Counted from the stretch's first letter, positions 1-64,000 are shown. The stretch is DNA of 64,000 nucleotides from an uncultured candidatus Porisulfidus sp. (GCA_965215125.1 OZ244052.1:1472001-1536000); one strand, 5' to 3'. The notes: generated by a model not told the origin, from the letters alone. Made by a program: numbers and translations.

Positions 1-384
1 CGCTAAATCGCTGCCCCATCCTAGACTCAGCTTTGTATTCTCGGTTATAGACCAGTCTAGAGATAATCGTCCTCTGGGAATATGAAAACGCTCAGTGTCG
101 GTACCGGGCGTCGGGAGACTAAATACGCTGGTTGCATCTTCGCCGGCAATAAAGTCTCGGTTGTCGTGTCCTTGGAAAAAATCTGCTTGTGCCTCCATAG
201 AACCTTTGAGTATAAAGTTACCCTCCCCGAGTTCTATGCCTTGCCCGCCGCCGTGAGTAGGTTTCGATGTTGCGTACAACGGTAGCGGATTATTCGGTTG
301 GGCGTAGACCCAGTTACTATAAGACGAAAAGTATACCAAGATGAATGGTATAACAGTAGATGATAAGATTTTGAATTTAAACAT
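1..384 (-). CDS. Partial CDS (runs off window start): signal-peptide protein, probably an outer-membrane beta-barrel/porin
   Basis: Not in the ORF track; read by hand. ATG at 384 follows a G-rich RBS and the frame stays open to base 1: MFKFKILSSTVIPFILVYFSSYSNWVYAQ...ERFHIPRGRLSLDWSITENTKLSLGWGSDLA. It has a signal peptide and amphipathic beta-strand patterns. Confidence 0.7.
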   Translation of the reverse strand, partial: MFKFKILSSTVIPFILVYFSSYSNWVYAQPNNPLPLYATSKPTHGGGQGIELGEGNFILKGSMEAQADFFQGHDNRDFIAGEDATSVFSLPTPGTDTERFHIPRGRLSLDWSITENTKLSLGWGSDLA

Positions 385-489
385 GTTCCCCCCCTTATGT
401 TTATGATAAGAAATTTACCATAAACATGAAGATATTACAAAAATCAAGCTATCATATACAGTTCTTGCTAATCACTTTGGGTAAATACA

Positions 490-1320
490 ATGGAAAAATT
501 TAAATGCGCTGCACTGCAAATGAACAGCAGTTCGGACTTGTCGGATAACTTAAAACGCTGTGCAGACTTAATCAAACAAGCGGTTGATCAAGGTGTACGT
601 TTAATCGTGTTGCCCGAGACTTTTGCCTTTATGGGAAAATCTATAAAAGCACAGTTGGATATTGCCGAGGAGCAGGGACAAGGCAAGATACAGGATTTTC
701 TTTCTCACCAAGCGGCACAGCATCAAATATATTTAGTGGGCGGTACGGTGCCTACGCAGATAGAGGGGGAGGCGCGTGTTTATGGGACATGTCCGCTTTA
801 TGACGACAAAGGTGAGTGCATGGCAAGCTATAAAAAAATACACTTGTTTGATGTAGATCTGCCTGAAAAAGCTGAAAGCTATAGAGAATCGTCTGTTTTC
901 AAGCCGGGGTCCGAAGCGGTCGTTGTGCAGACACCGTTGGGTCGCATCGGACTTGCGGTTTGCTACGATTTGAGGTTCCCCGAGTTGTTTAGACTAATGC
1001 TTTTGGAAGGTACCGAGATTATTGCGTTTCCTTCTGCGTTCACCCAGCATACCGGCAAAGCGCATTGGCATTTGTTACTACGCGCCAGAGCGGTGGAAAA
1101 CCAAGCGTGGGTTATCGGCGCGAATCAAGTAGGCAGGCATGCAAACGATCGCAGTACTTATGGACATAGCGCGATTGTAGAGCCGTGGGGACATATTGTA
1201 GCCGACGCTGAGGGAGATACCGAACAAGTGGTAATCGCCGAGATAGATTGCGAGCAACAAGTGAAACTGCGGCAGAGTTTTCCTTGCTCGCAACATCGCA
1301 GCATAAAGGTGTCTTTTTGA
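490..1320 (+). CDS. Carbon-nitrogen hydrolase (Nit1/deaminated glutathione amidase family)
   Basis: Catalytic triad motifs LPE, YKKIHLFDV and CYDLRFPE, plus RARAVENQ and GHSAIVEPWG. Confidence 0.93.
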   Translation: MEKFKCAALQMNSSSDLSDNLKRCADLIKQAVDQGVRLIVLPETFAFMGKSIKAQLDIAEEQGQGKIQDFLSHQAAQHQIYLVGGTVPTQIEGEARVYGTCPLYDDKGECMASYKKIHLFDVDLPEKAESYRESSVFKPGSEAVVVQTPLGRIGLAVCYDLRFPELFRLMLLEGTEIIAFPSAFTQHTGKAHWHLLLRARAVENQAWVIGANQVGRHANDRSTYGHSAIVEPWGHIVADAEGDTEQVVIAEIDCEQQVKLRQSFPCSQHRSIKVSF

Positions 1321-1322
1321 TT

Positions 1323-2255
1323 TCAACAAGTGCTGTTGATAAATCTCCGCGCCAAATTGAAATCCATTCTACGACGATAGCGTCCGTCTTCCCGTATGCC
1401 CTTGAAGGGAGTGAGAAAAATATCCTCCGTATTGTATCTGAATGACTCTATCGCATCGTTTAATTTTTTAATCAATACCGATAGCTTTCCGAAGTCTCCG
1501 CTTATGCGCGTGATGAATCTAGACGAGTGTTTAATCCGATAGTCTTTTATATCGTCGGCATCGCAGAACCTGATGCTGGGTTCTTTGGTATTGTCAAAGG
1601 ATATAAACCCCAATTTGCCGTTCGGATCGTTGAAACGCACTCGCCGATCCTGTTTGCGCTCGGGTAATTGCTCTTTGAGCGTATTCAGCATCCCTATGTG
1701 GTCATTGCCGTAATAGATTGAGACATCGTCGCTTGCCTTAGCATTAAATAGTGCAAGACATACGGGGTTTTCGGTATCGTTGAAAATCGTGTCGTGTAAA
1801 AGTATGTAGCTACCGAGTCGTTCTCTAAACAGTCCGCTTTGCAGATAGCTCGCAGGGATCAGCACGGCTACATCTTTGCAGTTGTTTAGACATAATTCCA
1901 AGCAGTGTTTATAGAGGTCGTCGTATTTTGTTTTGGGATAAGGTAAGCCTCTGCGGGTTGCCGAGTTCCGCGCCAGCCATGGCGGATTAGTGATACAGAC
2001 ATCGTACCCTTCAGGGAAACGAGTTATCGTGTTTCTCTCTCTAACCTTCTTGTGGTTTGGTTTGATATCGTAGGAGATAAATTCTCTACACAGCCCTAAA
2101 TCAATCAGTGTATCTATGATGTGATTGGCACCGGCAAACGGTTCTAATATACGAGTTTGGGATATGTTCGCCCGCTTTGCCCATCGTTTGAAAGGCTTTA
2201 ATACGAAAGGATTGCCCAATGTATAAAACCTACCTTGCGCCCGTTTTGAATCCAT
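1323..2255 (-). CDS. Putative DNA amino-methyltransferase (N6-adenine type), orphan
   Basis: SAM-binding motif LEPFAG followed by YDI, and catalytic motif ITNPPW. Confidence 0.7.
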   Translation of the reverse strand: MDSKRAQGRFYTLGNPFVLKPFKRWAKRANISQTRILEPFAGANHIIDTLIDLGLCREFISYDIKPNHKKVRERNTITRFPEGYDVCITNPPWLARNSATRRGLPYPKTKYDDLYKHCLELCLNNCKDVAVLIPASYLQSGLFRERLGSYILLHDTIFNDTENPVCLALFNAKASDDVSIYYGNDHIGMLNTLKEQLPERKQDRRVRFNDPNGKLGFISFDNTKEPSIRFCDADDIKDYRIKHSSRFITRISGDFGKLSVLIKKLNDAIESFRYNTEDIFLTPFKGIREDGRYRRRMDFNLARRFINSTC

Positions 2256-2331
2256 GCTTTTAGATAATCATATAATTGGGTATTGTGGCAATAGAAAAAT
2301 ACAATGTCAAATACCGATAGCCCTATTGTGC

Positions 2332-3777
2332 TTATGAAATCGGTAATCCTTTGCCGCGATTTAATATATCGTCGGGGTCTAGTACGGCACCGAGTTGTCG
2401 CATCAGTTCTATGGTATGGGGATCTAGTTCCTGCTTGATTAGGTCGCGTTTACTCAGGCCTATACCGTGTTCGCCGGATAGGCTTCCGTTGAGTTTTAGT
2501 GTCAATGCAAATAACTCGGCGAGTGCTTGTTGTGCGTTTTTTTCTTGTTCGGTGTCGTAGAGGATATTGACATGTAGATTGCCGTTGCCGGCATGCCCGA
2601 AATTGACCATGTCTATGCGGTTTTGTTCGGCGATCATATCCAATCCGCGCACCAAATCGGGCAGTGCGGATATCGGCACCACGATGTCCTCGTTGATTTT
2701 GCACGGCTTATAGTTTCTCAACACCGGCGATAACTTTTTTCTGGTTTCCCATAGGGTCTCGCTCTGTCGGGGATCGCTTGCGTGCAATGTGGCATGTAAT
2801 CCTTCGTTTGCCGCCGCTTTATGTATTGCGTCGATCGCGTGTTCCACGGTGGCTTCACCGCCGTCGGCTTCGACGATCAACATTGCTTGTACCTCGGTTG
2901 CAATATCAAGGTCGGTATGATTTTTTAATAATTCCAAGCATTTATGATCCATTAATTCCAGCGCACACGGTGTTTCGTGTTGCGCCATGATGTCGCATAC
3001 CGCCTGCAGTGCGGTTTCCACCGAGCGATAATCCAAGCGCATGCAATGTTTATGCGGGGGCAACTTACCGAGCTTTAAGATTGCTTCGGTGATAATCGCA
3101 AGCGTGCCTTCGGAACCGATGAGTAATCTAGTTAAGTCAAGTCCGACGACGCTTTTGCTGGTGACGGAACCGGTCCACAAAGTCTTCCCGGCACCCGTGA
3201 CCGCTTTGAGTTTCAAAGTGTTTTCGCGTGTTGTGCCGTATTTCACCGCCCTAGGTCCCGCTGCATTGCAAGCTAAGTTTCCGCCTAGTGTGCAGAACTC
3301 TGCACTGCTCGGATCCGGCGGCCAGAATAATTGTTCGGTTGCGCAATAATCTTGTATCGCCTGATTACTAACACCGGTTTGTGCGTGTAAGGTGCGATTG
3401 ACTGTGTCTATCTCTAAAATGCGGTTCATACGCTCCATGCACACTACGACACCGCCGTAAATAGGTACCGTAGCACCCGTTGTATTCGTACCGCGACCGC
3501 GTGGCGTGATAGGCAAACGGTGCGTTCTACACAAGCGGACAATTTCAACGACTTCATCGTGTGTTTGCGGCAAGACTACTGCTGCCGGTTGAGCGTACTG
3601 TTTGCTGTTATCACATCCATAAGGCAGACAATCGGCGGCCTTATGAAGCACCTGACCGTGTTGCCGGCAGATTGCCTCTAGCTGTGATATGTGTTGATCG
3701 TCTAAAGCGACGGGAGAGTCGGGTTGTATTTGATTTTCCATAAATTGGATGAATGAATGTATAAATCGTGCAGGCAT
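2332..3777 (-). CDS. FAD-linked oxidase, GlcD/D-2-hydroxyacid dehydrogenase family (likely start at 3741)
   Basis: Motifs RGRGT, PPDPSS, GGNLACNAAG, VKYG, GSEGTL, GHAGNGNLH and SGEHGIG. Confidence 0.88.
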   Translation of the reverse strand: MPARFIHSFIQFMENQIQPDSPVALDDQHISQLEAICRQHGQVLHKAADCLPYGCDNSKQYAQPAAVVLPQTHDEVVEIVRLCRTHRLPITPRGRGTNTTGATVPIYGGVVVCMERMNRILEIDTVNRTLHAQTGVSNQAIQDYCATEQLFWPPDPSSAEFCTLGGNLACNAAGPRAVKYGTTRENTLKLKAVTGAGKTLWTGSVTSKSVVGLDLTRLLIGSEGTLAIITEAILKLGKLPPHKHCMRLDYRSVETALQAVCDIMAQHETPCALELMDHKCLELLKNHTDLDIATEVQAMLIVEADGGEATVEHAIDAIHKAAANEGLHATLHASDPRQSETLWETRKKLSPVLRNYKPCKINEDIVVPISALPDLVRGLDMIAEQNRIDMVNFGHAGNGNLHVNILYDTEQEKNAQQALAELFALTLKLNGSLSGEHGIGLSKRDLIKQELDPHTIELMRQLGAVLDPDDILNRGKGLPIS

Positions 3778-3787
3778 AACGCGTTAC

Positions 3788-3813
3788 GGGCGGACATGCA
3801 AGTCCGCCCCTAC
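3788..3813 (-). repeat. REP-like palindrome (module C), GTAGGGGCGGACTTGCATGTCCGCCC
   Basis: 5' GTAG followed by a GGGCGGAC/GTCCGCCC hairpin. Identical to 54851-54876 and near-identical to 63218-63243. Confidence 0.85.
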
Positions 3814-3849
3814 CACTCTATGAAATACTTTTTCAACAGTCCCAAGTTC

Positions 3850-4113
3850 CTACTGTGCGACCGTCAACACGACACTTGCCAAGAACACGCCGATAATTGA
3901 GGTCATTGCGACGATGCTCCCGATGAATAATGCAACGCCCCACTTACTAATGTCTGCGCGGAGTTCCGATTGGGCTGCTTTTACTTCCGCTATTTCGGAT
4001 CTTATCTCAGCCTTGAAGTCCGACATATCGGATCTTATCTCGGCCTTGAAGTCTGATATGTCAGATTTTATTTCAACTATCATTTCGTATAGTTTTTCGT
4101 TGGTTATATTCAT
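3850..4113 (-). CDS. Small coiled-coil protein with C-terminal TM helix (DUF1640/CCDC90/Bdr-like)
   Basis: 11-aa repeats (KAEIRSDMSDF) encoded by a 33-bp tandem repeat starting at 3995, 4028 and 4061. C-terminal KWGVALFIGSIV TM segment. Paralog of 23758..24249. Confidence 0.75.
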   Translation of the reverse strand: MNITNEKLYEMIVEIKSDISDFKAEIRSDMSDFKAEIRSEIAEVKAAQSELRADISKWGVALFIGSIVAMTSIIGVFLASVVLTVAQ

Positions 4114-4263
4114 CTCTTTTCTCTTATTGTTAAATTATAAATAAACATCTTGCTAAAGCAAGGTGTGCTATAGGAGAAACAGTATATTCCGGTGCTTATT
4201 GGGCACGATTCGGCAGACTGACGAATGGTAGCTAAAAACCGACGAACGGGATAACGGTATATT

Positions 4264-4614
4264 CTAGGTCTCGCTGGGTCCGTCAAATGCCCCGACAATC
4301 CACTGTGGTTTTGCTTTGCTCTGAATAGCAACAATATCAAAACGGCACGGTCCATCCCACGGATGTGCTTGTAAATAGCTCTCGGCAGTATTCGCAATCC
4401 GAGATTGTTTATGACGGTCAACGCTTTCTGCAGCACTCCCGTAATTATCGTGTTTGCGATAGCGCACTTCAACGAATACCAGAATATCTTTATCTTGCAT
4501 AATCAAATCTATCTCGCCGTGCCGAGAGCGATAATTGCGTGCAAGAAGTTTAAGGCCGTGTCGTTTTAAGTATTTAAGTGCAAGATCTTCGGAGTAGTGC
4601 CGTCGTCCGTCCAT
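4264..4614 (-). CDS. yraN: YraN family protein (UPF0102)
   Basis: Motifs RNYRSRHGEIDLIM, LVFVEVRYR and CRFDIV; conserved rsmI-lpoA-yraN synteny. Confidence 0.93.
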   Translation of the reverse strand: MDGRRHYSEDLALKYLKRHGLKLLARNYRSRHGEIDLIMQDKDILVFVEVRYRKHDNYGSAAESVDRHKQSRIANTAESYLQAHPWDGPCRFDIVAIQSKAKPQWIVGAFDGPSET

Positions 4615-4615
4615 C

Positions 4616-6475
4616 TTAGTATTGCTCGCGAACCAACGCAACGGGTTTTCCTTTATTAAATTTCGCCCAGTTCAAACGTCTATGCAGACGGCGATTTTCA
4701 TCTGCCGAAATATAGCCGGTTGCCCCGTGGAGTTCGGTACTGCTAATTGAAATTCGTCGTATCGTGTTGATCAATCGGTATGCATCTTTACCTAGTGCAT
4801 ACAGTCTAGGAAGTTTTTTGACCTTATCACTATCCGGGTAGCGCACGCGATCAACGATAAAAGGAATATCGTTATAGATTAAGCCGTCGAGTTCGCGCAA
4901 CAAGTCTTCTTTGCCCGGTTCATAGGCGTGCGACGACGCATAAACCGGAAGTTCGTCGGCATAATAAAACTTCATCAAAGGGTAGATAAGAACTGCGTTT
5001 TGATAGTTGGCGAATAACACTGCGGCGTTAATGTCGTCTCGTATACGCGGCTTGAAGTCCAATTTTTTCCCTACAACCCGTTCTATATCGGTATACCGTT
5101 GTATGCTTTGATTTAAGTCGAATAGCGACTGCACGCTGGGTGCATAATCTTCAAACTCGGTATCGTAATAATAGACCTCCTGTATCGTACCTTCCAGCTG
5201 CAGGTATACATCGGAGAATCGGCGCACCATGCGCTTGCCCCATTCGTTATCGGCAGCCATAACTACGACCGAGTTATATTTTTTGTCCAATAGTTTTTTG
5301 GCAATTTGTTCGGCTTCGTCTTCCGGATAAAGCCCGAATTGAAAAACTTCGCCTTTCGCGATGTGTTTCGCATCGCTTGCATAATTGAGTGTGATGGCGG
5401 GTGTCGGTAGCGGACTATGCTTTAACAATGCGTCAACATTCTTTTTGAGCAGTGGTCCGATGACCATATCGGCTCCTTTACGGGTAGCTTCTTGATAAAG
5501 TTCAACGATATTCCGATTTTGGTTTGAGTCGTAGATATCAATCTGCATTTCCTTTTGCGAGACGGTCGGTGAAGTATTTTGAGCCTCTTTTTGCGCAGCC
5601 AGAAAACCGTCTTTGATCGTTCTGCCGATGTTTGCATACCCACCGGTCAAAGGCAAGATCAGGGTAATTTTTTCGGGATTGAAATCAAAGTATGCCCAGC
5701 GTGAGAGTAGCTCATCAAAGGCGTAATCCGGCACTTCCAAGAGGCTGTGTTCGTCAACCCAAAGTTGATAATCCTGCTCCAGTCGGGTTGTGTCTATTTG
5801 TACCGGAGTTGCCAGCAGTGCGAGTTCAAGCCACGCCCTGAGTTCTTGGTTTGCCTCCTCGCTTGCTAGTCGTTCACGGGCATCTTCGGGATTTATAGCA
5901 ACCACGGTTTGCCAAATTTTGTCGGTGTTCGGTGAGTATTCGTCTTCACTCAAGAATTTTTTGATTCCTATATAGGTAGTCAGACTTTCTATATACCTAC
6001 GAGTATTTTTCAAGCCGTCGGCGCGCAACATCAATGCTTCTTTTTTGAGCACATCGTCGCCTTCGTCTATTAATGCTTCGGGCAATAGTGAGACTACCTT
6101 CTCGGGTTGTTTGATTTGTCTATAGAAAGTGGCAGTCAAAATTCTTTTATCGAGTACGGCTTGAGGTTCCAGTGCCTCTTCGTTTATTGCGATTAATTGT
6201 TTGTGGGCATTCAATAGATGTTGTCCTTTGATCAACATTCGGGAACTCTCTAGTTGCATTTTTTCTTTATGCGGTGAAGGCAGGTTGGCTGCAGCCTTCC
6301 ATAACACTTCTGCTGCCTGTAGATAGCGAGCTTCGTCTGCCAAGTTTTTTGCTTGAACATAGACATAATTCACCTTAATTTCATCTATAGGGTTGAGGCC
6401 GTGCAACTGAATATCGGCGCAACCACTTAGCAGCAACCCGATTAAAATAATGACAAAGTGTTTCTTATATTGCAT
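4616..6475 (-). CDS. lpoA: Penicillin-binding protein activator LpoA (lipoprotein)
   Basis: Start at 6475 gives the lipobox LLLSGC. Motifs ILPLTG, IGPLLK, PEDEA, RLYALG.DAY and GATG; divergent from rsmI. Confidence 0.88.
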   Translation of the reverse strand: MQYKKHFVIILIGLLLSGCADIQLHGLNPIDEIKVNYVYVQAKNLADEARYLQAAEVLWKAAANLPSPHKEKMQLESSRMLIKGQHLLNAHKQLIAINEEALEPQAVLDKRILTATFYRQIKQPEKVVSLLPEALIDEGDDVLKKEALMLRADGLKNTRRYIESLTTYIGIKKFLSEDEYSPNTDKIWQTVVAINPEDARERLASEEANQELRAWLELALLATPVQIDTTRLEQDYQLWVDEHSLLEVPDYAFDELLSRWAYFDFNPEKITLILPLTGGYANIGRTIKDGFLAAQKEAQNTSPTVSQKEMQIDIYDSNQNRNIVELYQEATRKGADMVIGPLLKKNVDALLKHSPLPTPAITLNYASDAKHIAKGEVFQFGLYPEDEAEQIAKKLLDKKYNSVVVMAADNEWGKRMVRRFSDVYLQLEGTIQEVYYYDTEFEDYAPSVQSLFDLNQSIQRYTDIERVVGKKLDFKPRIRDDINAAVLFANYQNAVLIYPLMKFYYADELPVYASSHAYEPGKEDLLRELDGLIYNDIPFIVDRVRYPDSDKVKKLPRLYALGKDAYRLINTIRRISISSTELHGATGYISADENRRLHRRLNWAKFNKGKPVALVREQY

Positions 6476-6533
6476 CTGTATATACTCATAGAAAGAGAAT
6501 TTATTTTCGCCGATTGCTGTTATTCTACTATAC

Positions 6534-7370
6534 ATGAAAGCCGTAGACGCCGAAGGCATATTGTATATCGTCGCAACGCCCATAGGTAATCTAGCCGATC
6601 TTAGTTTTAGGGCTGTGGAAGTGTTGCGCGAAGCTGATTGTGTGTTATGCGAGGATACCCGCACCAGTTCCGTTTTATTAGCGCATTATCAAGTCGGCAC
6701 CCCCAAATTGAGTCTGCATGCGCATAACGAAGCCCAACGGTGTAAATCTCTGATTAAAAGGTTAAAACAAGGACAGCGGCTGGCCATGATAAGCGATGCC
6801 GGCACTCCGTTGTTTAGCGATGCCGGGCATTTGCTTGTCGCTGCGTGTCATCGCGAGCGGATCCCGGTAGTGCCTATCCCGGGTGCGAATGCGGTTGCTG
6901 CTGCGTTGTCGTGTGCAGGTTTTGGGTGTGATCGCTTTGTCTTCGAGGGTTTTTTGCCGGCGCAGCGCATTGCGCGCGTCAAACACTTGCAGAATCTGAA
7001 GAGGGAAAATCGTATCATGGTTTTTTTTGAAGCACCGCATCGGATTATTGCTACCATCAACGATATGATAGAAGTTTTCGGAAAAGAACGCACTGCTTGT
7101 TTAGCCAAGGAACTTAGTAAAATTCACGAGCATATCATTCGTGGTAGTCTGTCCGACATCGAACGCTGGCTGTCCGAGTCCGAAAAACAAAGCAAAGGTG
7201 AGTTTGTTATACTATTGGATGCTTGTGTATCAATGCCCGAAGCGGAAATCACCATAAAGGTTGAAGATTTAGTGCGGATTTTATCCGGACATTTATCGCC
7301 CGGTAAAGCAGCTAAGGTCGCTGCAACGCTAAGCGGGATGCCTCGCAAGCATTTATATTTTAAGAAATAG
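6534..7370 (+). CDS. rsmI: 16S rRNA (cytidine1402-2'-O)-methyltransferase
   Basis: Motifs LYIVATPIGNL, CEDTR, SDAGTP, FEGFLP and ELSKIHE. Confidence 0.96.
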   Translation: MKAVDAEGILYIVATPIGNLADLSFRAVEVLREADCVLCEDTRTSSVLLAHYQVGTPKLSLHAHNEAQRCKSLIKRLKQGQRLAMISDAGTPLFSDAGHLLVAACHRERIPVVPIPGANAVAAALSCAGFGCDRFVFEGFLPAQRIARVKHLQNLKRENRIMVFFEAPHRIIATINDMIEVFGKERTACLAKELSKIHEHIIRGSLSDIERWLSESEKQSKGEFVILLDACVSMPEAEITIKVEDLVRILSGHLSPGKAAKVAATLSGMPRKHLYFKK

Positions 7371-7387
7371 GTATTTAGGAACACGAA

Positions 7388-8116
7388 ATGAACAATACAA
7401 GAACTCAATATTTTAGATTTTTGAAGTCTTCGAACAACCGACAAAGTGGTCCTAAACTTTGTTTAGTTTCGTTATTGGCGTTGCTTTTAATGCAGCAGAG
7501 TATTGTTGCCGAACAACCTCAACCGCATCCCATTATTGATAAACCGGTACCGGGTTATACGAGATCCGAGCGACTTTCCGAGATGACGCTTGAGCAACTG
7601 CTAAAACTCAGAGACGAGTATGCGGCGGAAATGAAAACCTTGAATAGCATCGTTACAAAGACGCACAAGAACGACCGGTATCTAATTGATAAGCTCCTCG
7701 CCTACGACCGCGAACGGTTGCGTATCATAGAAGTTATTCCGGTTTTGATTAAAGACTACGATATACAATCACCTTTCAGCGAATCGTTGCTCCGTTATGC
7801 ACAAACTTTTGAAAATTTGGACAAGCAGTATAAAGGGAAACTCAAAACACTGGAAGATTATCGCTCTTATGATTTTCGTTTGGGGATGGCATATATGTCG
7901 ATGATGGCATCTTTACAAGAGCAGGCGGATCTATACCAAAGTCTGCACGCCGATATGGAAAACGAAGATACCGCTATCGGTGCGTATATCAAACAACTTA
8001 ATATTGCTTATGCGGAAGTGGAAAAAGCAAGCGACGATATAGTTGAACTCAATACGATACGCCATCTAAGCCGAGAGATTGAGCGTATAGAACAGGAACT
8101 GAACAGCCGTCGTTAA
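7388..8116 (+). CDS. Hypothetical exported alpha-helical/coiled-coil protein
   Basis: 242-aa ORF with a hydrophobic signal-like segment (LCLVSLLALLLMQQSIVA). No family recognised. Confidence 0.6.
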   Translation: MNNTRTQYFRFLKSSNNRQSGPKLCLVSLLALLLMQQSIVAEQPQPHPIIDKPVPGYTRSERLSEMTLEQLLKLRDEYAAEMKTLNSIVTKTHKNDRYLIDKLLAYDRERLRIIEVIPVLIKDYDIQSPFSESLLRYAQTFENLDKQYKGKLKTLEDYRSYDFRLGMAYMSMMASLQEQADLYQSLHADMENEDTAIGAYIKQLNIAYAEVEKASDDIVELNTIRHLSREIERIEQELNSRR

Positions 8117-8117
8117 T

Positions 8118-8984
8118 TTATTTGAGAAGAGCACTCGCACGGCTGTAGATTTCTTCGGCATCCAAAACCAATTCGTTATGCTCAAACAAAGCCGCTATAC
8201 ATGCGCGCTGTAATTTGAGCTTCAATGCACCGACCGCAAGCCCACCGAAGATGGTGTAGCGGTTGTGGTATCGCACCTTAGAGTCCATCATATTTATTCC
8301 CTCTATACCCAACGGTGGTTTCGTATTGACATCGACCATCGCTTCTAAAGTCGGGTGGGTTTGCCACTGTGCCGCCGCTAGCAGTTGTACACCGGTTTTG
8401 CCGGCGCAGAATACGATGTGTGCACCGTCCAGTGCGGCATCGGTGCTTTGATTATCGTTACATTCGCAAGGCTGCAATTCAATACGGTATTGTTTGTCGG
8501 CAAGCTCGCAGGCTTGTTCGGCACGAACCAGTCTGCGTGAAGTAAGCCGCACCGCTTTAGCACCTGCTTGAGCCAACATGACCGCCGCGCGTTGTCCGAC
8601 CGGTCCGGTACCTGCCAACACTGTTACAATTTTTCCCGAGAGCATATGATGTTTGGCTAGCAATGCAACACCGGCTGCCGCCGTAGTATTGCAACCGCAG
8701 CTATCCAACATAATGGAAACGCGAAATCTATCGAAGAATTGTGCGCACACGGTTTCCTTTAAGGATTCGCCTTTATCCAAATCACTGCCGCCGATCATAA
8801 TCGCAGTGTTATGTTTATGCTTAGGCGGGCGCGTGTAGATGGCACCCTCTACGACCGAAGAGCATTTATCGGCTGCGATTTCGGCATAAGAAATCACATT
8901 GTCAACACCGGCATCGAAGGCGACGACGGCATCGAAGGTACTGGCGATTGAGTCGGTATCTAAGTAAATTAGTATTTTCTTCAT
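8118..8984 (-). CDS. mtdA: NADP-dependent methylene-tetrahydromethanopterin/tetrahydrofolate dehydrogenase
   Basis: Co-linear with Methylorubrum MtdA as recalled: DTD..S.FD, GAIYTR, FRVS.MLDS.G.NTTAAAGVAL, LAGTGPVG, PPLGI.GI and LKLKL.RACIA.LFE. Confidence 0.88.
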   Translation of the reverse strand: MKKILIYLDTDSIASTFDAVVAFDAGVDNVISYAEIAADKCSSVVEGAIYTRPPKHKHNTAIMIGGSDLDKGESLKETVCAQFFDRFRVSIMLDSCGCNTTAAAGVALLAKHHMLSGKIVTVLAGTGPVGQRAAVMLAQAGAKAVRLTSRRLVRAEQACELADKQYRIELQPCECNDNQSTDAALDGAHIVFCAGKTGVQLLAAAQWQTHPTLEAMVDVNTKPPLGIEGINMMDSKVRYHNRYTIFGGLAVGALKLKLQRACIAALFEHNELVLDAEEIYSRASALLK

Positions 8985-9040
8985 ATCTGATATCCGCAAA
9001 CAGCCTATTTTAGACTATAAGCGGTAGGTAATAAAAGCTA

Positions 9041-9068
9041 TTGACTTAGGCTTAAAAATATGTAGACT
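9041..9068 (+). promoter_or_regulatory. Putative sigma70 promoter of the T3SS cluster
   Basis: TTGACT-N16-TAGACT upstream of an AAGGAGG RBS and the ATG at 9115. Confidence 0.45.
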
Positions 9069-9114
9069 AGTGTAAAGCACACTAGTGCATAACTAATTAA
9101 CAAAGGAGGGGGAA

Positions 9115-9396
9115 ATGAACGAAAAACAATTAAACGATCAAATCAAAGAGGGGGAAGCCTTAGTCGCAAGAGCCTCAAAGTTAGTGGCAGACCATAATTC
9201 GCTTTACGAAAAGGCTGGCATTGGCGACAATCTTATAGACGAGATTCTAGTTAACGATAACTTTAATTCGGAGTTTAAGGATAAGATAAGAGAGGAACAT
9301 GCTAGAACTATTTCCGAAATGGAATCACAATCCAGATCGGATACTCAAACCGGAGAAAATAAAATTGCCTCTCGTAGTGGTGTTACTAAGATATAA
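9115..9396 (+). CDS. Small helical T3SS-associated protein, possibly a filament chaperone (SseA/CesAB position)
   Basis: Strong RBS and first gene before the EspA/SseB-like pair. Function inferred from position only. Confidence 0.5.
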   Translation: MNEKQLNDQIKEGEALVARASKLVADHNSLYEKAGIGDNLIDEILVNDNFNSEFKDKIREEHARTISEMESQSRSDTQTGENKIASRSGVTKI

Positions 9397-9431
9397 CATC
9401 ACCGGTTGCATCATCAAATAAAGGAGGGAAC

Positions 9432-9974
9432 ATGGCAACAGAAAATGTATCAAGCCCCGGCCAGCAATCGATAGACTTAAATAATTACGATGTCGGGGTT
9501 ACGCAAACTTCGAGTAATCATCAAATGAATATAGATCTGGCGGTTCAGTTGATATTTCTACAATACAACAAACTGATGAATTTACGCACGCAAGATAAAT
9601 TGGAGCAGGTCAAAGCCACCTTAGCCGAGATGAATGCGTGCCGTGAGATGTATAGTCAGATGAAAGCGTTGCAGCAGAAGGCCGGCGGGAAGGGCACTTC
9701 GACGATGCCTCAAGACATGTTGGATTTTCTAAATGCCCGAGGTATTAAACACGATACAACGGGTAATGATAATATACATAATCACGATGAGTGGGACGTA
9801 AATATGCAGTATCTTGATTCGTATATGCAAAAAATAAGTGGTCAGAATAAAACACAAATGCTGGAATTGAACCAATGTGTGGAAGACGGTAACAATGCAC
9901 TAAGAGAAGTCTCTACCGTATTTTCGAAGTATTCGGAGATACTTGAGTCCATCATTCAAACAATTAATAGATAA
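9432..9974 (+). CDS. T3SS tip/filament protein, EspA/SseB/Bsp22-like (copy 1)
   Basis: About 180 aa with N- and C-terminal coiled coils. The C-terminus (QNKTQMLELNQ...EILESIIQTINR) resembles Bsp22/SseB. Lies just before the translocon chaperone and SctE. Confidence 0.72.
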   Translation: MATENVSSPGQQSIDLNNYDVGVTQTSSNHQMNIDLAVQLIFLQYNKLMNLRTQDKLEQVKATLAEMNACREMYSQMKALQQKAGGKGTSTMPQDMLDFLNARGIKHDTTGNDNIHNHDEWDVNMQYLDSYMQKISGQNKTQMLELNQCVEDGNNALREVSTVFSKYSEILESIIQTINR

Positions 9975-10009
9975 ATGATACAAGTTTAATTATTAAACAG
10001 GAGGGAAAT

Positions 10010-10555
10010 ATGTCAACAGAAAATGTATCGGGACCCGGTCAGCAATCGGTAGACTTAAATAATTACGATGTCGGGGTTACGCAAACCTCGAGTAATCATC
10101 AAATGAATATAGATCTGGCGGTTCAGTTAATATTTCTACAATACAACAAACTGATGAATTTGCGTACCCAGGATAAATTGGGGCAGGTGAAAAACACCTT
10201 AGCCGAGATGAATGCGTGTCGTGAGATGTATAGTCGGATGAAAGCATTACAGCAGCAGGCCAAGACCAGTGGTAAGAATGTTGCGATGCCTCAAGACATG
10301 TTGGACTTTATCAACGCTCGCGGCGTTAAACACGATACAACCGATAACGATAACTTACATAACGCGGATCAGTGGGACGTAAATATGCAGTATCTTGATT
10401 CGTATATGCAAAAAATAAGTGGTCAGAATAAAACACAAATGTTGGAATTGAACCAATGTGTGGAAGACGGCAACAATGCACTCAGGGAAGTCTCTACCGT
10501 GTTTTCGAAGTATTCGGAGATACTTCAGTCTATCATTCAGACTATTAACAGATAA
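10010..10555 (+). CDS. T3SS tip/filament protein, EspA/SseB/Bsp22-like (copy 2)
   Basis: Near-identical tandem paralog of 9432..9974; differences are mainly in the central region. Confidence 0.72.
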   Translation: MSTENVSGPGQQSVDLNNYDVGVTQTSSNHQMNIDLAVQLIFLQYNKLMNLRTQDKLGQVKNTLAEMNACREMYSRMKALQQQAKTSGKNVAMPQDMLDFINARGVKHDTTDNDNLHNADQWDVNMQYLDSYMQKISGQNKTQMLELNQCVEDGNNALREVSTVFSKYSEILQSIIQTINR

Positions 10556-10582
10556 ATATTTTGCATCCGGGGGAGTAATTTT

Positions 10583-11059
10583 ATGGACAGCTTAAAAGCT
10601 GTAGAATCAATAACACAAATAATGTCGGATTATGCCGACAAAGTCTTACAGGGCAAAAAGACTGTTTATGAGGCTAGAGGCATAGATCAACAAGCAATGG
10701 ATAGTTTGTATATGGTTGCTCAGCGTTTCTATAAAAATGGAAAATACGAAGATGCAATGAGAATTTTCCGCCAGCTGTGTTTTTACGACCATAATAATAT
10801 TCATTACTGGCTCGGTTTAGGGTATAGCCAAAAGATGTTGAAAGACTACAGAGATGCGATGACCACTTTGAGTTTTGTACTAGCTTATCTCGACGATAGT
10901 GATAAAGATGCGGAGGTTTATCTACAACTTGCCGAGTGTTGCAGTTTCTTGGGTAGAAACGAAGAAGCCGAGGAATATGCTACCGAAGCAATGAAAAGCG
11001 ATGACCGGGCCATAAAAGATCACGCCGGCGTATTAATAGAAGCGGTTAATAATCGTTGA
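10583..11059 (+). CDS. Class II T3SS translocator chaperone (SycD/LcrH family, TPR)
   Basis: TPR pattern LY..A..FY..GKYEDA..IF..LC.YD....YWLGLG; adjacent to SctE. Confidence 0.88.
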   Translation: MDSLKAVESITQIMSDYADKVLQGKKTVYEARGIDQQAMDSLYMVAQRFYKNGKYEDAMRIFRQLCFYDHNNIHYWLGLGYSQKMLKDYRDAMTTLSFVLAYLDDSDKDAEVYLQLAECCSFLGRNEEAEEYATEAMKSDDRAIKDHAGVLIEAVNNR

Positions 11060-11081
11060 ATTACCTAAGGAGGAAATAGAT

Positions 11082-12392
11082 ATGGCAAATGATGATATTG
11101 GTTTGAATACGGCAACTGCGCCTTCGGTACGGGGCACTCCATCATCCGGCACTGCGACGGTATCTTCGGTATCGCATTCTAAGAGTCCACGGGTAGATGC
11201 AGGTGCTACCGGTGCCGGCCCGGTATACGGTGGTCAAACGACTAACGACGGACCGGTTCTTACTTTGCCGAAAACGATGGCAGCGAGTGTGATGACTGCA
11301 TTGTTGATGTCGTTGCAGCAGAAAGTGTCGTCGGAGCGTATAAAAGATGCCAAAGAGGAGATAAAAGCACAAACCGCAGATGCACAGCAAAAGGATCAAA
11401 AAAGAATAGACGACATAGAAAAAGCAATAAAGGCGAGAGAGAAAGCCAAGCATCATGGTCTACTAGGAAAGATATTCGGATGGGTTGGTGTTGCCTTGAC
11501 TTATGTTGCGGCGGCGGTTGTAACCGTAGCTTCGGGTGGGGCTGCAGCAGCACCCGTGCTTGCGGCAGCCGTATTGATGACCGGGTTGATGATCGCACAA
11601 GAAACAGGCGGTATGGATAAACTTGCAAAAGCTATGCACCTCGGTAAGAAGGCGGAAATGGGTTTGATGATAGGTTTGACTGCGGCAATTTTGGTCGTTA
11701 GCTTGGTAGGTGTGGTAGCGAGCGGTGGTAGTGCTGCCGTGGGCATGGTGTCTTCAATTGCGAGTGCGGTGTCGCGGGCGACTGCAACCGGTGCCGAAAT
11801 AGGTGCCAGTGCTGCGGACATGACGGCGGCGGGTTCGGAAACCGCAAGTGTCGTTGCCGACATTAGTGCCGAAGCCACCGAAGGTGCTTCGGAAAGCATC
11901 GAGATGAGTGCCGATGTCGGAGAGATTGCATCGTCGGCTTCCGATGCCGGTGATGCAGTAGAGGAAACGAGTTTTAGCGGGACCGAGGCCGATTCCGAAG
12001 TCAACGAGGCTAGTTCGGAGGCAAGCGAGGTAAGCGACGAGGCATCCGATAGCAGTAAAGCACAAGAAATAGCGGAAAAATCTGCGAGCAGAACGCAAAG
12101 AGTTGCGGCGCGAGTCGGAAATTTGGTCAATGTTGCATCGGCGGGTACTTCGGTCGGTAGCGGTATTGAAGGTATTCAAACGGCAGAGTCCGAACACGAC
12201 GCTTCAATGGCTGATGCGGATGCGACCGATCAACAAGCCTCTATAGCACAAATAGAGGCAATACAAGCTGCGGCGATTAGAAAGCTAAAAAAGATTCTTG
12301 AAGATATGCAAGCCAATGCAAGCACCATATTTTCTATCGCCTCTTCGGCGAACAAACTAACCGAAGAGATAACCAAGGGTTCTTCCGCCTGA
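11082..12392 (+). CDS. sctE: T3SS major hydrophobic translocator SctE (YopB/SseC/BopB family)
   Basis: Coiled coil followed by GLLGKIFGW and two hydrophobic segments (VASGGAAAAP), then a C-terminal coiled coil; flanked by SycD-type chaperones. Confidence 0.85.
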   Translation: MANDDIGLNTATAPSVRGTPSSGTATVSSVSHSKSPRVDAGATGAGPVYGGQTTNDGPVLTLPKTMAASVMTALLMSLQQKVSSERIKDAKEEIKAQTADAQQKDQKRIDDIEKAIKAREKAKHHGLLGKIFGWVGVALTYVAAAVVTVASGGAAAAPVLAAAVLMTGLMIAQETGGMDKLAKAMHLGKKAEMGLMIGLTAAILVVSLVGVVASGGSAAVGMVSSIASAVSRATATGAEIGASAADMTAAGSETASVVADISAEATEGASESIEMSADVGEIASSASDAGDAVEETSFSGTEADSEVNEASSEASEVSDEASDSSKAQEIAEKSASRTQRVAARVGNLVNVASAGTSVGSGIEGIQTAESEHDASMADADATDQQASIAQIEAIQAAAIRKLKKILEDMQANASTIFSIASSANKLTEEITKGSSA

Positions 12393-12421
12393 TTACCATA
12401 TAAACAACGGGGGGTATAAAA

Positions 12422-12946
12422 ATGAATAATTTGCATGCTAGGCTTGCGGAAATATCGGCACTGCCGGAAAGCGATGCTAAATGGCAAAAAATAGAGGACT
12501 TGGCAACAAATCTATTTGAAGAGGGCGTATCGCTCGGCACGATCAAAGGTTTTACGGTAGACGAAATAGAGGCTGCCTACCACATGGCTTACGGTCTTTA
12601 TCAGCAAAGGCGTTTCGATGAGGCGTTGAAATTATTTCAATATTTCGCTATACACGAGCATACCGACAGACGCTTTTGGATGGGGTGGGCTGCGTGCTTG
12701 CAAAAACTTAGAAAATACGAACCTGCAATCAAGGCATACAGTGTTGCGACTATGCTTGATATAGGGCAACCCGACGGGCCTTTCCACGCTGCCGAGTGTT
12801 ATATCGCAATGAAGGATTGGGATAACGCAAAACAATCTTTGGAAACGGTGCTAACCATTGCCGAAGGAGAAGATGCGCACGTAGCCTATGCCGAGCGTGC
12901 AGTTAATCTTATAGAACTAGTCAGTAATAATCAAAAGGAGGAATAA
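12422..12946 (+). CDS. Second SycD/LcrH family chaperone
   Basis: Motifs EIEAAYHMAYGLYQQ..FDEA..LF, RFWMG and PFHAAEC. Confidence 0.9.
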   Translation: MNNLHARLAEISALPESDAKWQKIEDLATNLFEEGVSLGTIKGFTVDEIEAAYHMAYGLYQQRRFDEALKLFQYFAIHEHTDRRFWMGWAACLQKLRKYEPAIKAYSVATMLDIGQPDGPFHAAECYIAMKDWDNAKQSLETVLTIAEGEDAHVAYAERAVNLIELVSNNQKEE

Positions 12947-12948
12947 TC

Positions 12949-13407
12949 ATGTCATACAGAGAAGACTTTAAGAACATACTCAAGCATTTCGGTGCCGGTA
13001 TCAACTTGCCTGATCTGAACTTGGACGAGGATAACCGATGTAACCTTTTCTTCGACGAAGTGCCGGTGAGTATAGAGGTCAGTCCCAATGAGCAATACGT
13101 TTATATGTATTCTTATTTAGGCGATGTGCCGCTAGCCAACTCCGAGAGTATGGGGAATAAATTACTGGAGGCTAATTACATATACGGAGAAACCGAAAGA
13201 TGTACATTGGGAATTCAGAATATTTCACGGAAGGTTGCATTGATCTGCAACGAGAGAATCAAGGGAATGGACTTGTCGGATTTTGAGCAATCTTTGGAGA
13301 ATTTTATCAATGTAGCGGAATATTGGATGAAAAGTCTAAGTGCCCCCGAAGCGCAAAGCGATAAAACTACCGACCAAGATGTAGATTCAAGTGTGATGAA
13401 AGTTTAA
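12949..13407 (+). CDS. Class I T3SS effector chaperone (CesT/SicP family)
   Basis: Acidic 152-aa protein with L.LDE.N.C.L.FD, LLEANY...T...TLG and LENFINVAEYW. Confidence 0.88.
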   Translation: MSYREDFKNILKHFGAGINLPDLNLDEDNRCNLFFDEVPVSIEVSPNEQYVYMYSYLGDVPLANSESMGNKLLEANYIYGETERCTLGIQNISRKVALICNERIKGMDLSDFEQSLENFINVAEYWMKSLSAPEAQSDKTTDQDVDSSVMKV

Positions 13408-13449
13408 TCTTTATCACAGCCGGAAATTAAACAATGAGGAGGGGGACTC

Positions 13450-13689
13450 ATGGCAAACGAGAAATTAGAATTTTCTCTGGAAGAGAAACTTAAAGCAGAT
13501 GATCAAGGAGAATTAAAGCAAAAAATACAAACTCGATTAAACGATGAGATTCTGGAGATAGACAAAACCTTGAGTAATGGTGTTGCTCCGGAGGAATACA
13601 CTTCGCTTAATCAAGTCAGGATAGGTTTGCAGAGTGCACTCGTAGTACTCGAAAAAGTTTGGCAGCAACTTCATAAAGACAAGGCTTAA
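13450..13689 (+). CDS. T3SS needle co-chaperone, YscE/EscE/SsaE family
   Basis: 79 aa with the pattern SLEEKL...G..PEEY..L......SA..VL, in T3SS context. Confidence 0.75.
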   Translation: MANEKLEFSLEEKLKADDQGELKQKIQTRLNDEILEIDKTLSNGVAPEEYTSLNQVRIGLQSALVVLEKVWQQLHKDKA

Positions 13690-13727
13690 ACAGCCATAAA
13701 TATTTGTCGGAGGAGGAGGGATGAAAA

Positions 13728-15866
13728 ATGCCGGTTGATATTAGCCACTACAGAAAGCTTGCGGATCAGAGCGGTAGCATAGAAACTGCCGGGAAAACCG
13801 TACATTTATCAAAGTCGGGACAATTAGTATTAGGCGGTAATAAATTTTTCGGCAGGGTAGTCTCTTGGTTCAAGGGTTTTAGAACACGGCAACATATCGC
13901 AACTCGAAATGATTTTATAGAGGCACTGAACACGCACTACGGTAAGTTTATAACATCTCAAGTAACTACTCAAGGCTGGGTACATCAACACTCAAAAAAA
14001 CCATTGACCACGCGCGAAGTTTTCATGGCATTTAGGAAGATTGATGACTTGGCATTGGAGAATAAGGAAAAAAATGAACAACTTGCCTCCCGTTACGACG
14101 GTGTGGGGATTGAAGATTATCAAACCGAGTCGGATTCTACAAACTACTTAAAATCTCAATTATCCAATACCTTAAGAGAAATGTTTCCAAACTCCCCATC
14201 GGGAGAAGATGCCGAAGAACTAGAAACATATATGGACATTGCCGATGTAGGAAGGAAAATAAAAAGTAAAATAATGGAAAAAGGCGATAACGGTAAATTT
14301 AGGGTCACCAAAAAGGAGGCGGACAACATTGCCAAGCAAGTTTCTCAAGATGAGGCTGTGAAAACCTATAAACACATAATGGCGAATCAGCATTTTATTT
14401 TCCGAGAGAATTCCTCTTCTCTGAGTCAAAGAACCGTCGACTATTTGAACGGTAGGATAGAAGCCGATCTTATGGCGGAAATGTATAAAGCGGGTGACGA
14501 AAATCCTAAATTTCCGAGTCGAGAGCGGGTTGCCGAAATAGCTCAAAGTACTCAAGACGAATTATCGAAATTCATAGATGCCGAAAAAATTGCTCGGTCT
14601 CTAAATATCCCCGACGGCGAATTAAGAACGGAAGTTATAACTTTTTTGGCAAAGAGTGAGCTATCTCTATCTCAAATAAAAACGGCATGGGAGACAGGGG
14701 TGCAGATGCAGCCACACTTCAAAACAATCGCCGATGCCAATTCAACCGAAGAGCAATTAGAGAAAGCAATCAACGAATACACTAATGCGGTTTCCGAGTT
14801 ACAGTCTAAAGACGATATTGAAGATATAAGTAGCGAACTTCGCACACAGCGTAGCACGCTCATGATGATGGCCCAGGGTGGAGATTGGCGCGCGACGATG
14901 GGAAAAATACACCAACAAATTACCGCACCGGGTGCTTTGAATTCTTATATCAGAGCATTGAACCATTACCGGCTATCTTTCCCTGAAAGCGATGCCTATA
15001 AGAGGCAGGAAGCAGAGCAACCGGATTTTTATAGACCCGGTTTGCGAAGAGCCGACACATTTTCTACATGGATGGAATCGTTGGGCTTTGCGTCTGCGGC
15101 GATGTTGGGCAAATCGGGTGGAGAGGCGGAAATCGTGGCTCGGAGCGCACCATTGGAATCATCGTCCGAGGTAGGAGATAGAACGCTTAATTTGATGCGA
15201 AACACCGGCATTAAAATGCCAACCCCGGACCGCATAGGGCAGAGTGGAAGCGGAACTTTTTGTGATGCAGCAATTAAATATGTAGAGGATCAGCTGTCCG
15301 ATGGCAAGACAGGTCCTTTGGAAGAAAATGATATTTCCGAACAGTGCCTATTAGATATAGGTGTTCGCATACCCGCTTATTTTAACGGGGTGCCGGCATC
15401 GAGTGAAAAGGCGGAAGTGGTAGAGCAACTTAAAGAGTTTTGTGCTACCGACGGAAAGTTAAACAAAGACATGTTGTTCGCTATCTCGCAGTTTCATCAA
15501 GGTTCGATCGGGGCTGTGTTTAAGGTTTTCCAGAGAGAACAGATAGCACCGGTGCATGGTCAGTTTATAGCTTCCCTAGATGACAGTAAAACTACATTTT
15601 ATTTTAATAAAAATAAAGATGGTTCCGTCTCTGTAAGAATAACATTTGAAAGGAATAAGCCGTTATTCTTTGTATCGCAATATGATACTCTTTCTCATAA
15701 AGCTCAAGTTCGTCAAATAAATTTGGATAGGGATGCGAGTGGACTTGGATTAGATATGGAATTCCTATTAACACCCGAACAATTTAGTGCCGATAGAGAT
15801 AAATTCCCTCCACCCAAGGTTACAAATCTAACTTACCGCTATAGCTTATATGAGAATAAAGAGTGA
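13728..15866 (+). CDS. Putative T3SS effector
   Basis: N-terminal RVVSW...FIEALNTHYG...KPLTTR resembles the SptP SicP-binding domain. Lies close to a class I chaperone gene. Confidence 0.65.
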   Translation: MPVDISHYRKLADQSGSIETAGKTVHLSKSGQLVLGGNKFFGRVVSWFKGFRTRQHIATRNDFIEALNTHYGKFITSQVTTQGWVHQHSKKPLTTREVFMAFRKIDDLALENKEKNEQLASRYDGVGIEDYQTESDSTNYLKSQLSNTLREMFPNSPSGEDAEELETYMDIADVGRKIKSKIMEKGDNGKFRVTKKEADNIAKQVSQDEAVKTYKHIMANQHFIFRENSSSLSQRTVDYLNGRIEADLMAEMYKAGDENPKFPSRERVAEIAQSTQDELSKFIDAEKIARSLNIPDGELRTEVITFLAKSELSLSQIKTAWETGVQMQPHFKTIADANSTEEQLEKAINEYTNAVSELQSKDDIEDISSELRTQRSTLMMMAQGGDWRATMGKIHQQITAPGALNSYIRALNHYRLSFPESDAYKRQEAEQPDFYRPGLRRADTFSTWMESLGFASAAMLGKSGGEAEIVARSAPLESSSEVGDRTLNLMRNTGIKMPTPDRIGQSGSGTFCDAAIKYVEDQLSDGKTGPLEENDISEQCLLDIGVRIPAYFNGVPASSEKAEVVEQLKEFCATDGKLNKDMLFAISQFHQGSIGAVFKVFQREQIAPVHGQFIASLDDSKTTFYFNKNKDGSVSVRITFERNKPLFFVSQYDTLSHKAQVRQINLDRDASGLGLDMEFLLTPEQFSADRDKFPPPKVTNLTYRYSLYENKE

Positions 15867-15886
15867 GGGAAGGAAATTGATATGTC

Positions 15887-17638
15887 ATGAGGATATCTAT
15901 ATTTGCGCTTTTGCTCCTCGCTATAAGCCCCGCACATCCGCAATCCTCACAACCCGATTGGGTTGATTCTCGCTACGGGTATTTTGCTCAAGACAAAGCA
16001 CTGCAGGAAGTCATCTCCGATTTTGCTGCGGAATTAAAATTACCGGTGATAATCAGCCCTGCTGTTACCGGTGTAGTCAACGGTGATTTCGCGACCATGA
16101 AAGCGATAGACTTTTTGTCTACGCTCGCACGCGTCTACCGCTTGATGTGGTTTTACGATGGTACCGTTCTACACATCTACAGCACTAGGGAGGTTAGAGA
16201 AGAGATTATCCCGCTGGCTGCCGATCGGATGACCGATATTGAAACCGTATTTAAGGAACTCAAGGTGATAGGAACGCACTACTACTGGAAGACTATTCCT
16301 AACCGCAATCGTGTCGAACTATCCGGACCACCTAGATTTATAGAACTAGTGGAATCGGTGATAGGTTCCGCCGAAGAGAAGCCATCGGACATCATTAGCA
16401 CTTTGCCACCTTTGGATAACCATGTGGTGAAGATATTCAAACTTAAATATATTTATGCATCCGGTGATAGTCGGCAAAAGACGCTTGATATCGCACAACT
16501 ACTCGGTCGTATCATGAATGTAGGCTATTATGTAACCGAAGGCGGCAGCGATGCGGTTAAAAAGCCGCATGACATTCAAAAACTACTGGGTAGTGGTTTG
16601 TCTCCCAGCTACGGAGAAAATGCCGATGGCGATAAAGAAAAATCCTCGCCTCAGCCGCAAAGCCCGCCCGCCCCGACTTCAAAGTCCGATGGCGCATATA
16701 TCATTGTAGACACTAGATTGAATATGGTCATCGTACGAGATCAACCCAAACGTATACCCTTATACGAAGCGTTGATAGATCAACTGGATAAACCGCTCGA
16801 TCAAATAGAAATAGAAGTTCTCATTTTAGATATCAACGACGATGCGACAAACACCTTGGGTATAGAATGGAATTACGAGTCCGGAGATTTTGCCTATTCT
16901 CAAGGTGGGATTTCAATCACCGAGATGAGCGCAGCGCAAAGTCGTCAATTTAGAATCCAGTTGGAAGCTCTAGAGACACAAGGGAAAGCAAACATATCTG
17001 CCCGTCCCTCGGTGTTGACTTTGGATAACCACGAAGCCGAGTTTTCTAATCAGCAGACTTTTTATGTAAAGTTAGGCGCACAAAGTGCGGAAAGTCAAGC
17101 GGTGGATTTAGTGCCCATCACTTACGGGGCTACGCTCAAGGTTAAACCTCATGTCATCTATCGCGATAAAGAGTCGCATCAAATACTTTTGACTCTGGAT
17201 ATACAAGACGGGAGACAATCACCCGACGACCAAAGGATTGACGGTGTGCCTGCCATTACCAACAGCACCATTAAAACCCAGGCGATGGTCAGCAACGGTA
17301 AAAGCCTGCTTATCGGGGGTTATAAGGTTAATCATGAATCGGCAGGCTATAGAGGTGTGCCGGTATTGGGCTATTTACCGATTGTCGGATTATTATTTAG
17401 AGTTCGGAACACGGTGAATTTGGATACCCGTCGCTACTTTTTGATTAGCCCTAAGCTGGTTGACTCGGAAGTGGTCTTTAAGTCCGATGTAGACGCAGCG
17501 GAGATATTAAGTCGCGACGATAAAAGTTATGAGGATAGATATCACCGGCAGCCGAAGCAGCAAGAAACACCTCGCTCGAATAATCAACCACCGCAAAACC
17601 CGAATTCGTATGAGCGAACCCATTCAGGACCGCCTTGA
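15887..17638 (+). CDS. sctC: T3SS outer-membrane secretin SctC (YscC/HrcC)
   Basis: Signal peptide; motifs WFYDG..L.IY, SGPPRF, ARPSVLTLDN.EA, TFYV, SLLIGGY and RYFLISP. Confidence 0.93.
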   Translation: MRISIFALLLLAISPAHPQSSQPDWVDSRYGYFAQDKALQEVISDFAAELKLPVIISPAVTGVVNGDFATMKAIDFLSTLARVYRLMWFYDGTVLHIYSTREVREEIIPLAADRMTDIETVFKELKVIGTHYYWKTIPNRNRVELSGPPRFIELVESVIGSAEEKPSDIISTLPPLDNHVVKIFKLKYIYASGDSRQKTLDIAQLLGRIMNVGYYVTEGGSDAVKKPHDIQKLLGSGLSPSYGENADGDKEKSSPQPQSPPAPTSKSDGAYIIVDTRLNMVIVRDQPKRIPLYEALIDQLDKPLDQIEIEVLILDINDDATNTLGIEWNYESGDFAYSQGGISITEMSAAQSRQFRIQLEALETQGKANISARPSVLTLDNHEAEFSNQQTFYVKLGAQSAESQAVDLVPITYGATLKVKPHVIYRDKESHQILLTLDIQDGRQSPDDQRIDGVPAITNSTIKTQAMVSNGKSLLIGGYKVNHESAGYRGVPVLGYLPIVGLLFRVRNTVNLDTRRYFLISPKLVDSEVVFKSDVDAAEILSRDDKSYEDRYHRQPKQQETPRSNNQPPQNPNSYERTHSGPP

Positions 17639-17647
17639 TAGCCCTTT

Positions 17648-19054
17648 TTGATGACCGATAGCGTAGAGATGAATGGAGACAAAGGCTGGGTTTTGAAGAT
17701 TTTAACCGGGCCGCATGTAGGTTCCGAAGCAGCATTATCATCCGGCGTTTATCTATTGGGCAGAGGTGAGAATTGCGATATTATTCTGCACGATACCAGC
17801 TTGGCAGAGCAACATTTTCAACTAAAATTGGATGCCGACAAAATCGGTTTAAGTATTCTTCCCGAAGATCATCCGTGTTATGTAGACGGCGAGGAGATAG
17901 ACTCCAATTCGGTTGAAATCAAGCCCTATCAAGTTATTTCTACAGGCACTTTTTTCTTCACTCTGGGTTCTGCGCAAGAAGCATGGCCGCCTATAGAATT
18001 GTTGGGCGTAGGACGAAACTTTAAGCAAGCCGAAGATAAGGCAACGGAAGAGAGGCCGCAAAACGACAACCCACGGCCATCCTCGTTATCGTCGGTTGTC
18101 TCCATTTCGGCGACATGGAGACAGCTGTGGCGCAACGACCGCCCGGCCAATCGCATTTATTTATCGGTGAGTATCGCCTTGATCGGCATAGGGCTGAGTT
18201 TGCTATTTGTTGTCTTCACAACGGCGGATATCCCCGGAGAAAATTTAGAAACCCGAAGCGTAGAGATCAATCGGATTATAGAAGAATATGTTGTTGACGC
18301 AACGGTGCGTACCGTATCCCACGACGGTGAAGAGATGCTACATATACACGGCTATACCGACACCGACGCACGACGCGACGCTTTTATGGAAGCATTGGGT
18401 AAGGCCAAAATTACCGCACAAACACAAATATACTCTGCCGAACGATTGAAACTTGCGGTATCGGTTATATTAGGTCAACTCCTGAATCCCGAAACCGACA
18501 AGGTCGAAGTAAGCGGTGTGCCGGGTTTTCCGAGCACAGTCGTTTTGTCCGGTTATGTTGAACAAAGCGAGATGTGGAAACGCGCATTGGATGTGATTAA
18601 AAACGATGTGCAGGGCCTGCAAAACTACGATAGCCAAGTGCGGACTATAGACGATGCTATGCACGAACTCAACCGGATGTTAGCAGCTCAAGGACTCTCG
18701 GACAAAGTTGACATCAATATAGACGACCATACAATTTATTTAATCTGGCAAACATTAAGCGATGATGAACAGCGGCGGTTGGCGATACTGTCCAAAGAGT
18801 TTAGGAAGAAATTCGATAATCAACCGCGGTTAGCCGATGCAAAACAGGTGAAACCTAAAATCAATAAATTTGAACTTGATGTAGATATACAATCCGTCAG
18901 TTTCGGTAAATCACCCTATTTGGAAACACACGAAGGCAAACGCTATATTGTCGGAGCCGCCTTAGGCGAATATACTATAAAAGAAATCAACCGAGAGTTT
19001 ATCCTATTATCAAAAGACGGCGAGTTGGGACGTTACTACTTTAACCAGCAATAG
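17648..19054 (+). CDS. sctD: T3SS inner-membrane ring SctD (YscD/HrpQ, FHA domain)
   Basis: N-terminal FHA motif LKILTGPHVG...CDIIL.D, a single TM helix and periplasmic ring-building repeats. Confidence 0.9.
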   Translation: MMTDSVEMNGDKGWVLKILTGPHVGSEAALSSGVYLLGRGENCDIILHDTSLAEQHFQLKLDADKIGLSILPEDHPCYVDGEEIDSNSVEIKPYQVISTGTFFFTLGSAQEAWPPIELLGVGRNFKQAEDKATEERPQNDNPRPSSLSSVVSISATWRQLWRNDRPANRIYLSVSIALIGIGLSLLFVVFTTADIPGENLETRSVEINRIIEEYVVDATVRTVSHDGEEMLHIHGYTDTDARRDAFMEALGKAKITAQTQIYSAERLKLAVSVILGQLLNPETDKVEVSGVPGFPSTVVLSGYVEQSEMWKRALDVIKNDVQGLQNYDSQVRTIDDAMHELNRMLAAQGLSDKVDINIDDHTIYLIWQTLSDDEQRRLAILSKEFRKKFDNQPRLADAKQVKPKINKFELDVDIQSVSFGKSPYLETHEGKRYIVGAALGEYTIKEINREFILLSKDGELGRYYFNQQ

Positions 19055-19082
19055 AACCGCCTAACAAAGATGGCACTGTTCT

Positions 19083-19106
19083 ATTCCCCTCCTTCGGAGG
19101 GGTGGC
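19083..19106 (+). repeat. Left half of repeat module A
   Basis: ATTCCCCTCCTTCGGAGGGGTGGC. The matching right half GGGGTGGTC is at 19499-19507. Confidence 0.8.
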
Positions 19107-19188
19107 AATAGCATGAAAACTAACTTTGTAGATGGTAATAAAAATGGGGTAACGTCAGTAATTTACACACAGCAAAGGGAGATTAGAT

Positions 19189-19422
19189 ATGTCAGAAATA
19201 GCACTTTACAATGCACTAACGAAGCTAGGGTTAGACCATAACGAAGCAAAGGAAGCAGTTGCGGATATTGCCGGCACAAAGGAAGTGGCAACGAAGGTGG
19301 ATTTAGCAAACTTGGAGACAAGGCTAACGAATAGAATATATGCAGTGACCGGGGTGATAATCGGGGCAGTCGGATTGATGATAGCAGTTGCAGGATTGAT
19401 GATAAGGTTTTTTATGATGTGA
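19189..19422 (+). CDS. Small DUF1640/CCDC90-like protein with C-terminal TM helix
   Basis: VATKVDL motif, short coiled coil and TM tail. Paralog of 30384..30611. Confidence 0.8.
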   Translation: MSEIALYNALTKLGLDHNEAKEAVADIAGTKEVATKVDLANLETRLTNRIYAVTGVIIGAVGLMIAVAGLMIRFFMM

Positions 19423-19540
19423 AGCACATGCATTTACAACCGACAATAACAGGCTCGAAGAACCTTAATACATAGTACAAAATGTAAAACCTTTCCATGG
19501 GGTGGTCGCCGAAGCGTCTGCACAAATACAGTATCGGTAC

Positions 19541-19676
19541 ATTCCCCTCCTGTAGAGGGGTGGCCTATGCATTTTGCAATGCATGCGTTTAGCAGTCATG
19601 TTGAGGTTCTGAACAAAGTCACGCCGATTGACCTGCTGGTTCAATCGGCGGTTCTATTCAGCCTGATGGGGTGGTC
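19541..19676 (+). repeat. Module A interrupted by 94-bp module B (19565-19658)
   Basis: Near-identical to 30137..30272. B carries TGCATT-TTGC-AATGCA and CGCCGATTGA...TCAATCGGCG hairpins. Confidence 0.9.
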
Positions 19677-19701
19677 GCAAAAGTGCCTGCACTTTCCATG
19701 A

Positions 19702-21372
19702 CTATTGGCCACCAATCCATGCTTTGCCTATTCCTCTAGGATCGGAAGCTGCGTCCAGCTTGTTTTGCCGGTAATCCCAAATCACAACCTGCATATTGCC
19801 GTAAGTGCCGTCGTAGGGTTTCAGACGATGACCCAAAGAGGTCAAGGCGCGTTGTGTATCAATGGAGAAAGTGCCGTTCTCAAAGCTCACTTCGTCGGGT
19901 AAATACTGGTGATGGTAGCGGTGAGCGGATACGATTTCAGAAGCACTGTCATTTTCTAAAAAATTCATAATAGCAAACATCACCATCGTGATAATACGGC
20001 TACCGCCGGGTGTGCCTATAATTGCAAGCCTTTTGCCATCGTCTACGAAGGTCGGCGACATGCTCGACAGCATGCGTTTGCCGGGAGCTATTTTATTCGC
20101 TTCGGAACCCACCAAGCCGTATAGATTGGGCACCCCCGGTTTTGCAACGAAATCGTCCATTTCGTCGTTCAACAAGATACCCGTGTTCGGCACTACGAAT
20201 CCCGAACCGAAAGCGTAATTAATAGAGAGCGTTGCGGCAACGCGATTGCCGTCGGCGTCTATGATCGAATAGTGCGTTGTGTTATCGGACTCTAAAACAC
20301 CCTGATCGGTATTTGATAACTTCGCGCTAGGTGTTGCTTTTGACGCCGAAATAGTCTGGGCCAGTTCGCGCGCATAAGAAGCACTTAACAAGCGGTCAAC
20401 CGGCACATCGACGAAGTCCGTATCACCTAGATAAAGAGCACGGTCGTAGTAAGCGCGTCGCATTGCTTCTACGGAGTAGTGGATCTTTGTTACCGGATCG
20501 GCTTCTCGGTTATCCAACTGTGCTAGCGTATTGAAAATGATGCCCAGCACGATGCCGCCCGAAGAGGGTAGTGCCGCACTGATGATTTTCGCACCGCGAT
20601 AATTGAATCGTATAGGTTTTCTCTCTACGATTTGATATTGTGCGAGGTCTGCTTTACTCCATATCCCGCCGCCGTCGCGCACGCCTTTGATTAATTTGTC
20701 CGCCATAGTCCCTGAGTAGAAACCGGCAGCCCCTTTTTGCACTAAGCGTTCCAAAGTTTCTGCAAGATCGTTTTGTATAATTCGGTGTCCTAAATCCGGG
20801 ACTTGATTATCTTTCAAGAAAATGTCCGCAGCCGCCGCCGATGCTTGCAAGGCATCCAGCCTTAGCTTTGCCATTTTTTGATATATTTCGTCAACCGCAA
20901 ATCCGTCTCGTGCGACTTTAATCGCCGCTGCCAACGATTGTGAAAGTTTAAGACGACCGTAATGCTCCGAGATATAAACGAGTCCTGCGGGCTCTCCCGG
21001 GATGCCTGCCGCCAAAGGTCCGTTGATAGATACGTTTTCAATTAATTGTCCCTGTTCGTCTAAGTAGAGTTTTGCGTGCGCTGCCAGCGGTGCTTTTTCT
21101 CGGGCATCTATCATCAGTGCTTTGCCGTCGCTTTGTTGTAGTAGCCAAAAACCACCACCGCCTAAGCCCGAAGAATAAGGTTCTACAACCGCCAACATTG
21201 CGGCAACCGCCACTGCGGCATCGTAAGCATTGCCGCCTTGTTCTAGTATTTCCTGTGCCGTAGCGGTCGCTAAGGGATGCGCGGTAGCAACCGCAGCGGC
21301 ACCCGGCCGTACATCCGCCGATGTCGTTGTAGATACGACACAAATAATAACCAAAGCAATAAATCTAAACAT
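19702..21372 (-). CDS. ggt: Gamma-glutamyltransferase
   Basis: Motifs GGNAYDAAVA, SGLGGGGF, TTHYS (autocleavage Thr), LNDEMDDF, LSSMSPT and GTPGGSRI. Confidence 0.96.
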   Translation of the reverse strand: MFRFIALVIICVVSTTTSADVRPGAAAVATAHPLATATAQEILEQGGNAYDAAVAVAAMLAVVEPYSSGLGGGGFWLLQQSDGKALMIDAREKAPLAAHAKLYLDEQGQLIENVSINGPLAAGIPGEPAGLVYISEHYGRLKLSQSLAAAIKVARDGFAVDEIYQKMAKLRLDALQASAAAADIFLKDNQVPDLGHRIIQNDLAETLERLVQKGAAGFYSGTMADKLIKGVRDGGGIWSKADLAQYQIVERKPIRFNYRGAKIISAALPSSGGIVLGIIFNTLAQLDNREADPVTKIHYSVEAMRRAYYDRALYLGDTDFVDVPVDRLLSASYARELAQTISASKATPSAKLSNTDQGVLESDNTTHYSIIDADGNRVAATLSINYAFGSGFVVPNTGILLNDEMDDFVAKPGVPNLYGLVGSEANKIAPGKRMLSSMSPTFVDDGKRLAIIGTPGGSRIITMVMFAIMNFLENDSASEIVSAHRYHHQYLPDEVSFENGTFSIDTQRALTSLGHRLKPYDGTYGNMQVVIWDYRQNKLDAASDPRGIGKAWIGGQ

Positions 21373-21393
21373 AGACTATTTCTTTATCATATC

Positions 21394-22115
<722 letters not shown>

Positions 22116-22131
22116 AATTTACCCACTCTTG

Positions 22132-22410
22132 CTAGGAAAAAGTGCCGATTCCCATAGTAGTCAGGTAGATGAGAAGCAACACCGACAATGTGATGTTGGC
22201 AAACATAACCGAACCGGGCTTGGGTTTTTTAATAAAACCCCAACCGACTATCAAGCCGAGTACACACAAACCTAAAGATGCCCAATAGATGTTCTGCACG
22301 CAGTCCGTTTGGCAAGTGCGCGTCTCAAAGTTGCCGGATAACAACTGCATGACTAACACGACGGCAAGCGACCAAGCGGCAACTGCGGATAATAAAGAAA
22401 GTAGTTTCAC
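22132..22410 (-). CDS. Hypothetical small membrane protein (3 TM, CxxxC loop)
   Basis: GTG start after an AGGAG RBS, three hydrophobic segments and a CQTDC loop. Confidence 0.6.
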   Translation of the reverse strand: MKLLSLLSAVAAWSLAVVLVMQLLSGNFETRTCQTDCVQNIYWASLGLCVLGLIVGWGFIKKPKPGSVMFANITLSVLLLIYLTTMGIGTFS

Positions 22411-22499
22411 CTTGTTAGACTCCTGTTGAGAAATAGACGATTAGTTTATAAATGTATATGTTAGCATTTTTTTCGTCATACTATCACCTGCGTTCTAGG

Positions 22500-23642
22500 C
22501 TATTTCCGTTGAACAACGACTATTCTGTTCGTCAAAGTCCCCGATTTATTGTTGCTAATTCCCCAGCAATTAGAAGTTTTAGTGAATTCTTGTTGATTGA
22601 TGAGCACCTCTACGAGTTCAAAAGGCAGGTCTGTTAGTGATTTCAATACTTCCTCATCCAATAGCACTTTCCCGTTGCGCACCTCTCCCACTTCAAAAGC
22701 GACATGACCGCCGGGCATCACGACGCGTGCAAACTCGATGAAGACTCGGCGCACGAACCTTTGCCACTTTTCTACGGTGCTATGGCAATCTATGCGCACT
22801 TTATCGGGGTCTATATCGGCAAACCAACACCGCAACCAGTTATCCTTCGCATAATCCACTATGTCTAGGAACGGCGGCGATGTCACCACTAGTTTGACCT
22901 CGCCGGTTTTGATATAGTCCAACGCGTCGGCACGGCAACACCTTAATTTATGTTTATCGCCCACCGGCGGATATCCGAATCTTAATGCCGGTGGATACCC
23001 GGACCTTAATAAGGTTCTGCTTTTTTTCATCACGATAGCGATTAAATCTTTAGGCTCCGGTATGCGGTTATATTGCTTGTTTATCTGTGCCTGTTTCGCT
23101 ACGGAGACCGCTTGATTAGGTGGCATGGTTTTTACCGATAAAAATCCCGATGAATGTCCGCTGAGCCTATTCAATATAACCATCCGTATCCAGTGATCTG
23201 CACTCGTCATGGTGTTGTTCGCCTCTTTTTCTGCAAACCAATTCCGTATAGCTGTTAAGTGGCTCAGGGTCTGCGGATGAAAGAAAGTTAGCAACTCTCG
23301 GTATTCGTCGGGTATGTCTGCGCTCTGTGGCATCGCTCTGAGTGTTTTTTCCACATCGCATAAATCGGGAGGATCTAATCTGGGTGCGACAAGAATGGTA
23401 GACAACGGATTGATATCGCTACCGTAAGCGATGCGTTCTGTTAAAGATGCTTGCAATGCGGTGGTACCTCTGCCCATAAAAGGATCGAGGACGATATTGC
23501 CGACCGATGTATATTTATCTATAAAGTAAGACGGTAACTGCGGCTTAAAACAAGCCCTATAACTAATTTCATGAAGGCTGTGCCCTTGTCGTTGTCTTGC
23601 CGTCCAGAAACTTCCGACTTTGTAATTGCAACGGGTCTGCAC
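22500..23642 (-). CDS. Site-specific DNA methyltransferase (N4C/N6A, alpha-type motif order)
   Basis: Motif I LDPFMGRGTT precedes motif IV VTSPPF; HEISYRACFKPQLP near the N-terminus. Confidence 0.88.
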   Translation of the reverse strand: MQTRCNYKVGSFWTARQRQGHSLHEISYRACFKPQLPSYFIDKYTSVGNIVLDPFMGRGTTALQASLTERIAYGSDINPLSTILVAPRLDPPDLCDVEKTLRAMPQSADIPDEYRELLTFFHPQTLSHLTAIRNWFAEKEANNTMTSADHWIRMVILNRLSGHSSGFLSVKTMPPNQAVSVAKQAQINKQYNRIPEPKDLIAIVMKKSRTLLRSGYPPALRFGYPPVGDKHKLRCCRADALDYIKTGEVKLVVTSPPFLDIVDYAKDNWLRCWFADIDPDKVRIDCHSTVEKWQRFVRRVFIEFARVVMPGGHVAFEVGEVRNGKVLLDEEVLKSLTDLPFELVEVLINQQEFTKTSNCWGISNNKSGTLTNRIVVVQRK

Positions 23643-23648
23643 TAGTTC

Positions 23649-23695
23649 ATTCCCCTCCTGTGGAGGGGTGGCAGGCTTCGCCTGACGGGGTGGTT
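23649..23695 (+). repeat. Intact 47-bp module A
   Basis: ATTCCCCTCCTGTGGAGGGGTGGCAGGCTTCGCCTGACGGGGTGGTT, containing two hairpins. Confidence 0.9.
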
Positions 23696-23757
23696 CAGAA
23701 CTGCCCCTACATTTCGTGGTTTACTCCGCAGCCTTACAAACATTATGTTTTGCCTCA

Positions 23758-24249
23758 TCAGACCACAAAAATCACAACCGTACTGACAATAGAACTTACC
23801 GAAACAACGATGCCGACGGCTAACGCGATACCCCATTTATAGATGTCATCCCTGAATTTAGAGTGTTCTGCTTTCATAATTGCTATGTCGGCTTTTATAT
23901 TCACAATGTCGGTTTTCATAATCGCCATATCGGTTTTCATATCTGCGATGTCGGCTTCAACCTTGTTTAGTCTTAATTTTATATTTTCTATATCGGTTTT
24001 CATAATCGCCATCTCAGCTTTCATAACCGTCATCTCGGCTTTCATATCTGCAATCACCGCCTTTATGTCAACAATTTCGTTTTCAACATTGCTTAGCCTC
24101 GAGTCTATACCCTCCATGTATAAACCTGCTTTGTCCGATTGTGGAACATGTGTTTCCGATTCTAGAAAGTTCAGCTTTGCCTTCATTTCAAGTACCATTT
24201 TATAAATAGTTTCAATCGTTAAGTTATCTGCATTTTCTATACTTGCCAT
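23758..24249 (-). CDS. Coiled-coil heptad-repeat protein with C-terminal TM helix (DUF1640/Bdr-like)
   Basis: Heptads MKAEMAI, MKTDIEN and MKTDMAI; KWGIALAVGIVV tail like 3850..4113. Confidence 0.78.
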   Translation of the reverse strand: MASIENADNLTIETIYKMVLEMKAKLNFLESETHVPQSDKAGLYMEGIDSRLSNVENEIVDIKAVIADMKAEMTVMKAEMAIMKTDIENIKLRLNKVEADIADMKTDMAIMKTDIVNIKADIAIMKAEHSKFRDDIYKWGIALAVGIVVSVSSIVSTVVIFVV

Positions 24250-24393
24250 TTTTAACCTCTTAAGTTGAATTATAAGAAAGAGCCTGCGTTATAGCAAGCC
24301 GTCTAATCATGATTGGATTATAGGAAGTGCTTACAGTGCTGTTTTGCATTTCCGACGAACGGCACTATAAATATGGATGACCTGCAATTATAA

Positions 24394-24440
24394 AACCACC
24401 CCGTCAGGCGAAGCCTGCTACCCCTCCGAGGGAGGGGAAT
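24394..24440 (-). repeat. Intact module A, reverse orientation
   Basis: AACCACCCCGTCAGGCGAAGCCTGCTACCCCTCCGAGGGAGGGGAAT is the near reverse complement of 23649-23695. Confidence 0.9.
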
Positions 24441-24517
24441 GTAATGGCACTGTACTTGTGCATAAATGTGGTAGAATTATTTATCTTGCATCTAAGGTTA
24501 TTGCAAGAGGAGCGATT

Positions 24518-25366
24518 ATGAGTAGTTTCGTAATATCATCGTCGGGATTGGGTTTGCCGACAGCGAGCATTAATCATGTTTTGGCTCGTGTTATTGCGTG
24601 GATTTTAGTGCCGGTATGCACTTTTTTATTATCGGATATTTTTTGGAAAATCTATTATCCCGATACGATTTCTCTGGAGCAGAGCGGCGATATCGGCAAG
24701 CAGTTGGCGGTTCGCGGTCAAGGCGGTAATGCGTCAACATCGTGGGAGTGGTTTAAGCTACGCGAACCACCGAAGCCTAAGCCGGTTCAGGTTGCTCGCA
24801 TTCAAGCCACGCTAGTCGGTATTGTGGGGATAGGTGAGAATGGTGCGGCAATGATTAATGTGGAAAACAAAGGCCCTAAACTCTACAAAGTCGGTGACGA
24901 GATTAAAGAAGGTATATTTCTATCTCGTTTGGGACGCGATCATGTTATTTTGTTAAGAGGAGAGACCGAGGAGAAATTAGCATTCAAGAAAATGGATAAT
25001 TTGTTCACCAAGCCGGAGCCGGGTTCGGAAGCGCAAGCATCGGCAGAAGGCGCACGCACGGATAACGTCATCTCGGTAATCAAAGAGAATCCGCTTAAAC
25101 TAGGGGAGATGGTTAAATTTCAGAAAGTTGATACCGGACGCTACGGTGAAGGTATCAAGGTTGAACCGGGAAAGATTTCCGAGTACGATTTACTGGCTAA
25201 GTTCAACTTGAATCCGGGTGATATAGTATTGGGGGTTGCTAGAAAGCGGATTTCCGATATTATGAATGATCCTGCATCTTTTAGAAAGATATTGGACGAA
25301 AAAGAGATTAGAATTCAGTATATGAGAGCAGGAAAACTGGAGAGTACCGTTGTTAAAATGGATTAA
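24518..25366 (+). CDS. gspC: Type II secretion protein GspC (HR + PDZ)
   Basis: ATG at 24518 after GAGGAG. TM helix, L.GIV...G.A.I HR domain and a C-terminal PDZ-like domain; precedes the secretin. Confidence 0.82.
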   Translation: MSSFVISSSGLGLPTASINHVLARVIAWILVPVCTFLLSDIFWKIYYPDTISLEQSGDIGKQLAVRGQGGNASTSWEWFKLREPPKPKPVQVARIQATLVGIVGIGENGAAMINVENKGPKLYKVGDEIKEGIFLSRLGRDHVILLRGETEEKLAFKKMDNLFTKPEPGSEAQASAEGARTDNVISVIKENPLKLGEMVKFQKVDTGRYGEGIKVEPGKISEYDLLAKFNLNPGDIVLGVARKRISDIMNDPASFRKILDEKEIRIQYMRAGKLESTVVKMD

Positions 25367-27470
25367 GAAATTGCCTATGTGTCAATGTCAAACCGTTTGC
25401 CTTGCTAGAGCAGGCGGTGCTTCATTCCTTAAAAAGCTATTCGCTATTATGTTGGGACTGATGTTGATAGCCCCGTCTTTATCAACGGCGGCGACAATCA
25501 ACTTCAGGGATGTTGAGATTAGGCAGTTCATTGAAAGCATGTCCGAATTAACCGGGCGTAATTTTTTGATGGATTCTAGAGTCAGAGGCAAAACAACGAT
25601 TATAGCCAACTCCGAAGTGCCGGACGATGCGCTTTACGATATTATGTTGACGGTATTGGCGATGCAAGGTTTCAGAGCGGTGGATGTGGCAAACGGTTTG
25701 ACGAGCATCGTGCCCGCCAATCTCGCACCGCGCTACTCACCGCTGGATGTAGAGAGCTCCCTGCAAACCGAAATTATCCCCGTCAGGCATTTAGATGTGG
25801 GTGCCGTTATTCCGATTATTCGACCGTTGATGACCGGTGAGGCGCAAGTTGTTCCTTTCAAACGTCTGAATTCATTGATCGTCACCGAACTCAAGACCAA
25901 CATAGAGCGTATTAAAGAAATCATCAAGGCGGTTGACAGAAAGTCCCTAGACGACTATGAGATTATCGAACTCAAACATTTGAAAGCCGACGACATAGCC
26001 AGAATCATAGAAAAAGCGCGTAACCCCGCCATCAAACAGTTGGCTAAAATCGTCACCGACCAAAAAAATGACCGTATTATCCTGACCGGTGAACCACAGG
26101 ACCGCTTGCCGTTGCGCGCCTTAATTGCCGAGTTGGATACGCGCCCGACGACTTCGGATCAACGCGGTGTGGTGCGTGTGATACCGTTGAACTATGCCAA
26201 TGCCGATGATATGAAAAGCATACTCAAAGGCTTATTGACCAAGCAATTTCTGGAATTAGCCAGCGAAGGCGACATTATGGATGATAGGCAAACACCGAAA
26301 GCGGCAGAAAAAACGGACGACAAAAAAGACGACGACAAAAAGGAAGACGATAAAAAGGACGAGAAAAGAAGCGAGACCTTAAGTGGTAGCGGTTATACCG
26401 TGCAATCCGACCCCGACACCAATGTGTTGATCGTTAGCGGGGCGGCTAATTTGGTGCAGGCGATTACCGATGTGGTTGAACGACTGGATGTGCCACGCCC
26501 ACAGGTGCTGATAGAAGCCATTATCGCCGAGCTATCCTTAAATCGTTCGGCAAATGTAAGTACTCGATTGAGCGGTGTCAAAGATAGTGCCGACTTACCG
26601 GGAGGAGGAGCTAGTCCAAGAAACAGAAATCCGGTAACTAGCTTGCGCGGTTTGTTTGCCGCTTTCAACCTTACTACGGATAACCCGTCTTTTAGTGTTT
26701 TTGCAGGCGGTCGGTCGGGTGATCTCAACTTAGGCTTATTTATACAAGCACTCAACACGGATCGAAATACGAATATTCTTGCCACCCCGTCGGTGATGAC
26801 ATTAAACAACGAGAAAGCGACAATCAAAGTGGGTGAAGAAAGAAGCATTGACGCAGGTGCCGTAAGCGCAGAAGGTACTGTCAGACAAAACATAGAACGC
26901 TTGGATGTAGATACCGAACTGGAAGTGACACCGCAGATTACCAAAGGCGATGCGGTGAGTCTTAAAATAAAACAGAAAGTAAAGCGAGTTGCTAGTGGGG
27001 GAAACACTGCTCGTCCGGTTACCTCCGATAGAGAAATCCAAACCCATGTTGTCGTGGACGACGGTAAAATCGTGGTTTTGGGTGGTTTAGTTGAAGAACG
27101 GCGTGAGGATGCTAAAAATCGAGTTCCGTTATTAAGCAACATACCGGTTTTGGGTAATCTATTCAAAGGACGCGATAGTAATAACGACAAAACTAATCTG
27201 ATGGTTTTCATTCGTCCGACTATTTTCCGGACTACCGAAAGTGCCCACCAAGAAGCCTCCAATCGCTATGTGCAACTACGCCTGGAGCAATTGAAACATC
27301 TAAAAAGAACCGATACGCTATTGGATGACGACACTGAAACGATGCTATTGCCTCGGCTTGAATTAGACCGCAAAACGCCAACCGCTACAAAACGCCCCCC
27401 ATCATCGCCTACGCCTAGGTCTAGTCCTAGCCCGAGTTCCCGTTCTCGCACTTCCGACGGGCGCACTTAA
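25350..27470 (+). CDS. gspD: Type II secretion secretin GspD
   Basis: Motifs INFRDVEIRQFI, LD..RPQVLIEAIIAE, NILATPS.MTLNNE.A, VPLLS.IP.LG.LF and NLMVFIRPTI. Confidence 0.95.
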   Translation: MLKWIKKLPMCQCQTVCLARAGGASFLKKLFAIMLGLMLIAPSLSTAATINFRDVEIRQFIESMSELTGRNFLMDSRVRGKTTIIANSEVPDDALYDIMLTVLAMQGFRAVDVANGLTSIVPANLAPRYSPLDVESSLQTEIIPVRHLDVGAVIPIIRPLMTGEAQVVPFKRLNSLIVTELKTNIERIKEIIKAVDRKSLDDYEIIELKHLKADDIARIIEKARNPAIKQLAKIVTDQKNDRIILTGEPQDRLPLRALIAELDTRPTTSDQRGVVRVIPLNYANADDMKSILKGLLTKQFLELASEGDIMDDRQTPKAAEKTDDKKDDDKKEDDKKDEKRSETLSGSGYTVQSDPDTNVLIVSGAANLVQAITDVVERLDVPRPQVLIEAIIAELSLNRSANVSTRLSGVKDSADLPGGGASPRNRNPVTSLRGLFAAFNLTTDNPSFSVFAGGRSGDLNLGLFIQALNTDRNTNILATPSVMTLNNEKATIKVGEERSIDAGAVSAEGTVRQNIERLDVDTELEVTPQITKGDAVSLKIKQKVKRVASGGNTARPVTSDREIQTHVVVDDGKIVVLGGLVEERREDAKNRVPLLSNIPVLGNLFKGRDSNNDKTNLMVFIRPTIFRTTESAHQEASNRYVQLRLEQLKHLKRTDTLLDDDTETMLLPRLELDRKTPTATKRPPSSPTPRSSPSPSSRSRTSDGRT

Positions 27471-27496
27471 GCCATCGCGACAGCATCTTATATATA

Positions 27497-29344
27497 ATGT
27501 ACGAACGCTATTTCAATCTCAGCGAAAATCCATTCACGATTGCGCCGAACCCGCGTTATTTCTATCTGAGCGAGCAGCATCGCGAAGCACTCGCCCATCT
27601 GCAATACGGCTTGAACGAAAACGGCGGTTTCATATTACTCACCGGCGAGGTCGGCACCGGCAAGACGACTGCGTGGCGTTGTTTGGTTGAGAACCTGCCG
27701 ACCGATGTGGATCTTGCCATCGTGCTGAACCCGCGCATCAACGAAACCGAATTGTTAGAGACGATATGCGACGAATTGGGCATCGTCTACGAGCAGAACA
27801 GCGGTATTAAGCAACTGACCGATGTATTAAACCGACATTTATTAGAAACCTATGCCCGTCGTCGTCGGACCATAGTCATCGTTGAAGAGGCACAAAACCT
27901 CAACACCGAAGTGCTTGAACAGCTACGCCTGCTGACCAACTTAGAGACCAACGAGAGCAAGCTACTACAAATTATTTTAATAGGACAACCCGAATTGCTG
28001 GAAAAACTAGCAGCCCCTCAACTGCGCCAATTACGTCAACGTATCATTGCCCACTTTCACCTGAAACCTTTTAACCTGAAAGATGTGCGTGCTTATGTTC
28101 ATCATCGCTTGTCGGTGGTGGGTGCGCCGTCGCGTCTATTCTCCGATTCCGCAGTGCGCAAGTTGGCTAAATATAGTCAGGGTATTCCCCGTCTTATCAA
28201 CCTGATATGCGACCGTGCATTGCTCGGATGTTTTTCCGAAGAGCGTGGTTATGTCGATATCCGCATTGTCTCTCGCGCTGCGCAAGAGGTATTCGGCACA
28301 CACCGGTTTTCAAAAAGGCAAAGCGCATTGTCCACTGCCATGCCGAATTCTAAGCAAACCAATAATCGCAGTTACTACACTCGTCCCGTTGTTTGGTTTG
28401 CGGCAGCAACAGCAACGCTAGTGGCAGTTGCCGTTGCGATTAATTTGGCACCACCTTATTTGCCGATTCTGTTTAACAACAACGACCTGTCCGGTAATAT
28501 GGTCAAACACACGTTGAATGTGTCAGAGACAAGCGATGCCGAAATTGCCGATAGCCATGCAGGAGTGGATTATCTATCCACTCTGACGCAAGAAGATACG
28601 AGCGATGCCACAGATGCCGACAACCGTGTAGGGATGGATTACTTATCTGCCCTGACACACCAAAACACGAGCGATGCCGATGCAACACCGCTAGAGATTG
28701 AACCCGCCGCCTTGCTTTGGCAAAACCGTCTAGCCGCAGCGTCGCGCAAACAAGACCCGCACCGCACATTGTTTAGCCTTTGGGGCATTGAATTGCCGGA
28801 AGTGCTGGAGCAATCGCCCTGTGATTATGCTTTGAACCACCAACTGGATTGTTGGCATCGTCGTGGTGGCATCAGCAGTATCAAACGCGTAAACCGTCCT
28901 GCGTTGCTCAAAATGATCTCAACCGAGGGACAACTTTTTTATGCCGTGCTGAAAATCATAGACAAGTCTAATCGTCTGCACCTCGTTGCGGCAGATCAAA
29001 CCATTGACATCACCGAAGACAAACTGGAAGACGTGTGGACGGGTGAATACACTTTGCTATGGAAGCGACCCGAAAACTACCGAGATACGATTTATCCCGG
29101 CGATACCGATCAAACGGTGGGTTGGTTGAGCGAACAGCTGGCGAGCCTGACAGATTACGGCCCGCCTATAAAAGAATCTTTGTCTTACGACTACGATATG
29201 GAGAACCGCATCAGGCTATTACAAAAACGCTGTGGGATCTTTGTCGACGGCTTGGTCGGGAAGGAAACATTGATAAAAATTAACACCCTAATTGGGAAGC
29301 CACCCAAATTACAACAAGGCGAAGGCTGTTCGGGGGTTAGCTAA
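27497..29344 (+). CDS. gspA: T2SS ATPase ExeA/GspA with C-terminal peptidoglycan-binding domain
   Basis: Motifs PF.IAPNP, GEVGTGKTT, EAQNL, GQPEL, G.PRLIN..CDRALL and C-terminal DGLVG.ET. Confidence 0.92.
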   Translation: MYERYFNLSENPFTIAPNPRYFYLSEQHREALAHLQYGLNENGGFILLTGEVGTGKTTAWRCLVENLPTDVDLAIVLNPRINETELLETICDELGIVYEQNSGIKQLTDVLNRHLLETYARRRRTIVIVEEAQNLNTEVLEQLRLLTNLETNESKLLQIILIGQPELLEKLAAPQLRQLRQRIIAHFHLKPFNLKDVRAYVHHRLSVVGAPSRLFSDSAVRKLAKYSQGIPRLINLICDRALLGCFSEERGYVDIRIVSRAAQEVFGTHRFSKRQSALSTAMPNSKQTNNRSYYTRPVVWFAAATATLVAVAVAINLAPPYLPILFNNNDLSGNMVKHTLNVSETSDAEIADSHAGVDYLSTLTQEDTSDATDADNRVGMDYLSALTHQNTSDADATPLEIEPAALLWQNRLAAASRKQDPHRTLFSLWGIELPEVLEQSPCDYALNHQLDCWHRRGGISSIKRVNRPALLKMISTEGQLFYAVLKIIDKSNRLHLVAADQTIDITEDKLEDVWTGEYTLLWKRPENYRDTIYPGDTDQTVGWLSEQLASLTDYGPPIKESLSYDYDMENRIRLLQKRCGIFVDGLVGKETLIKINTLIGKPPKLQQGEGCSGVS

Positions 29345-30124
29345 ATGTCGTTCATTTTATCGGCACTCAAAAAAGTGGAAAACAAGCGCAATTTAGGTTC
29401 GGTGCCGGAAATTTCGTCTATACAAGTGCAGAGTTTTGAAAATTTGGACAACCGCCGACATCGTTTCGGCACCGTGTTATCAATCGTCGGCATCGTTTCG
29501 GTGGCAATTTTTGCGGCACTCTGGTTTTATAAACCACTAACCGAACACAGTACCGCCGACCAGAAGGTACAATCGATGGTGATTACGACCCCGGTGATTG
29601 ACGGCGCAATACCGCAACCGCCGGTGGCACAAACACCACCGCCACAAACAAATGTCGTTCCCACTGTTGTAGTGCCGCCCAACACCGTGCCTTCCGCTGT
29701 GCCTTATACTGTCCCCAATAACTACCCACCTGCTTACTACCCACCTGCTTACTACCCGCCCCAACCGCAAACCGTCAATAATAATGTTGCCGTCCAATCG
29801 CCGACCTATACACCATCGGCATCGCCTTACCTATATCAAAACCCCGTTGACGCACCCGAATGGGAACCCCTGCCGGTAGGCATCGTCAATTACGAAGATC
29901 TGCCTAGTGGGTTAAGGCAACGTATCCCCAATATCCAACTATCCGCACACATCCATTCGGATCTACGCCCGCAAGCACGCAAAGTCATTATTAATGGTGT
30001 CGCACTGCGCGAAGGGCAAAGACTTAGCGACGATCTCTCGGTGCACCAAATCAACTCCGACGGTGTCATAATGGATTACCAAGGCACTCTCTTTCTACTC
30101 GGCAAGGCCAACATATTCAATTAG
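29345..30124 (+). CDS. gspB: T2SS protein ExeB/GspB
   Basis: MSFILSALKK start, TM helix, Pro-rich linker and C-terminal SAHIHS...VIING..LREG. Confidence 0.9.
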   Translation: MSFILSALKKVENKRNLGSVPEISSIQVQSFENLDNRRHRFGTVLSIVGIVSVAIFAALWFYKPLTEHSTADQKVQSMVITTPVIDGAIPQPPVAQTPPPQTNVVPTVVVPPNTVPSAVPYTVPNNYPPAYYPPAYYPPQPQTVNNNVAVQSPTYTPSASPYLYQNPVDAPEWEPLPVGIVNYEDLPSGLRQRIPNIQLSAHIHSDLRPQARKVIINGVALREGQRLSDDLSVHQINSDGVIMDYQGTLFLLGKANIFN

Positions 30125-30136
30125 ACAAACTAGACA

Positions 30137-30272
30137 ATTCCCCTCCTGTGGCGGGGTGGCCTATGCATTTTGCAATGCATGCGTTTAGCAGTCATGTTGA
30201 GGTTCTGAACAAAGTCACGCCGATTGACCTACCAGTTCAATCGGCGGTTCTATTCAGCCTGTCGGGGTGGTT
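30137..30272 (+). repeat. Module A interrupted by 94-bp module B (30161-30254)
   Basis: Near-identical to 19541..19676. Confidence 0.9.
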
Positions 30273-30383
30273 TCCACGCTTCGGGCGTACAAAATAATTT
30301 TAATAATGTATGATGAAGAATGCCAAATTGCTTCAATCTACGCTATAATCTGATAACATACTGTAACTAATTGAGAAACTATT

Positions 30384-30611
30384 ATGACTGATATAGCCCT
30401 GTACGAAGCACTAAAGAAAATCCCCGACTTATCCGATGCTGAAGCAAAGGAAGCTGTAGCCAATGTTGCAAGTTCAAAAGATGTGGCAACTAAAATGGAT
30501 ATAGTGAGGGTAGAAAGTGCTATTGCAGAGGTAAAGACGGAGTTAAAGTATCTGCGATGGCTGATTGTGGTGGTGGTAGGCGTTGCCGTAGGGATAATTA
30601 AATATCTGTAA
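30384..30611 (+). CDS. Small DUF1640/CCDC90-like protein with C-terminal TM helix
   Basis: MTDIALYEAL...EAKEAVA...VATKMDI; paralog of 19189..19422. Confidence 0.8.
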   Translation: MTDIALYEALKKIPDLSDAEAKEAVANVASSKDVATKMDIVRVESAIAEVKTELKYLRWLIVVVVGVAVGIIKYL

Positions 30612-30624
30612 ATTGATACATTAA

Positions 30625-32097
30625 ATGGACGCACGACTACCTTTCTCATTTGCCCAACGACACGGCATATTCGTCGGACCGACGAGCGACCAAGAAATCG
30701 TACTCTATTGCAGAGCCGACACCCAACCGCAAGCACTACAAGAAGCGCGCCGACTATACAAACGCGAATTTTCTATACGAATTTTAGAAACCGGCGAGTT
30801 TGACCAACAATTGCAAAAAACCTATGCCAATCAATCCGGTAGCCTATCCATTATGGACGATGTGCAGGAGAGCGTGATGGGCATGGACGAAGTTGCGGCG
30901 GCGTTTGAAGAACCCGAAGACCTATTGAGTACCGAAGATGATGCCCCGGTAATCAAAATGCTCAATGCGATTTTCTTCGAAGCAATCCGCGAGAAAGCGT
31001 CCGATATACATATAGAACCCTACGAGCGAGAACTCCATATCCGCTTTCGCTTGAACGGCGTGTTGCGAACCATACTGACCTCATCCGCCAAACTTGCGCC
31101 GCTGTTGGTCTCGCGCATTAAAGTGCTGGCGCGTTTGGACATTGCCGAAAAACGCCTGCCTCAAGACGGACGCATCACCGTGCGCTTGGGGGGACGCAAT
31201 GTTGACCTGCGGGTATCTACACTGCCGTCCAGCTACGGTGAACGCGTCGTCTTGCGGGTATTGGACAAACAAAGCGAGCATATCAGCTTGGACGAACTCG
31301 GTATGGAGAAAGACCTCAAAGCCTATTTCAAAAGTTTAATCAACCGACCGCACGGGATTGTTTTGGTCACCGGCCCTACGGGTTCCGGGAAAACCACAAC
31401 CCTATACGCCGCCCTCGCCGAAGTGGATCGTCACCAGCGCAACATCATGACCATAGAAGATCCCATTGAATACAACTTTGAGGGAATCAGCCAGACCCAA
31501 GTCAACACTAAAGCCGATATGACTTTCGCTCGCGGCTTGCGGGCAATTCTCAGACAAGACCCGGATGTCGTGCTAATCGGAGAGATCAGAGACAGCGAAA
31601 CCGCAACCATCGCAACCCAAGCAAGCCTGACCGGACACCTCGTGTTGTCGACGCTACACACCAACACCGCCATCGGTGCAATCACTCGCTTGGGTGATAT
31701 GGGTGTGGAACCGTTTCTACTAACCGCTACCCTACAAGGCATACTTGCGCAACGCCTAGTTCGTCGCCTGTGCCCGAATTGTAAAGAGCCCTATATACCC
31801 GACCCCGAAGAACTTCGTTTCTCGGGATTGAACCCAGAACTGTTTGAAGGCAAAACCGTCTATAGACCTAAGGGCTGCGAAACATGCAACCACACCGGCT
31901 ACACCGGTCGCTTTGGATTGTTTGATTTGGTCACCATAGACGATATGCTCAAACAAATGGTGCACGACGGCGCAAGCGAAATAGAAATGAAACGTCATGT
32001 CTATGAAACTAACAAAGACCTCCGCATAATCGGTTGCGAGTACGCTCTCAAAGGCGACACCACCCTAGACGAAGTCATCGCCGTCACCCTAGAATAG
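30625..32097 (+). CDS. gspE: Type II secretion ATPase GspE
   Basis: Motifs RLPFSFA, ASDIHIEP, GPTGSGKTTTLY, LRQDPD, STLHTN and a CxxC/CxxC zinc motif. Confidence 0.97.
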   Translation: MDARLPFSFAQRHGIFVGPTSDQEIVLYCRADTQPQALQEARRLYKREFSIRILETGEFDQQLQKTYANQSGSLSIMDDVQESVMGMDEVAAAFEEPEDLLSTEDDAPVIKMLNAIFFEAIREKASDIHIEPYERELHIRFRLNGVLRTILTSSAKLAPLLVSRIKVLARLDIAEKRLPQDGRITVRLGGRNVDLRVSTLPSSYGERVVLRVLDKQSEHISLDELGMEKDLKAYFKSLINRPHGIVLVTGPTGSGKTTTLYAALAEVDRHQRNIMTIEDPIEYNFEGISQTQVNTKADMTFARGLRAILRQDPDVVLIGEIRDSETATIATQASLTGHLVLSTLHTNTAIGAITRLGDMGVEPFLLTATLQGILAQRLVRRLCPNCKEPYIPDPEELRFSGLNPELFEGKTVYRPKGCETCNHTGYTGRFGLFDLVTIDDMLKQMVHDGASEIEMKRHVYETNKDLRIIGCEYALKGDTTLDEVIAVTLE

Positions 32098-32119
32098 ACC
32101 CCCCCTAACACGACGAACT

Positions 32120-32227
32120 ATTCCCCGCCTATGGAGGGGTGGCAGGCGCAGCCTGACGGGGTGGTTGTGAAAGTATCTGCACAATGTTACGCCGATTAAC
32201 CTACCAACCCAATCGACGATTTTATTC
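32120..32227 (+). repeat. Module A (32120-32166) followed by a degenerate B right-end hairpin (32190-32227)
   Basis: ATTCCCCGCCTATGGAGGGGTGGCAGGCGCAGCCTGACGGGGTGGTT, then CGCCGATTAACC...AATCGACG. Confidence 0.85.
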
Positions 32228-32296
32228 GTACGGAACATCCTAAAAAATGATATAATCACATTCTAAGTTAAATTATAAATTTAAAGGGATAGTTAA

Positions 32297-32707
32297 ATGC
32301 CTATACTGAAAAAAAGCATTAAGGATTTTTTAGAAGAAGCTATGAAAAATGTTGTGGCGTTGAAAATAGACGATGCAAAAAAAATAGTTGCAGATGACGA
32401 TGTGCAATTCGTTGATGTTCGCGATCCGAATGAATGGGCGAGTAGCGGAGTGATAAAAAACGCGGTCGGCGCGTCAAGAGGCATGCTTGAGTTTATGGCC
32501 GACCCCGACAGTCCATACTACAACGAGGTTTTTGATCCGAATAAACGTTTGATTCTATATTGTGCAAAGGGACCTCGCTCGGCATTGGCGGCATGGCGTC
32601 TGAAGCAAATGGGCTTTGATAATGTTTGCTATCTCAGCGGCGGATTGAACGCATGGCTGGGTGCCGGCGAAGAAACAACCCATTATGCAGGCACTCCCGA
32701 ATCATGA
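32297..32707 (+). CDS. Single-domain rhodanese
   Basis: Motifs VDVRD..E, RGMLEF, active-site loop CAKGPRS and LSGGLNAW. Confidence 0.9.
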   Translation: MPILKKSIKDFLEEAMKNVVALKIDDAKKIVADDDVQFVDVRDPNEWASSGVIKNAVGASRGMLEFMADPDSPYYNEVFDPNKRLILYCAKGPRSALAAWRLKQMGFDNVCYLSGGLNAWLGAGEETTHYAGTPES

Positions 32708-32788
32708 AAGACAGGCAATTTATCAACCATGCCGAACTTTGGCATAAACGGGATACTGCTTGCTTTGTCGGAATAAAAGGCGGTTTTG

Positions 32789-32817
32789 TTGACAGTTTCA
32801 ACGAAGCATGGTATTAT
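32789..32817 (+). promoter_or_regulatory. Near-consensus sigma70 promoter for the dockerin/giant-protein operon
   Basis: TTGACA-N17-TATTAT with an extended -10 TGn. Confidence 0.6.
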
Positions 32818-33011
32818 TGCCGTAGATATAGTAATGAAAAAACCACTTTTTATATATTGATTATCACATAAAAAGGATATAATAACGACATGGTGACCCG
32901 AAGTAATAATACATATGACCTCTTAAATAACAAAACAGCTTTGAGAAAGTTGCGAGGGCATTCAATAGCTATAACCTTTCATACATTTGATAGATAAACA
33001 GGAGCAATAAT

Positions 33012-34001
33012 ATGCAAAGATTAAAATTAATTCGTTCGTTGTGCTTGCTATCGGCTTTGATGGTGGGAGTGGTTCCGAGTATTGCAACTGCGCAAGAGTC
33101 ACCTATGCAGGAAAGAATAAATGAAGTTCTACCTACTCAGGATCCTTATTGCACTGCTGATGGAGATGGTCAATATCCGAACTTGCCCTCTACAGGTGCC
33201 ATAAATACGGATGCGTTTGCCGATGATTCAGCGTTATGTAGTGCTGTCACAATATCGGGAACTTCAGTCCCTGCAGGAGTCGTTGACTGGGTATTGGTTG
33301 AATTGAGGGTGGCAGTGCGCTCGGGAGGTACTCCTAATTCGGACGACGCGAATATTTTTACAGAGATTGGAAGCACTGGCGTGACAAGATCTACAGTCAT
33401 AGCTCGAAAACCGGCCTTCTTATTAAATAATGGTAGAATTGTAGATGCAGTAGCATATGCGGACCTAGGTAGTCATACCTCAGACACTCCGGATTCCTGT
33501 AATTTAAGTGAAGATGTGGTTGCTAACTTAGAGGAGAGTAACAACTGTCCTGATCTCATATTTGATGCAGACAATATAGCCGATCGTCTTGACACCAATT
33601 CAGATGGTACCGATGACGATTTATATTTGGTGATCCGCCATAGAAACCATATAGATATTATGTCTAGTACCCCACTAACCGAAAGCTCAGGGGTATACAC
33701 TTATGATTTTATTAGCAACGTAGCTAATGCTAAAGATAATGAAGGGGCAGCTGGAATAAAGGCTAATGCTGGGCCAGGAAATAATAGAGTGGCAATGTTT
33801 TCTGGTGATTCTGATTATAACAATGATATTGATATAGGTGATTATAATAATGCCATAGCGTTGCCGAATGTAGACCGAGGTGATGCAGCTAACCTAGTCT
33901 ATAGGCGTGCAGACAACGACTATAATGGTCAAGTTGATATAAGTGATTACAATGAGTCTATAAGAATCAATCGTGCCCTTTCAGCCGTACTACCAAGATA
34001 A
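33012..34001 (+). CDS. Secreted protein with C-terminal dockerin-like paired Ca-binding loops
   Basis: Signal peptide, a DWVLVELR...YLVIRHRNH...YDF module, then GDSDYNNDIDIGDY and ADNDYNGQVDISDY. Confidence 0.75.
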   Translation: MQRLKLIRSLCLLSALMVGVVPSIATAQESPMQERINEVLPTQDPYCTADGDGQYPNLPSTGAINTDAFADDSALCSAVTISGTSVPAGVVDWVLVELRVAVRSGGTPNSDDANIFTEIGSTGVTRSTVIARKPAFLLNNGRIVDAVAYADLGSHTSDTPDSCNLSEDVVANLEESNNCPDLIFDADNIADRLDTNSDGTDDDLYLVIRHRNHIDIMSSTPLTESSGVYTYDFISNVANAKDNEGAAGIKANAGPGNNRVAMFSGDSDYNNDIDIGDYNNAIALPNVDRGDAANLVYRRADNDYNGQVDISDYNESIRINRALSAVLPR

Positions 34002-34012
34002 GGAAGAGAGAA

Positions 34013-37000
34013 ATGAATAAAATTTTATTTGTAATAAGCTTACTATTGTTTGCAATTACTAACATCAGTGCTCAAACATTAACCTTACCACAAAGTAGGT
34101 TCACATCGTCCCTTGCGAACAATAATAGAACTTTCCCATCTGATGATGGATTTCTTCATTTTCGGTTTGAACCCGGTGAAACTGAAATCGTGACGCAAGA
34201 TATTGGTGGAGTTGCCACAAAACGTCTCAAATTCACTGTTCAGGCAAGAGTACTTTCAACTACAGATATTCCGATGAGTTATGTAGTAGGATTTTTGAGA
34301 ATTGATTATAGTACTGATGCGTTTGGTGATTTACTTGATCCACCGTTGACTAGAGCGGGGCGAGTAAATCCTGCCGGAAAATGTTCTGTTGGACGTTCAG
34401 CTATATTTGAAACTGAAGGTACAGCAAGCTATACTCTAGGCATTCAGGCAACTGATAATAATACTATGCTTGTTGAAGAGACTAGTACTGCCTTCTCTAA
34501 TCCGTCCGCTGAGGCTGAGGCCTTTGGGTTTTTAACAAACCAGTTTAAGCCATATATAACATTGACATGTACAATCGTTAATGACACAATGGACGCAAAC
34601 ATTTCAATCAATGGTTCAAATGCCTCAGGCAACTCTATTCGCAGAGATTATCCTGACCCTCAGGACTTTTCCGCTCCTGCTGCTAATCAACGTTCCATCC
34701 TTCCAATAGCAGACAATGATATCCGCGGCTTTCGTTTAGATGGCAAGACTTGGGTTGAGGATTATGTGCGATATGAAAATGGACGTGGCGTTCGGCTTAA
34801 GTTTTCCAAAGGGATTAGAACGGAGTTAACTAAAGATCACTTTAGCATTGAATCAGTGTCACTTGATGATAGTGCGATAAGTACAGTGACCCATGTGGTA
34901 GGCACCCCTTATGTTGAAATTGATTTTAATCAAGTGGTGGGTACAAATTTCGATGTGAACAACATAGCAACTGACATATTAAGAATTAGTACCGACACCA
35001 TTGTAGATATGGATGGCAATAATTTGGCTGATGGTAATTTTGCGGCAGCACTATATTATGATGCAGCGGCACCTAAGGTCACCGAAATTATCCCTAATGA
35101 AGATGGCGATGAATTTACACTGACTTTCAGTAGTGCAATTGCTCCTAACACCGTTACTAAAGAGAGTTTATGTGTAACTGAGCCAAACGGAATATGTGTA
35201 GCAGAAGAAACGACCCCAACGGTACCCATTCTTAGTGTAACAACGCATGGTGATATGCCGACCACACTCACAGTGGTTGTTGCTCAGCCCGAACGTGCTA
35301 AAGTAGGCGGCACACGGTCTATAGAATTTAGGCGCAATGCTGTTCTTGGTGATTTTAGCATTACTGGGCCTCTGAGAACAGTAGAAGATTACCAAACCGT
35401 ATTAAGAGACGCACTGATGTTGCAAGACACGATTGGTCCGGAGATTACAGTGGCTAGAGTGACTGCAGGGGGCAACTTGGCATCGGGCAATCTCACCCCG
35501 TCGAGCGGAGATTATACTATGTACTTTAGGGTAACTGCCGATGAAGATGTACCAGAATTAAGTACCACGGCTGCTTATCAGTTGGAAGATAGTAATGGCG
35601 ACTTAGTTAATGCCACCGCAGCAATACAGACTGTTGTAACACAAAACAGAGATGTGATACTTCAGTACACCGTTGAGGTTGGCAATACTCCAGCTAATGC
35701 AACATACTTCACATTGGCTCGTAGTAGTACTAATCCGGCAGATCTGCAAGATGCATCAGGTAATGATCCGATTATACCTGGCAGTATAGATGACGATAAC
35801 CCAACTGGGATAGAGATAGCTGCCGGCGCAGAAATAACAGCTGACGCGTCTGCTCGAGCACCAAGAGATACAACTGCACCGTCAATCACTGTGGACATGG
35901 CAACCGTTGTGCCAAGCAATAATGGTTTAACATATAATGTAACATTTGAGCTCTCTTCAAACGAAGCTATTCCAAATATCGGGAATGAGAGTTCTTATAC
36001 GGTGACAAGAGACGGTGGTTCTGCTCCGTCAGGTTCTGCTAGGATAGTAAGCGTAAATGCTAATGCTGCTACGACTGGTGCAACAGTAATTTATACTGCT
36101 CAATTCGGAAATAACCAATACAATGCTGTGCGACCCGTAAGAGGCTGGAGACTAGACTTCGTATCGGGAGAATTATTGGATCAAGACGGTAATCAAGCTA
36201 GATTCCCGGACGCGGCAGCAAGAACGGCAGAAAGAGACGACGATAGTCCTATAATCACGATAGAAGGTAATCCGACGCTGACTGTAGTTCCCGGCATTGG
36301 CGGCAACTCTACCGTAACTGTGAGTTTTGTGGTGGCTTCCGATGAAGATGTACCAACTTTGGATGAGGCGGCATCGTATAGTTTAAGAAGATATTCAGAC
36401 AGAGCTGGAAATAATGCCTTATCTTTTTCAGGAGAAACTATAACAGTTATGGGCAACGATAGACAAGCAATGTTCACTGCTGTGATACCACTTAGTCAAA
36501 GCCAGTTGAGAGAAACAGCGGCATTCGGCTTGAACCGTGCTCTTGGCGACACCAGGTTGTTGGATACTTCCGGCAATCCACCAAATATATCTCCCGGTTT
36601 TGGGATAGATGACAACAAGTTTGCCCTCAGGGAGACTGATGGTGCAGTGGTTACAGTAGTAAGAGTAGATAATGTCCCTACAGATAATGATGTTGAGGCA
36701 AGGCCGGATGATAACAATGGGAACCGGTACGCCATAGGCTTCACAATCACGAACACCGAGCACGACACTAAGCCTATTAGCGATCTTGCTGATCCAAATT
36801 CTTATATGATATTGCGCAGAAGTGGAACTTCCAACACGACTGATGTGACAGTGATGAGTTCTGGCGTTACTGATGGAGTGAACAGTGTGGTACTGAATTT
36901 TAATGTGACAATAAATAATCAAGATGATACCGAGATGACAAACGGCTTCGTGCTGGCGCGTGCTAATGATCCCAACGCATTACTGGATAGTAATGGCAAC

Positions 37001-40000
37001 GCGCTTAGATTTGGTTCTGTCACCCCTGTCACCATTGGTGTAGGGGAGGCAATCAGCAGTGCAGGTACAGCAGTAGCACGCCGAGATACAACTAAACCAA
37101 ATCTAACGGTATCACCGGGCGAAGCTGAAACATCAGATGGTAATATCTACACTGTTAGATTCACGGTAACACCCAGCGAAGAAAATGTTCGTGGTATTAG
37201 TACTACTACTTCGTATTCTCTATTAGTTGCAGAAGAGGAAAATCAGGTAATGACAGGATTCCGAACGGCAACTAGTATTAGCCCGATGAGTATAACAGAG
37301 AATAGTGGTTCTCAAGTAGTCACTTATACAGTAAACATAGCCACCCTCCAAGCTGGTCGTCCAGTTACTTTCCCCTATGGACTTATGCTAGGTCGTGCGA
37401 ACGACGGCTTGCGAGACTTGTCAAATAATGATCCGATTCAGACTGCTACAAACGGAAGTAGAACGAATACCGAAGTAGCTAACGGACAACCATTGCAATC
37501 AGGTCAGGTAGTATTATTAGATAGAGTGTCGCCAAGTATTACGGTGACAGCAAACAGCATTGCGCCGGTGCCCGCTAACCCTGGCCGATACACGATGTCA
37601 TTTACAACAACAGCAACCGAAGACGTAAGGAATATAGGGAATGCAAGTTCATACCGGCTGATGCGTGTAGAAACCGATGACACTTGGGGGGCAGCATCAT
37701 TAACTGCTTCGCAAGATTCAGTGACCGTTAATGATAATGAAGTTGGTGGATTAGGGACTTCGGCGACATTCACCTATACCATTACTTTCACCGGTAACGT
37801 TGCAACTAGGCTTGCAAACATAAGAGGGACACGAGGGTTCACGCTGGCACTGGTTAGCGGACCAAATCAAATAAATTTACAGGATGTTGCAACTAACCTG
37901 CCGGTAAAAAGCAATGGTGACAATATATATGATACTGATGGGACGACCTTGCTGAATGACGGAATAATAGCACCGATATCAGGTGGTGTGATTGCCTCAA
38001 GTGCGGTAGCAGCGAGAGACACGACAGGCCCTGCTTTAACGGTGACTAGTGGCAATGCTACTCCGGCCACACCTACGACATATACAGGAAGTTTCAACAT
38101 TGCTGCAACGGAAAATATACGAGGTATAAATGATGAGGCTTTATATAGCTTGCTTCGTATACCGCTAGTCAGTGGAACTACTAATCCGGATAATGCAAAT
38201 GCAGTGGTAGAGACTGATGCGACTATCACTGTGACAAGCGGAACGAATTTAAGTCAGAGTGCGACAATTAACTTTACTGCTACCCTTGACAATGTGGCAC
38301 AAGCTCGAGGCACCTATGGGTTCACATTAGCGAGAGCGAGCGATGGATTACGAGATATATGGGACAATGCGGTCACTGTAGTCTCGGGTCAACAAAACAG
38401 GCTGACAGCTGGCAATGGAGCAGTTGCTAATAGAGACATAGCTAGTCCTCGAATCACAATAACAGCAACTACTAGTGCCACTGCGGTTTCGCTTGATATA
38501 TATGAGATGGATTTCACAATAAGCAGTAACGAAGATGTTGCAAGTATAGGTGATTCAGCTTCATATCAAGTAGTGCGTGTGCTCAATGATAATACTACGA
38601 CTACGGCAATCAATTCCTCAATGGAACCGATACAAATAAATACTGCAAACCGAAATGTAACAATTCCTGTTCGGATTGATTTATCAGAAGTGTCAAGAGC
38701 GCAAATAATGCAGACCAGAGGATTTACACTACTTCGTGCTAATAATAGTTTAATAGACAGCTCCGGCAATCTTCCGGTTAAGCGTGATGGTTCTACCGAC
38801 ATAGCTAACAATGGCATTATAGGTCCTATAACCGCAGGGAGAATTGACGACTTAGCGTTAGCATTGAGAGAACAAGCTCCACCAGTAATTACGGTTACGC
38901 CAGAACCAGGAGGAGCCGTTGTAACTTCAGGTCAAATAAGAAGATATACGGGAGCTTTTCTAGTAACGAGTAGTGAACCAACTCGGGGTATAAATATGGA
39001 TGATTCATATCAGCTAATGCGTGTGCTAAGAAATAATAACAGAGAGATATTCACCGGGGAGAGTGTTGATCTATCTGTTCAAAATGATGTCCGCAATGTT
39101 GCTAGCGAGAGTCAAGTAATTACCTTTGTAGCCATTTTCTCTGATACTACCAATGTTCGAACCGTTATAAGGGATACACTCGGTTTCACATTGGCGCGTA
39201 GCAACGACCCGAATGACTTAATAGATAATGCCGGCAATGCGGCAGCAAGTCCAAATGCACCATTAGATACAGACTCAACAGCAGTGGCAATGATAAACAA
39301 GGATCAACCGAGGTTTACGGTGACGGCAAATACAGGGGCTAATCCTGATCCTGTCAATGGTAATCAATATACAGCAGGCTTCACCGTGGCTGCCGATCAA
39401 AACATAGTCGGCATAGGCAGTGAGAGTTCGTATGTCGTATTGCGTTCGAGCACACCCACCAGTTTGGGATTAGTGCCTATTGATAGTAGTCTCTATAACA
39501 TAAGGCGAACGAGCGTCGGTTCCGTAGACGGGACGACAGCAACCTTTGAAATTACTGTTACTTATACCGGTATAGCCGATACACAGGGGACTGCCGGATT
39601 TACCTTAGGGCTTGCCGGTGATGGGGATGAATGTAATCTGTGCGACAACCGAAGCAACCTACCGGCGAGAAGCGATGGAACCACTATAAACGAGGATATG
39701 AGCATAGATGATCGCCCGGCAGCTGTTGCAGAAAGAGATACGGTTCCGCCGTTTATAAACGTAATCAGTGGTATTACTGAAGGGGGTGCAGATGTCGCTG
39801 GTGGGGGATGGCGGTTATCATTTAAGATGGACGGTTTTTCTAGCGATGATATCCAAGGATTAGATAACCCGGCTTCCTATAGGATATTGGGTAAAAACTT
39901 TGACGGTAGTTATACTATTTTGCCTTCGGCAAGTAATCCGTATACATTTCCGTCAGTTACCGGGAGAGTGCCATGCAGTGATACAGAAGTTGCTGCTATA

Positions 40001-43000
40001 CAACAATTTCTTGAGACAGGATTGTCTAATTGTCGGGTAATAACTACACGGGATACAACAAGACTCGATATACCCGCAAGTCAGGCGAGGAACATAGAAA
40101 GCTTTGTGCTAGGTCGTGCGCCCGGTGCGCTTCGCGATCGGTCAAACAATGACCCGGTCGTTGCCAACGACAGTCAAACTTCCCCTCGAATAGTAGGGAC
40201 AGGACCTGACGGAGATGGGCGGACTGTTTTGCCACTAGACCTGATCGGTTATGAGTTTACGCTGGACAGAAATAGCCCGTCAATCACGGTGAGACCCGAG
40301 GATTTAAGCCGACGTGGCAACAGCATATCGGGAGCTTTTGCCGTAAGTAGTAGTGATATAATCGACGAAATAAGAAATCCAAGTTCTTATGTGTTGTTGC
40401 GTGTAGCAACAGGTGGCAGCACAACGACGGTAATAAACAACGCAATAACCGGATCTGGATCAGGTGATGCCCGATCGGCAACGATTAGATTTAGTATTAC
40501 CGACAATACCCCCAATCTAGCAGTGAACTTTCAATACACGCTGGGTCGTCTCGCCAACTTATCCGACAAAGCAGGCAATCCGCTTGTCTATGCCGGCACC
40601 ACCGACATGGTATCAACAAACACTCGCATAGACAGAAGTACAACTGCGCTTGCAGACATACCGGCCGAGGACACCATGAACCCGATCGTCACCCTAGAAG
40701 CGACGACACCCCAAGCCAACCCCGATGAAAATAATGAGTTAAGATTTACCGGGGCCTTCGTGGTGAATTCCGATGAAGAAATTCCCGCCATAGGACAGTC
40801 AGGATCCTATCAGTTGCTTCGTGTCCTCAGTGGCAATGCTACTACTACTACCGGTATTGCCAATGTCAGCTTCACTTTTAGCAATGGCACAACAAGTTCG
40901 GTAACAATCAATTTTGCCGTAACCCTTGCCGGTATAACTCAAGTGCAAGCTACAACCGGTTTCACATTAGAGCCTACTGCCAACTTTGTAGATGGCGGAG
41001 GCAACGGGCCACTAAACAATGAATTTATTGCTAACGCCGATGATGACCCCACAGTCGCAATGCGAGAAGACGATTCTCCGAGACTATCGGCATTGGCGCA
41101 AACCGGTCAACAACCGACTTTTGCTAGCGGCCCGCGTGTCATGACCCCGGCATTTAGAGTTAATGTAGAGAGTCCAGTCGAAACTATTAGAGGGATAAAT
41201 CAACCGAATTCATATCAAATATTGCGCCTTGTAGGCACTGCAGACAGTCAGACAGTGGAACCGTTCAACGGTACCGAAGTCGTCAGCATAGGTAGTAGCA
41301 ATGCAGATGGACAGCTAGTTTCTGTTACAGTGACATTTGATAACATACAAGATGCGAGAAACACTTATGGCTTCGCATTAGCTCGCAGAGGCAATCTGCG
41401 CGACTTATCCGGCAACGATCCCTTAAGTACCGCTGCAGATGGAACGACCGGGACAGCAGTGGAACTGAGTTCTCGTATAGATTTAAGAGACAGTGCCGTA
41501 TGGGTCAGAACGGATAGAACACAACCGAATATCACGGTGGTTGCACAAGGCCCCGAAGGTCAAGAAGCACAACCTGTTTCATCCAATCCGGTCGTTTATA
41601 CGGGAAGTTTTCGTATAAGTTCCGGCGATGTTATCAGAAACATCAACTCCCCAAGTGCATATCAGTTGCTGCGTCAAACAATGGGCGGTTCCTTAAGCAA
41701 TATTGACGCAACAATAAGCGTTAGTAATTTGGCCGGAACTCCCTCAGCTGGTTTCACTGCAGCAACCGTCGCATTTAGAACAACCCTAACTGCACCAATA
41801 CTAAGAGCTACCGGGAGCTCTGCGACAGCAGGATTCATCTTAGCGAATGCTTCAACAGATATCAGCGGGCTACACGATATTGCAGGTAATTTACCGGTGA
41901 CAGATAATGCCGATTCCTTGTCAAATACAGAAGCCTCTATCGCCGCAAGAGACACAACTCCGCCGACGATTACGGTGGTTGCATTAGGTCAGGGGGCTAT
42001 GCCTGCACGGAACAACCCGCTCGTTTATACGGGAAGTTTCCGTGTAAGTTCTACGCCTACCGAAGCTATCAGAAACCTAAACCGACCGGCATCCTATAAT
42101 TTATTACTTATAACTAACGCAGGTGCAATACGCCCGTTTAGCGCAAGTAGCACAACGATAACAGTTGGTGCAACAACATTCGCTCCTATAGGAATCCCAA
42201 CGGCAGCGACGGTTAATTTCGAGGCAAGTCTAAGCGAGTCTATCGTAACGGCTACAGGCAACGATGCAATAATGGGCTTTACTCTGGCCAGTGCTACATC
42301 AACGGGCCTTGACGGATTGCGAGATATTGCATCTAATGAACCAGTACTATTTAGTGAGAGACGTTTAAGCAATCAATCCGAGGCGATAGCGGAAATAGAA
42401 ATGGATGCACCGGTAATAACGGTGATTGCGGAAGGCGAGGAAGCTCAACCCGATCCGGATAATCCGCTGGTTTACAGAGGAACTTTCGTAGTAACCGCGC
42501 CTGTCGATGATCCGGTCAGAAACTTAAACGATCCGGCAGTGTATAGGTTATTGCGTCTAACTACTGCAGGCGTTATAAATGGAATTGCTTCAACGTTGAC
42601 CATCAGCAGTTTCGTAGAAAGTGCCACTCCAGCCTATTACACTTCGGCAACAGTCATGTTTGAAACGGTTTTAGCCAATACAGACCAGTTAGAAAACACA
42701 GCAGGCTTCACATTGGGTGAGAATCGAGTAAGCGGCTTAGGTGGTCTGCAAGATAATGCCGGTAACCGACCGCGTAATACGCCGCCACTGAGACGCTTAG
42801 ATTCTGCCGACACTGCGATAGCAAGGATTCAAGTAACACGCATAGAATGTGCAGCATTCTATCGCGACATAGGTCAAAACGAGCTGTTCTTCAGAGTACA
42901 AAGTGAAGATGCGCTTAATCTGGCAGGATTGCAATTAACCCAGTCAGGTTCCAGTTTGGCTATTGACGGTCCGGTTGAGCAAATAGGAACAACACCGTCA

Positions 43001-46000
43001 ACAGTTGAAAATGTCTCAATAATTAAAGCGACATTAGCTAATGAAATCACAAGTAACGACGATATTACAGTTGCTTACACTTTATCGGAACAGGATGCCT
43101 TCCCGGCCAATGCTACTTGCGAAGCTAGCTTGACCAGCAATATAGACAACGATGCTCGTGTAGACATAGTTGATAATAACCCATTTGATGCAACCGACTT
43201 GGCAGTGAACACAAATGTTGCAGCAACCGGGCCTGCAACACCGCACAACATAGAAAGAGATACCTTCTACAGCCGTGATGTATTGGTGCGTAGCCTGATA
43301 CGAGAGTCATTTACTTATGTAGAAGCAGGCATGAAAAAGCAGTTCACCACACCTATGACCGCAAACGAATATTTCGGTATAGAGCCTAACGACAATACCG
43401 AAGTATTTACCATTGCCTTTGAAGCCGAGGATGCGGATTGTAGAGAGATATTACAGGCTTCTAGAGACTATAACCTGAGCAAAGTTAAGCTAGATGAGTT
43501 TTGTAATATAGGGAACGGTACGATTGATTTTCTCGAGCAACCGATAGAGAGTTTCCTAAGCTATGTATGGGCGGATATTGAGAATGAACGCTTGGCGGGT
43601 GGCAATTACACGACTTACGACATTCGCATACTGGCGGAGATAAACTTCTCGGGACAATCGTCTTATATATATACTAAAGAGACCACAAAAACTGTCGTTG
43701 TCTCAGCTTATAGCGACACCCTCCCAATAGTGATTCAATCCCTTATCAGGAGCCAATCGGACGAAGGCAGAATGTTTGATGATGAACTGTTAACATTCAT
43801 AAATCCGGACCCAACAAATATTAATAGTGGCATTCTTAGCGGCACTTATAATGTGAGTGAATATAGGAAGCATCCGCAACCGGGAGAGACTATTACTCAC
43901 TGGATGAGCACTACCACTGGAGTATGGGCTCCTACCGAAGCGACTTTAGAACCACGGCAAGGAGGTTATAATTTTGGTGGTGATGTATTGAGCGCAGTAG
44001 GTACCGATAACCACATTGATGTTAGAGTAGCAAGAGACGGCGATAGCGAACCTATCACTAGAATAAACCAGATACTGCTATACGATGTTGCCGGACCGTC
44101 GCCGATAAGAGTCAACTCTATGGTTGCAGACCGCGATTATTATGTGATAGCGGACGTGACTACAAATGAATCGGATGTACAAGCTGTAGTGGCAACTCAA
44201 TTTATAGATGGATATACCGAGATCATAACGACGAGCACAACGATTGATCGCATCCAAAGCGCAGGACACTTGATTGAACAGGAGGATTTTGAAGTTATTG
44301 CGCTAAGTGTAGAAGACAATTTTACAACTACGGGAACGATTACCGTAGGGTGGGACAGCATAAATAGTGCGCAGAATGTTATTGCAACCTATCTTGTAAC
44401 ACCTACGCCACCGAGCAATTATGCGTTTTCAGATAGTGACGGCGACCGTATCCATGATGCTGTTGATTTTGCGCCTGGCGACAACACAAGATTACAAGTT
44501 GCCGTCGGAGGTGTTATACAGGGTAATATTGATTATTTAAGAGCGCATAATGATGGGCAACCGCTGTATGCCTCCGATGAAGTACTGATTATAGCTGCCG
44601 GTAGCAACAATCGTTTAGATTATTCGGTAGCAAATATAAGTACCGCAACGGCAGTTGGTTTGGAATTGGACGATGTTGAGGGTGGCAACACAATAAATAC
44701 AATCGCAACATTCGGTATCCGTTCGGTAGATTATGCTTATACTCAAGATGATCCTCAAAGCGATGCTGTAGCGGAAGGCGGTATGGCACATGTGACTTTC
44801 CCGATACCGGCAGGTATCCTCAATGAGGTTCAATATATCAGTCAGTATAATTCGGAGTCCGAGCGATGGGGGCGTTTTGAAAGAGGTACTAATAGAGGCG
44901 GCTTTGCAGATACCTGGTATGTGATAGATAGACCGAGTGGAGAAGCATGTCCGAGGGATATTCAGCTATATAAGAATGTGCATCAAGCCACCGGAGACAG
45001 CGACATGGGCTTTACGGCAAATACGCCGAGGTGCATAATGTTGTCAATTACCGACGGAGGTCCTTACGATGGAGGTTCTATGGGTCAGGGAGTTGCAGAT
45101 GACGAGCGCGGTGCAGATGGAAGAATCAATAGTCTAATAGGTATAGGAACGCAACTAAACCCCCCCTCGCCAAGTTTCGAGTGTGCGGCTATCTATCCTA
45201 ATATAGGCCAAACCGAATTGTTCTTTGAAATAGAAGGGATTCCAACCGGTGGCACGTTTGAAATAAGCGGTGCTACTATACAAGACTTTAGTTTTGTTCC
45301 CGTGATCAAAGTAACATTAAGGGAAGAGATTACAGATCGTATGCTTTTGGTGAATTATACGACAGCTAACGGCGAGGTCAACGCAACAATGTGTATGGCT
45401 AGCCTGACGAAAGACAGCGACCTTGACGGTGTGATAGACATAGCCGATGCTTCACCGTTTGATCCAACTGATGCCACGCGAAATCCAGACACTACTACGC
45501 AAACGCAAACTACCACGCTTGCCGAGGTGAACGAATGGTATAGCCGTGATGTGGTGATACGCAGCCTGCTAAGAGACGAAGAATTTGATTTTATAGAAGA
45601 AGTGGTAAATGGCGAAGATATCGGAGGAACATTTACTGGAACATTTACTGCGCATATGGCAATGAATTGGGAAGCATATTTTGGTATAAATGCTAACGCT
45701 AACACCCAAATATTCAGAATCGACAGTGGCTCGGAATGTGATCTCATATTAGCAGCTGCTAAGGATAATAATCTAAATGCAGTGAATATAGATGAGTTTG
45801 ACAGTTGCGATGAAAGAGTGATCGACTTTGCTACCGAACCGGTTACTCCGAGTGGCAGCCAGCGATATGTTTGGGCAGATGTTAGGGATGGGCGACTCGT
45901 AGCAAGCGACTACCCCGATTATAATCTGAAGATAGTACCTGAAATAAACTTCTCGGGACAACCCACCTATATATTCCCCGAACCCACTACCAGAACGGTA

Positions 46001-47635
46001 CTTATTTCGGCTTATATCGGCAATGATTCGAATGCACCTACACCGTTGGTCAGAGTCAGAGCTCAATCTCGACTTGATGGCTATGATGAAGATGACATCG
46101 AAGTATTGCGAACTGTTTCTCAAGGAACAATTAGCTATGACTACGATATAACTTCTCACGGAGAGCACCCTGAACCGGGAGAAACCATTGTTCGCTGGTT
46201 AGCTCCTGCACGTGGAACATGGGCTCCTACCAGCACCACATTGGCGGTACGCTCGGGTGGATACAATCTTAGGGACATCAACTATGCGATAGGTGTTGAT
46301 AACCATATCAATGTTAGAGTGGCGGATCCTGAAGATGAAGAGGTTACTCGTATACGCCAGATATTGCTATACGAGAACGCTCAAGGTGGGCTTGAGAGAG
46401 TTACATCTGTAATAGCAGGCACAAGCTACTATGTCGTTGCCGATTATGATACGAATACAAGCGATGGCATAAGTGCAGATGATATAGAAGTTAGTGAAGG
46501 TTTAGCAGAAAACTCTCCCTATACAATAATAAGTACGGCTACCGAAGTTGCTTTGATGAGTGTGCGTACCGCAGGAGATCTTAAAGGAAGCTATTTGGAT
46601 ATTATAGAAATTATGACAGGTAGCATTACCGATACGGGTATAATCACTGTCGGTTGGGATAATATCGGTGCTGTAGAAGACATAAGAGCAACTTATCTAA
46701 TAACAGGTGCCGAACCATCAACTTATAGGATTGCAGATTCCACAGAAGACCTATTTACAGATGGTACTATGTTCACCACCACACGAACTGCTCTACCTGT
46801 TGCTATAGGGAACGAACCACTAAGCGATAATCATATTTTAACAACCCATGATGGACAATTACCGGTATTCTTTACTCATGTAGGTATTGCAATAGCCGAA
46901 GCTAGAAATGCTGAAGTCGGTGTAATGGGTCTTCATTATTCGGCATCAAATATTAAATATGACGATATAAGCACGGATACTAGAACACTGCTCCAGCTTC
47001 AAGGCAGAAATGATGATTTGATAGAATCAATTGCAACATTCGGTATTTCCGATGTGGCGTATGGTTTCAACTTGAATGAAGACGGACTAACCGAGGTGAT
47101 AGGAGGTGCCGTCTATGTGACATTCCCGATAACAGTAGATGTTTCCACCTCAATGGCCGACGACAATATCCGATATCTCGCGAAACACAATAATAGGGAC
47201 GATACCCCACGCTGGGAAAATTTTGAAAGAGATGATGGTGGAAATACTTGGTATGCTATAGAACGCACGAATATCGGAGTAGCATGTCCGACGGATATAC
47301 AGGTATATATAAACGAACATGAGCCTGCCGGAAACCAGGATATGGGCTTCACGGCAAGTGCAAATAATTGTATTATGTTGGTTATCATTGACGGCGATGC
47401 TTATGATGCAAGTAGTTTAGACAGCAGAGTCATTGACCCGGTTGGCATAACAACTGCCCAAATACCTGAACCCGAGGAACCTGTGGAACCTGTGGAACCC
47501 GAGGAACCTGCGGAACGTCGTAGAGGTGGTGGCGGTGGTGCCGTCGGTATTAGTGATGCTCTACTGTTAATAGGAGCAATTACACTGCTACTAATTGCAA
47601 TAGCCGGGCGTCGTCGCAAAACACCACCAATTTAA
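34013..47635 (+). CDS. Giant (4540 aa) surface protein/adhesin with Ig-like repeats, duplicated C-terminal module and GlyGly-CTERM anchor
   Basis: Signal peptide; about 17 repeats of RDTT.P.ITV...SY.LLR...GFTLA...D.SGN; two ~770-aa modules; a PE linker; and the tail GGGGGAVG-TM-RRRK. Confidence 0.9.
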   Translation: MNKILFVISLLLFAITNISAQTLTLPQSRFTSSLANNNRTFPSDDGFLHFRFEPGETEIVTQDIGGVATKRLKFTVQARVLSTTDIPMSYVVGFLRIDYSTDAFGDLLDPPLTRAGRVNPAGKCSVGRSAIFETEGTASYTLGIQATDNNTMLVEETSTAFSNPSAEAEAFGFLTNQFKPYITLTCTIVNDTMDANISINGSNASGNSIRRDYPDPQDFSAPAANQRSILPIADNDIRGFRLDGKTWVEDYVRYENGRGVRLKFSKGIRTELTKDHFSIESVSLDDSAISTVTHVVGTPYVEIDFNQVVGTNFDVNNIATDILRISTDTIVDMDGNNLADGNFAAALYYDAAAPKVTEIIPNEDGDEFTLTFSSAIAPNTVTKESLCVTEPNGICVAEETTPTVPILSVTTHGDMPTTLTVVVAQPERAKVGGTRSIEFRRNAVLGDFSITGPLRTVEDYQTVLRDALMLQDTIGPEITVARVTAGGNLASGNLTPSSGDYTMYFRVTADEDVPELSTTAAYQLEDSNGDLVNATAAIQTVVTQNRDVILQYTVEVGNTPANATYFTLARSSTNPADLQDASGNDPIIPGSIDDDNPTGIEIAAGAEITADASARAPRDTTAPSITVDMATVVPSNNGLTYNVTFELSSNEAIPNIGNESSYTVTRDGGSAPSGSARIVSVNANAATTGATVIYTAQFGNNQYNAVRPVRGWRLDFVSGELLDQDGNQARFPDAAARTAERDDDSPIITIEGNPTLTVVPGIGGNSTVTVSFVVASDEDVPTLDEAASYSLRRYSDRAGNNALSFSGETITVMGNDRQAMFTAVIPLSQSQLRETAAFGLNRALGDTRLLDTSGNPPNISPGFGIDDNKFALRETDGAVVTVVRVDNVPTDNDVEARPDDNNGNRYAIGFTITNTEHDTKPISDLADPNSYMILRRSGTSNTTDVTVMSSGVTDGVNSVVLNFNVTINNQDDTEMTNGFVLARANDPNALLDSNGNALRFGSVTPVTIGVGEAISSAGTAVARRDTTKPNLTVSPGEAETSDGNIYTVRFTVTPSEENVRGISTTTSYSLLVAEEENQVMTGFRTATSISPMSITENSGSQVVTYTVNIATLQAGRPVTFPYGLMLGRANDGLRDLSNNDPIQTATNGSRTNTEVANGQPLQSGQVVLLDRVSPSITVTANSIAPVPANPGRYTMSFTTTATEDVRNIGNASSYRLMRVETDDTWGAASLTASQDSVTVNDNEVGGLGTSATFTYTITFTGNVATRLANIRGTRGFTLALVSGPNQINLQDVATNLPVKSNGDNIYDTDGTTLLNDGIIAPISGGVIASSAVAARDTTGPALTVTSGNATPATPTTYTGSFNIAATENIRGINDEALYSLLRIPLVSGTTNPDNANAVVETDATITVTSGTNLSQSATINFTATLDNVAQARGTYGFTLARASDGLRDIWDNAVTVVSGQQNRLTAGNGAVANRDIASPRITITATTSATAVSLDIYEMDFTISSNEDVASIGDSASYQVVRVLNDNTTTTAINSSMEPIQINTANRNVTIPVRIDLSEVSRAQIMQTRGFTLLRANNSLIDSSGNLPVKRDGSTDIANNGIIGPITAGRIDDLALALREQAPPVITVTPEPGGAVVTSGQIRRYTGAFLVTSSEPTRGINMDDSYQLMRVLRNNNREIFTGESVDLSVQNDVRNVASESQVITFVAIFSDTTNVRTVIRDTLGFTLARSNDPNDLIDNAGNAAASPNAPLDTDSTAVAMINKDQPRFTVTANTGANPDPVNGNQYTAGFTVAADQNIVGIGSESSYVVLRSSTPTSLGLVPIDSSLYNIRRTSVGSVDGTTATFEITVTYTGIADTQGTAGFTLGLAGDGDECNLCDNRSNLPARSDGTTINEDMSIDDRPAAVAERDTVPPFINVISGITEGGADVAGGGWRLSFKMDGFSSDDIQGLDNPASYRILGKNFDGSYTILPSASNPYTFPSVTGRVPCSDTEVAAIQQFLETGLSNCRVITTRDTTRLDIPASQARNIESFVLGRAPGALRDRSNNDPVVANDSQTSPRIVGTGPDGDGRTVLPLDLIGYEFTLDRNSPSITVRPEDLSRRGNSISGAFAVSSSDIIDEIRNPSSYVLLRVATGGSTTTVINNAITGSGSGDARSATIRFSITDNTPNLAVNFQYTLGRLANLSDKAGNPLVYAGTTDMVSTNTRIDRSTTALADIPAEDTMNPIVTLEATTPQANPDENNELRFTGAFVVNSDEEIPAIGQSGSYQLLRVLSGNATTTTGIANVSFTFSNGTTSSVTINFAVTLAGITQVQATTGFTLEPTANFVDGGGNGPLNNEFIANADDDPTVAMREDDSPRLSALAQTGQQPTFASGPRVMTPAFRVNVESPVETIRGINQPNSYQILRLVGTADSQTVEPFNGTEVVSIGSSNADGQLVSVTVTFDNIQDARNTYGFALARRGNLRDLSGNDPLSTAADGTTGTAVELSSRIDLRDSAVWVRTDRTQPNITVVAQGPEGQEAQPVSSNPVVYTGSFRISSGDVIRNINSPSAYQLLRQTMGGSLSNIDATISVSNLAGTPSAGFTAATVAFRTTLTAPILRATGSSATAGFILANASTDISGLHDIAGNLPVTDNADSLSNTEASIAARDTTPPTITVVALGQGAMPARNNPLVYTGSFRVSSTPTEAIRNLNRPASYNLLLITNAGAIRPFSASSTTITVGATTFAPIGIPTAATVNFEASLSESIVTATGNDAIMGFTLASATSTGLDGLRDIASNEPVLFSERRLSNQSEAIAEIEMDAPVITVIAEGEEAQPDPDNPLVYRGTFVVTAPVDDPVRNLNDPAVYRLLRLTTAGVINGIASTLTISSFVESATPAYYTSATVMFETVLANTDQLENTAGFTLGENRVSGLGGLQDNAGNRPRNTPPLRRLDSADTAIARIQVTRIECAAFYRDIGQNELFFRVQSEDALNLAGLQLTQSGSSLAIDGPVEQIGTTPSTVENVSIIKATLANEITSNDDITVAYTLSEQDAFPANATCEASLTSNIDNDARVDIVDNNPFDATDLAVNTNVAATGPATPHNIERDTFYSRDVLVRSLIRESFTYVEAGMKKQFTTPMTANEYFGIEPNDNTEVFTIAFEAEDADCREILQASRDYNLSKVKLDEFCNIGNGTIDFLEQPIESFLSYVWADIENERLAGGNYTTYDIRILAEINFSGQSSYIYTKETTKTVVVSAYSDTLPIVIQSLIRSQSDEGRMFDDELLTFINPDPTNINSGILSGTYNVSEYRKHPQPGETITHWMSTTTGVWAPTEATLEPRQGGYNFGGDVLSAVGTDNHIDVRVARDGDSEPITRINQILLYDVAGPSPIRVNSMVADRDYYVIADVTTNESDVQAVVATQFIDGYTEIITTSTTIDRIQSAGHLIEQEDFEVIALSVEDNFTTTGTITVGWDSINSAQNVIATYLVTPTPPSNYAFSDSDGDRIHDAVDFAPGDNTRLQVAVGGVIQGNIDYLRAHNDGQPLYASDEVLIIAAGSNNRLDYSVANISTATAVGLELDDVEGGNTINTIATFGIRSVDYAYTQDDPQSDAVAEGGMAHVTFPIPAGILNEVQYISQYNSESERWGRFERGTNRGGFADTWYVIDRPSGEACPRDIQLYKNVHQATGDSDMGFTANTPRCIMLSITDGGPYDGGSMGQGVADDERGADGRINSLIGIGTQLNPPSPSFECAAIYPNIGQTELFFEIEGIPTGGTFEISGATIQDFSFVPVIKVTLREEITDRMLLVNYTTANGEVNATMCMASLTKDSDLDGVIDIADASPFDPTDATRNPDTTTQTQTTTLAEVNEWYSRDVVIRSLLRDEEFDFIEEVVNGEDIGGTFTGTFTAHMAMNWEAYFGINANANTQIFRIDSGSECDLILAAAKDNNLNAVNIDEFDSCDERVIDFATEPVTPSGSQRYVWADVRDGRLVASDYPDYNLKIVPEINFSGQPTYIFPEPTTRTVLISAYIGNDSNAPTPLVRVRAQSRLDGYDEDDIEVLRTVSQGTISYDYDITSHGEHPEPGETIVRWLAPARGTWAPTSTTLAVRSGGYNLRDINYAIGVDNHINVRVADPEDEEVTRIRQILLYENAQGGLERVTSVIAGTSYYVVADYDTNTSDGISADDIEVSEGLAENSPYTIISTATEVALMSVRTAGDLKGSYLDIIEIMTGSITDTGIITVGWDNIGAVEDIRATYLITGAEPSTYRIADSTEDLFTDGTMFTTTRTALPVAIGNEPLSDNHILTTHDGQLPVFFTHVGIAIAEARNAEVGVMGLHYSASNIKYDDISTDTRTLLQLQGRNDDLIESIATFGISDVAYGFNLNEDGLTEVIGGAVYVTFPITVDVSTSMADDNIRYLAKHNNRDDTPRWENFERDDGGNTWYAIERTNIGVACPTDIQVYINEHEPAGNQDMGFTASANNCIMLVIIDGDAYDASSLDSRVIDPVGITTAQIPEPEEPVEPVEPEEPAERRRGGGGGAVGISDALLLIGAITLLLIAIAGRRRKTPPI

Positions 47636-47650
47636 TTTCCTAAACCACTT

Positions 47651-47920
47651 GTAAGGGCGGATATTACATTTTGTAATGTACGAATCTAGCAATCGCGTTA
47701 AGGAGGGCTGTTGAAAAACTATACACAAACTGTAGGGACGGTACATTCCCCTCCTTTGGAGGGGTGGCAGGCTTCGCCTGACAGGGTGGTTGTCAAATAT
47801 GGAAACCATCATCGGGTGGCGCAAAGCGATTGGATTTGTGCAAGTATTAAACTTTGGGGTAAATCATAGTTGCCGATTGACCTACCGGTTCAATCGGCGA
47901 TTATGATTTGCCCGCCCTTA
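47651..47920 (+). repeat. Multi-level nested palindromic repeat mosaic (C-like arms enclosing B ends enclosing A at 47745-47791)
   Basis: Outer inverted repeat TAAGGGCGG/CCGCCCTTA, a TACATT-TTGT-AATGTA hairpin, an intact A, and a 24-bp-stem hairpin at 47857-47913. Confidence 0.8.
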
Positions 47921-48015
47921 AGTACCGTTTTTGTACGACCTAACCGCTTCGCCCCACAATTCCACAAACCGCCCGGCGAACGAATATCTGAACCGTATGA
48001 TTTATAGTAGCTTTA

Positions 48016-48612
48016 ATGTTTACTTCCAAACTTTATAACTATTATTATGTAGCGTTGCTTACTCTTGCTGCGATTATCTGCACATACTATCAAGAACTCT
48101 TCATATATCAAAAGCAGTTACTGGAACAAGGGCAATTATGGCGTTTATTTAGCGGCCATTTTGTACATCTAAACGATAAACATCTCATATTAAACTTGAT
48201 TGCTTGGATTATTATTTTCTTTTTAGGTCTCAATTATCTATCACTTTTAAGATGGGTTGTTTTATTGTTTATATTGACATTATCAATCTCGGTGAGCTTA
48301 TATCACTTTGCTTCTGATATCTTATATTACGGTGGATTATCGGGTGTTTTACATGGTTACTTTGCTTATATCCTAGTGGAATGGATCAAAAACAAACAGA
48401 AGTTTGCGTGGATTATTTTGTTATTATTGATCGCAAAAACACTAATAGAAAACTTCTCGGATATAGGGTCTTCTACAGCCGAATATCTAGATCTCCGAGT
48501 TGTCACGGAAGTACATCTAATAGGCGTTTTTACTGGTATTCTCGTTGCACTATTAACTTTACATCGGGAGAGGAAATTCAAGCAATCAAGCAATTTCGGC
48601 ATTAATATTTGA
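48016..48612 (+). CDS. Rhombosortase (rhomboid protease for GlyGly-CTERM proteins)
   Basis: Motifs GQLWRLFSGHFVH...HL.LN, Y.GLSGVLHG and catalytic His in VVTEVHLIG; next gene after the GlyGly-CTERM protein. Confidence 0.9.
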   Translation: MFTSKLYNYYYVALLTLAAIICTYYQELFIYQKQLLEQGQLWRLFSGHFVHLNDKHLILNLIAWIIIFFLGLNYLSLLRWVVLLFILTLSISVSLYHFASDILYYGGLSGVLHGYFAYILVEWIKNKQKFAWIILLLLIAKTLIENFSDIGSSTAEYLDLRVVTEVHLIGVFTGILVALLTLHRERKFKQSSNFGINI

Positions 48613-48741
48613 AAAAACAAATGGATATACAAGTACTCCGATATGTTTTCTTAACTAAAATTTGCTAGCCCGATATTACTTTATAACCCCCCTTTGACTA
48701 TAAAACGGGTATAATACCCTCTTATAATTTATTAGGAGGAC

Positions 48742-49257
48742 TTGATAATGGCCACTATCTCTTTACAAGGTAACGAAATACACACGAGCGGTAAGATACC
48801 CGCAGTCGGCACACAAGCACCGGATTTCTTATTGGTGAATAAGGATTTAGAAGATATTTCTCTCTCCAACTTTAAGGGCAAGAAAAAACTAATATCCATA
48901 GTTCCTAGTTTGGATACACCGGTTTGTGCGACTTCCACTAAGAAATTTAACCAAGCTATGGGTGAACTCGAAGACAGTGTCTGTATAGTTGTGTCTGCCG
49001 ACCTACCTTTTGCGATGTCGCGTTTTTGTGATGCTGAATCACAAGCAAATATTATGCCACTTTCTATGATGCGCTCTAGAAGTTTTGCCAAAGATTACGG
49101 TGTTCTGATTGAAGACGGCCCTTTAGCAGGCATTACGGCGAGGGCAGTGGTAGTGCTAGATAAAGCCGATATAGTTCAACATGCAGAATTAGTCGATGAA
49201 ATCAGCAACGAACCCGACTACGACAAAGCACTACAAACCCTTAAAGAAGACTCGTAG
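48742..49257 (+). CDS. tpx: Thiol peroxidase Tpx
   Basis: Motifs VPSLDTPVCA, SADLPFA.SRFC and EPDY. Confidence 0.96.
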   Translation: MIMATISLQGNEIHTSGKIPAVGTQAPDFLLVNKDLEDISLSNFKGKKKLISIVPSLDTPVCATSTKKFNQAMGELEDSVCIVVSADLPFAMSRFCDAESQANIMPLSMMRSRSFAKDYGVLIEDGPLAGITARAVVVLDKADIVQHAELVDEISNEPDYDKALQTLKEDS

Positions 49258-49270
49258 AAAGAGATCATTC

Positions 49271-49440
49271 GGGGCAGTTCTATTGGCCTGCCACCCCGGC
49301 ACAGGGGGGAATAGACCACCCCATGAAAAGGCTTTGCATTTTGTAATATGTATCAAGACTCTGGACAACGTTACGCCGATTGACCTGCTGGTTCAATCGG
49401 CGGTTCTATTGCGCCTGCCACCCCTGCACAGGAGAGGGAT
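49271..49440 (-). repeat. Tandem reverse module A copies, the second interrupted by a 77-bp B (49334-49410)
   Basis: GCCTGCCACCCC...GGGGGGAAT, then GACCACCCCATGAAAAGGCT-[TTGCATTTTG...GGTTCTATT]-GCGCCTGCCACCCCT. Confidence 0.85.
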
Positions 49441-49484
49441 ATCCGCCCCCTAAATATATCGGTTGTGTCGGGGTTGTTTAAGCA

Positions 49485-50657
49485 TCAGCCGATACTTCCT
49501 GCTCGGCGTATGAAGAAATTCTTTAATGTCGGCATTTGGTTGACTAATCGCAATCCGTTGGCTCGCATATAGGTGCATAAAGGCGAGTGATCGGAAAATA
49601 GCCACAGCAAGTTTTCCAATCCGATTTTCATACATTGATTATTGCCTTTGACCATGCGTTGATAGCGACGCAATAAAGGATAGTTCGGTTTCATAGAAGG
49701 GCTGTTATCCAGCAAGCTCAACAGCACATTCAGATCTGCGAAGCCTAGGTTTGCACCTTGCCCCGCTAAAGGATGAATGTTATGCGCTGCATCTCCTATC
49801 AACAACATACCCGGTGCAACATACTGATCAACATGGCCGCCACGAAGTTCAAAAGCACAGACTTCGCTCATCGCCGATAAAGCCCCGAAGTGCCCCTCCA
49901 TTTCTTGACTTGTTCTACTAATCAATTCTTCCGTGTCTAGTTCGGCAATTCGGTGCGCCAGCGCATTCGGGCACGACCATACGACGGCGCAGATCCGATC
50001 CGCTAACGGCAGAAACGCCAGCACTCCGTTGCCGGAGAAACGTTGCCATCCGGTAAATTGATGATTTTCGGTGGTGCGCACTATATAAGCGAAAGCGGTT
50101 TGGCGATAATCCTGAACCGACCATCGTACGTTCATCAATCGGCGTACTTGCGACCGCACTCCGTCGGCACCGATTATCAATGAAAACTGCCGATGTTCAT
50201 TATCATCACCGTTTAATTTTGCATCCAATACGCCGTCTTTTGATATATGTGCCGAAGCTATTTGCATATTGTCGTACTGAATAGAATTCAGTTGCTCTAT
50301 GCGTTGCCACAAGGCATTTATCAAGTATTTATGCTCGACGATGATGCCCAAACGTGGCGCACCGATGTCGCCGGCATCAAAATGTATACGACCACCACCG
50401 GCATCCCATACTTCTAAGGCTTCAAAATTTGAGTAGCGTGTAATAAGCGGCATCACTTGTGCCGCTTCTAAGAGAGCGACCGAGGCTTGACTCAGCGCAT
50501 AAGTACGCGCGTCGTAATGTCGTATATCGAAATCAGGTTTTTCGGGTCGCTTGGCAAATAGCTGTACTTTGATATTGCGCTGTGCTAAACAGATGGCACA
50601 ACTTAAACCGATAACACCGCCGCCTACCACGGCAACAGGTTGATCAAATTTTTGCAT
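49485..50657 (-). CDS. ubiI: Ubiquinone biosynthesis FAD hydroxylase, UbiI/VisC-type
   Basis: Motifs VGGG.IG, GADG.RS and GDAAH.IHPLAGQG.NLG; downstream of ubiH. Paralog assignment rests on synteny. Confidence 0.75.
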   Translation of the reverse strand: MQKFDQPVAVVGGGVIGLSCAICLAQRNIKVQLFAKRPEKPDFDIRHYDARTYALSQASVALLEAAQVMPLITRYSNFEALEVWDAGGGRIHFDAGDIGAPRLGIIVEHKYLINALWQRIEQLNSIQYDNMQIASAHISKDGVLDAKLNGDDNEHRQFSLIIGADGVRSQVRRLMNVRWSVQDYRQTAFAYIVRTTENHQFTGWQRFSGNGVLAFLPLADRICAVVWSCPNALAHRIAELDTEELISRTSQEMEGHFGALSAMSEVCAFELRGGHVDQYVAPGMLLIGDAAHNIHPLAGQGANLGFADLNVLLSLLDNSPSMKPNYPLLRRYQRMVKGNNQCMKIGLENLLWLFSDHSPLCTYMRANGLRLVNQMPTLKNFFIRRAGSIG

Positions 50658-51867
50658 TGCGTGAAATCAGCGTTGTTCCACTTGCGAGGCGAGGCCAGGG
50701 CGGCGACAAGCCTAGGGTTTTGCGCACTAAAATACGTCTTATGAACGGTAGCATATCCAGCATGGTTAAACTTGCTCCCAGCAAAGGTGCGAACGGTTGC
50801 TTTAATCCGACACAGAGTTTGGCGAGCGAATGGGTAAAATACATCACTTTGCGTACATCGTTGGTCCTCTCGCGGCTATAGCTTCGGAGCAAATCCGATG
50901 CACCCGTATCGGGCGAGTTGTGCAGATGTTCCACTAAAAAGGCAATGTCGCGCAATGCAAGGTTCAACCCTTGACCACCGACCGGATGAATGGTTTGTGC
51001 GCTGTCGCCGAGTAATACCGTCCGTCCTATAGCGATGCGTTCGGCATAGCATAAAATCAACGGGTAGATAGCCCGTTTTCCTATTTCGCGTATTTTGCCG
51101 ATACGCTGCCCTAAATCTTGCTGCAATCTGTTTATAAAGTCGGTGTCGGATAGAGCCATTGCTTGTGATCCCGTCTCGCCTACATAAACTCTGCCGATAA
51201 TACGCTCTCCGGCGGGTTGATGAGGTAGTACTGCGATTAACCCATCCTCGGTAAATCGTTCGTGAGCAATATGTCGTTCGAGTGATTCGCTTCGTATGCG
51301 AGCGACGATAGCCGACTGCCGGTAGTCTTTGTGCCGAAAAGAGAACCCCAATGCCTCGCTGATATTGTTTTGTCGCCCGGATGCCAATATCAACAGCCGT
51401 GTTTTAATAGTGTGTTGTTTGTTCTTTTGTTTCAGCAACAACGATATGTAGGTGCCGTGGTCCCTTGCAGCTTCCACCGAAGTTGGCGAATATATCTTTA
51501 GATTATCTAATTTAGGCAGAGTTTGGTGCAAACCAGCCAATAAATCCGCGGCACGAATAACACAACCCAACGCGTCTATGCCTTCGTCTTCGGCACGGAT
51601 GCGGGTTGTGCCGAAAGCATCCTTGCGCGACACCCTAATCTCCCGTACCGCACAAGTACCGTCTTTAATAGTGTCCCATACATTGATATTTTGTAATATC
51701 CTGCGGCTACCGTCCGAGAGTGCAATTCCGCGTAGCGGTATTTTGTTGGCAGCATTCTTAATATCGTGTGCATCTATGATAGCGATAGAACTTGCGCAGT
51801 CTTGCAACGCGATCGCCGCTGTAGCTCCGGTGAGTCCGGCCCCTATAATAGCGATATCGTATTGCAT
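50644..51867 (-). CDS. ubiH: 2-octaprenyl-6-methoxyphenol hydroxylase UbiH
   Basis: Motifs R.IALS.GS, AHERFT..G and AQTIHPV.GQG.NLALRD; pepP-ubiH-ubiI order. Confidence 0.85.
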   Translation of the reverse strand: MQYDIAIIGAGLTGATAAIALQDCASSIAIIDAHDIKNAANKIPLRGIALSDGSRRILQNINVWDTIKDGTCAVREIRVSRKDAFGTTRIRAEDEGIDALGCVIRAADLLAGLHQTLPKLDNLKIYSPTSVEAARDHGTYISLLLKQKNKQHTIKTRLLILASGRQNNISEALGFSFRHKDYRQSAIVARIRSESLERHIAHERFTEDGLIAVLPHQPAGERIIGRVYVGETGSQAMALSDTDFINRLQQDLGQRIGKIREIGKRAIYPLILCYAERIAIGRTVLLGDSAQTIHPVGGQGLNLALRDIAFLVEHLHNSPDTGASDLLRSYSRERTNDVRKVMYFTHSLAKLCVGLKQPFAPLLGASLTMLDMLPFIRRILVRKTLGLSPPWPRLASGTTLISRNAKI

Positions 51868-51870
51868 TAT

Positions 51871-53193
51871 TTATTCCGCCTCGGACATTACCGATTCAAT
51901 GTCGTTCACATTTTTAACTAAATGTTTGCTGAGCACTTCGGGACCTCGGGTCGTTACCAGTACATCGTCTTCTATACGAATTCCGGTGTTGCGGAATTGT
52001 GCGGCGATATTACTTTGATTGCCTATATACAACCCCGGTTCTACGGTTAGCACCATGCCTGCTTCAAAACGCCGTGGTCTGCCCGATTTGTCCTTGTTAT
52101 GACCCATGGTGTCGTGCACATCCAGTCCCAGCCAGTGTCCGATCCCGTGCATATAAAAATCTCTGTAGGCAGCGCGTTTAAGCAAGGTAGGCAAAGAGCC
52201 TTTTAACAAGCCTGTGTCGATCAAGCCTCGAGTTAAGGCGCGCACCGCAGCGTTGTTGACATCGAGCCAGTTGTTACCGACTTGCACTTTAGCGATAGCT
52301 TTTAATTGTGCCTCCAAGACGACTTCGTAGAGTTCTTTTTGGTGGCTATTAAAACGTTTATTAACAGGAATAGTACGGGTTATATCGCTGGCATACATTC
52401 GGTATTCGGCTCCGGCATCTACAAGCAGCAAGGTTCCCGACTTCAGGCGGCTTTTATTATCCGTATAGTGCAGTACACATGCGTTGACTCCGCCGGCTAC
52501 TATCGAAGGGTAGGCGGGGTGTGTATGATGTTGGTGAAATATCTTCATAATCTCCGCATCAATTTCGTACTCGTATAGTCCCGGACGACACATTTGCATC
52601 ATCCGTTGGTGGGCGATGGTGGTGATAGCAACAGCCTTTTGCATCGTTTCAATTTCCAGCTTGGATTTCTTGAGGCGTAGTTCGCCGAGCAATACGCTTA
52701 TATCGGCGTAATAGCTAGGTATGGCGTGGTTTCGCCGATTACGGCGGGTTTGTCGGCATAGTGTTGCCAGTTGTAAGAAATTATCGGTGTCAGAAGTATC
52801 ACAGTATAGATATTGTTTGTTGTCGATCAATAAAGGAAAGATTTCGTCGAATTCATCTATAGGAAAAACTTTGTCTGCACCGAGCATGCGTTTTGCGCGG
52901 TTAAGACCTATACGCGCACCTTCCCATACAATAGTATGTTCGTCGTTCGGAGTACAGAACAAAATATAATCACCGAAAGGATGTCCGGGCACCAGTACCA
53001 TAATCATTTGATCTTCGACACTTCCATTTAGGTAATAGAAGTTACTATCTTGGCGATACGCATAATAAACATCGTTTGAATAGTTCTTTTGTTTCGCAGC
53101 AAACAAGCACACGACGGCATCGGATCCTGCCGCGCTTAAAACACGTTTTCGACGATTTTCCAGCTCTTTTTGAAAAATATTTTTTTTAGTCAA
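51871..53193 (-). CDS. pepP: Xaa-Pro aminopeptidase
   Basis: Motifs RQDSNFYYL, LHY, DAG.E, SDITRT, HG.GHWLGLDVHD, TVEPG.Y and GIRIEDD. Confidence 0.95.
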   Translation of the reverse strand: MTKKNIFQKELENRRKRVLSAAGSDAVVCLFAAKQKNYSNDVYYAYRQDSNFYYLNGSVEDQMIMVLVPGHPFGDYILFCTPNDEHTIVWEGARIGLNRAKRMLGADKVFPIDEFDEIFPLLIDNKQYLYCDTSDTDNFLQLATLCRQTRRNRRNHAIPSYYADISVLLGELRLKKSKLEIETMQKAVAITTIAHQRMMQMCRPGLYEYEIDAEIMKIFHQHHTHPAYPSIVAGGVNACVLHYTDNKSRLKSGTLLLVDAGAEYRMYASDITRTIPVNKRFNSHQKELYEVVLEAQLKAIAKVQVGNNWLDVNNAAVRALTRGLIDTGLLKGSLPTLLKRAAYRDFYMHGIGHWLGLDVHDTMGHNKDKSGRPRRFEAGMVLTVEPGLYIGNQSNIAAQFRNTGIRIEDDVLVTTRGPEVLSKHLVKNVNDIESVMSEAE

Positions 53194-53519
53194 ATCTCTT
53201 TACTCACAAAATTGTTCCAACTCAAAACATCTATTATAGTGTTTAGATAAAATCCCACATCACTTTTATATGTAGTATAAAGACTTTGCATCGGCAGTTC
53301 AAAACATGGTTAAGCTATTGATAAATAGTGTTATTTTATCATTTTTCTTTTGTTTGTACACATTTTTACACTCATAATAACACCGAGCATTTTATGTTTT
53401 TTTTGAATCATGCTTATATAAAACCGTACTTTCATACTTCAATATTAAAAATCATCGTTCACATAACACAGAAAAAAAACTTGACGTAGGGAAAAAAAGT
53501 TATATTATCGGTACCTAAT

Positions 53520-53762
53520 ATGGATGAATTGATTTCTAACGAAGGTAATTTGAATTCTATATCGGAACTTGAAGCGCAAGTTTCAAGATTGCTTGATAGT
53601 CACGACAAACTAAAAGAAGAAAACAAATTGCTTCATCAACAAAACCAAGCCTTGGTTTCCGAGAACTCGGCATTAGCAGAGAAAAGCAGACAAGTAAAAA
53701 GCAAGATAGAATCGCTTTTAGGTCGTCTTAAGAATATGGAAGAGGAAGTTCCTTATGAATGA
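53520..53762 (+). CDS. Cell division coiled-coil protein (TIGR02449/ZapB-like)
   Basis: Coiled coil ending KIESLLGRLKNME; overlaps the zapA start. Confidence 0.8.
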   Translation: MDELISNEGNLNSISELEAQVSRLLDSHDKLKEENKLLHQQNQALVSENSALAEKSRQVKSKIESLLGRLKNMEEEVPYE

Positions 53763-54105
53763 CGATAAGCGGAAAGTTGAAGTAAGTATTATGGGCAAAC
53801 TTTATTCCGTCCTATGCCCTCTGCAGCAACAAGAAGAGCTAGAGGAAGCGGTTTCATTCCTGAACAATCAAGCAGAAGATCTCAAGCATAGAGCCCAAGG
53901 CATGAAATCTTCGGAAGTGACCTGGAACCGAGACAATCTGCTGGCGGTAATCGCCCTAAATCTAAGCTATGAGCTAATAAAGCTCAATACTAGGGTTTCC
54001 GGCAAAGCAATGGAGGCTGAAAAGCTGGTCGAGCGGATTAAAAACAGTTTTGCGCAATCGGATGTTGACGATGCGGCGCATAAGATTTCTGAGATATCCC
54101 TGTGA
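53755..54105 (+). CDS. zapA: Cell division protein ZapA
   Basis: Pattern V.IMGK.Y...CP..Q...L..A...L and AV.ALNLSYE; upstream of 6S RNA. Confidence 0.9.
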   Translation: MNDDKRKVEVSIMGKLYSVLCPLQQQEELEEAVSFLNNQAEDLKHRAQGMKSSEVTWNRDNLLAVIALNLSYELIKLNTRVSGKAMEAEKLVERIKNSFAQSDVDDAAHKISEISL

Positions 54106-54279
54106 TGTACGTTAATCATCCATATAATCCTTTACCGTATTTAATACTTAAGGTGTGTTGCGATGATGCCGGTGTGCATGCTCAAACTAATGAGAAGCCT
54201 AAAGGTATTAGACGCAGCACCATTCCTATATCTGAGGGACTAGGATTCCGGGTGAAAACGGCATTGTCGGGGATGTCTC
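54091..54279 (+). ncRNA. ssrS: 6S RNA
   Basis: Terminal stem GAGATATCCC/GGGATGTCTC; core GGTGTGCATGCTC...GAGAAGCC matches gammaproteobacterial 6S; canonical position after zapA. Confidence 0.85.
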
Positions 54280-54378
54280 GCCTACTAGCGGCGACGGCAG
54301 TCGTGTTGTTTATCGAAAGATATACGACAAGACAGTCTAGCCGATTAACATTCTACAAAACTTAAAAGGGGATAGACA

Positions 54379-54768
54379 ATGGCTACGAAACGTAGAACTA
54401 TAAAAAGGCTAGTGAAGAAAAAGTCGGACGCTAATAAAAAGCGGTCGGTACTAGCCAAACGTAAAGCGGCGAGTGCCGCTCTGAAGAAGAAGGCTGCTCC
54501 TAAGACAAAGTCCACAACTAAGAAGAAGGCTGCTCCTAAGACAAAGTCCACAGCTAAGAAGAAGTCTACGACTAAGAAGAAGGCTGCTCCTAAGAAGAAG
54601 TCTACGACCAAGAAGAAGGCTGCTCCTAAGAAGAAGTCTACGACTAAGAAGAAGGCTGCTCCTAAGAAGAAGTCTACGACTAAGAAGAAGGCTGCTCCTA
54701 AGAAGAAGTCTACGACTAAGAAGAAGGCTGCTCCTAAGAAGAAGTCTACGACCAAGAAGAGAAGATAA
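54379..54768 (+). CDS. Histone H1-like, Lys-rich nucleoid protein (HctB/Hq1/AlgP-like composition)
   Basis: AAGGGG RBS; KKKAAPKKKSTT-type repeats; highly basic. Confidence 0.8.
   Translation: MATKRRTIKRLVKKKSDANKKRSVLAKRKAASAALKKKAAPKTKSTTKKKAAPKTKSTAKKKSTTKKKAAPKKKSTTKKKAAPKKKSTTKKKAAPKKKSTTKKKAAPKKKSTTKKKAAPKKKSTTKKRR
54484..54753 (+). repeat. 36-bp coding tandem repeat (7 full units plus a half unit)
   Basis: AAGAAGAAGGCTGCTCCTAAGAAGAAGTCTACGACT-type units with no spacers. Confidence 0.95.
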
Positions 54769-54783
54769 TATCTCTTTTGTAAT

Positions 54784-54808
54784 AAGCCCTGATGTCAAGT
54801 CAGGGCTT
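54784..54808 (+). terminator. Putative terminator hairpin after the histone-like gene
   Basis: AAGCCCTGA-TGTCAAG-TCAGGGCTT; the U-tract is weak. Confidence 0.5.
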
Positions 54809-54838
54809 GTTGCATATATAACCACTGATTGCTGGTAC

Positions 54839-54909
54839 ATTGCCCTCCCTGTAGGGGCGGACTTGCATGTCCGCCCTTAGGGTGGCAGGCGCAGCCTGAC
54901 GGTGTGGTT
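54839..54909 (+). repeat. Module A with REP module C (54851-54878) in its first hairpin loop
   Basis: ATTGCCCTCCCT-[GTAGGGGCGGACTTGCATGTCCGCCCTT]-AGGGTGGCAGGCGCAGCCTGACGGTGTGGTT. Confidence 0.88.
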
Positions 54910-54924
54910 TGAGGGAATGTTTCC

Positions 54925-55950
54925 CTAAAATGTTAGCTGCCAGCCCAAGGTGTAAGCATAGTCGACCTCAAGCTGAGGTCCGTCCAAATGCTGGTAAAAA
55001 GGTAGTATAAATTCTGCCGCAAGGCGATGGCCTTTGAACATCCCGTGCGGTTGTATAAAGTTGATACCGATACCGAGTTCGGCGCGTTCGCCGCCGCGTA
55101 AATCCGTGCGTGCAGTAGGGACTGCTATTTCCATCATCTGTGGTATTCCCCTGTGTCGTCCAGATATATTGTTCCAAGATTTTCCGTTGAGGCGCACCGA
55201 AGCACTCAAATAATCGGAGTGTCGATATGCAACCCATGTGTTCGCATGGTATTCGTCTCCCAAGCGATAACCCTCATCGTTCTTACCCAATCGTTGCGTG
55301 GTTTTGAACTGCAACCCCCATGACCACTGCGGATTAAGACGAGTATAAGTTATGCCCATCATCGGGTCGTATGTGCCTGAACCGAGCTGCATCGGATAAG
55401 GCAAGATCACGTTCCTGTTTCCCATAGGCGTCGGTATTTCATCCATTTCGTCTGTATCGCCGGTAGGCAAACTCAAACCTAAATTTAGGTTCAAATTATG
55501 CGAAGATTCCTCGTCGAACTCTTCATCATAGAGTGTGTATATTCCCATTATTTTGGCATCACCTAAACCTTTGGAACGAGTTGTGAACCTCCCGAGCACA
55601 CGATGACGCAGATCCATAGATTTATCTACATAAGGCACCATTGCCATTAGGGTTAGGTTATTACCGACACCGTACATCGCGCCGAACATATGCATTTCCA
55701 TGGTCATTTCCAGTGGCGACACCGGGAACGACCTTAATACTTCGGCAGTGTTTATATTGCTGGAACCCGAACGATTACCGTCCATTTCCATACGCCTGTA
55801 GCGATAAGACAACATCAATTCTCCTTTTTTATGTCCGTGATCTCCCATGACCCCGATGGGTGCATGGCCATCGGGACGCGTCGGGGTGTCTGCATAAACG
55901 ATCTGTCCCACGCATATAGTAAGCAGAAATGTGATAAAAAGTATCTTCAT
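54925..55950 (-). CDS. Outer-membrane beta-barrel transporter with His/Met-rich N-terminus (putative metal/solute porin)
   Basis: Signal peptide, PDGHAPIGVMGDH.H..GE.MLSYRY, LPYPMQLGSGT.D, and C-terminal GWQLTF. Confidence 0.75.
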   Translation of the reverse strand: MKILFITFLLTICVGQIVYADTPTRPDGHAPIGVMGDHGHKKGELMLSYRYRRMEMDGNRSGSSNINTAEVLRSFPVSPLEMTMEMHMFGAMYGVGNNLTLMAMVPYVDKSMDLRHRVLGRFTTRSKGLGDAKIMGIYTLYDEEFDEESSHNLNLNLGLSLPTGDTDEMDEIPTPMGNRNVILPYPMQLGSGTYDPMMGITYTRLNPQWSWGLQFKTTQRLGKNDEGYRLGDEYHANTWVAYRHSDYLSASVRLNGKSWNNISGRHRGIPQMMEIAVPTARTDLRGGERAELGIGINFIQPHGMFKGHRLAAEFILPFYQHLDGPQLEVDYAYTLGWQLTF

Positions 55951-56087
55951 TGAATAACTCCTGTTGTGTAGAAAAATTTAAGCGGTGTCAAATACATACT
56001 GACTTCTACAGAATCCGGTAATCCTGCCGGAAAAAGTATTTTTATTAGCGGGAAGCCCTATAAATAGTCTGCTATTATACACACGAA

Positions 56088-56786
56088 ATGGAATTTAGTA
56101 GTGCCTTGTATGAGTCCTTGTTGCGTCTGGTGAGCCTCGATCCCGACCTGCTGGAAATTATTTTACTGTCGTTGCGCGTCAGCCTGACTTCGGTGTTGAT
56201 TGCCTCCTTAATCGGCTGTCCGTTGGGCGCGTTGCTTGCAGTCGCCCGTTTCCCGACTCGGCACTTTTGGGTCAATTTGATAAATGCGTTTATGGGGCTT
56301 CCACCGGTTGTCGTCGGTTTGGTCGTCTACCTGCTATTGTCTCGTTCCGGCGCATTGGGAGTGTTGGAACTGATATATACACCGACTGCGATGATTATTG
56401 CCCAAACACTTTTGATATTGCCTATAATCACTGCGTTGGTGCGTCAAACCATAGATGATTTGTGGAGGCTCTACAGGGATCAATTGCTATCGTTGGGCAG
56501 TACCACGGTGGCTTCTATTCGCACTTTATTATGGGAGGCGCGCTTTAGTTTAATCACAGCGGTGCTGGCCGGCTTCGGACGTGGTATAGCGGAAGTTGGT
56601 GCGGTACTGATAGTCGGCGGCAATATCAACCATTCTACCCGGGTAATGACGACCACGATTGCACTGGAGACCAGCAAAGGTAATTTATCGTTGGCATTGG
56701 CACTGGGGATAATTTTGATAACCCTATCGTTGTTGATCACATCGGTTGCACAAATCGTTAAACGTTTTGAACCGATGTACCGTTAA
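56088..56786 (+). CDS. tupB: Tungstate ABC transporter permease
   Basis: Motifs MGLPPVVVGL, AMIIAQ, GFGR.IAEVGA..IVGGNI...TR.MTT.I.LET.KG. Confidence 0.9.
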   Translation: MEFSSALYESLLRLVSLDPDLLEIILLSLRVSLTSVLIASLIGCPLGALLAVARFPTRHFWVNLINAFMGLPPVVVGLVVYLLLSRSGALGVLELIYTPTAMIIAQTLLILPIITALVRQTIDDLWRLYRDQLLSLGSTTVASIRTLLWEARFSLITAVLAGFGRGIAEVGAVLIVGGNINHSTRVMTTTIALETSKGNLSLALALGIILITLSLLITSVAQIVKRFEPMYR

Positions 56787-56801
56787 TTAGCGATAAAGAC
56801 G

Positions 56802-57503
56802 ATGGAACTTCAACTGCACCGCCTCAGCTACGATATCGGTAATCACCGTTTAATCGACAAGATTAATCTGCATAGTGCTACGCAACACTGCACCGCTTTA
56901 TTGGGTGAGAATGGTTCGGGCAAGACCTTGCTACTTTACTTATGCCACGGCTTGCTCAACCCGAGTGGTGGAGAAGTATTGTGGGCTATGCGTCCGCCGA
57001 GTGCTTGGCGAGGTGCAATTACGATGGTATTCCAAAAGCCGGTTTTGTTGCGGCGCAGTGCTTATAGCAATATAGATCACGCTTTGTACTTACAAGGTTT
57101 ACCGAAAGCGGCGCGCACCACACGCGTATTGGAAGCTCTGGATCAGGTCGGCATGACCGAATATAAGGAATGTCAGGCGCATGTGTTATCGGGCGGGCAG
57201 CAACGACGTCTTGCTATCGCCCGCGCTTGGGCATTACGCCCGTCGGTGATCCTCATGGACGAACCGACTGCCGATCTCGATATACATTCGGCAACGGCGG
57301 TGGAAGGCATTATCAAAAATATGCAGCGTAGCGGTATAAAAATAATGATTGCAACGCATAATTTGGCGCAAGTAAAACGATTATGCGACGAGGTCGTATT
57401 CATGGATCAAGGAAAACTGTTATGCCATTTAGGCAACGATGATTTTTTTGCAAAAGCAACCGAGCAGAAGATATGTACATTCATCAAATCGCAAGAATTT
57501 TAG
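56802..57503 (+). CDS. tupC: Tungstate ABC transporter ATPase
   Basis: Motifs GENGSGKT, LSGGQQRR and DEPTA; lies between tupB and tupA. Confidence 0.85.
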   Translation: MELQLHRLSYDIGNHRLIDKINLHSATQHCTALLGENGSGKTLLLYLCHGLLNPSGGEVLWAMRPPSAWRGAITMVFQKPVLLRRSAYSNIDHALYLQGLPKAARTTRVLEALDQVGMTEYKECQAHVLSGGQQRRLAIARAWALRPSVILMDEPTADLDIHSATAVEGIIKNMQRSGIKIMIATHNLAQVKRLCDEVVFMDQGKLLCHLGNDDFFAKATEQKICTFIKSQEF

Positions 57504-58288
57504 TCGTTGTTTTAGCACTGAACACTTTCGTACAAGCCGAAGCGCGTCGCGTCGTATTGGCTTCCACGACATCTACCGATAATTCCGGTTTGTACGAGTA
57601 TTTGCTTCCCGAGTTTACCGCCGAGACCGGCATCAAAGTGGATGTGGTTGCGGTCGGCACCGGTCGCGCCCTAAAAATCGCCGAGCAAGGCGATGCCGAT
57701 TTGCTGATCGTACACGACGAACAGTCGGAATTGGCTCTCGTAGATTCCGGCTACGGCATAGATCGGCATACCTTTATGTATAACGATTACATACTCGTAG
57801 GTCCCGAGCAAGACACCATAGGAATAAGGAGTAGCGAGACGACTCGCATCGCACGAGCAATGCGAATGATCGCCGGCAACGCCGCACCTTTTATCTCGCG
57901 AGGCGACGACAGCGGCACGCATAAAAAGGAGTTGTCTTTGTGGGCTTTGTCGGGTGTAGACCTGAGTGCGCCGGGCGCATGGTATCGAGAAGTCGGTGCC
58001 GGTATGGGTGCTACGTTGAATATCGCAAACGAGTTATCCGCTTACACTTTGGCCGATCGTTCTACATGGATTAGCTTCAACAATAGAGACAATCTGGTAA
58101 TCGTCAAAGAAAACGACCCGTTGTTGTATAACTTCTACAGCATTATATTGGTTAATCCCGAGCGATGGCCGAAAATCAACTTCCGAGACGCGCGTCGTTT
58201 TTACCGTTGGTTGCTTTCGCCACAGGGTCTTGCGTTGATAGCGTCCTTTCGTGTTAACGGAAAGCAGCTTTTTTATCCGATAAAATAA
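57473..58288 (+). CDS. tupA: Tungstate ABC transporter substrate-binding protein
   Basis: Motifs ASTTSTDNSGL, GTG.AL...GDAD and SRGDDSGTHKKE. Confidence 0.9.
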   Translation: MYIHQIARILVVVLALNTFVQAEARRVVLASTTSTDNSGLYEYLLPEFTAETGIKVDVVAVGTGRALKIAEQGDADLLIVHDEQSELALVDSGYGIDRHTFMYNDYILVGPEQDTIGIRSSETTRIARAMRMIAGNAAPFISRGDDSGTHKKELSLWALSGVDLSAPGAWYREVGAGMGATLNIANELSAYTLADRSTWISFNNRDNLVIVKENDPLLYNFYSIILVNPERWPKINFRDARRFYRWLLSPQGLALIASFRVNGKQLFYPIK

Positions 58289-58445
58289 ACTGTTCGTCGG
58301 AAATTTTTGACGGCAAAGACGGGAAGAATATATAGTTAGCTTAAGCAAACTGTTTTAATAAATTATTATTTTATTGTTTAGAGTTTAGATATGATAAACT
58401 TTACCGGTTTAGAACCCACCGAAGATTGTATATGAGAGCTGAGTA

Positions 58446-60374
58446 ATGAGTGACTTTTTGAAAAACCTAGTTTTGTGGATTATCATCTCCGCCGTTATGA
58501 TGGCGGTCTTTAATACCTTTGTTGCTAAAAGAGAACCGCTATCGGATATCTCTTACTCGAGGTTTATTGCAGATGTAGAAAACCAGCAAGTGCGTAGCGC
58601 AGAGATTGATCCCGACAACCGAACGATCACCGGATATTATGTAGACAACCGACGCTTCGTCACCTATATGCCGCAAGACCCGCAACTCGTAACCCAATTA
58701 CTGGAGAACAATGTAGAGGTTATGACCAAACCGATAGAGAAGCCCTCTTTATTGGTTGATATTTTAATCAGTTGGTTCCCGATGTTGCTACTAATCGGGG
58801 TGTGGATTTTCTTTATGCGTCAGATGCAGGGTAGTATCGGACGCGGTGGTGCAATGTCTTTCGGAAAAAGCCGTGCGCGTTTGATGGAAGAGGATCAGAT
58901 CAAGGTAACATTCAAGGATGTCGCCGGTGTGGAGGAAGCCAAAGAAGAAGTGCTGGAATTGGTGGATTTCTTAAAAGACCCCGATAAGTTCCAAAAACTA
59001 GGCGGTCGTATTCCCAGAGGCGTAATGATGGTAGGATCTCCGGGCACCGGCAAAACGCTTTTAGCAAGGGCTATCGCCGGAGAAGCCAAGGTTCCGTATT
59101 TCTCTATCTCGGGTTCGGATTTTGTAGAAATGTTCGTCGGTGTGGGTGCTTCTAGAGTTAGAGATATGTTTGCTCAGGCGAAGAAACAAGCACCTTGCAT
59201 TATATTTATAGACGAGATCGATGCGGTCGGTCGTCATCGCGGAACAGGTTTAGGCGGCGGACACGACGAACGCGAACAAACCCTCAATCAGTTGCTGGTT
59301 GAGATGGACGGTTTTGAAGGTAACGAAGGCATCATCGTAATCGCTGCCACAAACCGTCCCGATGTGTTGGATCCGGCTTTGCTGAGGCCGGGACGTTTTG
59401 ATAGACAGGTCGTAGTGCCTCTGCCCGATGTGCGCGGCCGAGAGCAGATTCTAAAAGTACACATGCGCAAGGTGCCGTTGGCGGACGATGTGAAGTCGGA
59501 TTATTTGGCACGCGGCACGCCGGGCTTTTCAGGTGCCGATCTTGCCAACCTGGTCAACGAAGCCTCTTTATTCGCTGCCCGTTATGACAAGGAATATGTG
59601 GAGATGGAAGATTTTGAGCGCGCCAAAGATAAAATTATGATGGGGGCGGAGCGCAAGTCTATGGTGATGAGCGAGGAGGAAAAGAAATTAACCGCTTACC
59701 ACGAGTCGGGTCATGCCATCGTAGGTCGCTTGGTGCCGTCGCACGACCCGGTATATAAAGTAACGATTATTCCTAGAGGTAGAGCCTTAGGTGTGACGAT
59801 GTTTCTGCCGGAAGAAGATCGCTATAGCCACACGCGTCAGCGTCTCAATAGCCAAATATCCAGCTTATTCGGTGGCCGGGTTGCGGAAGAATTGATTTTC
59901 GGTTCGGAATCGGTGACTACCGGTGCTGCCAACGATATAGAACGGGCAACCGAGATTGCGCGTAATATGGTTACCAGATGGGGCTTATCCGATCGTATGG
60001 GGCCCTTAAACTATAGCGAGGAAGAAGGGCATCCGTTTTTAGGAAACAGAATGGCGCATCAACCAAAAATGTTCTCCGATCAAACCGCAAAGAATATAGA
60101 CGAGGAGACTTCTCGGATTATCTCCGAAAACTACGAGCGCACCAAAACCATTCTCGAGGAGAATATGGACAAATTGCACTTGATGGCGAAAGCACTCATG
60201 AAGTACGAGACCATAGACAGCAATCAAATCGACGATATCATGGAGGGCAAAGAACCGCGTCCGCCGGCAGGATGGTCGGACGACGGTGATATAGATAGAA
60301 CGCCGCCTAGAAAAGCACGACAAAGAAATCGGCGAAGCGAGGGTAAAATAGGAGGGCCGGCAAGTTCTCATTAG
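58446..60374 (+). CDS. ftsH: ATP-dependent zinc metalloprotease FtsH
   Basis: Two TM helices, GSPGTGKT, the SRH region and HESGH. Confidence 0.98.
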
Positions 60375-60430
60375 AACGGCTTGTTTTTACACCTAAGGTT
60401 TATATGTTTATACGTTGATGAGCGAGGTGT

Positions 60431-61792
60431 ATGGCTTCGGCAACTAGGTTTTTCGGTACCGACGGCATCCGAGGACGCGTAGGTCAACCACCGATGGATC
60501 CCAACACCGTACTCAAATTGGGCTGGGCAATCGGCAAAACTTTAGGTGCCGAGCATAATGCAAAGGTACTGGTAGGTAAGGACACCCGCATTTCCGGTTA
60601 CATGTTTGAATCGGCTTTAGAGGCAGGGTTATCGTCTGCCGGTGCCGATATCGGTTTGCTAGGTCCCTTCCCGACACCCGGTATTGCCTATTTGGGCCAA
60701 GCACTGAAAGCCTGCGCAAGCATTGTCATCAGTGCATCGCACAACCCGTATCACGATAATGGGATTAAGATATTTTCCAATCGTGCGACTAAACTTTCCG
60801 ACGCTCAGGAATATGAAATAGAGTATTGTTTGAAGCAACCGCTCGAAGATATAGATATCTCAAGTCTAGGAAAAGCCTTTCGTGTTTTGGAGGCGGAAGA
60901 TCTCTATGTGAATTTTTGTAAGCATGCATTGACATCTGAAGTGAACTTAAGAGGGATCAGAATAGTGCTTGACTGTGCGCACGGTGCAAGCTATCACATC
61001 GCACCTAGAGTTTATTCCGAGTTGGGTGCCGATTTAGAAGTGATAGGTGCGAAGCCTAACGGTTTCAACATCAACGACGGCGTGGGAACGATGCATCCGC
61101 AAATGTTGCAACATCAGGTTATTGAAAATGAAGCCGATTTGGGTATTGCGTTTGACGGCGACGGCGACCGTTTGTTGATGGTAGATGCTTCGGGCAACCT
61201 TATAGACGGTGATCAACTGTTGTTTCTACTCGCCAAGCATGCACACCGAAAGAATTATCTAGACGGTGGAGTGGTGGGCACCACAATGAGTAATCTGGGG
61301 TTGGAACTTGCGCTAGCCGAGTGTCACATTCCGTTTGCGCGCGCCGAGGTGGGCGACCGACATGTGTTGCAAATGCTAAAGCAAAAGCAGTGGTCTTTGG
61401 GCGGAGAGACCTCGGGTCATATCGTATGTTTGGATAAAATGACTACCGGTGATGCGATTATTGCTTCGCTACTTGTGTTGCAAGCACTGATATTGGACGA
61501 CTGCACCTTGGCGGATGCAACCGCGCCTATGGAAAAATACCCACAAGCACTGATTAACATATCAATTGACAAACCCCACAACGGCGATATGCCGAAAATT
61601 GATCCGGAAATTGAGCGTATTATTGATCAGGCATGCAAAGCCTTGGATAAAGAGGGGCGGGTGTTGATTAGACCGTCGGGCACCGAACCGGTGTTGCGTA
61701 TTATGGTTGAATCGCATGCCGAAGATACCAGCCGATTATGGGCTGATCGTATCGCCGACGCTGCGCGCCGACATTTGCCAAGCACCCCCTAA
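60431..61792 (+). CDS. glmM: Phosphoglucosamine mutase
   Basis: Motifs FGTDGIRG, ISASHNP, DGDGDR, GGE.SGH and RPSGTEP. Confidence 0.97.
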   Translation: MASATRFFGTDGIRGRVGQPPMDPNTVLKLGWAIGKTLGAEHNAKVLVGKDTRISGYMFESALEAGLSSAGADIGLLGPFPTPGIAYLGQALKACASIVISASHNPYHDNGIKIFSNRATKLSDAQEYEIEYCLKQPLEDIDISSLGKAFRVLEAEDLYVNFCKHALTSEVNLRGIRIVLDCAHGASYHIAPRVYSELGADLEVIGAKPNGFNINDGVGTMHPQMLQHQVIENEADLGIAFDGDGDRLLMVDASGNLIDGDQLLFLLAKHAHRKNYLDGGVVGTTMSNLGLELALAECHIPFARAEVGDRHVLQMLKQKQWSLGGETSGHIVCLDKMTTGDAIIASLLVLQALILDDCTLADATAPMEKYPQALINISIDKPHNGDMPKIDPEIERIIDQACKALDKEGRVLIRPSGTEPVLRIMVESHAEDTSRLWADRIADAARRHLPSTP

Positions 61793-62562
61793 TGCAATCG
61801 GCGGTTAAGCCCATAGCGATTGCTAATTGGAAGTCGCACGGTAGCTTCAAAGAAAATAAGATATGGACAGAGCGGTTCCGTTCTAGTCGGTTGCCGGAAA
61901 ATATACATTTGGTCATTTGTCCGCCGTTCCCTTACATTCCACAACTACTTGGGCTGTGTGAAGGAATGCAAGTTGCGGTGGGTGCGCAGAACCTAAGTGC
62001 TTATGAACCCGGTGCCTATACCGGAGAAGTTTCGGCGGAAATGCTTAGAGATTTGGGCTGTGAATATGTTATTATCGGACATTCCGAACGGCGTACTCTG
62101 TATGCGGAAGACGATTTACAGCTTGTTAGGAAGTTAAAAAGGGCTTTTGAATGTGGTTTGACACCTATATTTTGTGTGGGAGAGGCATTGCAACAACGAG
62201 AGAGTTCGCAAACCGAAACGGTGTTGAGCCGACAATTATCGGCTGTTGTGTCGGTTCTTAAAAGCCGGTCGTTTGTGCTAGCATACGAGCCGGTTTGGGC
62301 GATAGGCACGGGAAAGAATGCTACACCCGAACAGGCACAGCAAGCGCATAACTTTTTGCGCGAGCAATTAACCGATTGCTTGGGTGAGGCGGCGGACGGT
62401 ATTAGGATTGTATACGGTGGTAGCGTCAATCCGAATAATGCAGAGGCATTGTTTGCCGAGCGCGATATAAACGGAGGATTAGTCGGCGGTGCGTCGCTTA
62501 AAGCCGAAGATTTTTTACAAATATGCAAAACTTTAGGAGAAACAAAGGAACAGACTGACTAG
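61792..62562 (+). CDS. tpiA: Triosephosphate isomerase
   Basis: Motifs ANWK, GHSERR, AYEPVWAIGTG, YGGSV and LVGGASL. Confidence 0.97.
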   Translation: MQSAVKPIAIANWKSHGSFKENKIWTERFRSSRLPENIHLVICPPFPYIPQLLGLCEGMQVAVGAQNLSAYEPGAYTGEVSAEMLRDLGCEYVIIGHSERRTLYAEDDLQLVRKLKRAFECGLTPIFCVGEALQQRESSQTETVLSRQLSAVVSVLKSRSFVLAYEPVWAIGTGKNATPEQAQQAHNFLREQLTDCLGEAADGIRIVYGGSVNPNNAEALFAERDINGGLVGGASLKAEDFLQICKTLGETKEQTD

Positions 62563-62570
62563 GTGTATCT

Positions 62571-63068
62571 ATGCTATACAATTTTTTACTCGGATTAGAG
62601 ACCATACTTTCAATTATCATCGTGGTATTGATTTTGTTGCATCGCGGACGAGGCTCCGAAGCGGGTGCCGTGTTCACCGGTAGTACTTCTGCCACGATGT
62701 CCGGTTCCAGAAGTTCTACATCCTTTTTGACCAAGTTGATTGCGTCACTTTCGTTTGTATTTATACTTAATAGCCTCAGTCTAGCTTATATTGCCAATCG
62801 TGATTTCGGAAGCGGTAGCGTGATATTGGAAGAAGTAACCGAAACCGAAGATCCGGCTATAGATGATCTTTTTATCGACGGCGAGGATGACTTGCCCGTA
62901 GACGACGAGATATTCGTCGACGAATTGATAGACGATATACCCGACGAGATTATAGATGCGGAACCTGAGGGTGATACCTCCGATATCCCTACTCTGGAGG
63001 AACCTGTCCAAGAAACCGAAGCCGAAACCAACCCTCCGTCGGATATTCCGAGCGACGAGAATCCTTGA
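62571..63068 (+). CDS. secG: Preprotein translocase subunit SecG with long acidic C-terminal tail
   Basis: Pattern ILLHRGRG..AGA.F..S...FLTK; tpiA-secG-tRNA-Leu synteny. Confidence 0.92.
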   Translation: MLYNFLLGLETILSIIIVVLILLHRGRGSEAGAVFTGSTSATMSGSRSSTSFLTKLIASLSFVFILNSLSLAYIANRDFGSGSVILEEVTETEDPAIDDLFIDGEDDLPVDDEIFVDELIDDIPDEIIDAEPEGDTSDIPTLEEPVQETEAETNPPSDIPSDENP

Positions 63069-63093
63069 CGTTTGAGAAAACTTTAAGTACTTT
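63065..63093 (+). promoter_or_regulatory. Putative sigma70 promoter for tRNA-Leu
   Basis: TTGACG-N17-TACTTT. Confidence 0.45.
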
Positions 63094-63112
63094 TTAGTAT
63101 GAAATAAACGAT

Positions 63113-63197
63113 GCCGATGTGGTGGAACTGGTAGACACGCTGTCTTGAGGGGGCAGTGGCAATAGCCGTGCCGGTTCGAGTCCGGCCATCGGCACCA
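63113..63197 (+). tRNA. tRNA-Leu(GAG)
   Basis: Acceptor stem GCCGATG/CATCGGC, anticodon arm CTGTC-TTGAGGG-GGCAG, long variable arm, GGTTCGAGTCC and encoded CCA. Confidence 0.97.
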
Positions 63198-63205
63198 TAG
63201 AAACT

Positions 63206-63276
63206 ATTCCCCTCCTTGTAGGGGCGGACTCGTATGTCCGCCCTTAGGGTGGCAGGCGCAGCCTGACAGGGTGGTC
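63206..63276 (+). repeat. Module A with REP module C (63218-63245) in its first loop, 8 bp after the tRNA
   Basis: Same composite structure as 54839..54909. Confidence 0.88.
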
Positions 63277-63341
63277 GTGGCGTGTCCGGCAACTACAGTA
63301 AATATACGCGGAGCAGTTGTATAATCCTAAGGTACAGAATC

Positions 63342-64000
63342 ATGAAAGAACTCATCACCATTAAACAAGCCAGCCTATGGGCGAAAAAGTATTTGAACAA
63401 AAATGTTACAAGTTCGAATATAAGCTACTTGGTACAGTACGGTAAAATCCAAAAATATAACGATAACGGTATTACGACCGTTAACAAGTACGATTTAATT
63501 GATTATTATCAAAGCCGTTACGGACAAAGAGAATATCAATGGAGAGAAAAACTCGGCGACGATCTGAACTGGGCATTGTCTTTTGATACGCTAGAAGAAA
63601 AAGACACCACCAAACATGTCCATCGGTTACACCTTTATAAGGGTAAATTCATTCCTCAACTGGTAGAGTATTTTATAGATCACCATACCGACCGGTTTAA
63701 GACGCAAAGCTACTTCAAAAAGGGCGATATAATCCTAGATCCTTTTTCGGGAAGCGGTACGACACTGGTGCAGGCAAATGAACAGGGAATGCATGCAATA
63801 GGAATTGATATATCGGCATTTAATGTTCTGATAGCCAATGTTAAAGTAATTGAAGTTGACTTCAAAGACCTATACCGAGAAATACAGCGTATGACCGATA
63901 CTCTGCAAAAATTCATTTCCGAGAACAACAACCTGCATTTTGAACACGAACTGCTTGAAGCGTTGAATGTATTTAATAAACGATTTTTTCCTTCGCCGGA
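63342..64000 (+). CDS. Partial DNA methyltransferase (N4C/N6A) with N-terminal HTH-like region
   Basis: Not in the ORF track; read by hand. MKELITIKQAS...HVHRLHLYKGKFIPQLVEYF...ILDPFSGSGTTLV...GIDIS, open to the window end. Confidence 0.88.
   Translation, partial: MKELITIKQASLWAKKYLNKNVTSSNISYLVQYGKIQKYNDNGITTVNKYDLIDYYQSRYGQREYQWREKLGDDLNWALSFDTLEEKDTTKHVHRLHLYKGKFIPQLVEYFIDHHTDRFKTQSYFKKGDIILDPFSGSGTTLVQANEQGMHAIGIDISAFNVLIANVKVIEVDFKDLYREIQRMTDTLQKFISENNNLHFEHELLEALNVFNKRFFPSP

Follow-up and report, generated by a model that had tools for sequence, protein, structure and literature searches.

REPs and their RAYT enzymes (TnpA-REP, Y1 HUH), REPINs and BIME mosaics are known from Enterobacteria and Pseudomonas. 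A REP is recognized by a conserved GTAG beside an imperfect palindrome of about 20-40 nt and by its many extragenic copies, and the cognate RAYT gene is flanked by inverted REPs in the same genome. BIMEs are clusters of REPs in alternating orientation with a small set of defined linker motifs. Elements of the IS110 family encode a DEDD recombinase, have no terminal inverted repeats and insert site-specifically with a shared core dinucleotide. REP/BIME mosaics and IS insertions into REPs are both textbook phenomena.

Two IS110-family elements of Pseudomonas putida, ISPpu9 (PMC12288879) and ISPpu10 (bioRxiv 10.64898/2026.03.19.712850), insert into REPs, and an IS110 bridge RNA with a target loop and a donor loop has been described, with guides in the order LTG, RTG, LDG, RDG (PMC11208160). 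Another system to be considered is that of the BoxC / PIT / TM_ECO intrastrand-triplex repeats (Holder et al., 2015, PMC4666352, which cites earlier work of Hoyne and Maher). The published pattern of the triplex motif is CCCTCNCCC N3-6 GGGNGAGGG N3 GGGNGAGGG, and that paper found no mobility gene near the repeat.

Here, we analysed a stretch of 64,000 nt (the window) from an uncultured candidatus Porisulfidus sp. (G000, 99% complete), together with the whole genome, its closest relative (G003) and two sister species (G001 and G004). Nested hairpin repeats are present at every coordinate named in the first-pass annotation and across the whole genome. They form a REP/BIME-like mosaic that is real and non-random, in which nesting at hairpins is recurrent and reciprocal among modules A, B, C and D and IS110 elements. 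As in REP/RAYT/BIME systems, module C combines GTAG with a palindrome, has dozens of extragenic copies and is arrayed in inverted orientation around RAYT-like genes of sister species, and different motifs are mixed in clusters. The mosaic differs from BIMEs in that the modules are nested in hairpins rather than just adjacent, and in that neither of the partners of C, A and B/D, is a REP. The data point to a few founding nestings, after which whole composites multiplied, rather than to the standing hierarchy of loop-targeting elements that had been proposed.

Anatomy and distribution of the modules

Module A is a 46-nt double hairpin with the layout CCCCTCC N3 GGAGGGG, 18 nt (hairpin) and GGGGTGG; intact copies follow the pattern ATTCCCCTCC-n3-GGAGGGGTGGCAGGC-n3-GCCTGACGGGGTGGT, and the four first recognized in the window are all confirmed (Table 1). 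About 97-99 intact copies are present in G000 (99 at up to five mismatches). A 36-base A pattern allowing up to three mismatches gave 97 matches in this genome and the reversed pattern none, so that A is found far above chance. The ends of A are 46 nt apart in 97 copies, 70-71 nt in seven and 135 nt in 20, and 157 CCCCTCC hairpins with 3-nt loops were counted. Half a C arm directly precedes 25 of the 99 A copies, and no consistent target duplication flanks A.

Table 1. Repeat features of the window
Feature	Coordinates	Strand	Details
Free C (REP): GTAG, 8-bp stem, 6-nt loop	3784..3813	-	Within E-C-F unit
E-C-F repeat unit around free C	about 3735-3844		CTGTTGAAAAAG motif 3828-3839 on minus strand
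A-left ... B2-type tail and variant A 3' end	19083..19506	+	A-left 19083-19106; variant A 3' end to 19506
A+B1	19541..19675	+	B1 19565-19659 in A hairpin 2; AGGC left arm gone
Intact A	23649..23695	+	G003 ortholog with other loop letters
Intact A, reverse	24394..24440	-	G003 without A at the corresponding place
A+B1	30137..30271	+	Between gspB-like and gspE-like T2SS genes
Intact A	32120..32166	+	Followed by worn B/D 3' part (32176-32233)
E motif, half C arm and intact A	47708..47791	+	Half C arm GTAGGGACGGTAC; intact A 47745-47791
A+B2	49315..49440	-	B2 49335-49410, opposite to A; preceded by A-like remnant 49286-49312
A+C	54839..54908	+	C 54851-54879
A+C	63206..63275	+	C 63218-63246; directly after tRNA gene (63113-63194)

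The four species of this genus that carry A have 97, 238, 90 and 127 copies, and none was found in G002 and 26 other relatives (27 of the 31 relatives sampled). The exact 42-nt core of A is also known from many phyla, in at least 121 stretches. At eight distinct places among 58 loci, a DUF559 ORF is no more than 400 nt away from A (150 of 153 selected ORFs covered), and such ORFs beside or between A copies were seen in Chlorobiaceae, Sideroxydans, Gallionella, Polaromonas, Fibrobacteres, one deltaproteobacterium and two gammaproteobacteria. Our literature search found no paper on double-hairpin repeats flanking DUF559 cassettes. These cassettes share the core with the A studied here, but this genus reaches 90-238 A copies per genome without a small DUF559 gene, and in it A also serves as the shell of composites. 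DUF559 is represented in G000 by a single 38-bit match within a 1753-aa frame, and the DUF559-like C-terminal domains of the A-bearing genus are weak and lie in ORFs of 1091-1867 aa; beyond these, no enzyme that might move A or B was identified in the genus.

A is also similar to the BoxC / PIT / TM_ECO repeats in being built of a pyrimidine block, a purine block and another G-rich block mirroring the purine one, and it is likewise highly conserved and widespread at loci that vary between relatives. It does not fit the published pattern: each block has 7 nt, and the second 'loop' extends over 18 nt and contains a 5-bp hairpin, the site of B. Read backwards, the third block of A agrees with the purine block, T standing opposite A.

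The free C of the window is confirmed and reads TTAC GGGCGGAC atgcaa GTCCGCCC CTAC, and the module has the general form GTAGGGGCGGAC-n6-GTCCGCCC(C/T/G)TA, in which GTAG adjoins an imperfect palindrome. Intact C hairpins with a 6-nt loop number 52 in G000 (at most one mismatch per arm), and all window copies lie between ORFs. The E-C-F long unit with intact C occurs 11 times, and tandem C units adjoin RAYT genes. Matches to Y1 (PF01797) number five in G004 and one in G001, with none in G003, G002 or G000; tblastn of a G004 protein against G000 gave a best E of 0.65, that is, no RAYT. Inverted C arrays flank the RAYT-like genes of G004 (five genes) and G001 (one gene), and the best NCBIfam family of the encoded proteins is the REP-associated tyrosine transposase, although at 58-60 bits, below the family cut-off of 80. 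Judged by its sequence and its RAYT-like associates, C is a true REP, as first suggested; as G000 has no RAYT, current mobility of C in that genome is unproven.

Module B comprises two subfamilies, B1 (91 nt, in the orientation of A) and B2 (75-76 nt, reversed), and G000 has 22 complete A+B1 and 17 complete A+B2 composites. The related palindrome D, AATAGAACCGCCGATTGA-n9-TCAATCGGCGGTTCTATT, is genus-specific and forms 127 hairpins with 9-nt loops in G000. Single-strand DNA folding gives the described hairpins for A (z = -3.7), A+C (z = -3.2), A+B1 (z = -5.5) and C (z = -3.8; -11.5 kcal/mol).

Insertion sequences in the same hairpins

No transposase was found in the window among the 43 scanned ORFs of the 45 that reach 110 aa (42 plus 23761-24249, the set excluding the giant ORF 34013-47632 and ORF 1-384), in agreement with the first-pass annotation. 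Elsewhere in the genome, two IS110 subfamilies, ISa and ISb, bear out the suggested IS110 targeting of REPs. In keeping with the traits of the IS110 family, their proteins match PF01548 and PF02371 (DEDD, Transposase_20), they have a long 5' non-coding region, and all eight copies lie in the C loop, three of them inside A+C, between GGGCGGA-CA and CA-TGCAAGTCCGCCC (also written CA-TGCAAGTCC), with the CA core dinucleotide on both sides. A second type, an IS1380-like element of 1.8 kb, is inserted at TGGCA between the two hairpins of A in 4/4 copies, each with a 5-bp TGCCA/TGGCA duplication in A. It was conceivable that A, B and C are MITEs of a resident IS, but the ends of five IS types (three IS110, one IS481-like and one IS1380-like) are unlike the module ends, and we rejected this origin.

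Like IS621, ISPpu9 and ISPpu10, ISa and ISb always enter a REP hairpin at the same point, flanked on either side by a 2-nt core. Their 5' non-coding region carries guide-like strings in the expected order, some of which match the arm and loop of C. In ISb these are GGACGGACA (8/9 against target-left plus core), TTGCATG (7/7, antisense to CATGCAA), AAGGCATC (8/8 against the right IS end) and TATCTG (6/7, antisense to the left IS end), an LTG, RTG, LDG, RDG order that matches the design described in PMC11208160. Unlike in IS621-type elements, the core is CA and not CT, and the guides were recognized by eye, not by covariation, in two related IS subfamilies whose alignment included one wrongly oriented sequence. 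No Rfam family matches the non-coding region of ISa/ISb. The pairings suggest that a bridge RNA of ISa/ISb would pair with C. Among the enzyme genes that had been proposed to accompany the modules, IS110 was encountered in G000, RAYT-like genes in G001 and G004 only, and a small DUF559 gene in none of the four A-bearing species.

Composite junctions and probable founding events

The nestings first noted in the window hold, but none is a clean insertion. C lies within hairpin 1 of A at both A+C sites, where GGAG of the right arm is gone, and genome-wide the 15 left and 14 right A+C junctions of G000 are all of one type. B lies within hairpin 2 at all three sites with altered arms, in the orientation of A in the two A+B1 composites and opposite in A+B2, as described before; the forward and reversed forms are the two subfamilies. 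Each subtype has one fixed junction and one orientation: the left join of A+B1 is GGC/CTA TGCA and the right one TTCTATTC/AGCCTGA (slashes mark the joins), with AGGC of the left arm gone, and in A+B2 the flank beside B is ACCACCCCATGAAAAGGCTT, not ACCACCCCGTCAGGC. The intact-arm junction GGTGGCAGGC-nnn-TGCATTTTG occurs 80 times in G001 and 46 times in G004 and is absent (0) from G000, G003 and G002; the G000 copies and the single G003 copy inspected carry GGTGGC-CTA-TGCA, with a 4-nt deletion. This lineage-specific deletion, together with the fixed junctions, suggests that the composites go back to one founding event and then multiplied, instead of arising by repeated targeting.

Further nestings were observed. 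C is inside the D loop in five cases in G000, the C loop holds H1, another C or D, and A itself sits within the long C unit; at 47745 it occupies the place of the C loop and right arm. In the window, a 77-aa small ORF (19189-19419) enclosed in the 19083 feature takes the usual place of the D hairpin, and the A copies at 23649 and 24394 bracket a coiled-coil ORF (23761-24249, minus strand).

In most cases, the orthologous intergenic regions are so rearranged that they cannot be aligned, and site 30137 in G003 is the only one where the arrival of a composite can be judged. There, a worn A precedes A+B1 in G003, and G001 and G004 have a 38-nt A variant only, which indicates that A+B1 arrived as a unit beside an older, worn A. 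At 63206, G003 shares the A but lacks the 25-nt core of C; this 'empty' form has no match in G000 and may therefore be a deletion rather than the state before insertion.

We consider it probable that these are genus-wide repeat families in which a few founding entries into hairpins were followed by multiplication of the composites, with IS elements continuing to land there. The window would then be a sample of short hairpin repeats from at least three families without relation to each other. A would have been acquired horizontally, the RAYT-like transposase gene of C would have been kept in two sister species and be gone from G000, and B1 and B2 would derive from D, the third palindrome. New DNA would enter at hairpin tips and loops, probably by insertion while the loops are single-stranded: B into the second loop of A once per orientation, C at the first hairpin of A, C into the D loop, D into the C loop and A into the long C unit. 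The composites would each have multiplied whole, as a unit or copied into resident A by conversion, and living IS would still use the same hairpins, IS110 in the C loop at its CA core and the IS1380-like element at TGGCA.

The alternative closest to the original proposal, which we think unlikely, is that A, B and C are non-autonomous elements under active repeated targeting, every composite copy being an independent insertion. Several observations agree with it: site 32120 carries A in G000, A-left+B1 in G001 and A-left+C in G003, two A copies have both hairpins filled, D sits in C in A in three cases, and C is found at GTAG/CTAC-like strings in the D loop and A hairpin 1, which a RAYT-type single-strand enzyme might choose. 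The proven use of the C loop by IS110 elements also fits. Moreover, A+B1 shares its hairpin-1 loop variants (TGT, TTC, TTT, TAT) and its larger contexts with free A, which is expected if conversion took place or if B entered resident A copies repeatedly, but not from pure transposition of the unit. However, one imperfect junction per composite type and one orientation per B subtype are difficult to reconcile with independent insertions, as are the AGGC-deleted junction of the G000 copies, the absence of the intact-arm form from G000 and G003, the arrival of A+B1 as a unit in G003 and the lack of a RAYT and of a small DUF559 gene in G000. In addition, B almost never occurs without A: both A flanks are present in 22 of 27 B1 copies, the left flank only in four and neither in one, and 17 of 19 B2 copies have both flanks in reverse orientation. 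The proposed hierarchy is supported in part: the nesting, free C (52) and empty A (about 99) stand, whereas free B and repeated targeting are not supported. Against the refuting conditions given in the first-pass annotation, the outcome is mixed: genome-wide, the junctions are not random, and most spreading was that of composites as fixed units, but there are also free C and empty A.

Rather less likely, in our opinion, is an origin without any insertion, by recombination (illegitimate and homologous), slippage and gene conversion between hairpin repeats piled up in the same intergenic hot spots (BIME-like mosaics), with hairpins serving as break points, for instance after cleavage by a host hairpin nuclease. 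At the composite joins, arms are partly lost, clear target duplications are absent and short strings (CCCCT, CCTA, TAGGG) are shared, and such imperfect junctions fit illegitimate recombination as well as insertion. All four species have repeats at the nine intergenic sites compared, with differing content, and tandem A arrays occur with periods of 47, 48, 58, 69 and 80 nt. A similar triplex-type repeat has been linked to rearranged loci, with no mobility genes found nearby (PMC4666352). Nevertheless, the composites are dispersed over the chromosome with unrelated flanks, which calls for a copying step to new places, and inner modules occupy loops much more frequently than expected from random breakage of elements of about 46 nt. 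Sister species have RAYT-like genes with C arrays, and A was clearly imported into the genus and multiplied there; both facts also argue against it.

It is tempting, if quite doubtful, to regard A as a mobile shell that crosses phyla, with the loop of hairpin 2 as a cargo bay. The bay would hold B1, B2 and one small gene in the window, and elsewhere DUF559 genes would lie between A copies. A host nuclease would cut the extruded hairpin and repair would copy a filled A into an empty one, so that A could reach hundreds of copies without an element-encoded enzyme. Finally, it is highly improbable that these are selected functional structures (compound terminators, mRNA stabilizers or protein-binding sites) nested through selection for a multi-hairpin fold: every window copy is intergenic, several in operon-like gene rows (e.g. 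gspB-like/gspE-like), and the folds are more stable than shuffles, but both orientations relative to neighbouring genes occur, site content varies among sister species, the outer hairpin is destroyed in composites, no Rfam family matches the modules, and the reversed composite (A+B2) folds no better than shuffles (z = -1.3).

Implications of the hairpin mosaic

For annotation, blocks of 46-135 nt of this kind are repeats, not genes or regulatory RNAs. The IS110 elements offer a concrete guide-to-target prediction on a natural REP hairpin, and since RAYT genes are present in some sister species and not in others, REP dynamics can be compared directly between genomes that have the enzyme and genomes that have lost it. 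If hairpin homing of a cargo-carrying A were true, it would be a route by which selfish DNA spreads without a transposase. This genus provides a dated natural experiment on the origin of mosaics made of unrelated hairpin repeats: A was imported whole from outside and reached 90-238 copies in the absence of the gene that usually accompanies it, it gained passengers in its hairpins, the composites multiplied, and a 4-nt marker splits two lineages.

Anatomy and distribution of module A

Module A, a double-hairpin repeat, is a unit of 46-47 nt, ATTCCCCTCC-n3-GGAGGGGTGGCAGGC-n3-GCCTGACGGGGTGGT(T), as read from its sites in the window, and folds as single-stranded DNA into two hairpins (z = -3.7). 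The four intact copies reported in the first-pass annotation were borne out when each site was read (see table). In the genome holding the window (G000), a single contig of 2.22 Mb, 12-mers occurring at least eight times cover about 10% of the bases, IS elements included. A stricter whole-element pattern recovers 99 intact A copies genome-wide; a spacing of 46 nt between the two ends of A was counted 97 times, one of 70-71 nt seven times and one of 135 nt 20 times, and CCCCTCC/GGAGGGG hairpins with 3-nt loops number 157. With up to three mismatches, A occurs 97 times in G000 and 238, 90 and 127 times in the sister species G001, G003 (the closest relative) and G004, respectively. Among the 31 relatives sampled, it was absent from G002 and from 26 genomes of other genera, and the pattern read backwards gave no match. 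Long tandem arrays of A and of A with B1 (a subtype of module B) in G001 far exceed any array in G000.

The blocks CCCCTCC, GGAGGGG and GGGGTGG recall the purine-motif design of BoxC/PIT/TM_ECO, as set out in PMC4666352; unlike those elements, A falls outside the pattern published there, and its second 'loop' forms a hairpin of its own. Rfam returned nothing meaningful for A at E-values up to 10, and no family for any module when the whole window was searched at gathering thresholds.

An exact match to the 42-nt core of A, in which 36 bases are specified, is present in at least 121 stretches of a species-representative genome collection, and the record titles of the matches listed name Cyanobacteria, Chlorobiota, Firmicutes, Beta-, Gamma- and Deltaproteobacteria, Endomicrobia, Nitrospinota, Fibrobacteres and others. 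From these listed matches 80 A loci were taken, and the 22 titled Candidatus Porisulfidus or Candidatus Oxydemutatoraceae were left out. Around the remaining 58, we compared 150 of 153 ORFs of 95-230 aa lying within 400 nt of A with Pfam. Ten of the ORFs scanned were DUF559, representing eight distinct genes at eight places, and several of these adjoin type I methylase fragments. We rejected the reading in which a small DUF559 gene drives A within the genus, as none exists in any of the four A-rich genomes: DUF559 is confined there to weak C-terminal domains within frames 1091-1867 aa long, such as A-free relatives also possess. Given these comparable frames, the sole DUF559-like match in G000, within a large ORF beyond the window, is probably unrelated to A.

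Positions of the repeat modules and of neighbouring features
Feature	Position	Remarks
A, intact	23649	
A, intact	24394	reverse
A, intact	32120	
A, intact	47745	follows a half C arm
A with C in first hairpin	54839-54908	
A with C in first hairpin	63206-63275	
A with B in second hairpin	19541-19675	B in A's orientation
A with B in second hairpin	30137-30271	B in A's orientation
A with B in second hairpin	49315-49440	B in opposite orientation
C, free	3784-3813	
Small protein, 75-77 aa	19189-19419 (+)	hydrophobic C-terminal tail; no Pfam match
Small protein, 75-77 aa	30384-30608 (+)	hydrophobic C-terminal tail; no Pfam match
Coiled-coil protein	23761-24249 (-)	between inverted A pair 23649/24394
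Coiled-coil protein	3853-4113 (-)	
Open frame, ~4,540 codons	34013-47632 (+)	
Type III secretion parts and type II secretion gene row	10583-19051 and 24377-32094	
Paralogous ORF, ~180 aa	9426-9976	no Pfam match
Paralogous ORF, ~180 aa	10004-10557	no Pfam match
18-nt unit, at least 13 tandem copies	54439-54796	within the next ORF
ORF	54454-54840 (-)	no Pfam match
6S RNA gene	54094-54277	just upstream of the 18-nt array
ORF, ~1,724 aa	G000 C1:1082305-1087476	C-terminal part DUF559-like; small methylase-like ORF adjoins
ISc	G000 C1:550234-551573	beyond the window
ISc	G000 C1:1056924-1058263	beyond the window
ISc	G000 C1:1427340-1428679	beyond the window
Tandem array, A or A with B1	G001 C1:39205-41262	period ~215 nt (A+B1) or ~68-136 nt (A)
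Tandem array, A or A with B1	G001 C1:32100-33852	period ~215 nt (A+B1) or ~68-136 nt (A)

Nested modules and their joins

Module C consists of GTAG followed by GGGCGGAC-n6-GTCCGCCC and folds as single-stranded DNA into one hairpin (z = -3.8), with 52 such hairpins with 6-nt loops in the genome. A third palindrome, D, CGCCGATTGA-n9-TCAATCGGCG, is found as 127 hairpins, its full form being AATAGAACCGCCGATTGA...TCAATCGGCGGTTCTATT. Module B is D with one outer arm exchanged for a segment led by TGCATTTTGYAAT, and comes in two forms, B1 of 91 nt and B2 of 75-76 nt. Both A flanks with identical joins surround 22 of the 27 B1 copies, four have only the left A flank and one has neither; among the 19 B2 copies, 17 are enclosed by A on both sides, with these flanks in reverse orientation. 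Outside A there are about six further B-like copies, with other lengths.

The nesting described in the first-pass annotation, with C in A's first hairpin, B in the second and a further C standing free, holds at every window site read. The joins are imperfect, GGAG of the right arm of hairpin 1 being gone from A+C and AGGC of the left arm of hairpin 2 from A+B1, and the flank of the reversed composite, A+B2, has diverged. Folded as single-stranded DNA, A+C is dominated by the C hairpin and retains hairpin 2, A+B1 retains hairpin 1 and loses hairpin 2, and A+B2 folds no better than shuffled sequences. Nesting also runs the other way: 25 of the 99 intact A copies come directly after a half C arm, GTAGGGACGGTAC, and 16 of these have the E motif upstream. 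Here A takes the position of C's loop and right arm in the long E-C-F REP unit. Moreover, C lies in the loop of D five times with CCTA on either side, H1 and C itself are each found in C's loop, and D-type loops hold other inserts.

The 75-77-aa protein family has 19 tblastn matches in the genome, 14 with repeat-module motifs within 260 nt; only the window copy of the 77-aa protein (1 of 19) lies in an A/B2 shell, so cargo is no general rule. The coiled-coil proteins consist of repeats 7 residues (21 nt) or 11 residues (33 nt) long and carry a hydrophobic tail; they gave only weak coiled-coil matches in Pfam. Repeat modules also lie between gspB-like and gspE-like genes and immediately after gspE. 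The type III parts include TPR chaperones, an SseC-like translocator, a CesT-like chaperone, a secretin and a YscD-like protein, and the cluster is headed by the neighbouring paralogous ORFs (DNA 90-91% identical).

Insertion sequences and RAYT-like genes

There are 13 IS110-domain matches in G000, and two subfamilies, ISa and ISb, are each represented by four full copies. All eight are flanked by GGGCGGA-CA on one side and CA-TGCAAGTCCGCCCCTAC on the other, which places them in C's loop with a CA core, and three of them are inside A+C. We rejected the idea that C is a scar left by IS110 excision or a fusion of IS ends: taking the IS out of a filled site yields the empty C with its CA core, and C is thus the IS110 target. 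An origin of the modules as miniature forms of resident IS elements was likewise rejected, since module ends are unlike IS ends. Four stretches follow one another in the 5' non-coding region of ISb: GGACGGACA, which matches the left target with its core at 8/9 positions; TTGCATG, in antisense to CATGCAA; AAGGCATC, which corresponds to the right IS end; and TATCTG, in antisense to the left one. In ISa, TGGTATG takes the place of TTGCATG, and three of the four ISa targets read CATGCCA. By eye, this putative guide arrangement agrees with the layout set out in PMC11208160; Rfam gave no family for the IS110 loci at E-values up to 1. In a third subfamily, ISc, the left end abuts GTAG, and one copy is immediately preceded by the left arm of A. 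A 1.8-kb IS1380-like element (PF13701) lies inside A with a 5-bp TGCCA/TGGCA duplication in 4/4 copies, in both orientations, and interrupts other ISc copies; two ISa copies harbour a 1.1-kb rve-type IS.

The first-pass annotation had called C REP-like and noted that RAYT enzymes mobilize REP elements. No Y1 transposase was found in G000 by domain search or tblastn (best E 0.65). G004 has five Y1-domain ORFs and G001 one (~131-300 aa); the NCBIfam family that they match best, 'REP-associated tyrosine transposase', scores 58-60 bits against a cut-off of 80. One G004 gene is preceded by four tandem units with forward C and followed by units with reverse C; others are flanked by a second REP type, GTAGGGGAGGGC. 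As C units lie on both sides of RAYT-like genes in sister species, C is, on this genomic context, a REP whose enzyme is missing from G000 and G003.

Origin of the composites

REP/RAYT systems, BIME mosaics and IS110 elements in REPs are already known. A non-exhaustive literature search yielded no publication that treats A-type hairpins together with DUF559, or nested REP composites, nor reports of an imported pan-phylum hairpin multiplying without DUF559, of reciprocal nesting between unrelated repeat families or of lineage-marked amplification of composites.

We consider it most likely, if by no means certain, that a few founding entries at hairpin tips made the composites, which later multiplied whole. 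In the founding step an inner module would enter at a hairpin tip; the whole composite would then be multiplied. The join GGTGGCAGGC-nnn-TGCATTTTG, with the left arm of hairpin 2 intact, was counted 80 times in G001, 46 times in G004 and not once in G000, G003 or G002. The A+B1 join of G000 copies, and of the one G003 copy read, is GGTGGC-CTA-TGCA. Judged from these intact and deleted forms, B1 was formerly placed exactly in the loop of hairpin 2; the G000/G003 lineage acquired the 4-nt deletion, and its A+B1 copies descend from the deleted form.

Nine orthologous intergenic sites were compared among G000, G001, G003 and G004, one genome per species. All nine carry repeats in all four species, with differing content. 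Empty and filled states could be read at 63206, 32120, 30137 and 23649, the others being rearranged beyond alignment. At 63206, G000 has A+C and G003 the same A minus the 25-nt C core, with a large insert in hairpin 2. At 32120, A in G000 corresponds to A-left+B1 in G001 and A-left+C in G003. At 30137, a 38-nt A variant occupies the site in G001 and G004, G003 shows A+B1 preceded by a worn A, and G000 has A+B1 only. The A at 23649 is common to G000 and G003; at 24394, G003 is without the A of G000.

Repeated active targeting, in which inner modules would be directed to hairpins again and again, is unlikely in our view. The A+C junctions genome-wide (15 left, 14 right) are of a single type throughout, three with IS110 in C, three with D in C's loop and two with hairpin 2 also filled. 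That recombination only produced the composites seems to us somewhat more doubtful still, and that they are a selected structure is very improbable. Returning to founding entries followed by multiplication, GTAG/CTAC-like strings recur at the entry points of C, as CCTAC in the loop of D and as GTGGAGGGG in A, which fits a RAYT-type single-strand enzyme or microhomology. Hairpin-1 loop variants and outer contexts are alike in A+B1 and free A, and a sub-model thus stays live in which the filled form may have been copied into resident A copies by conversion.
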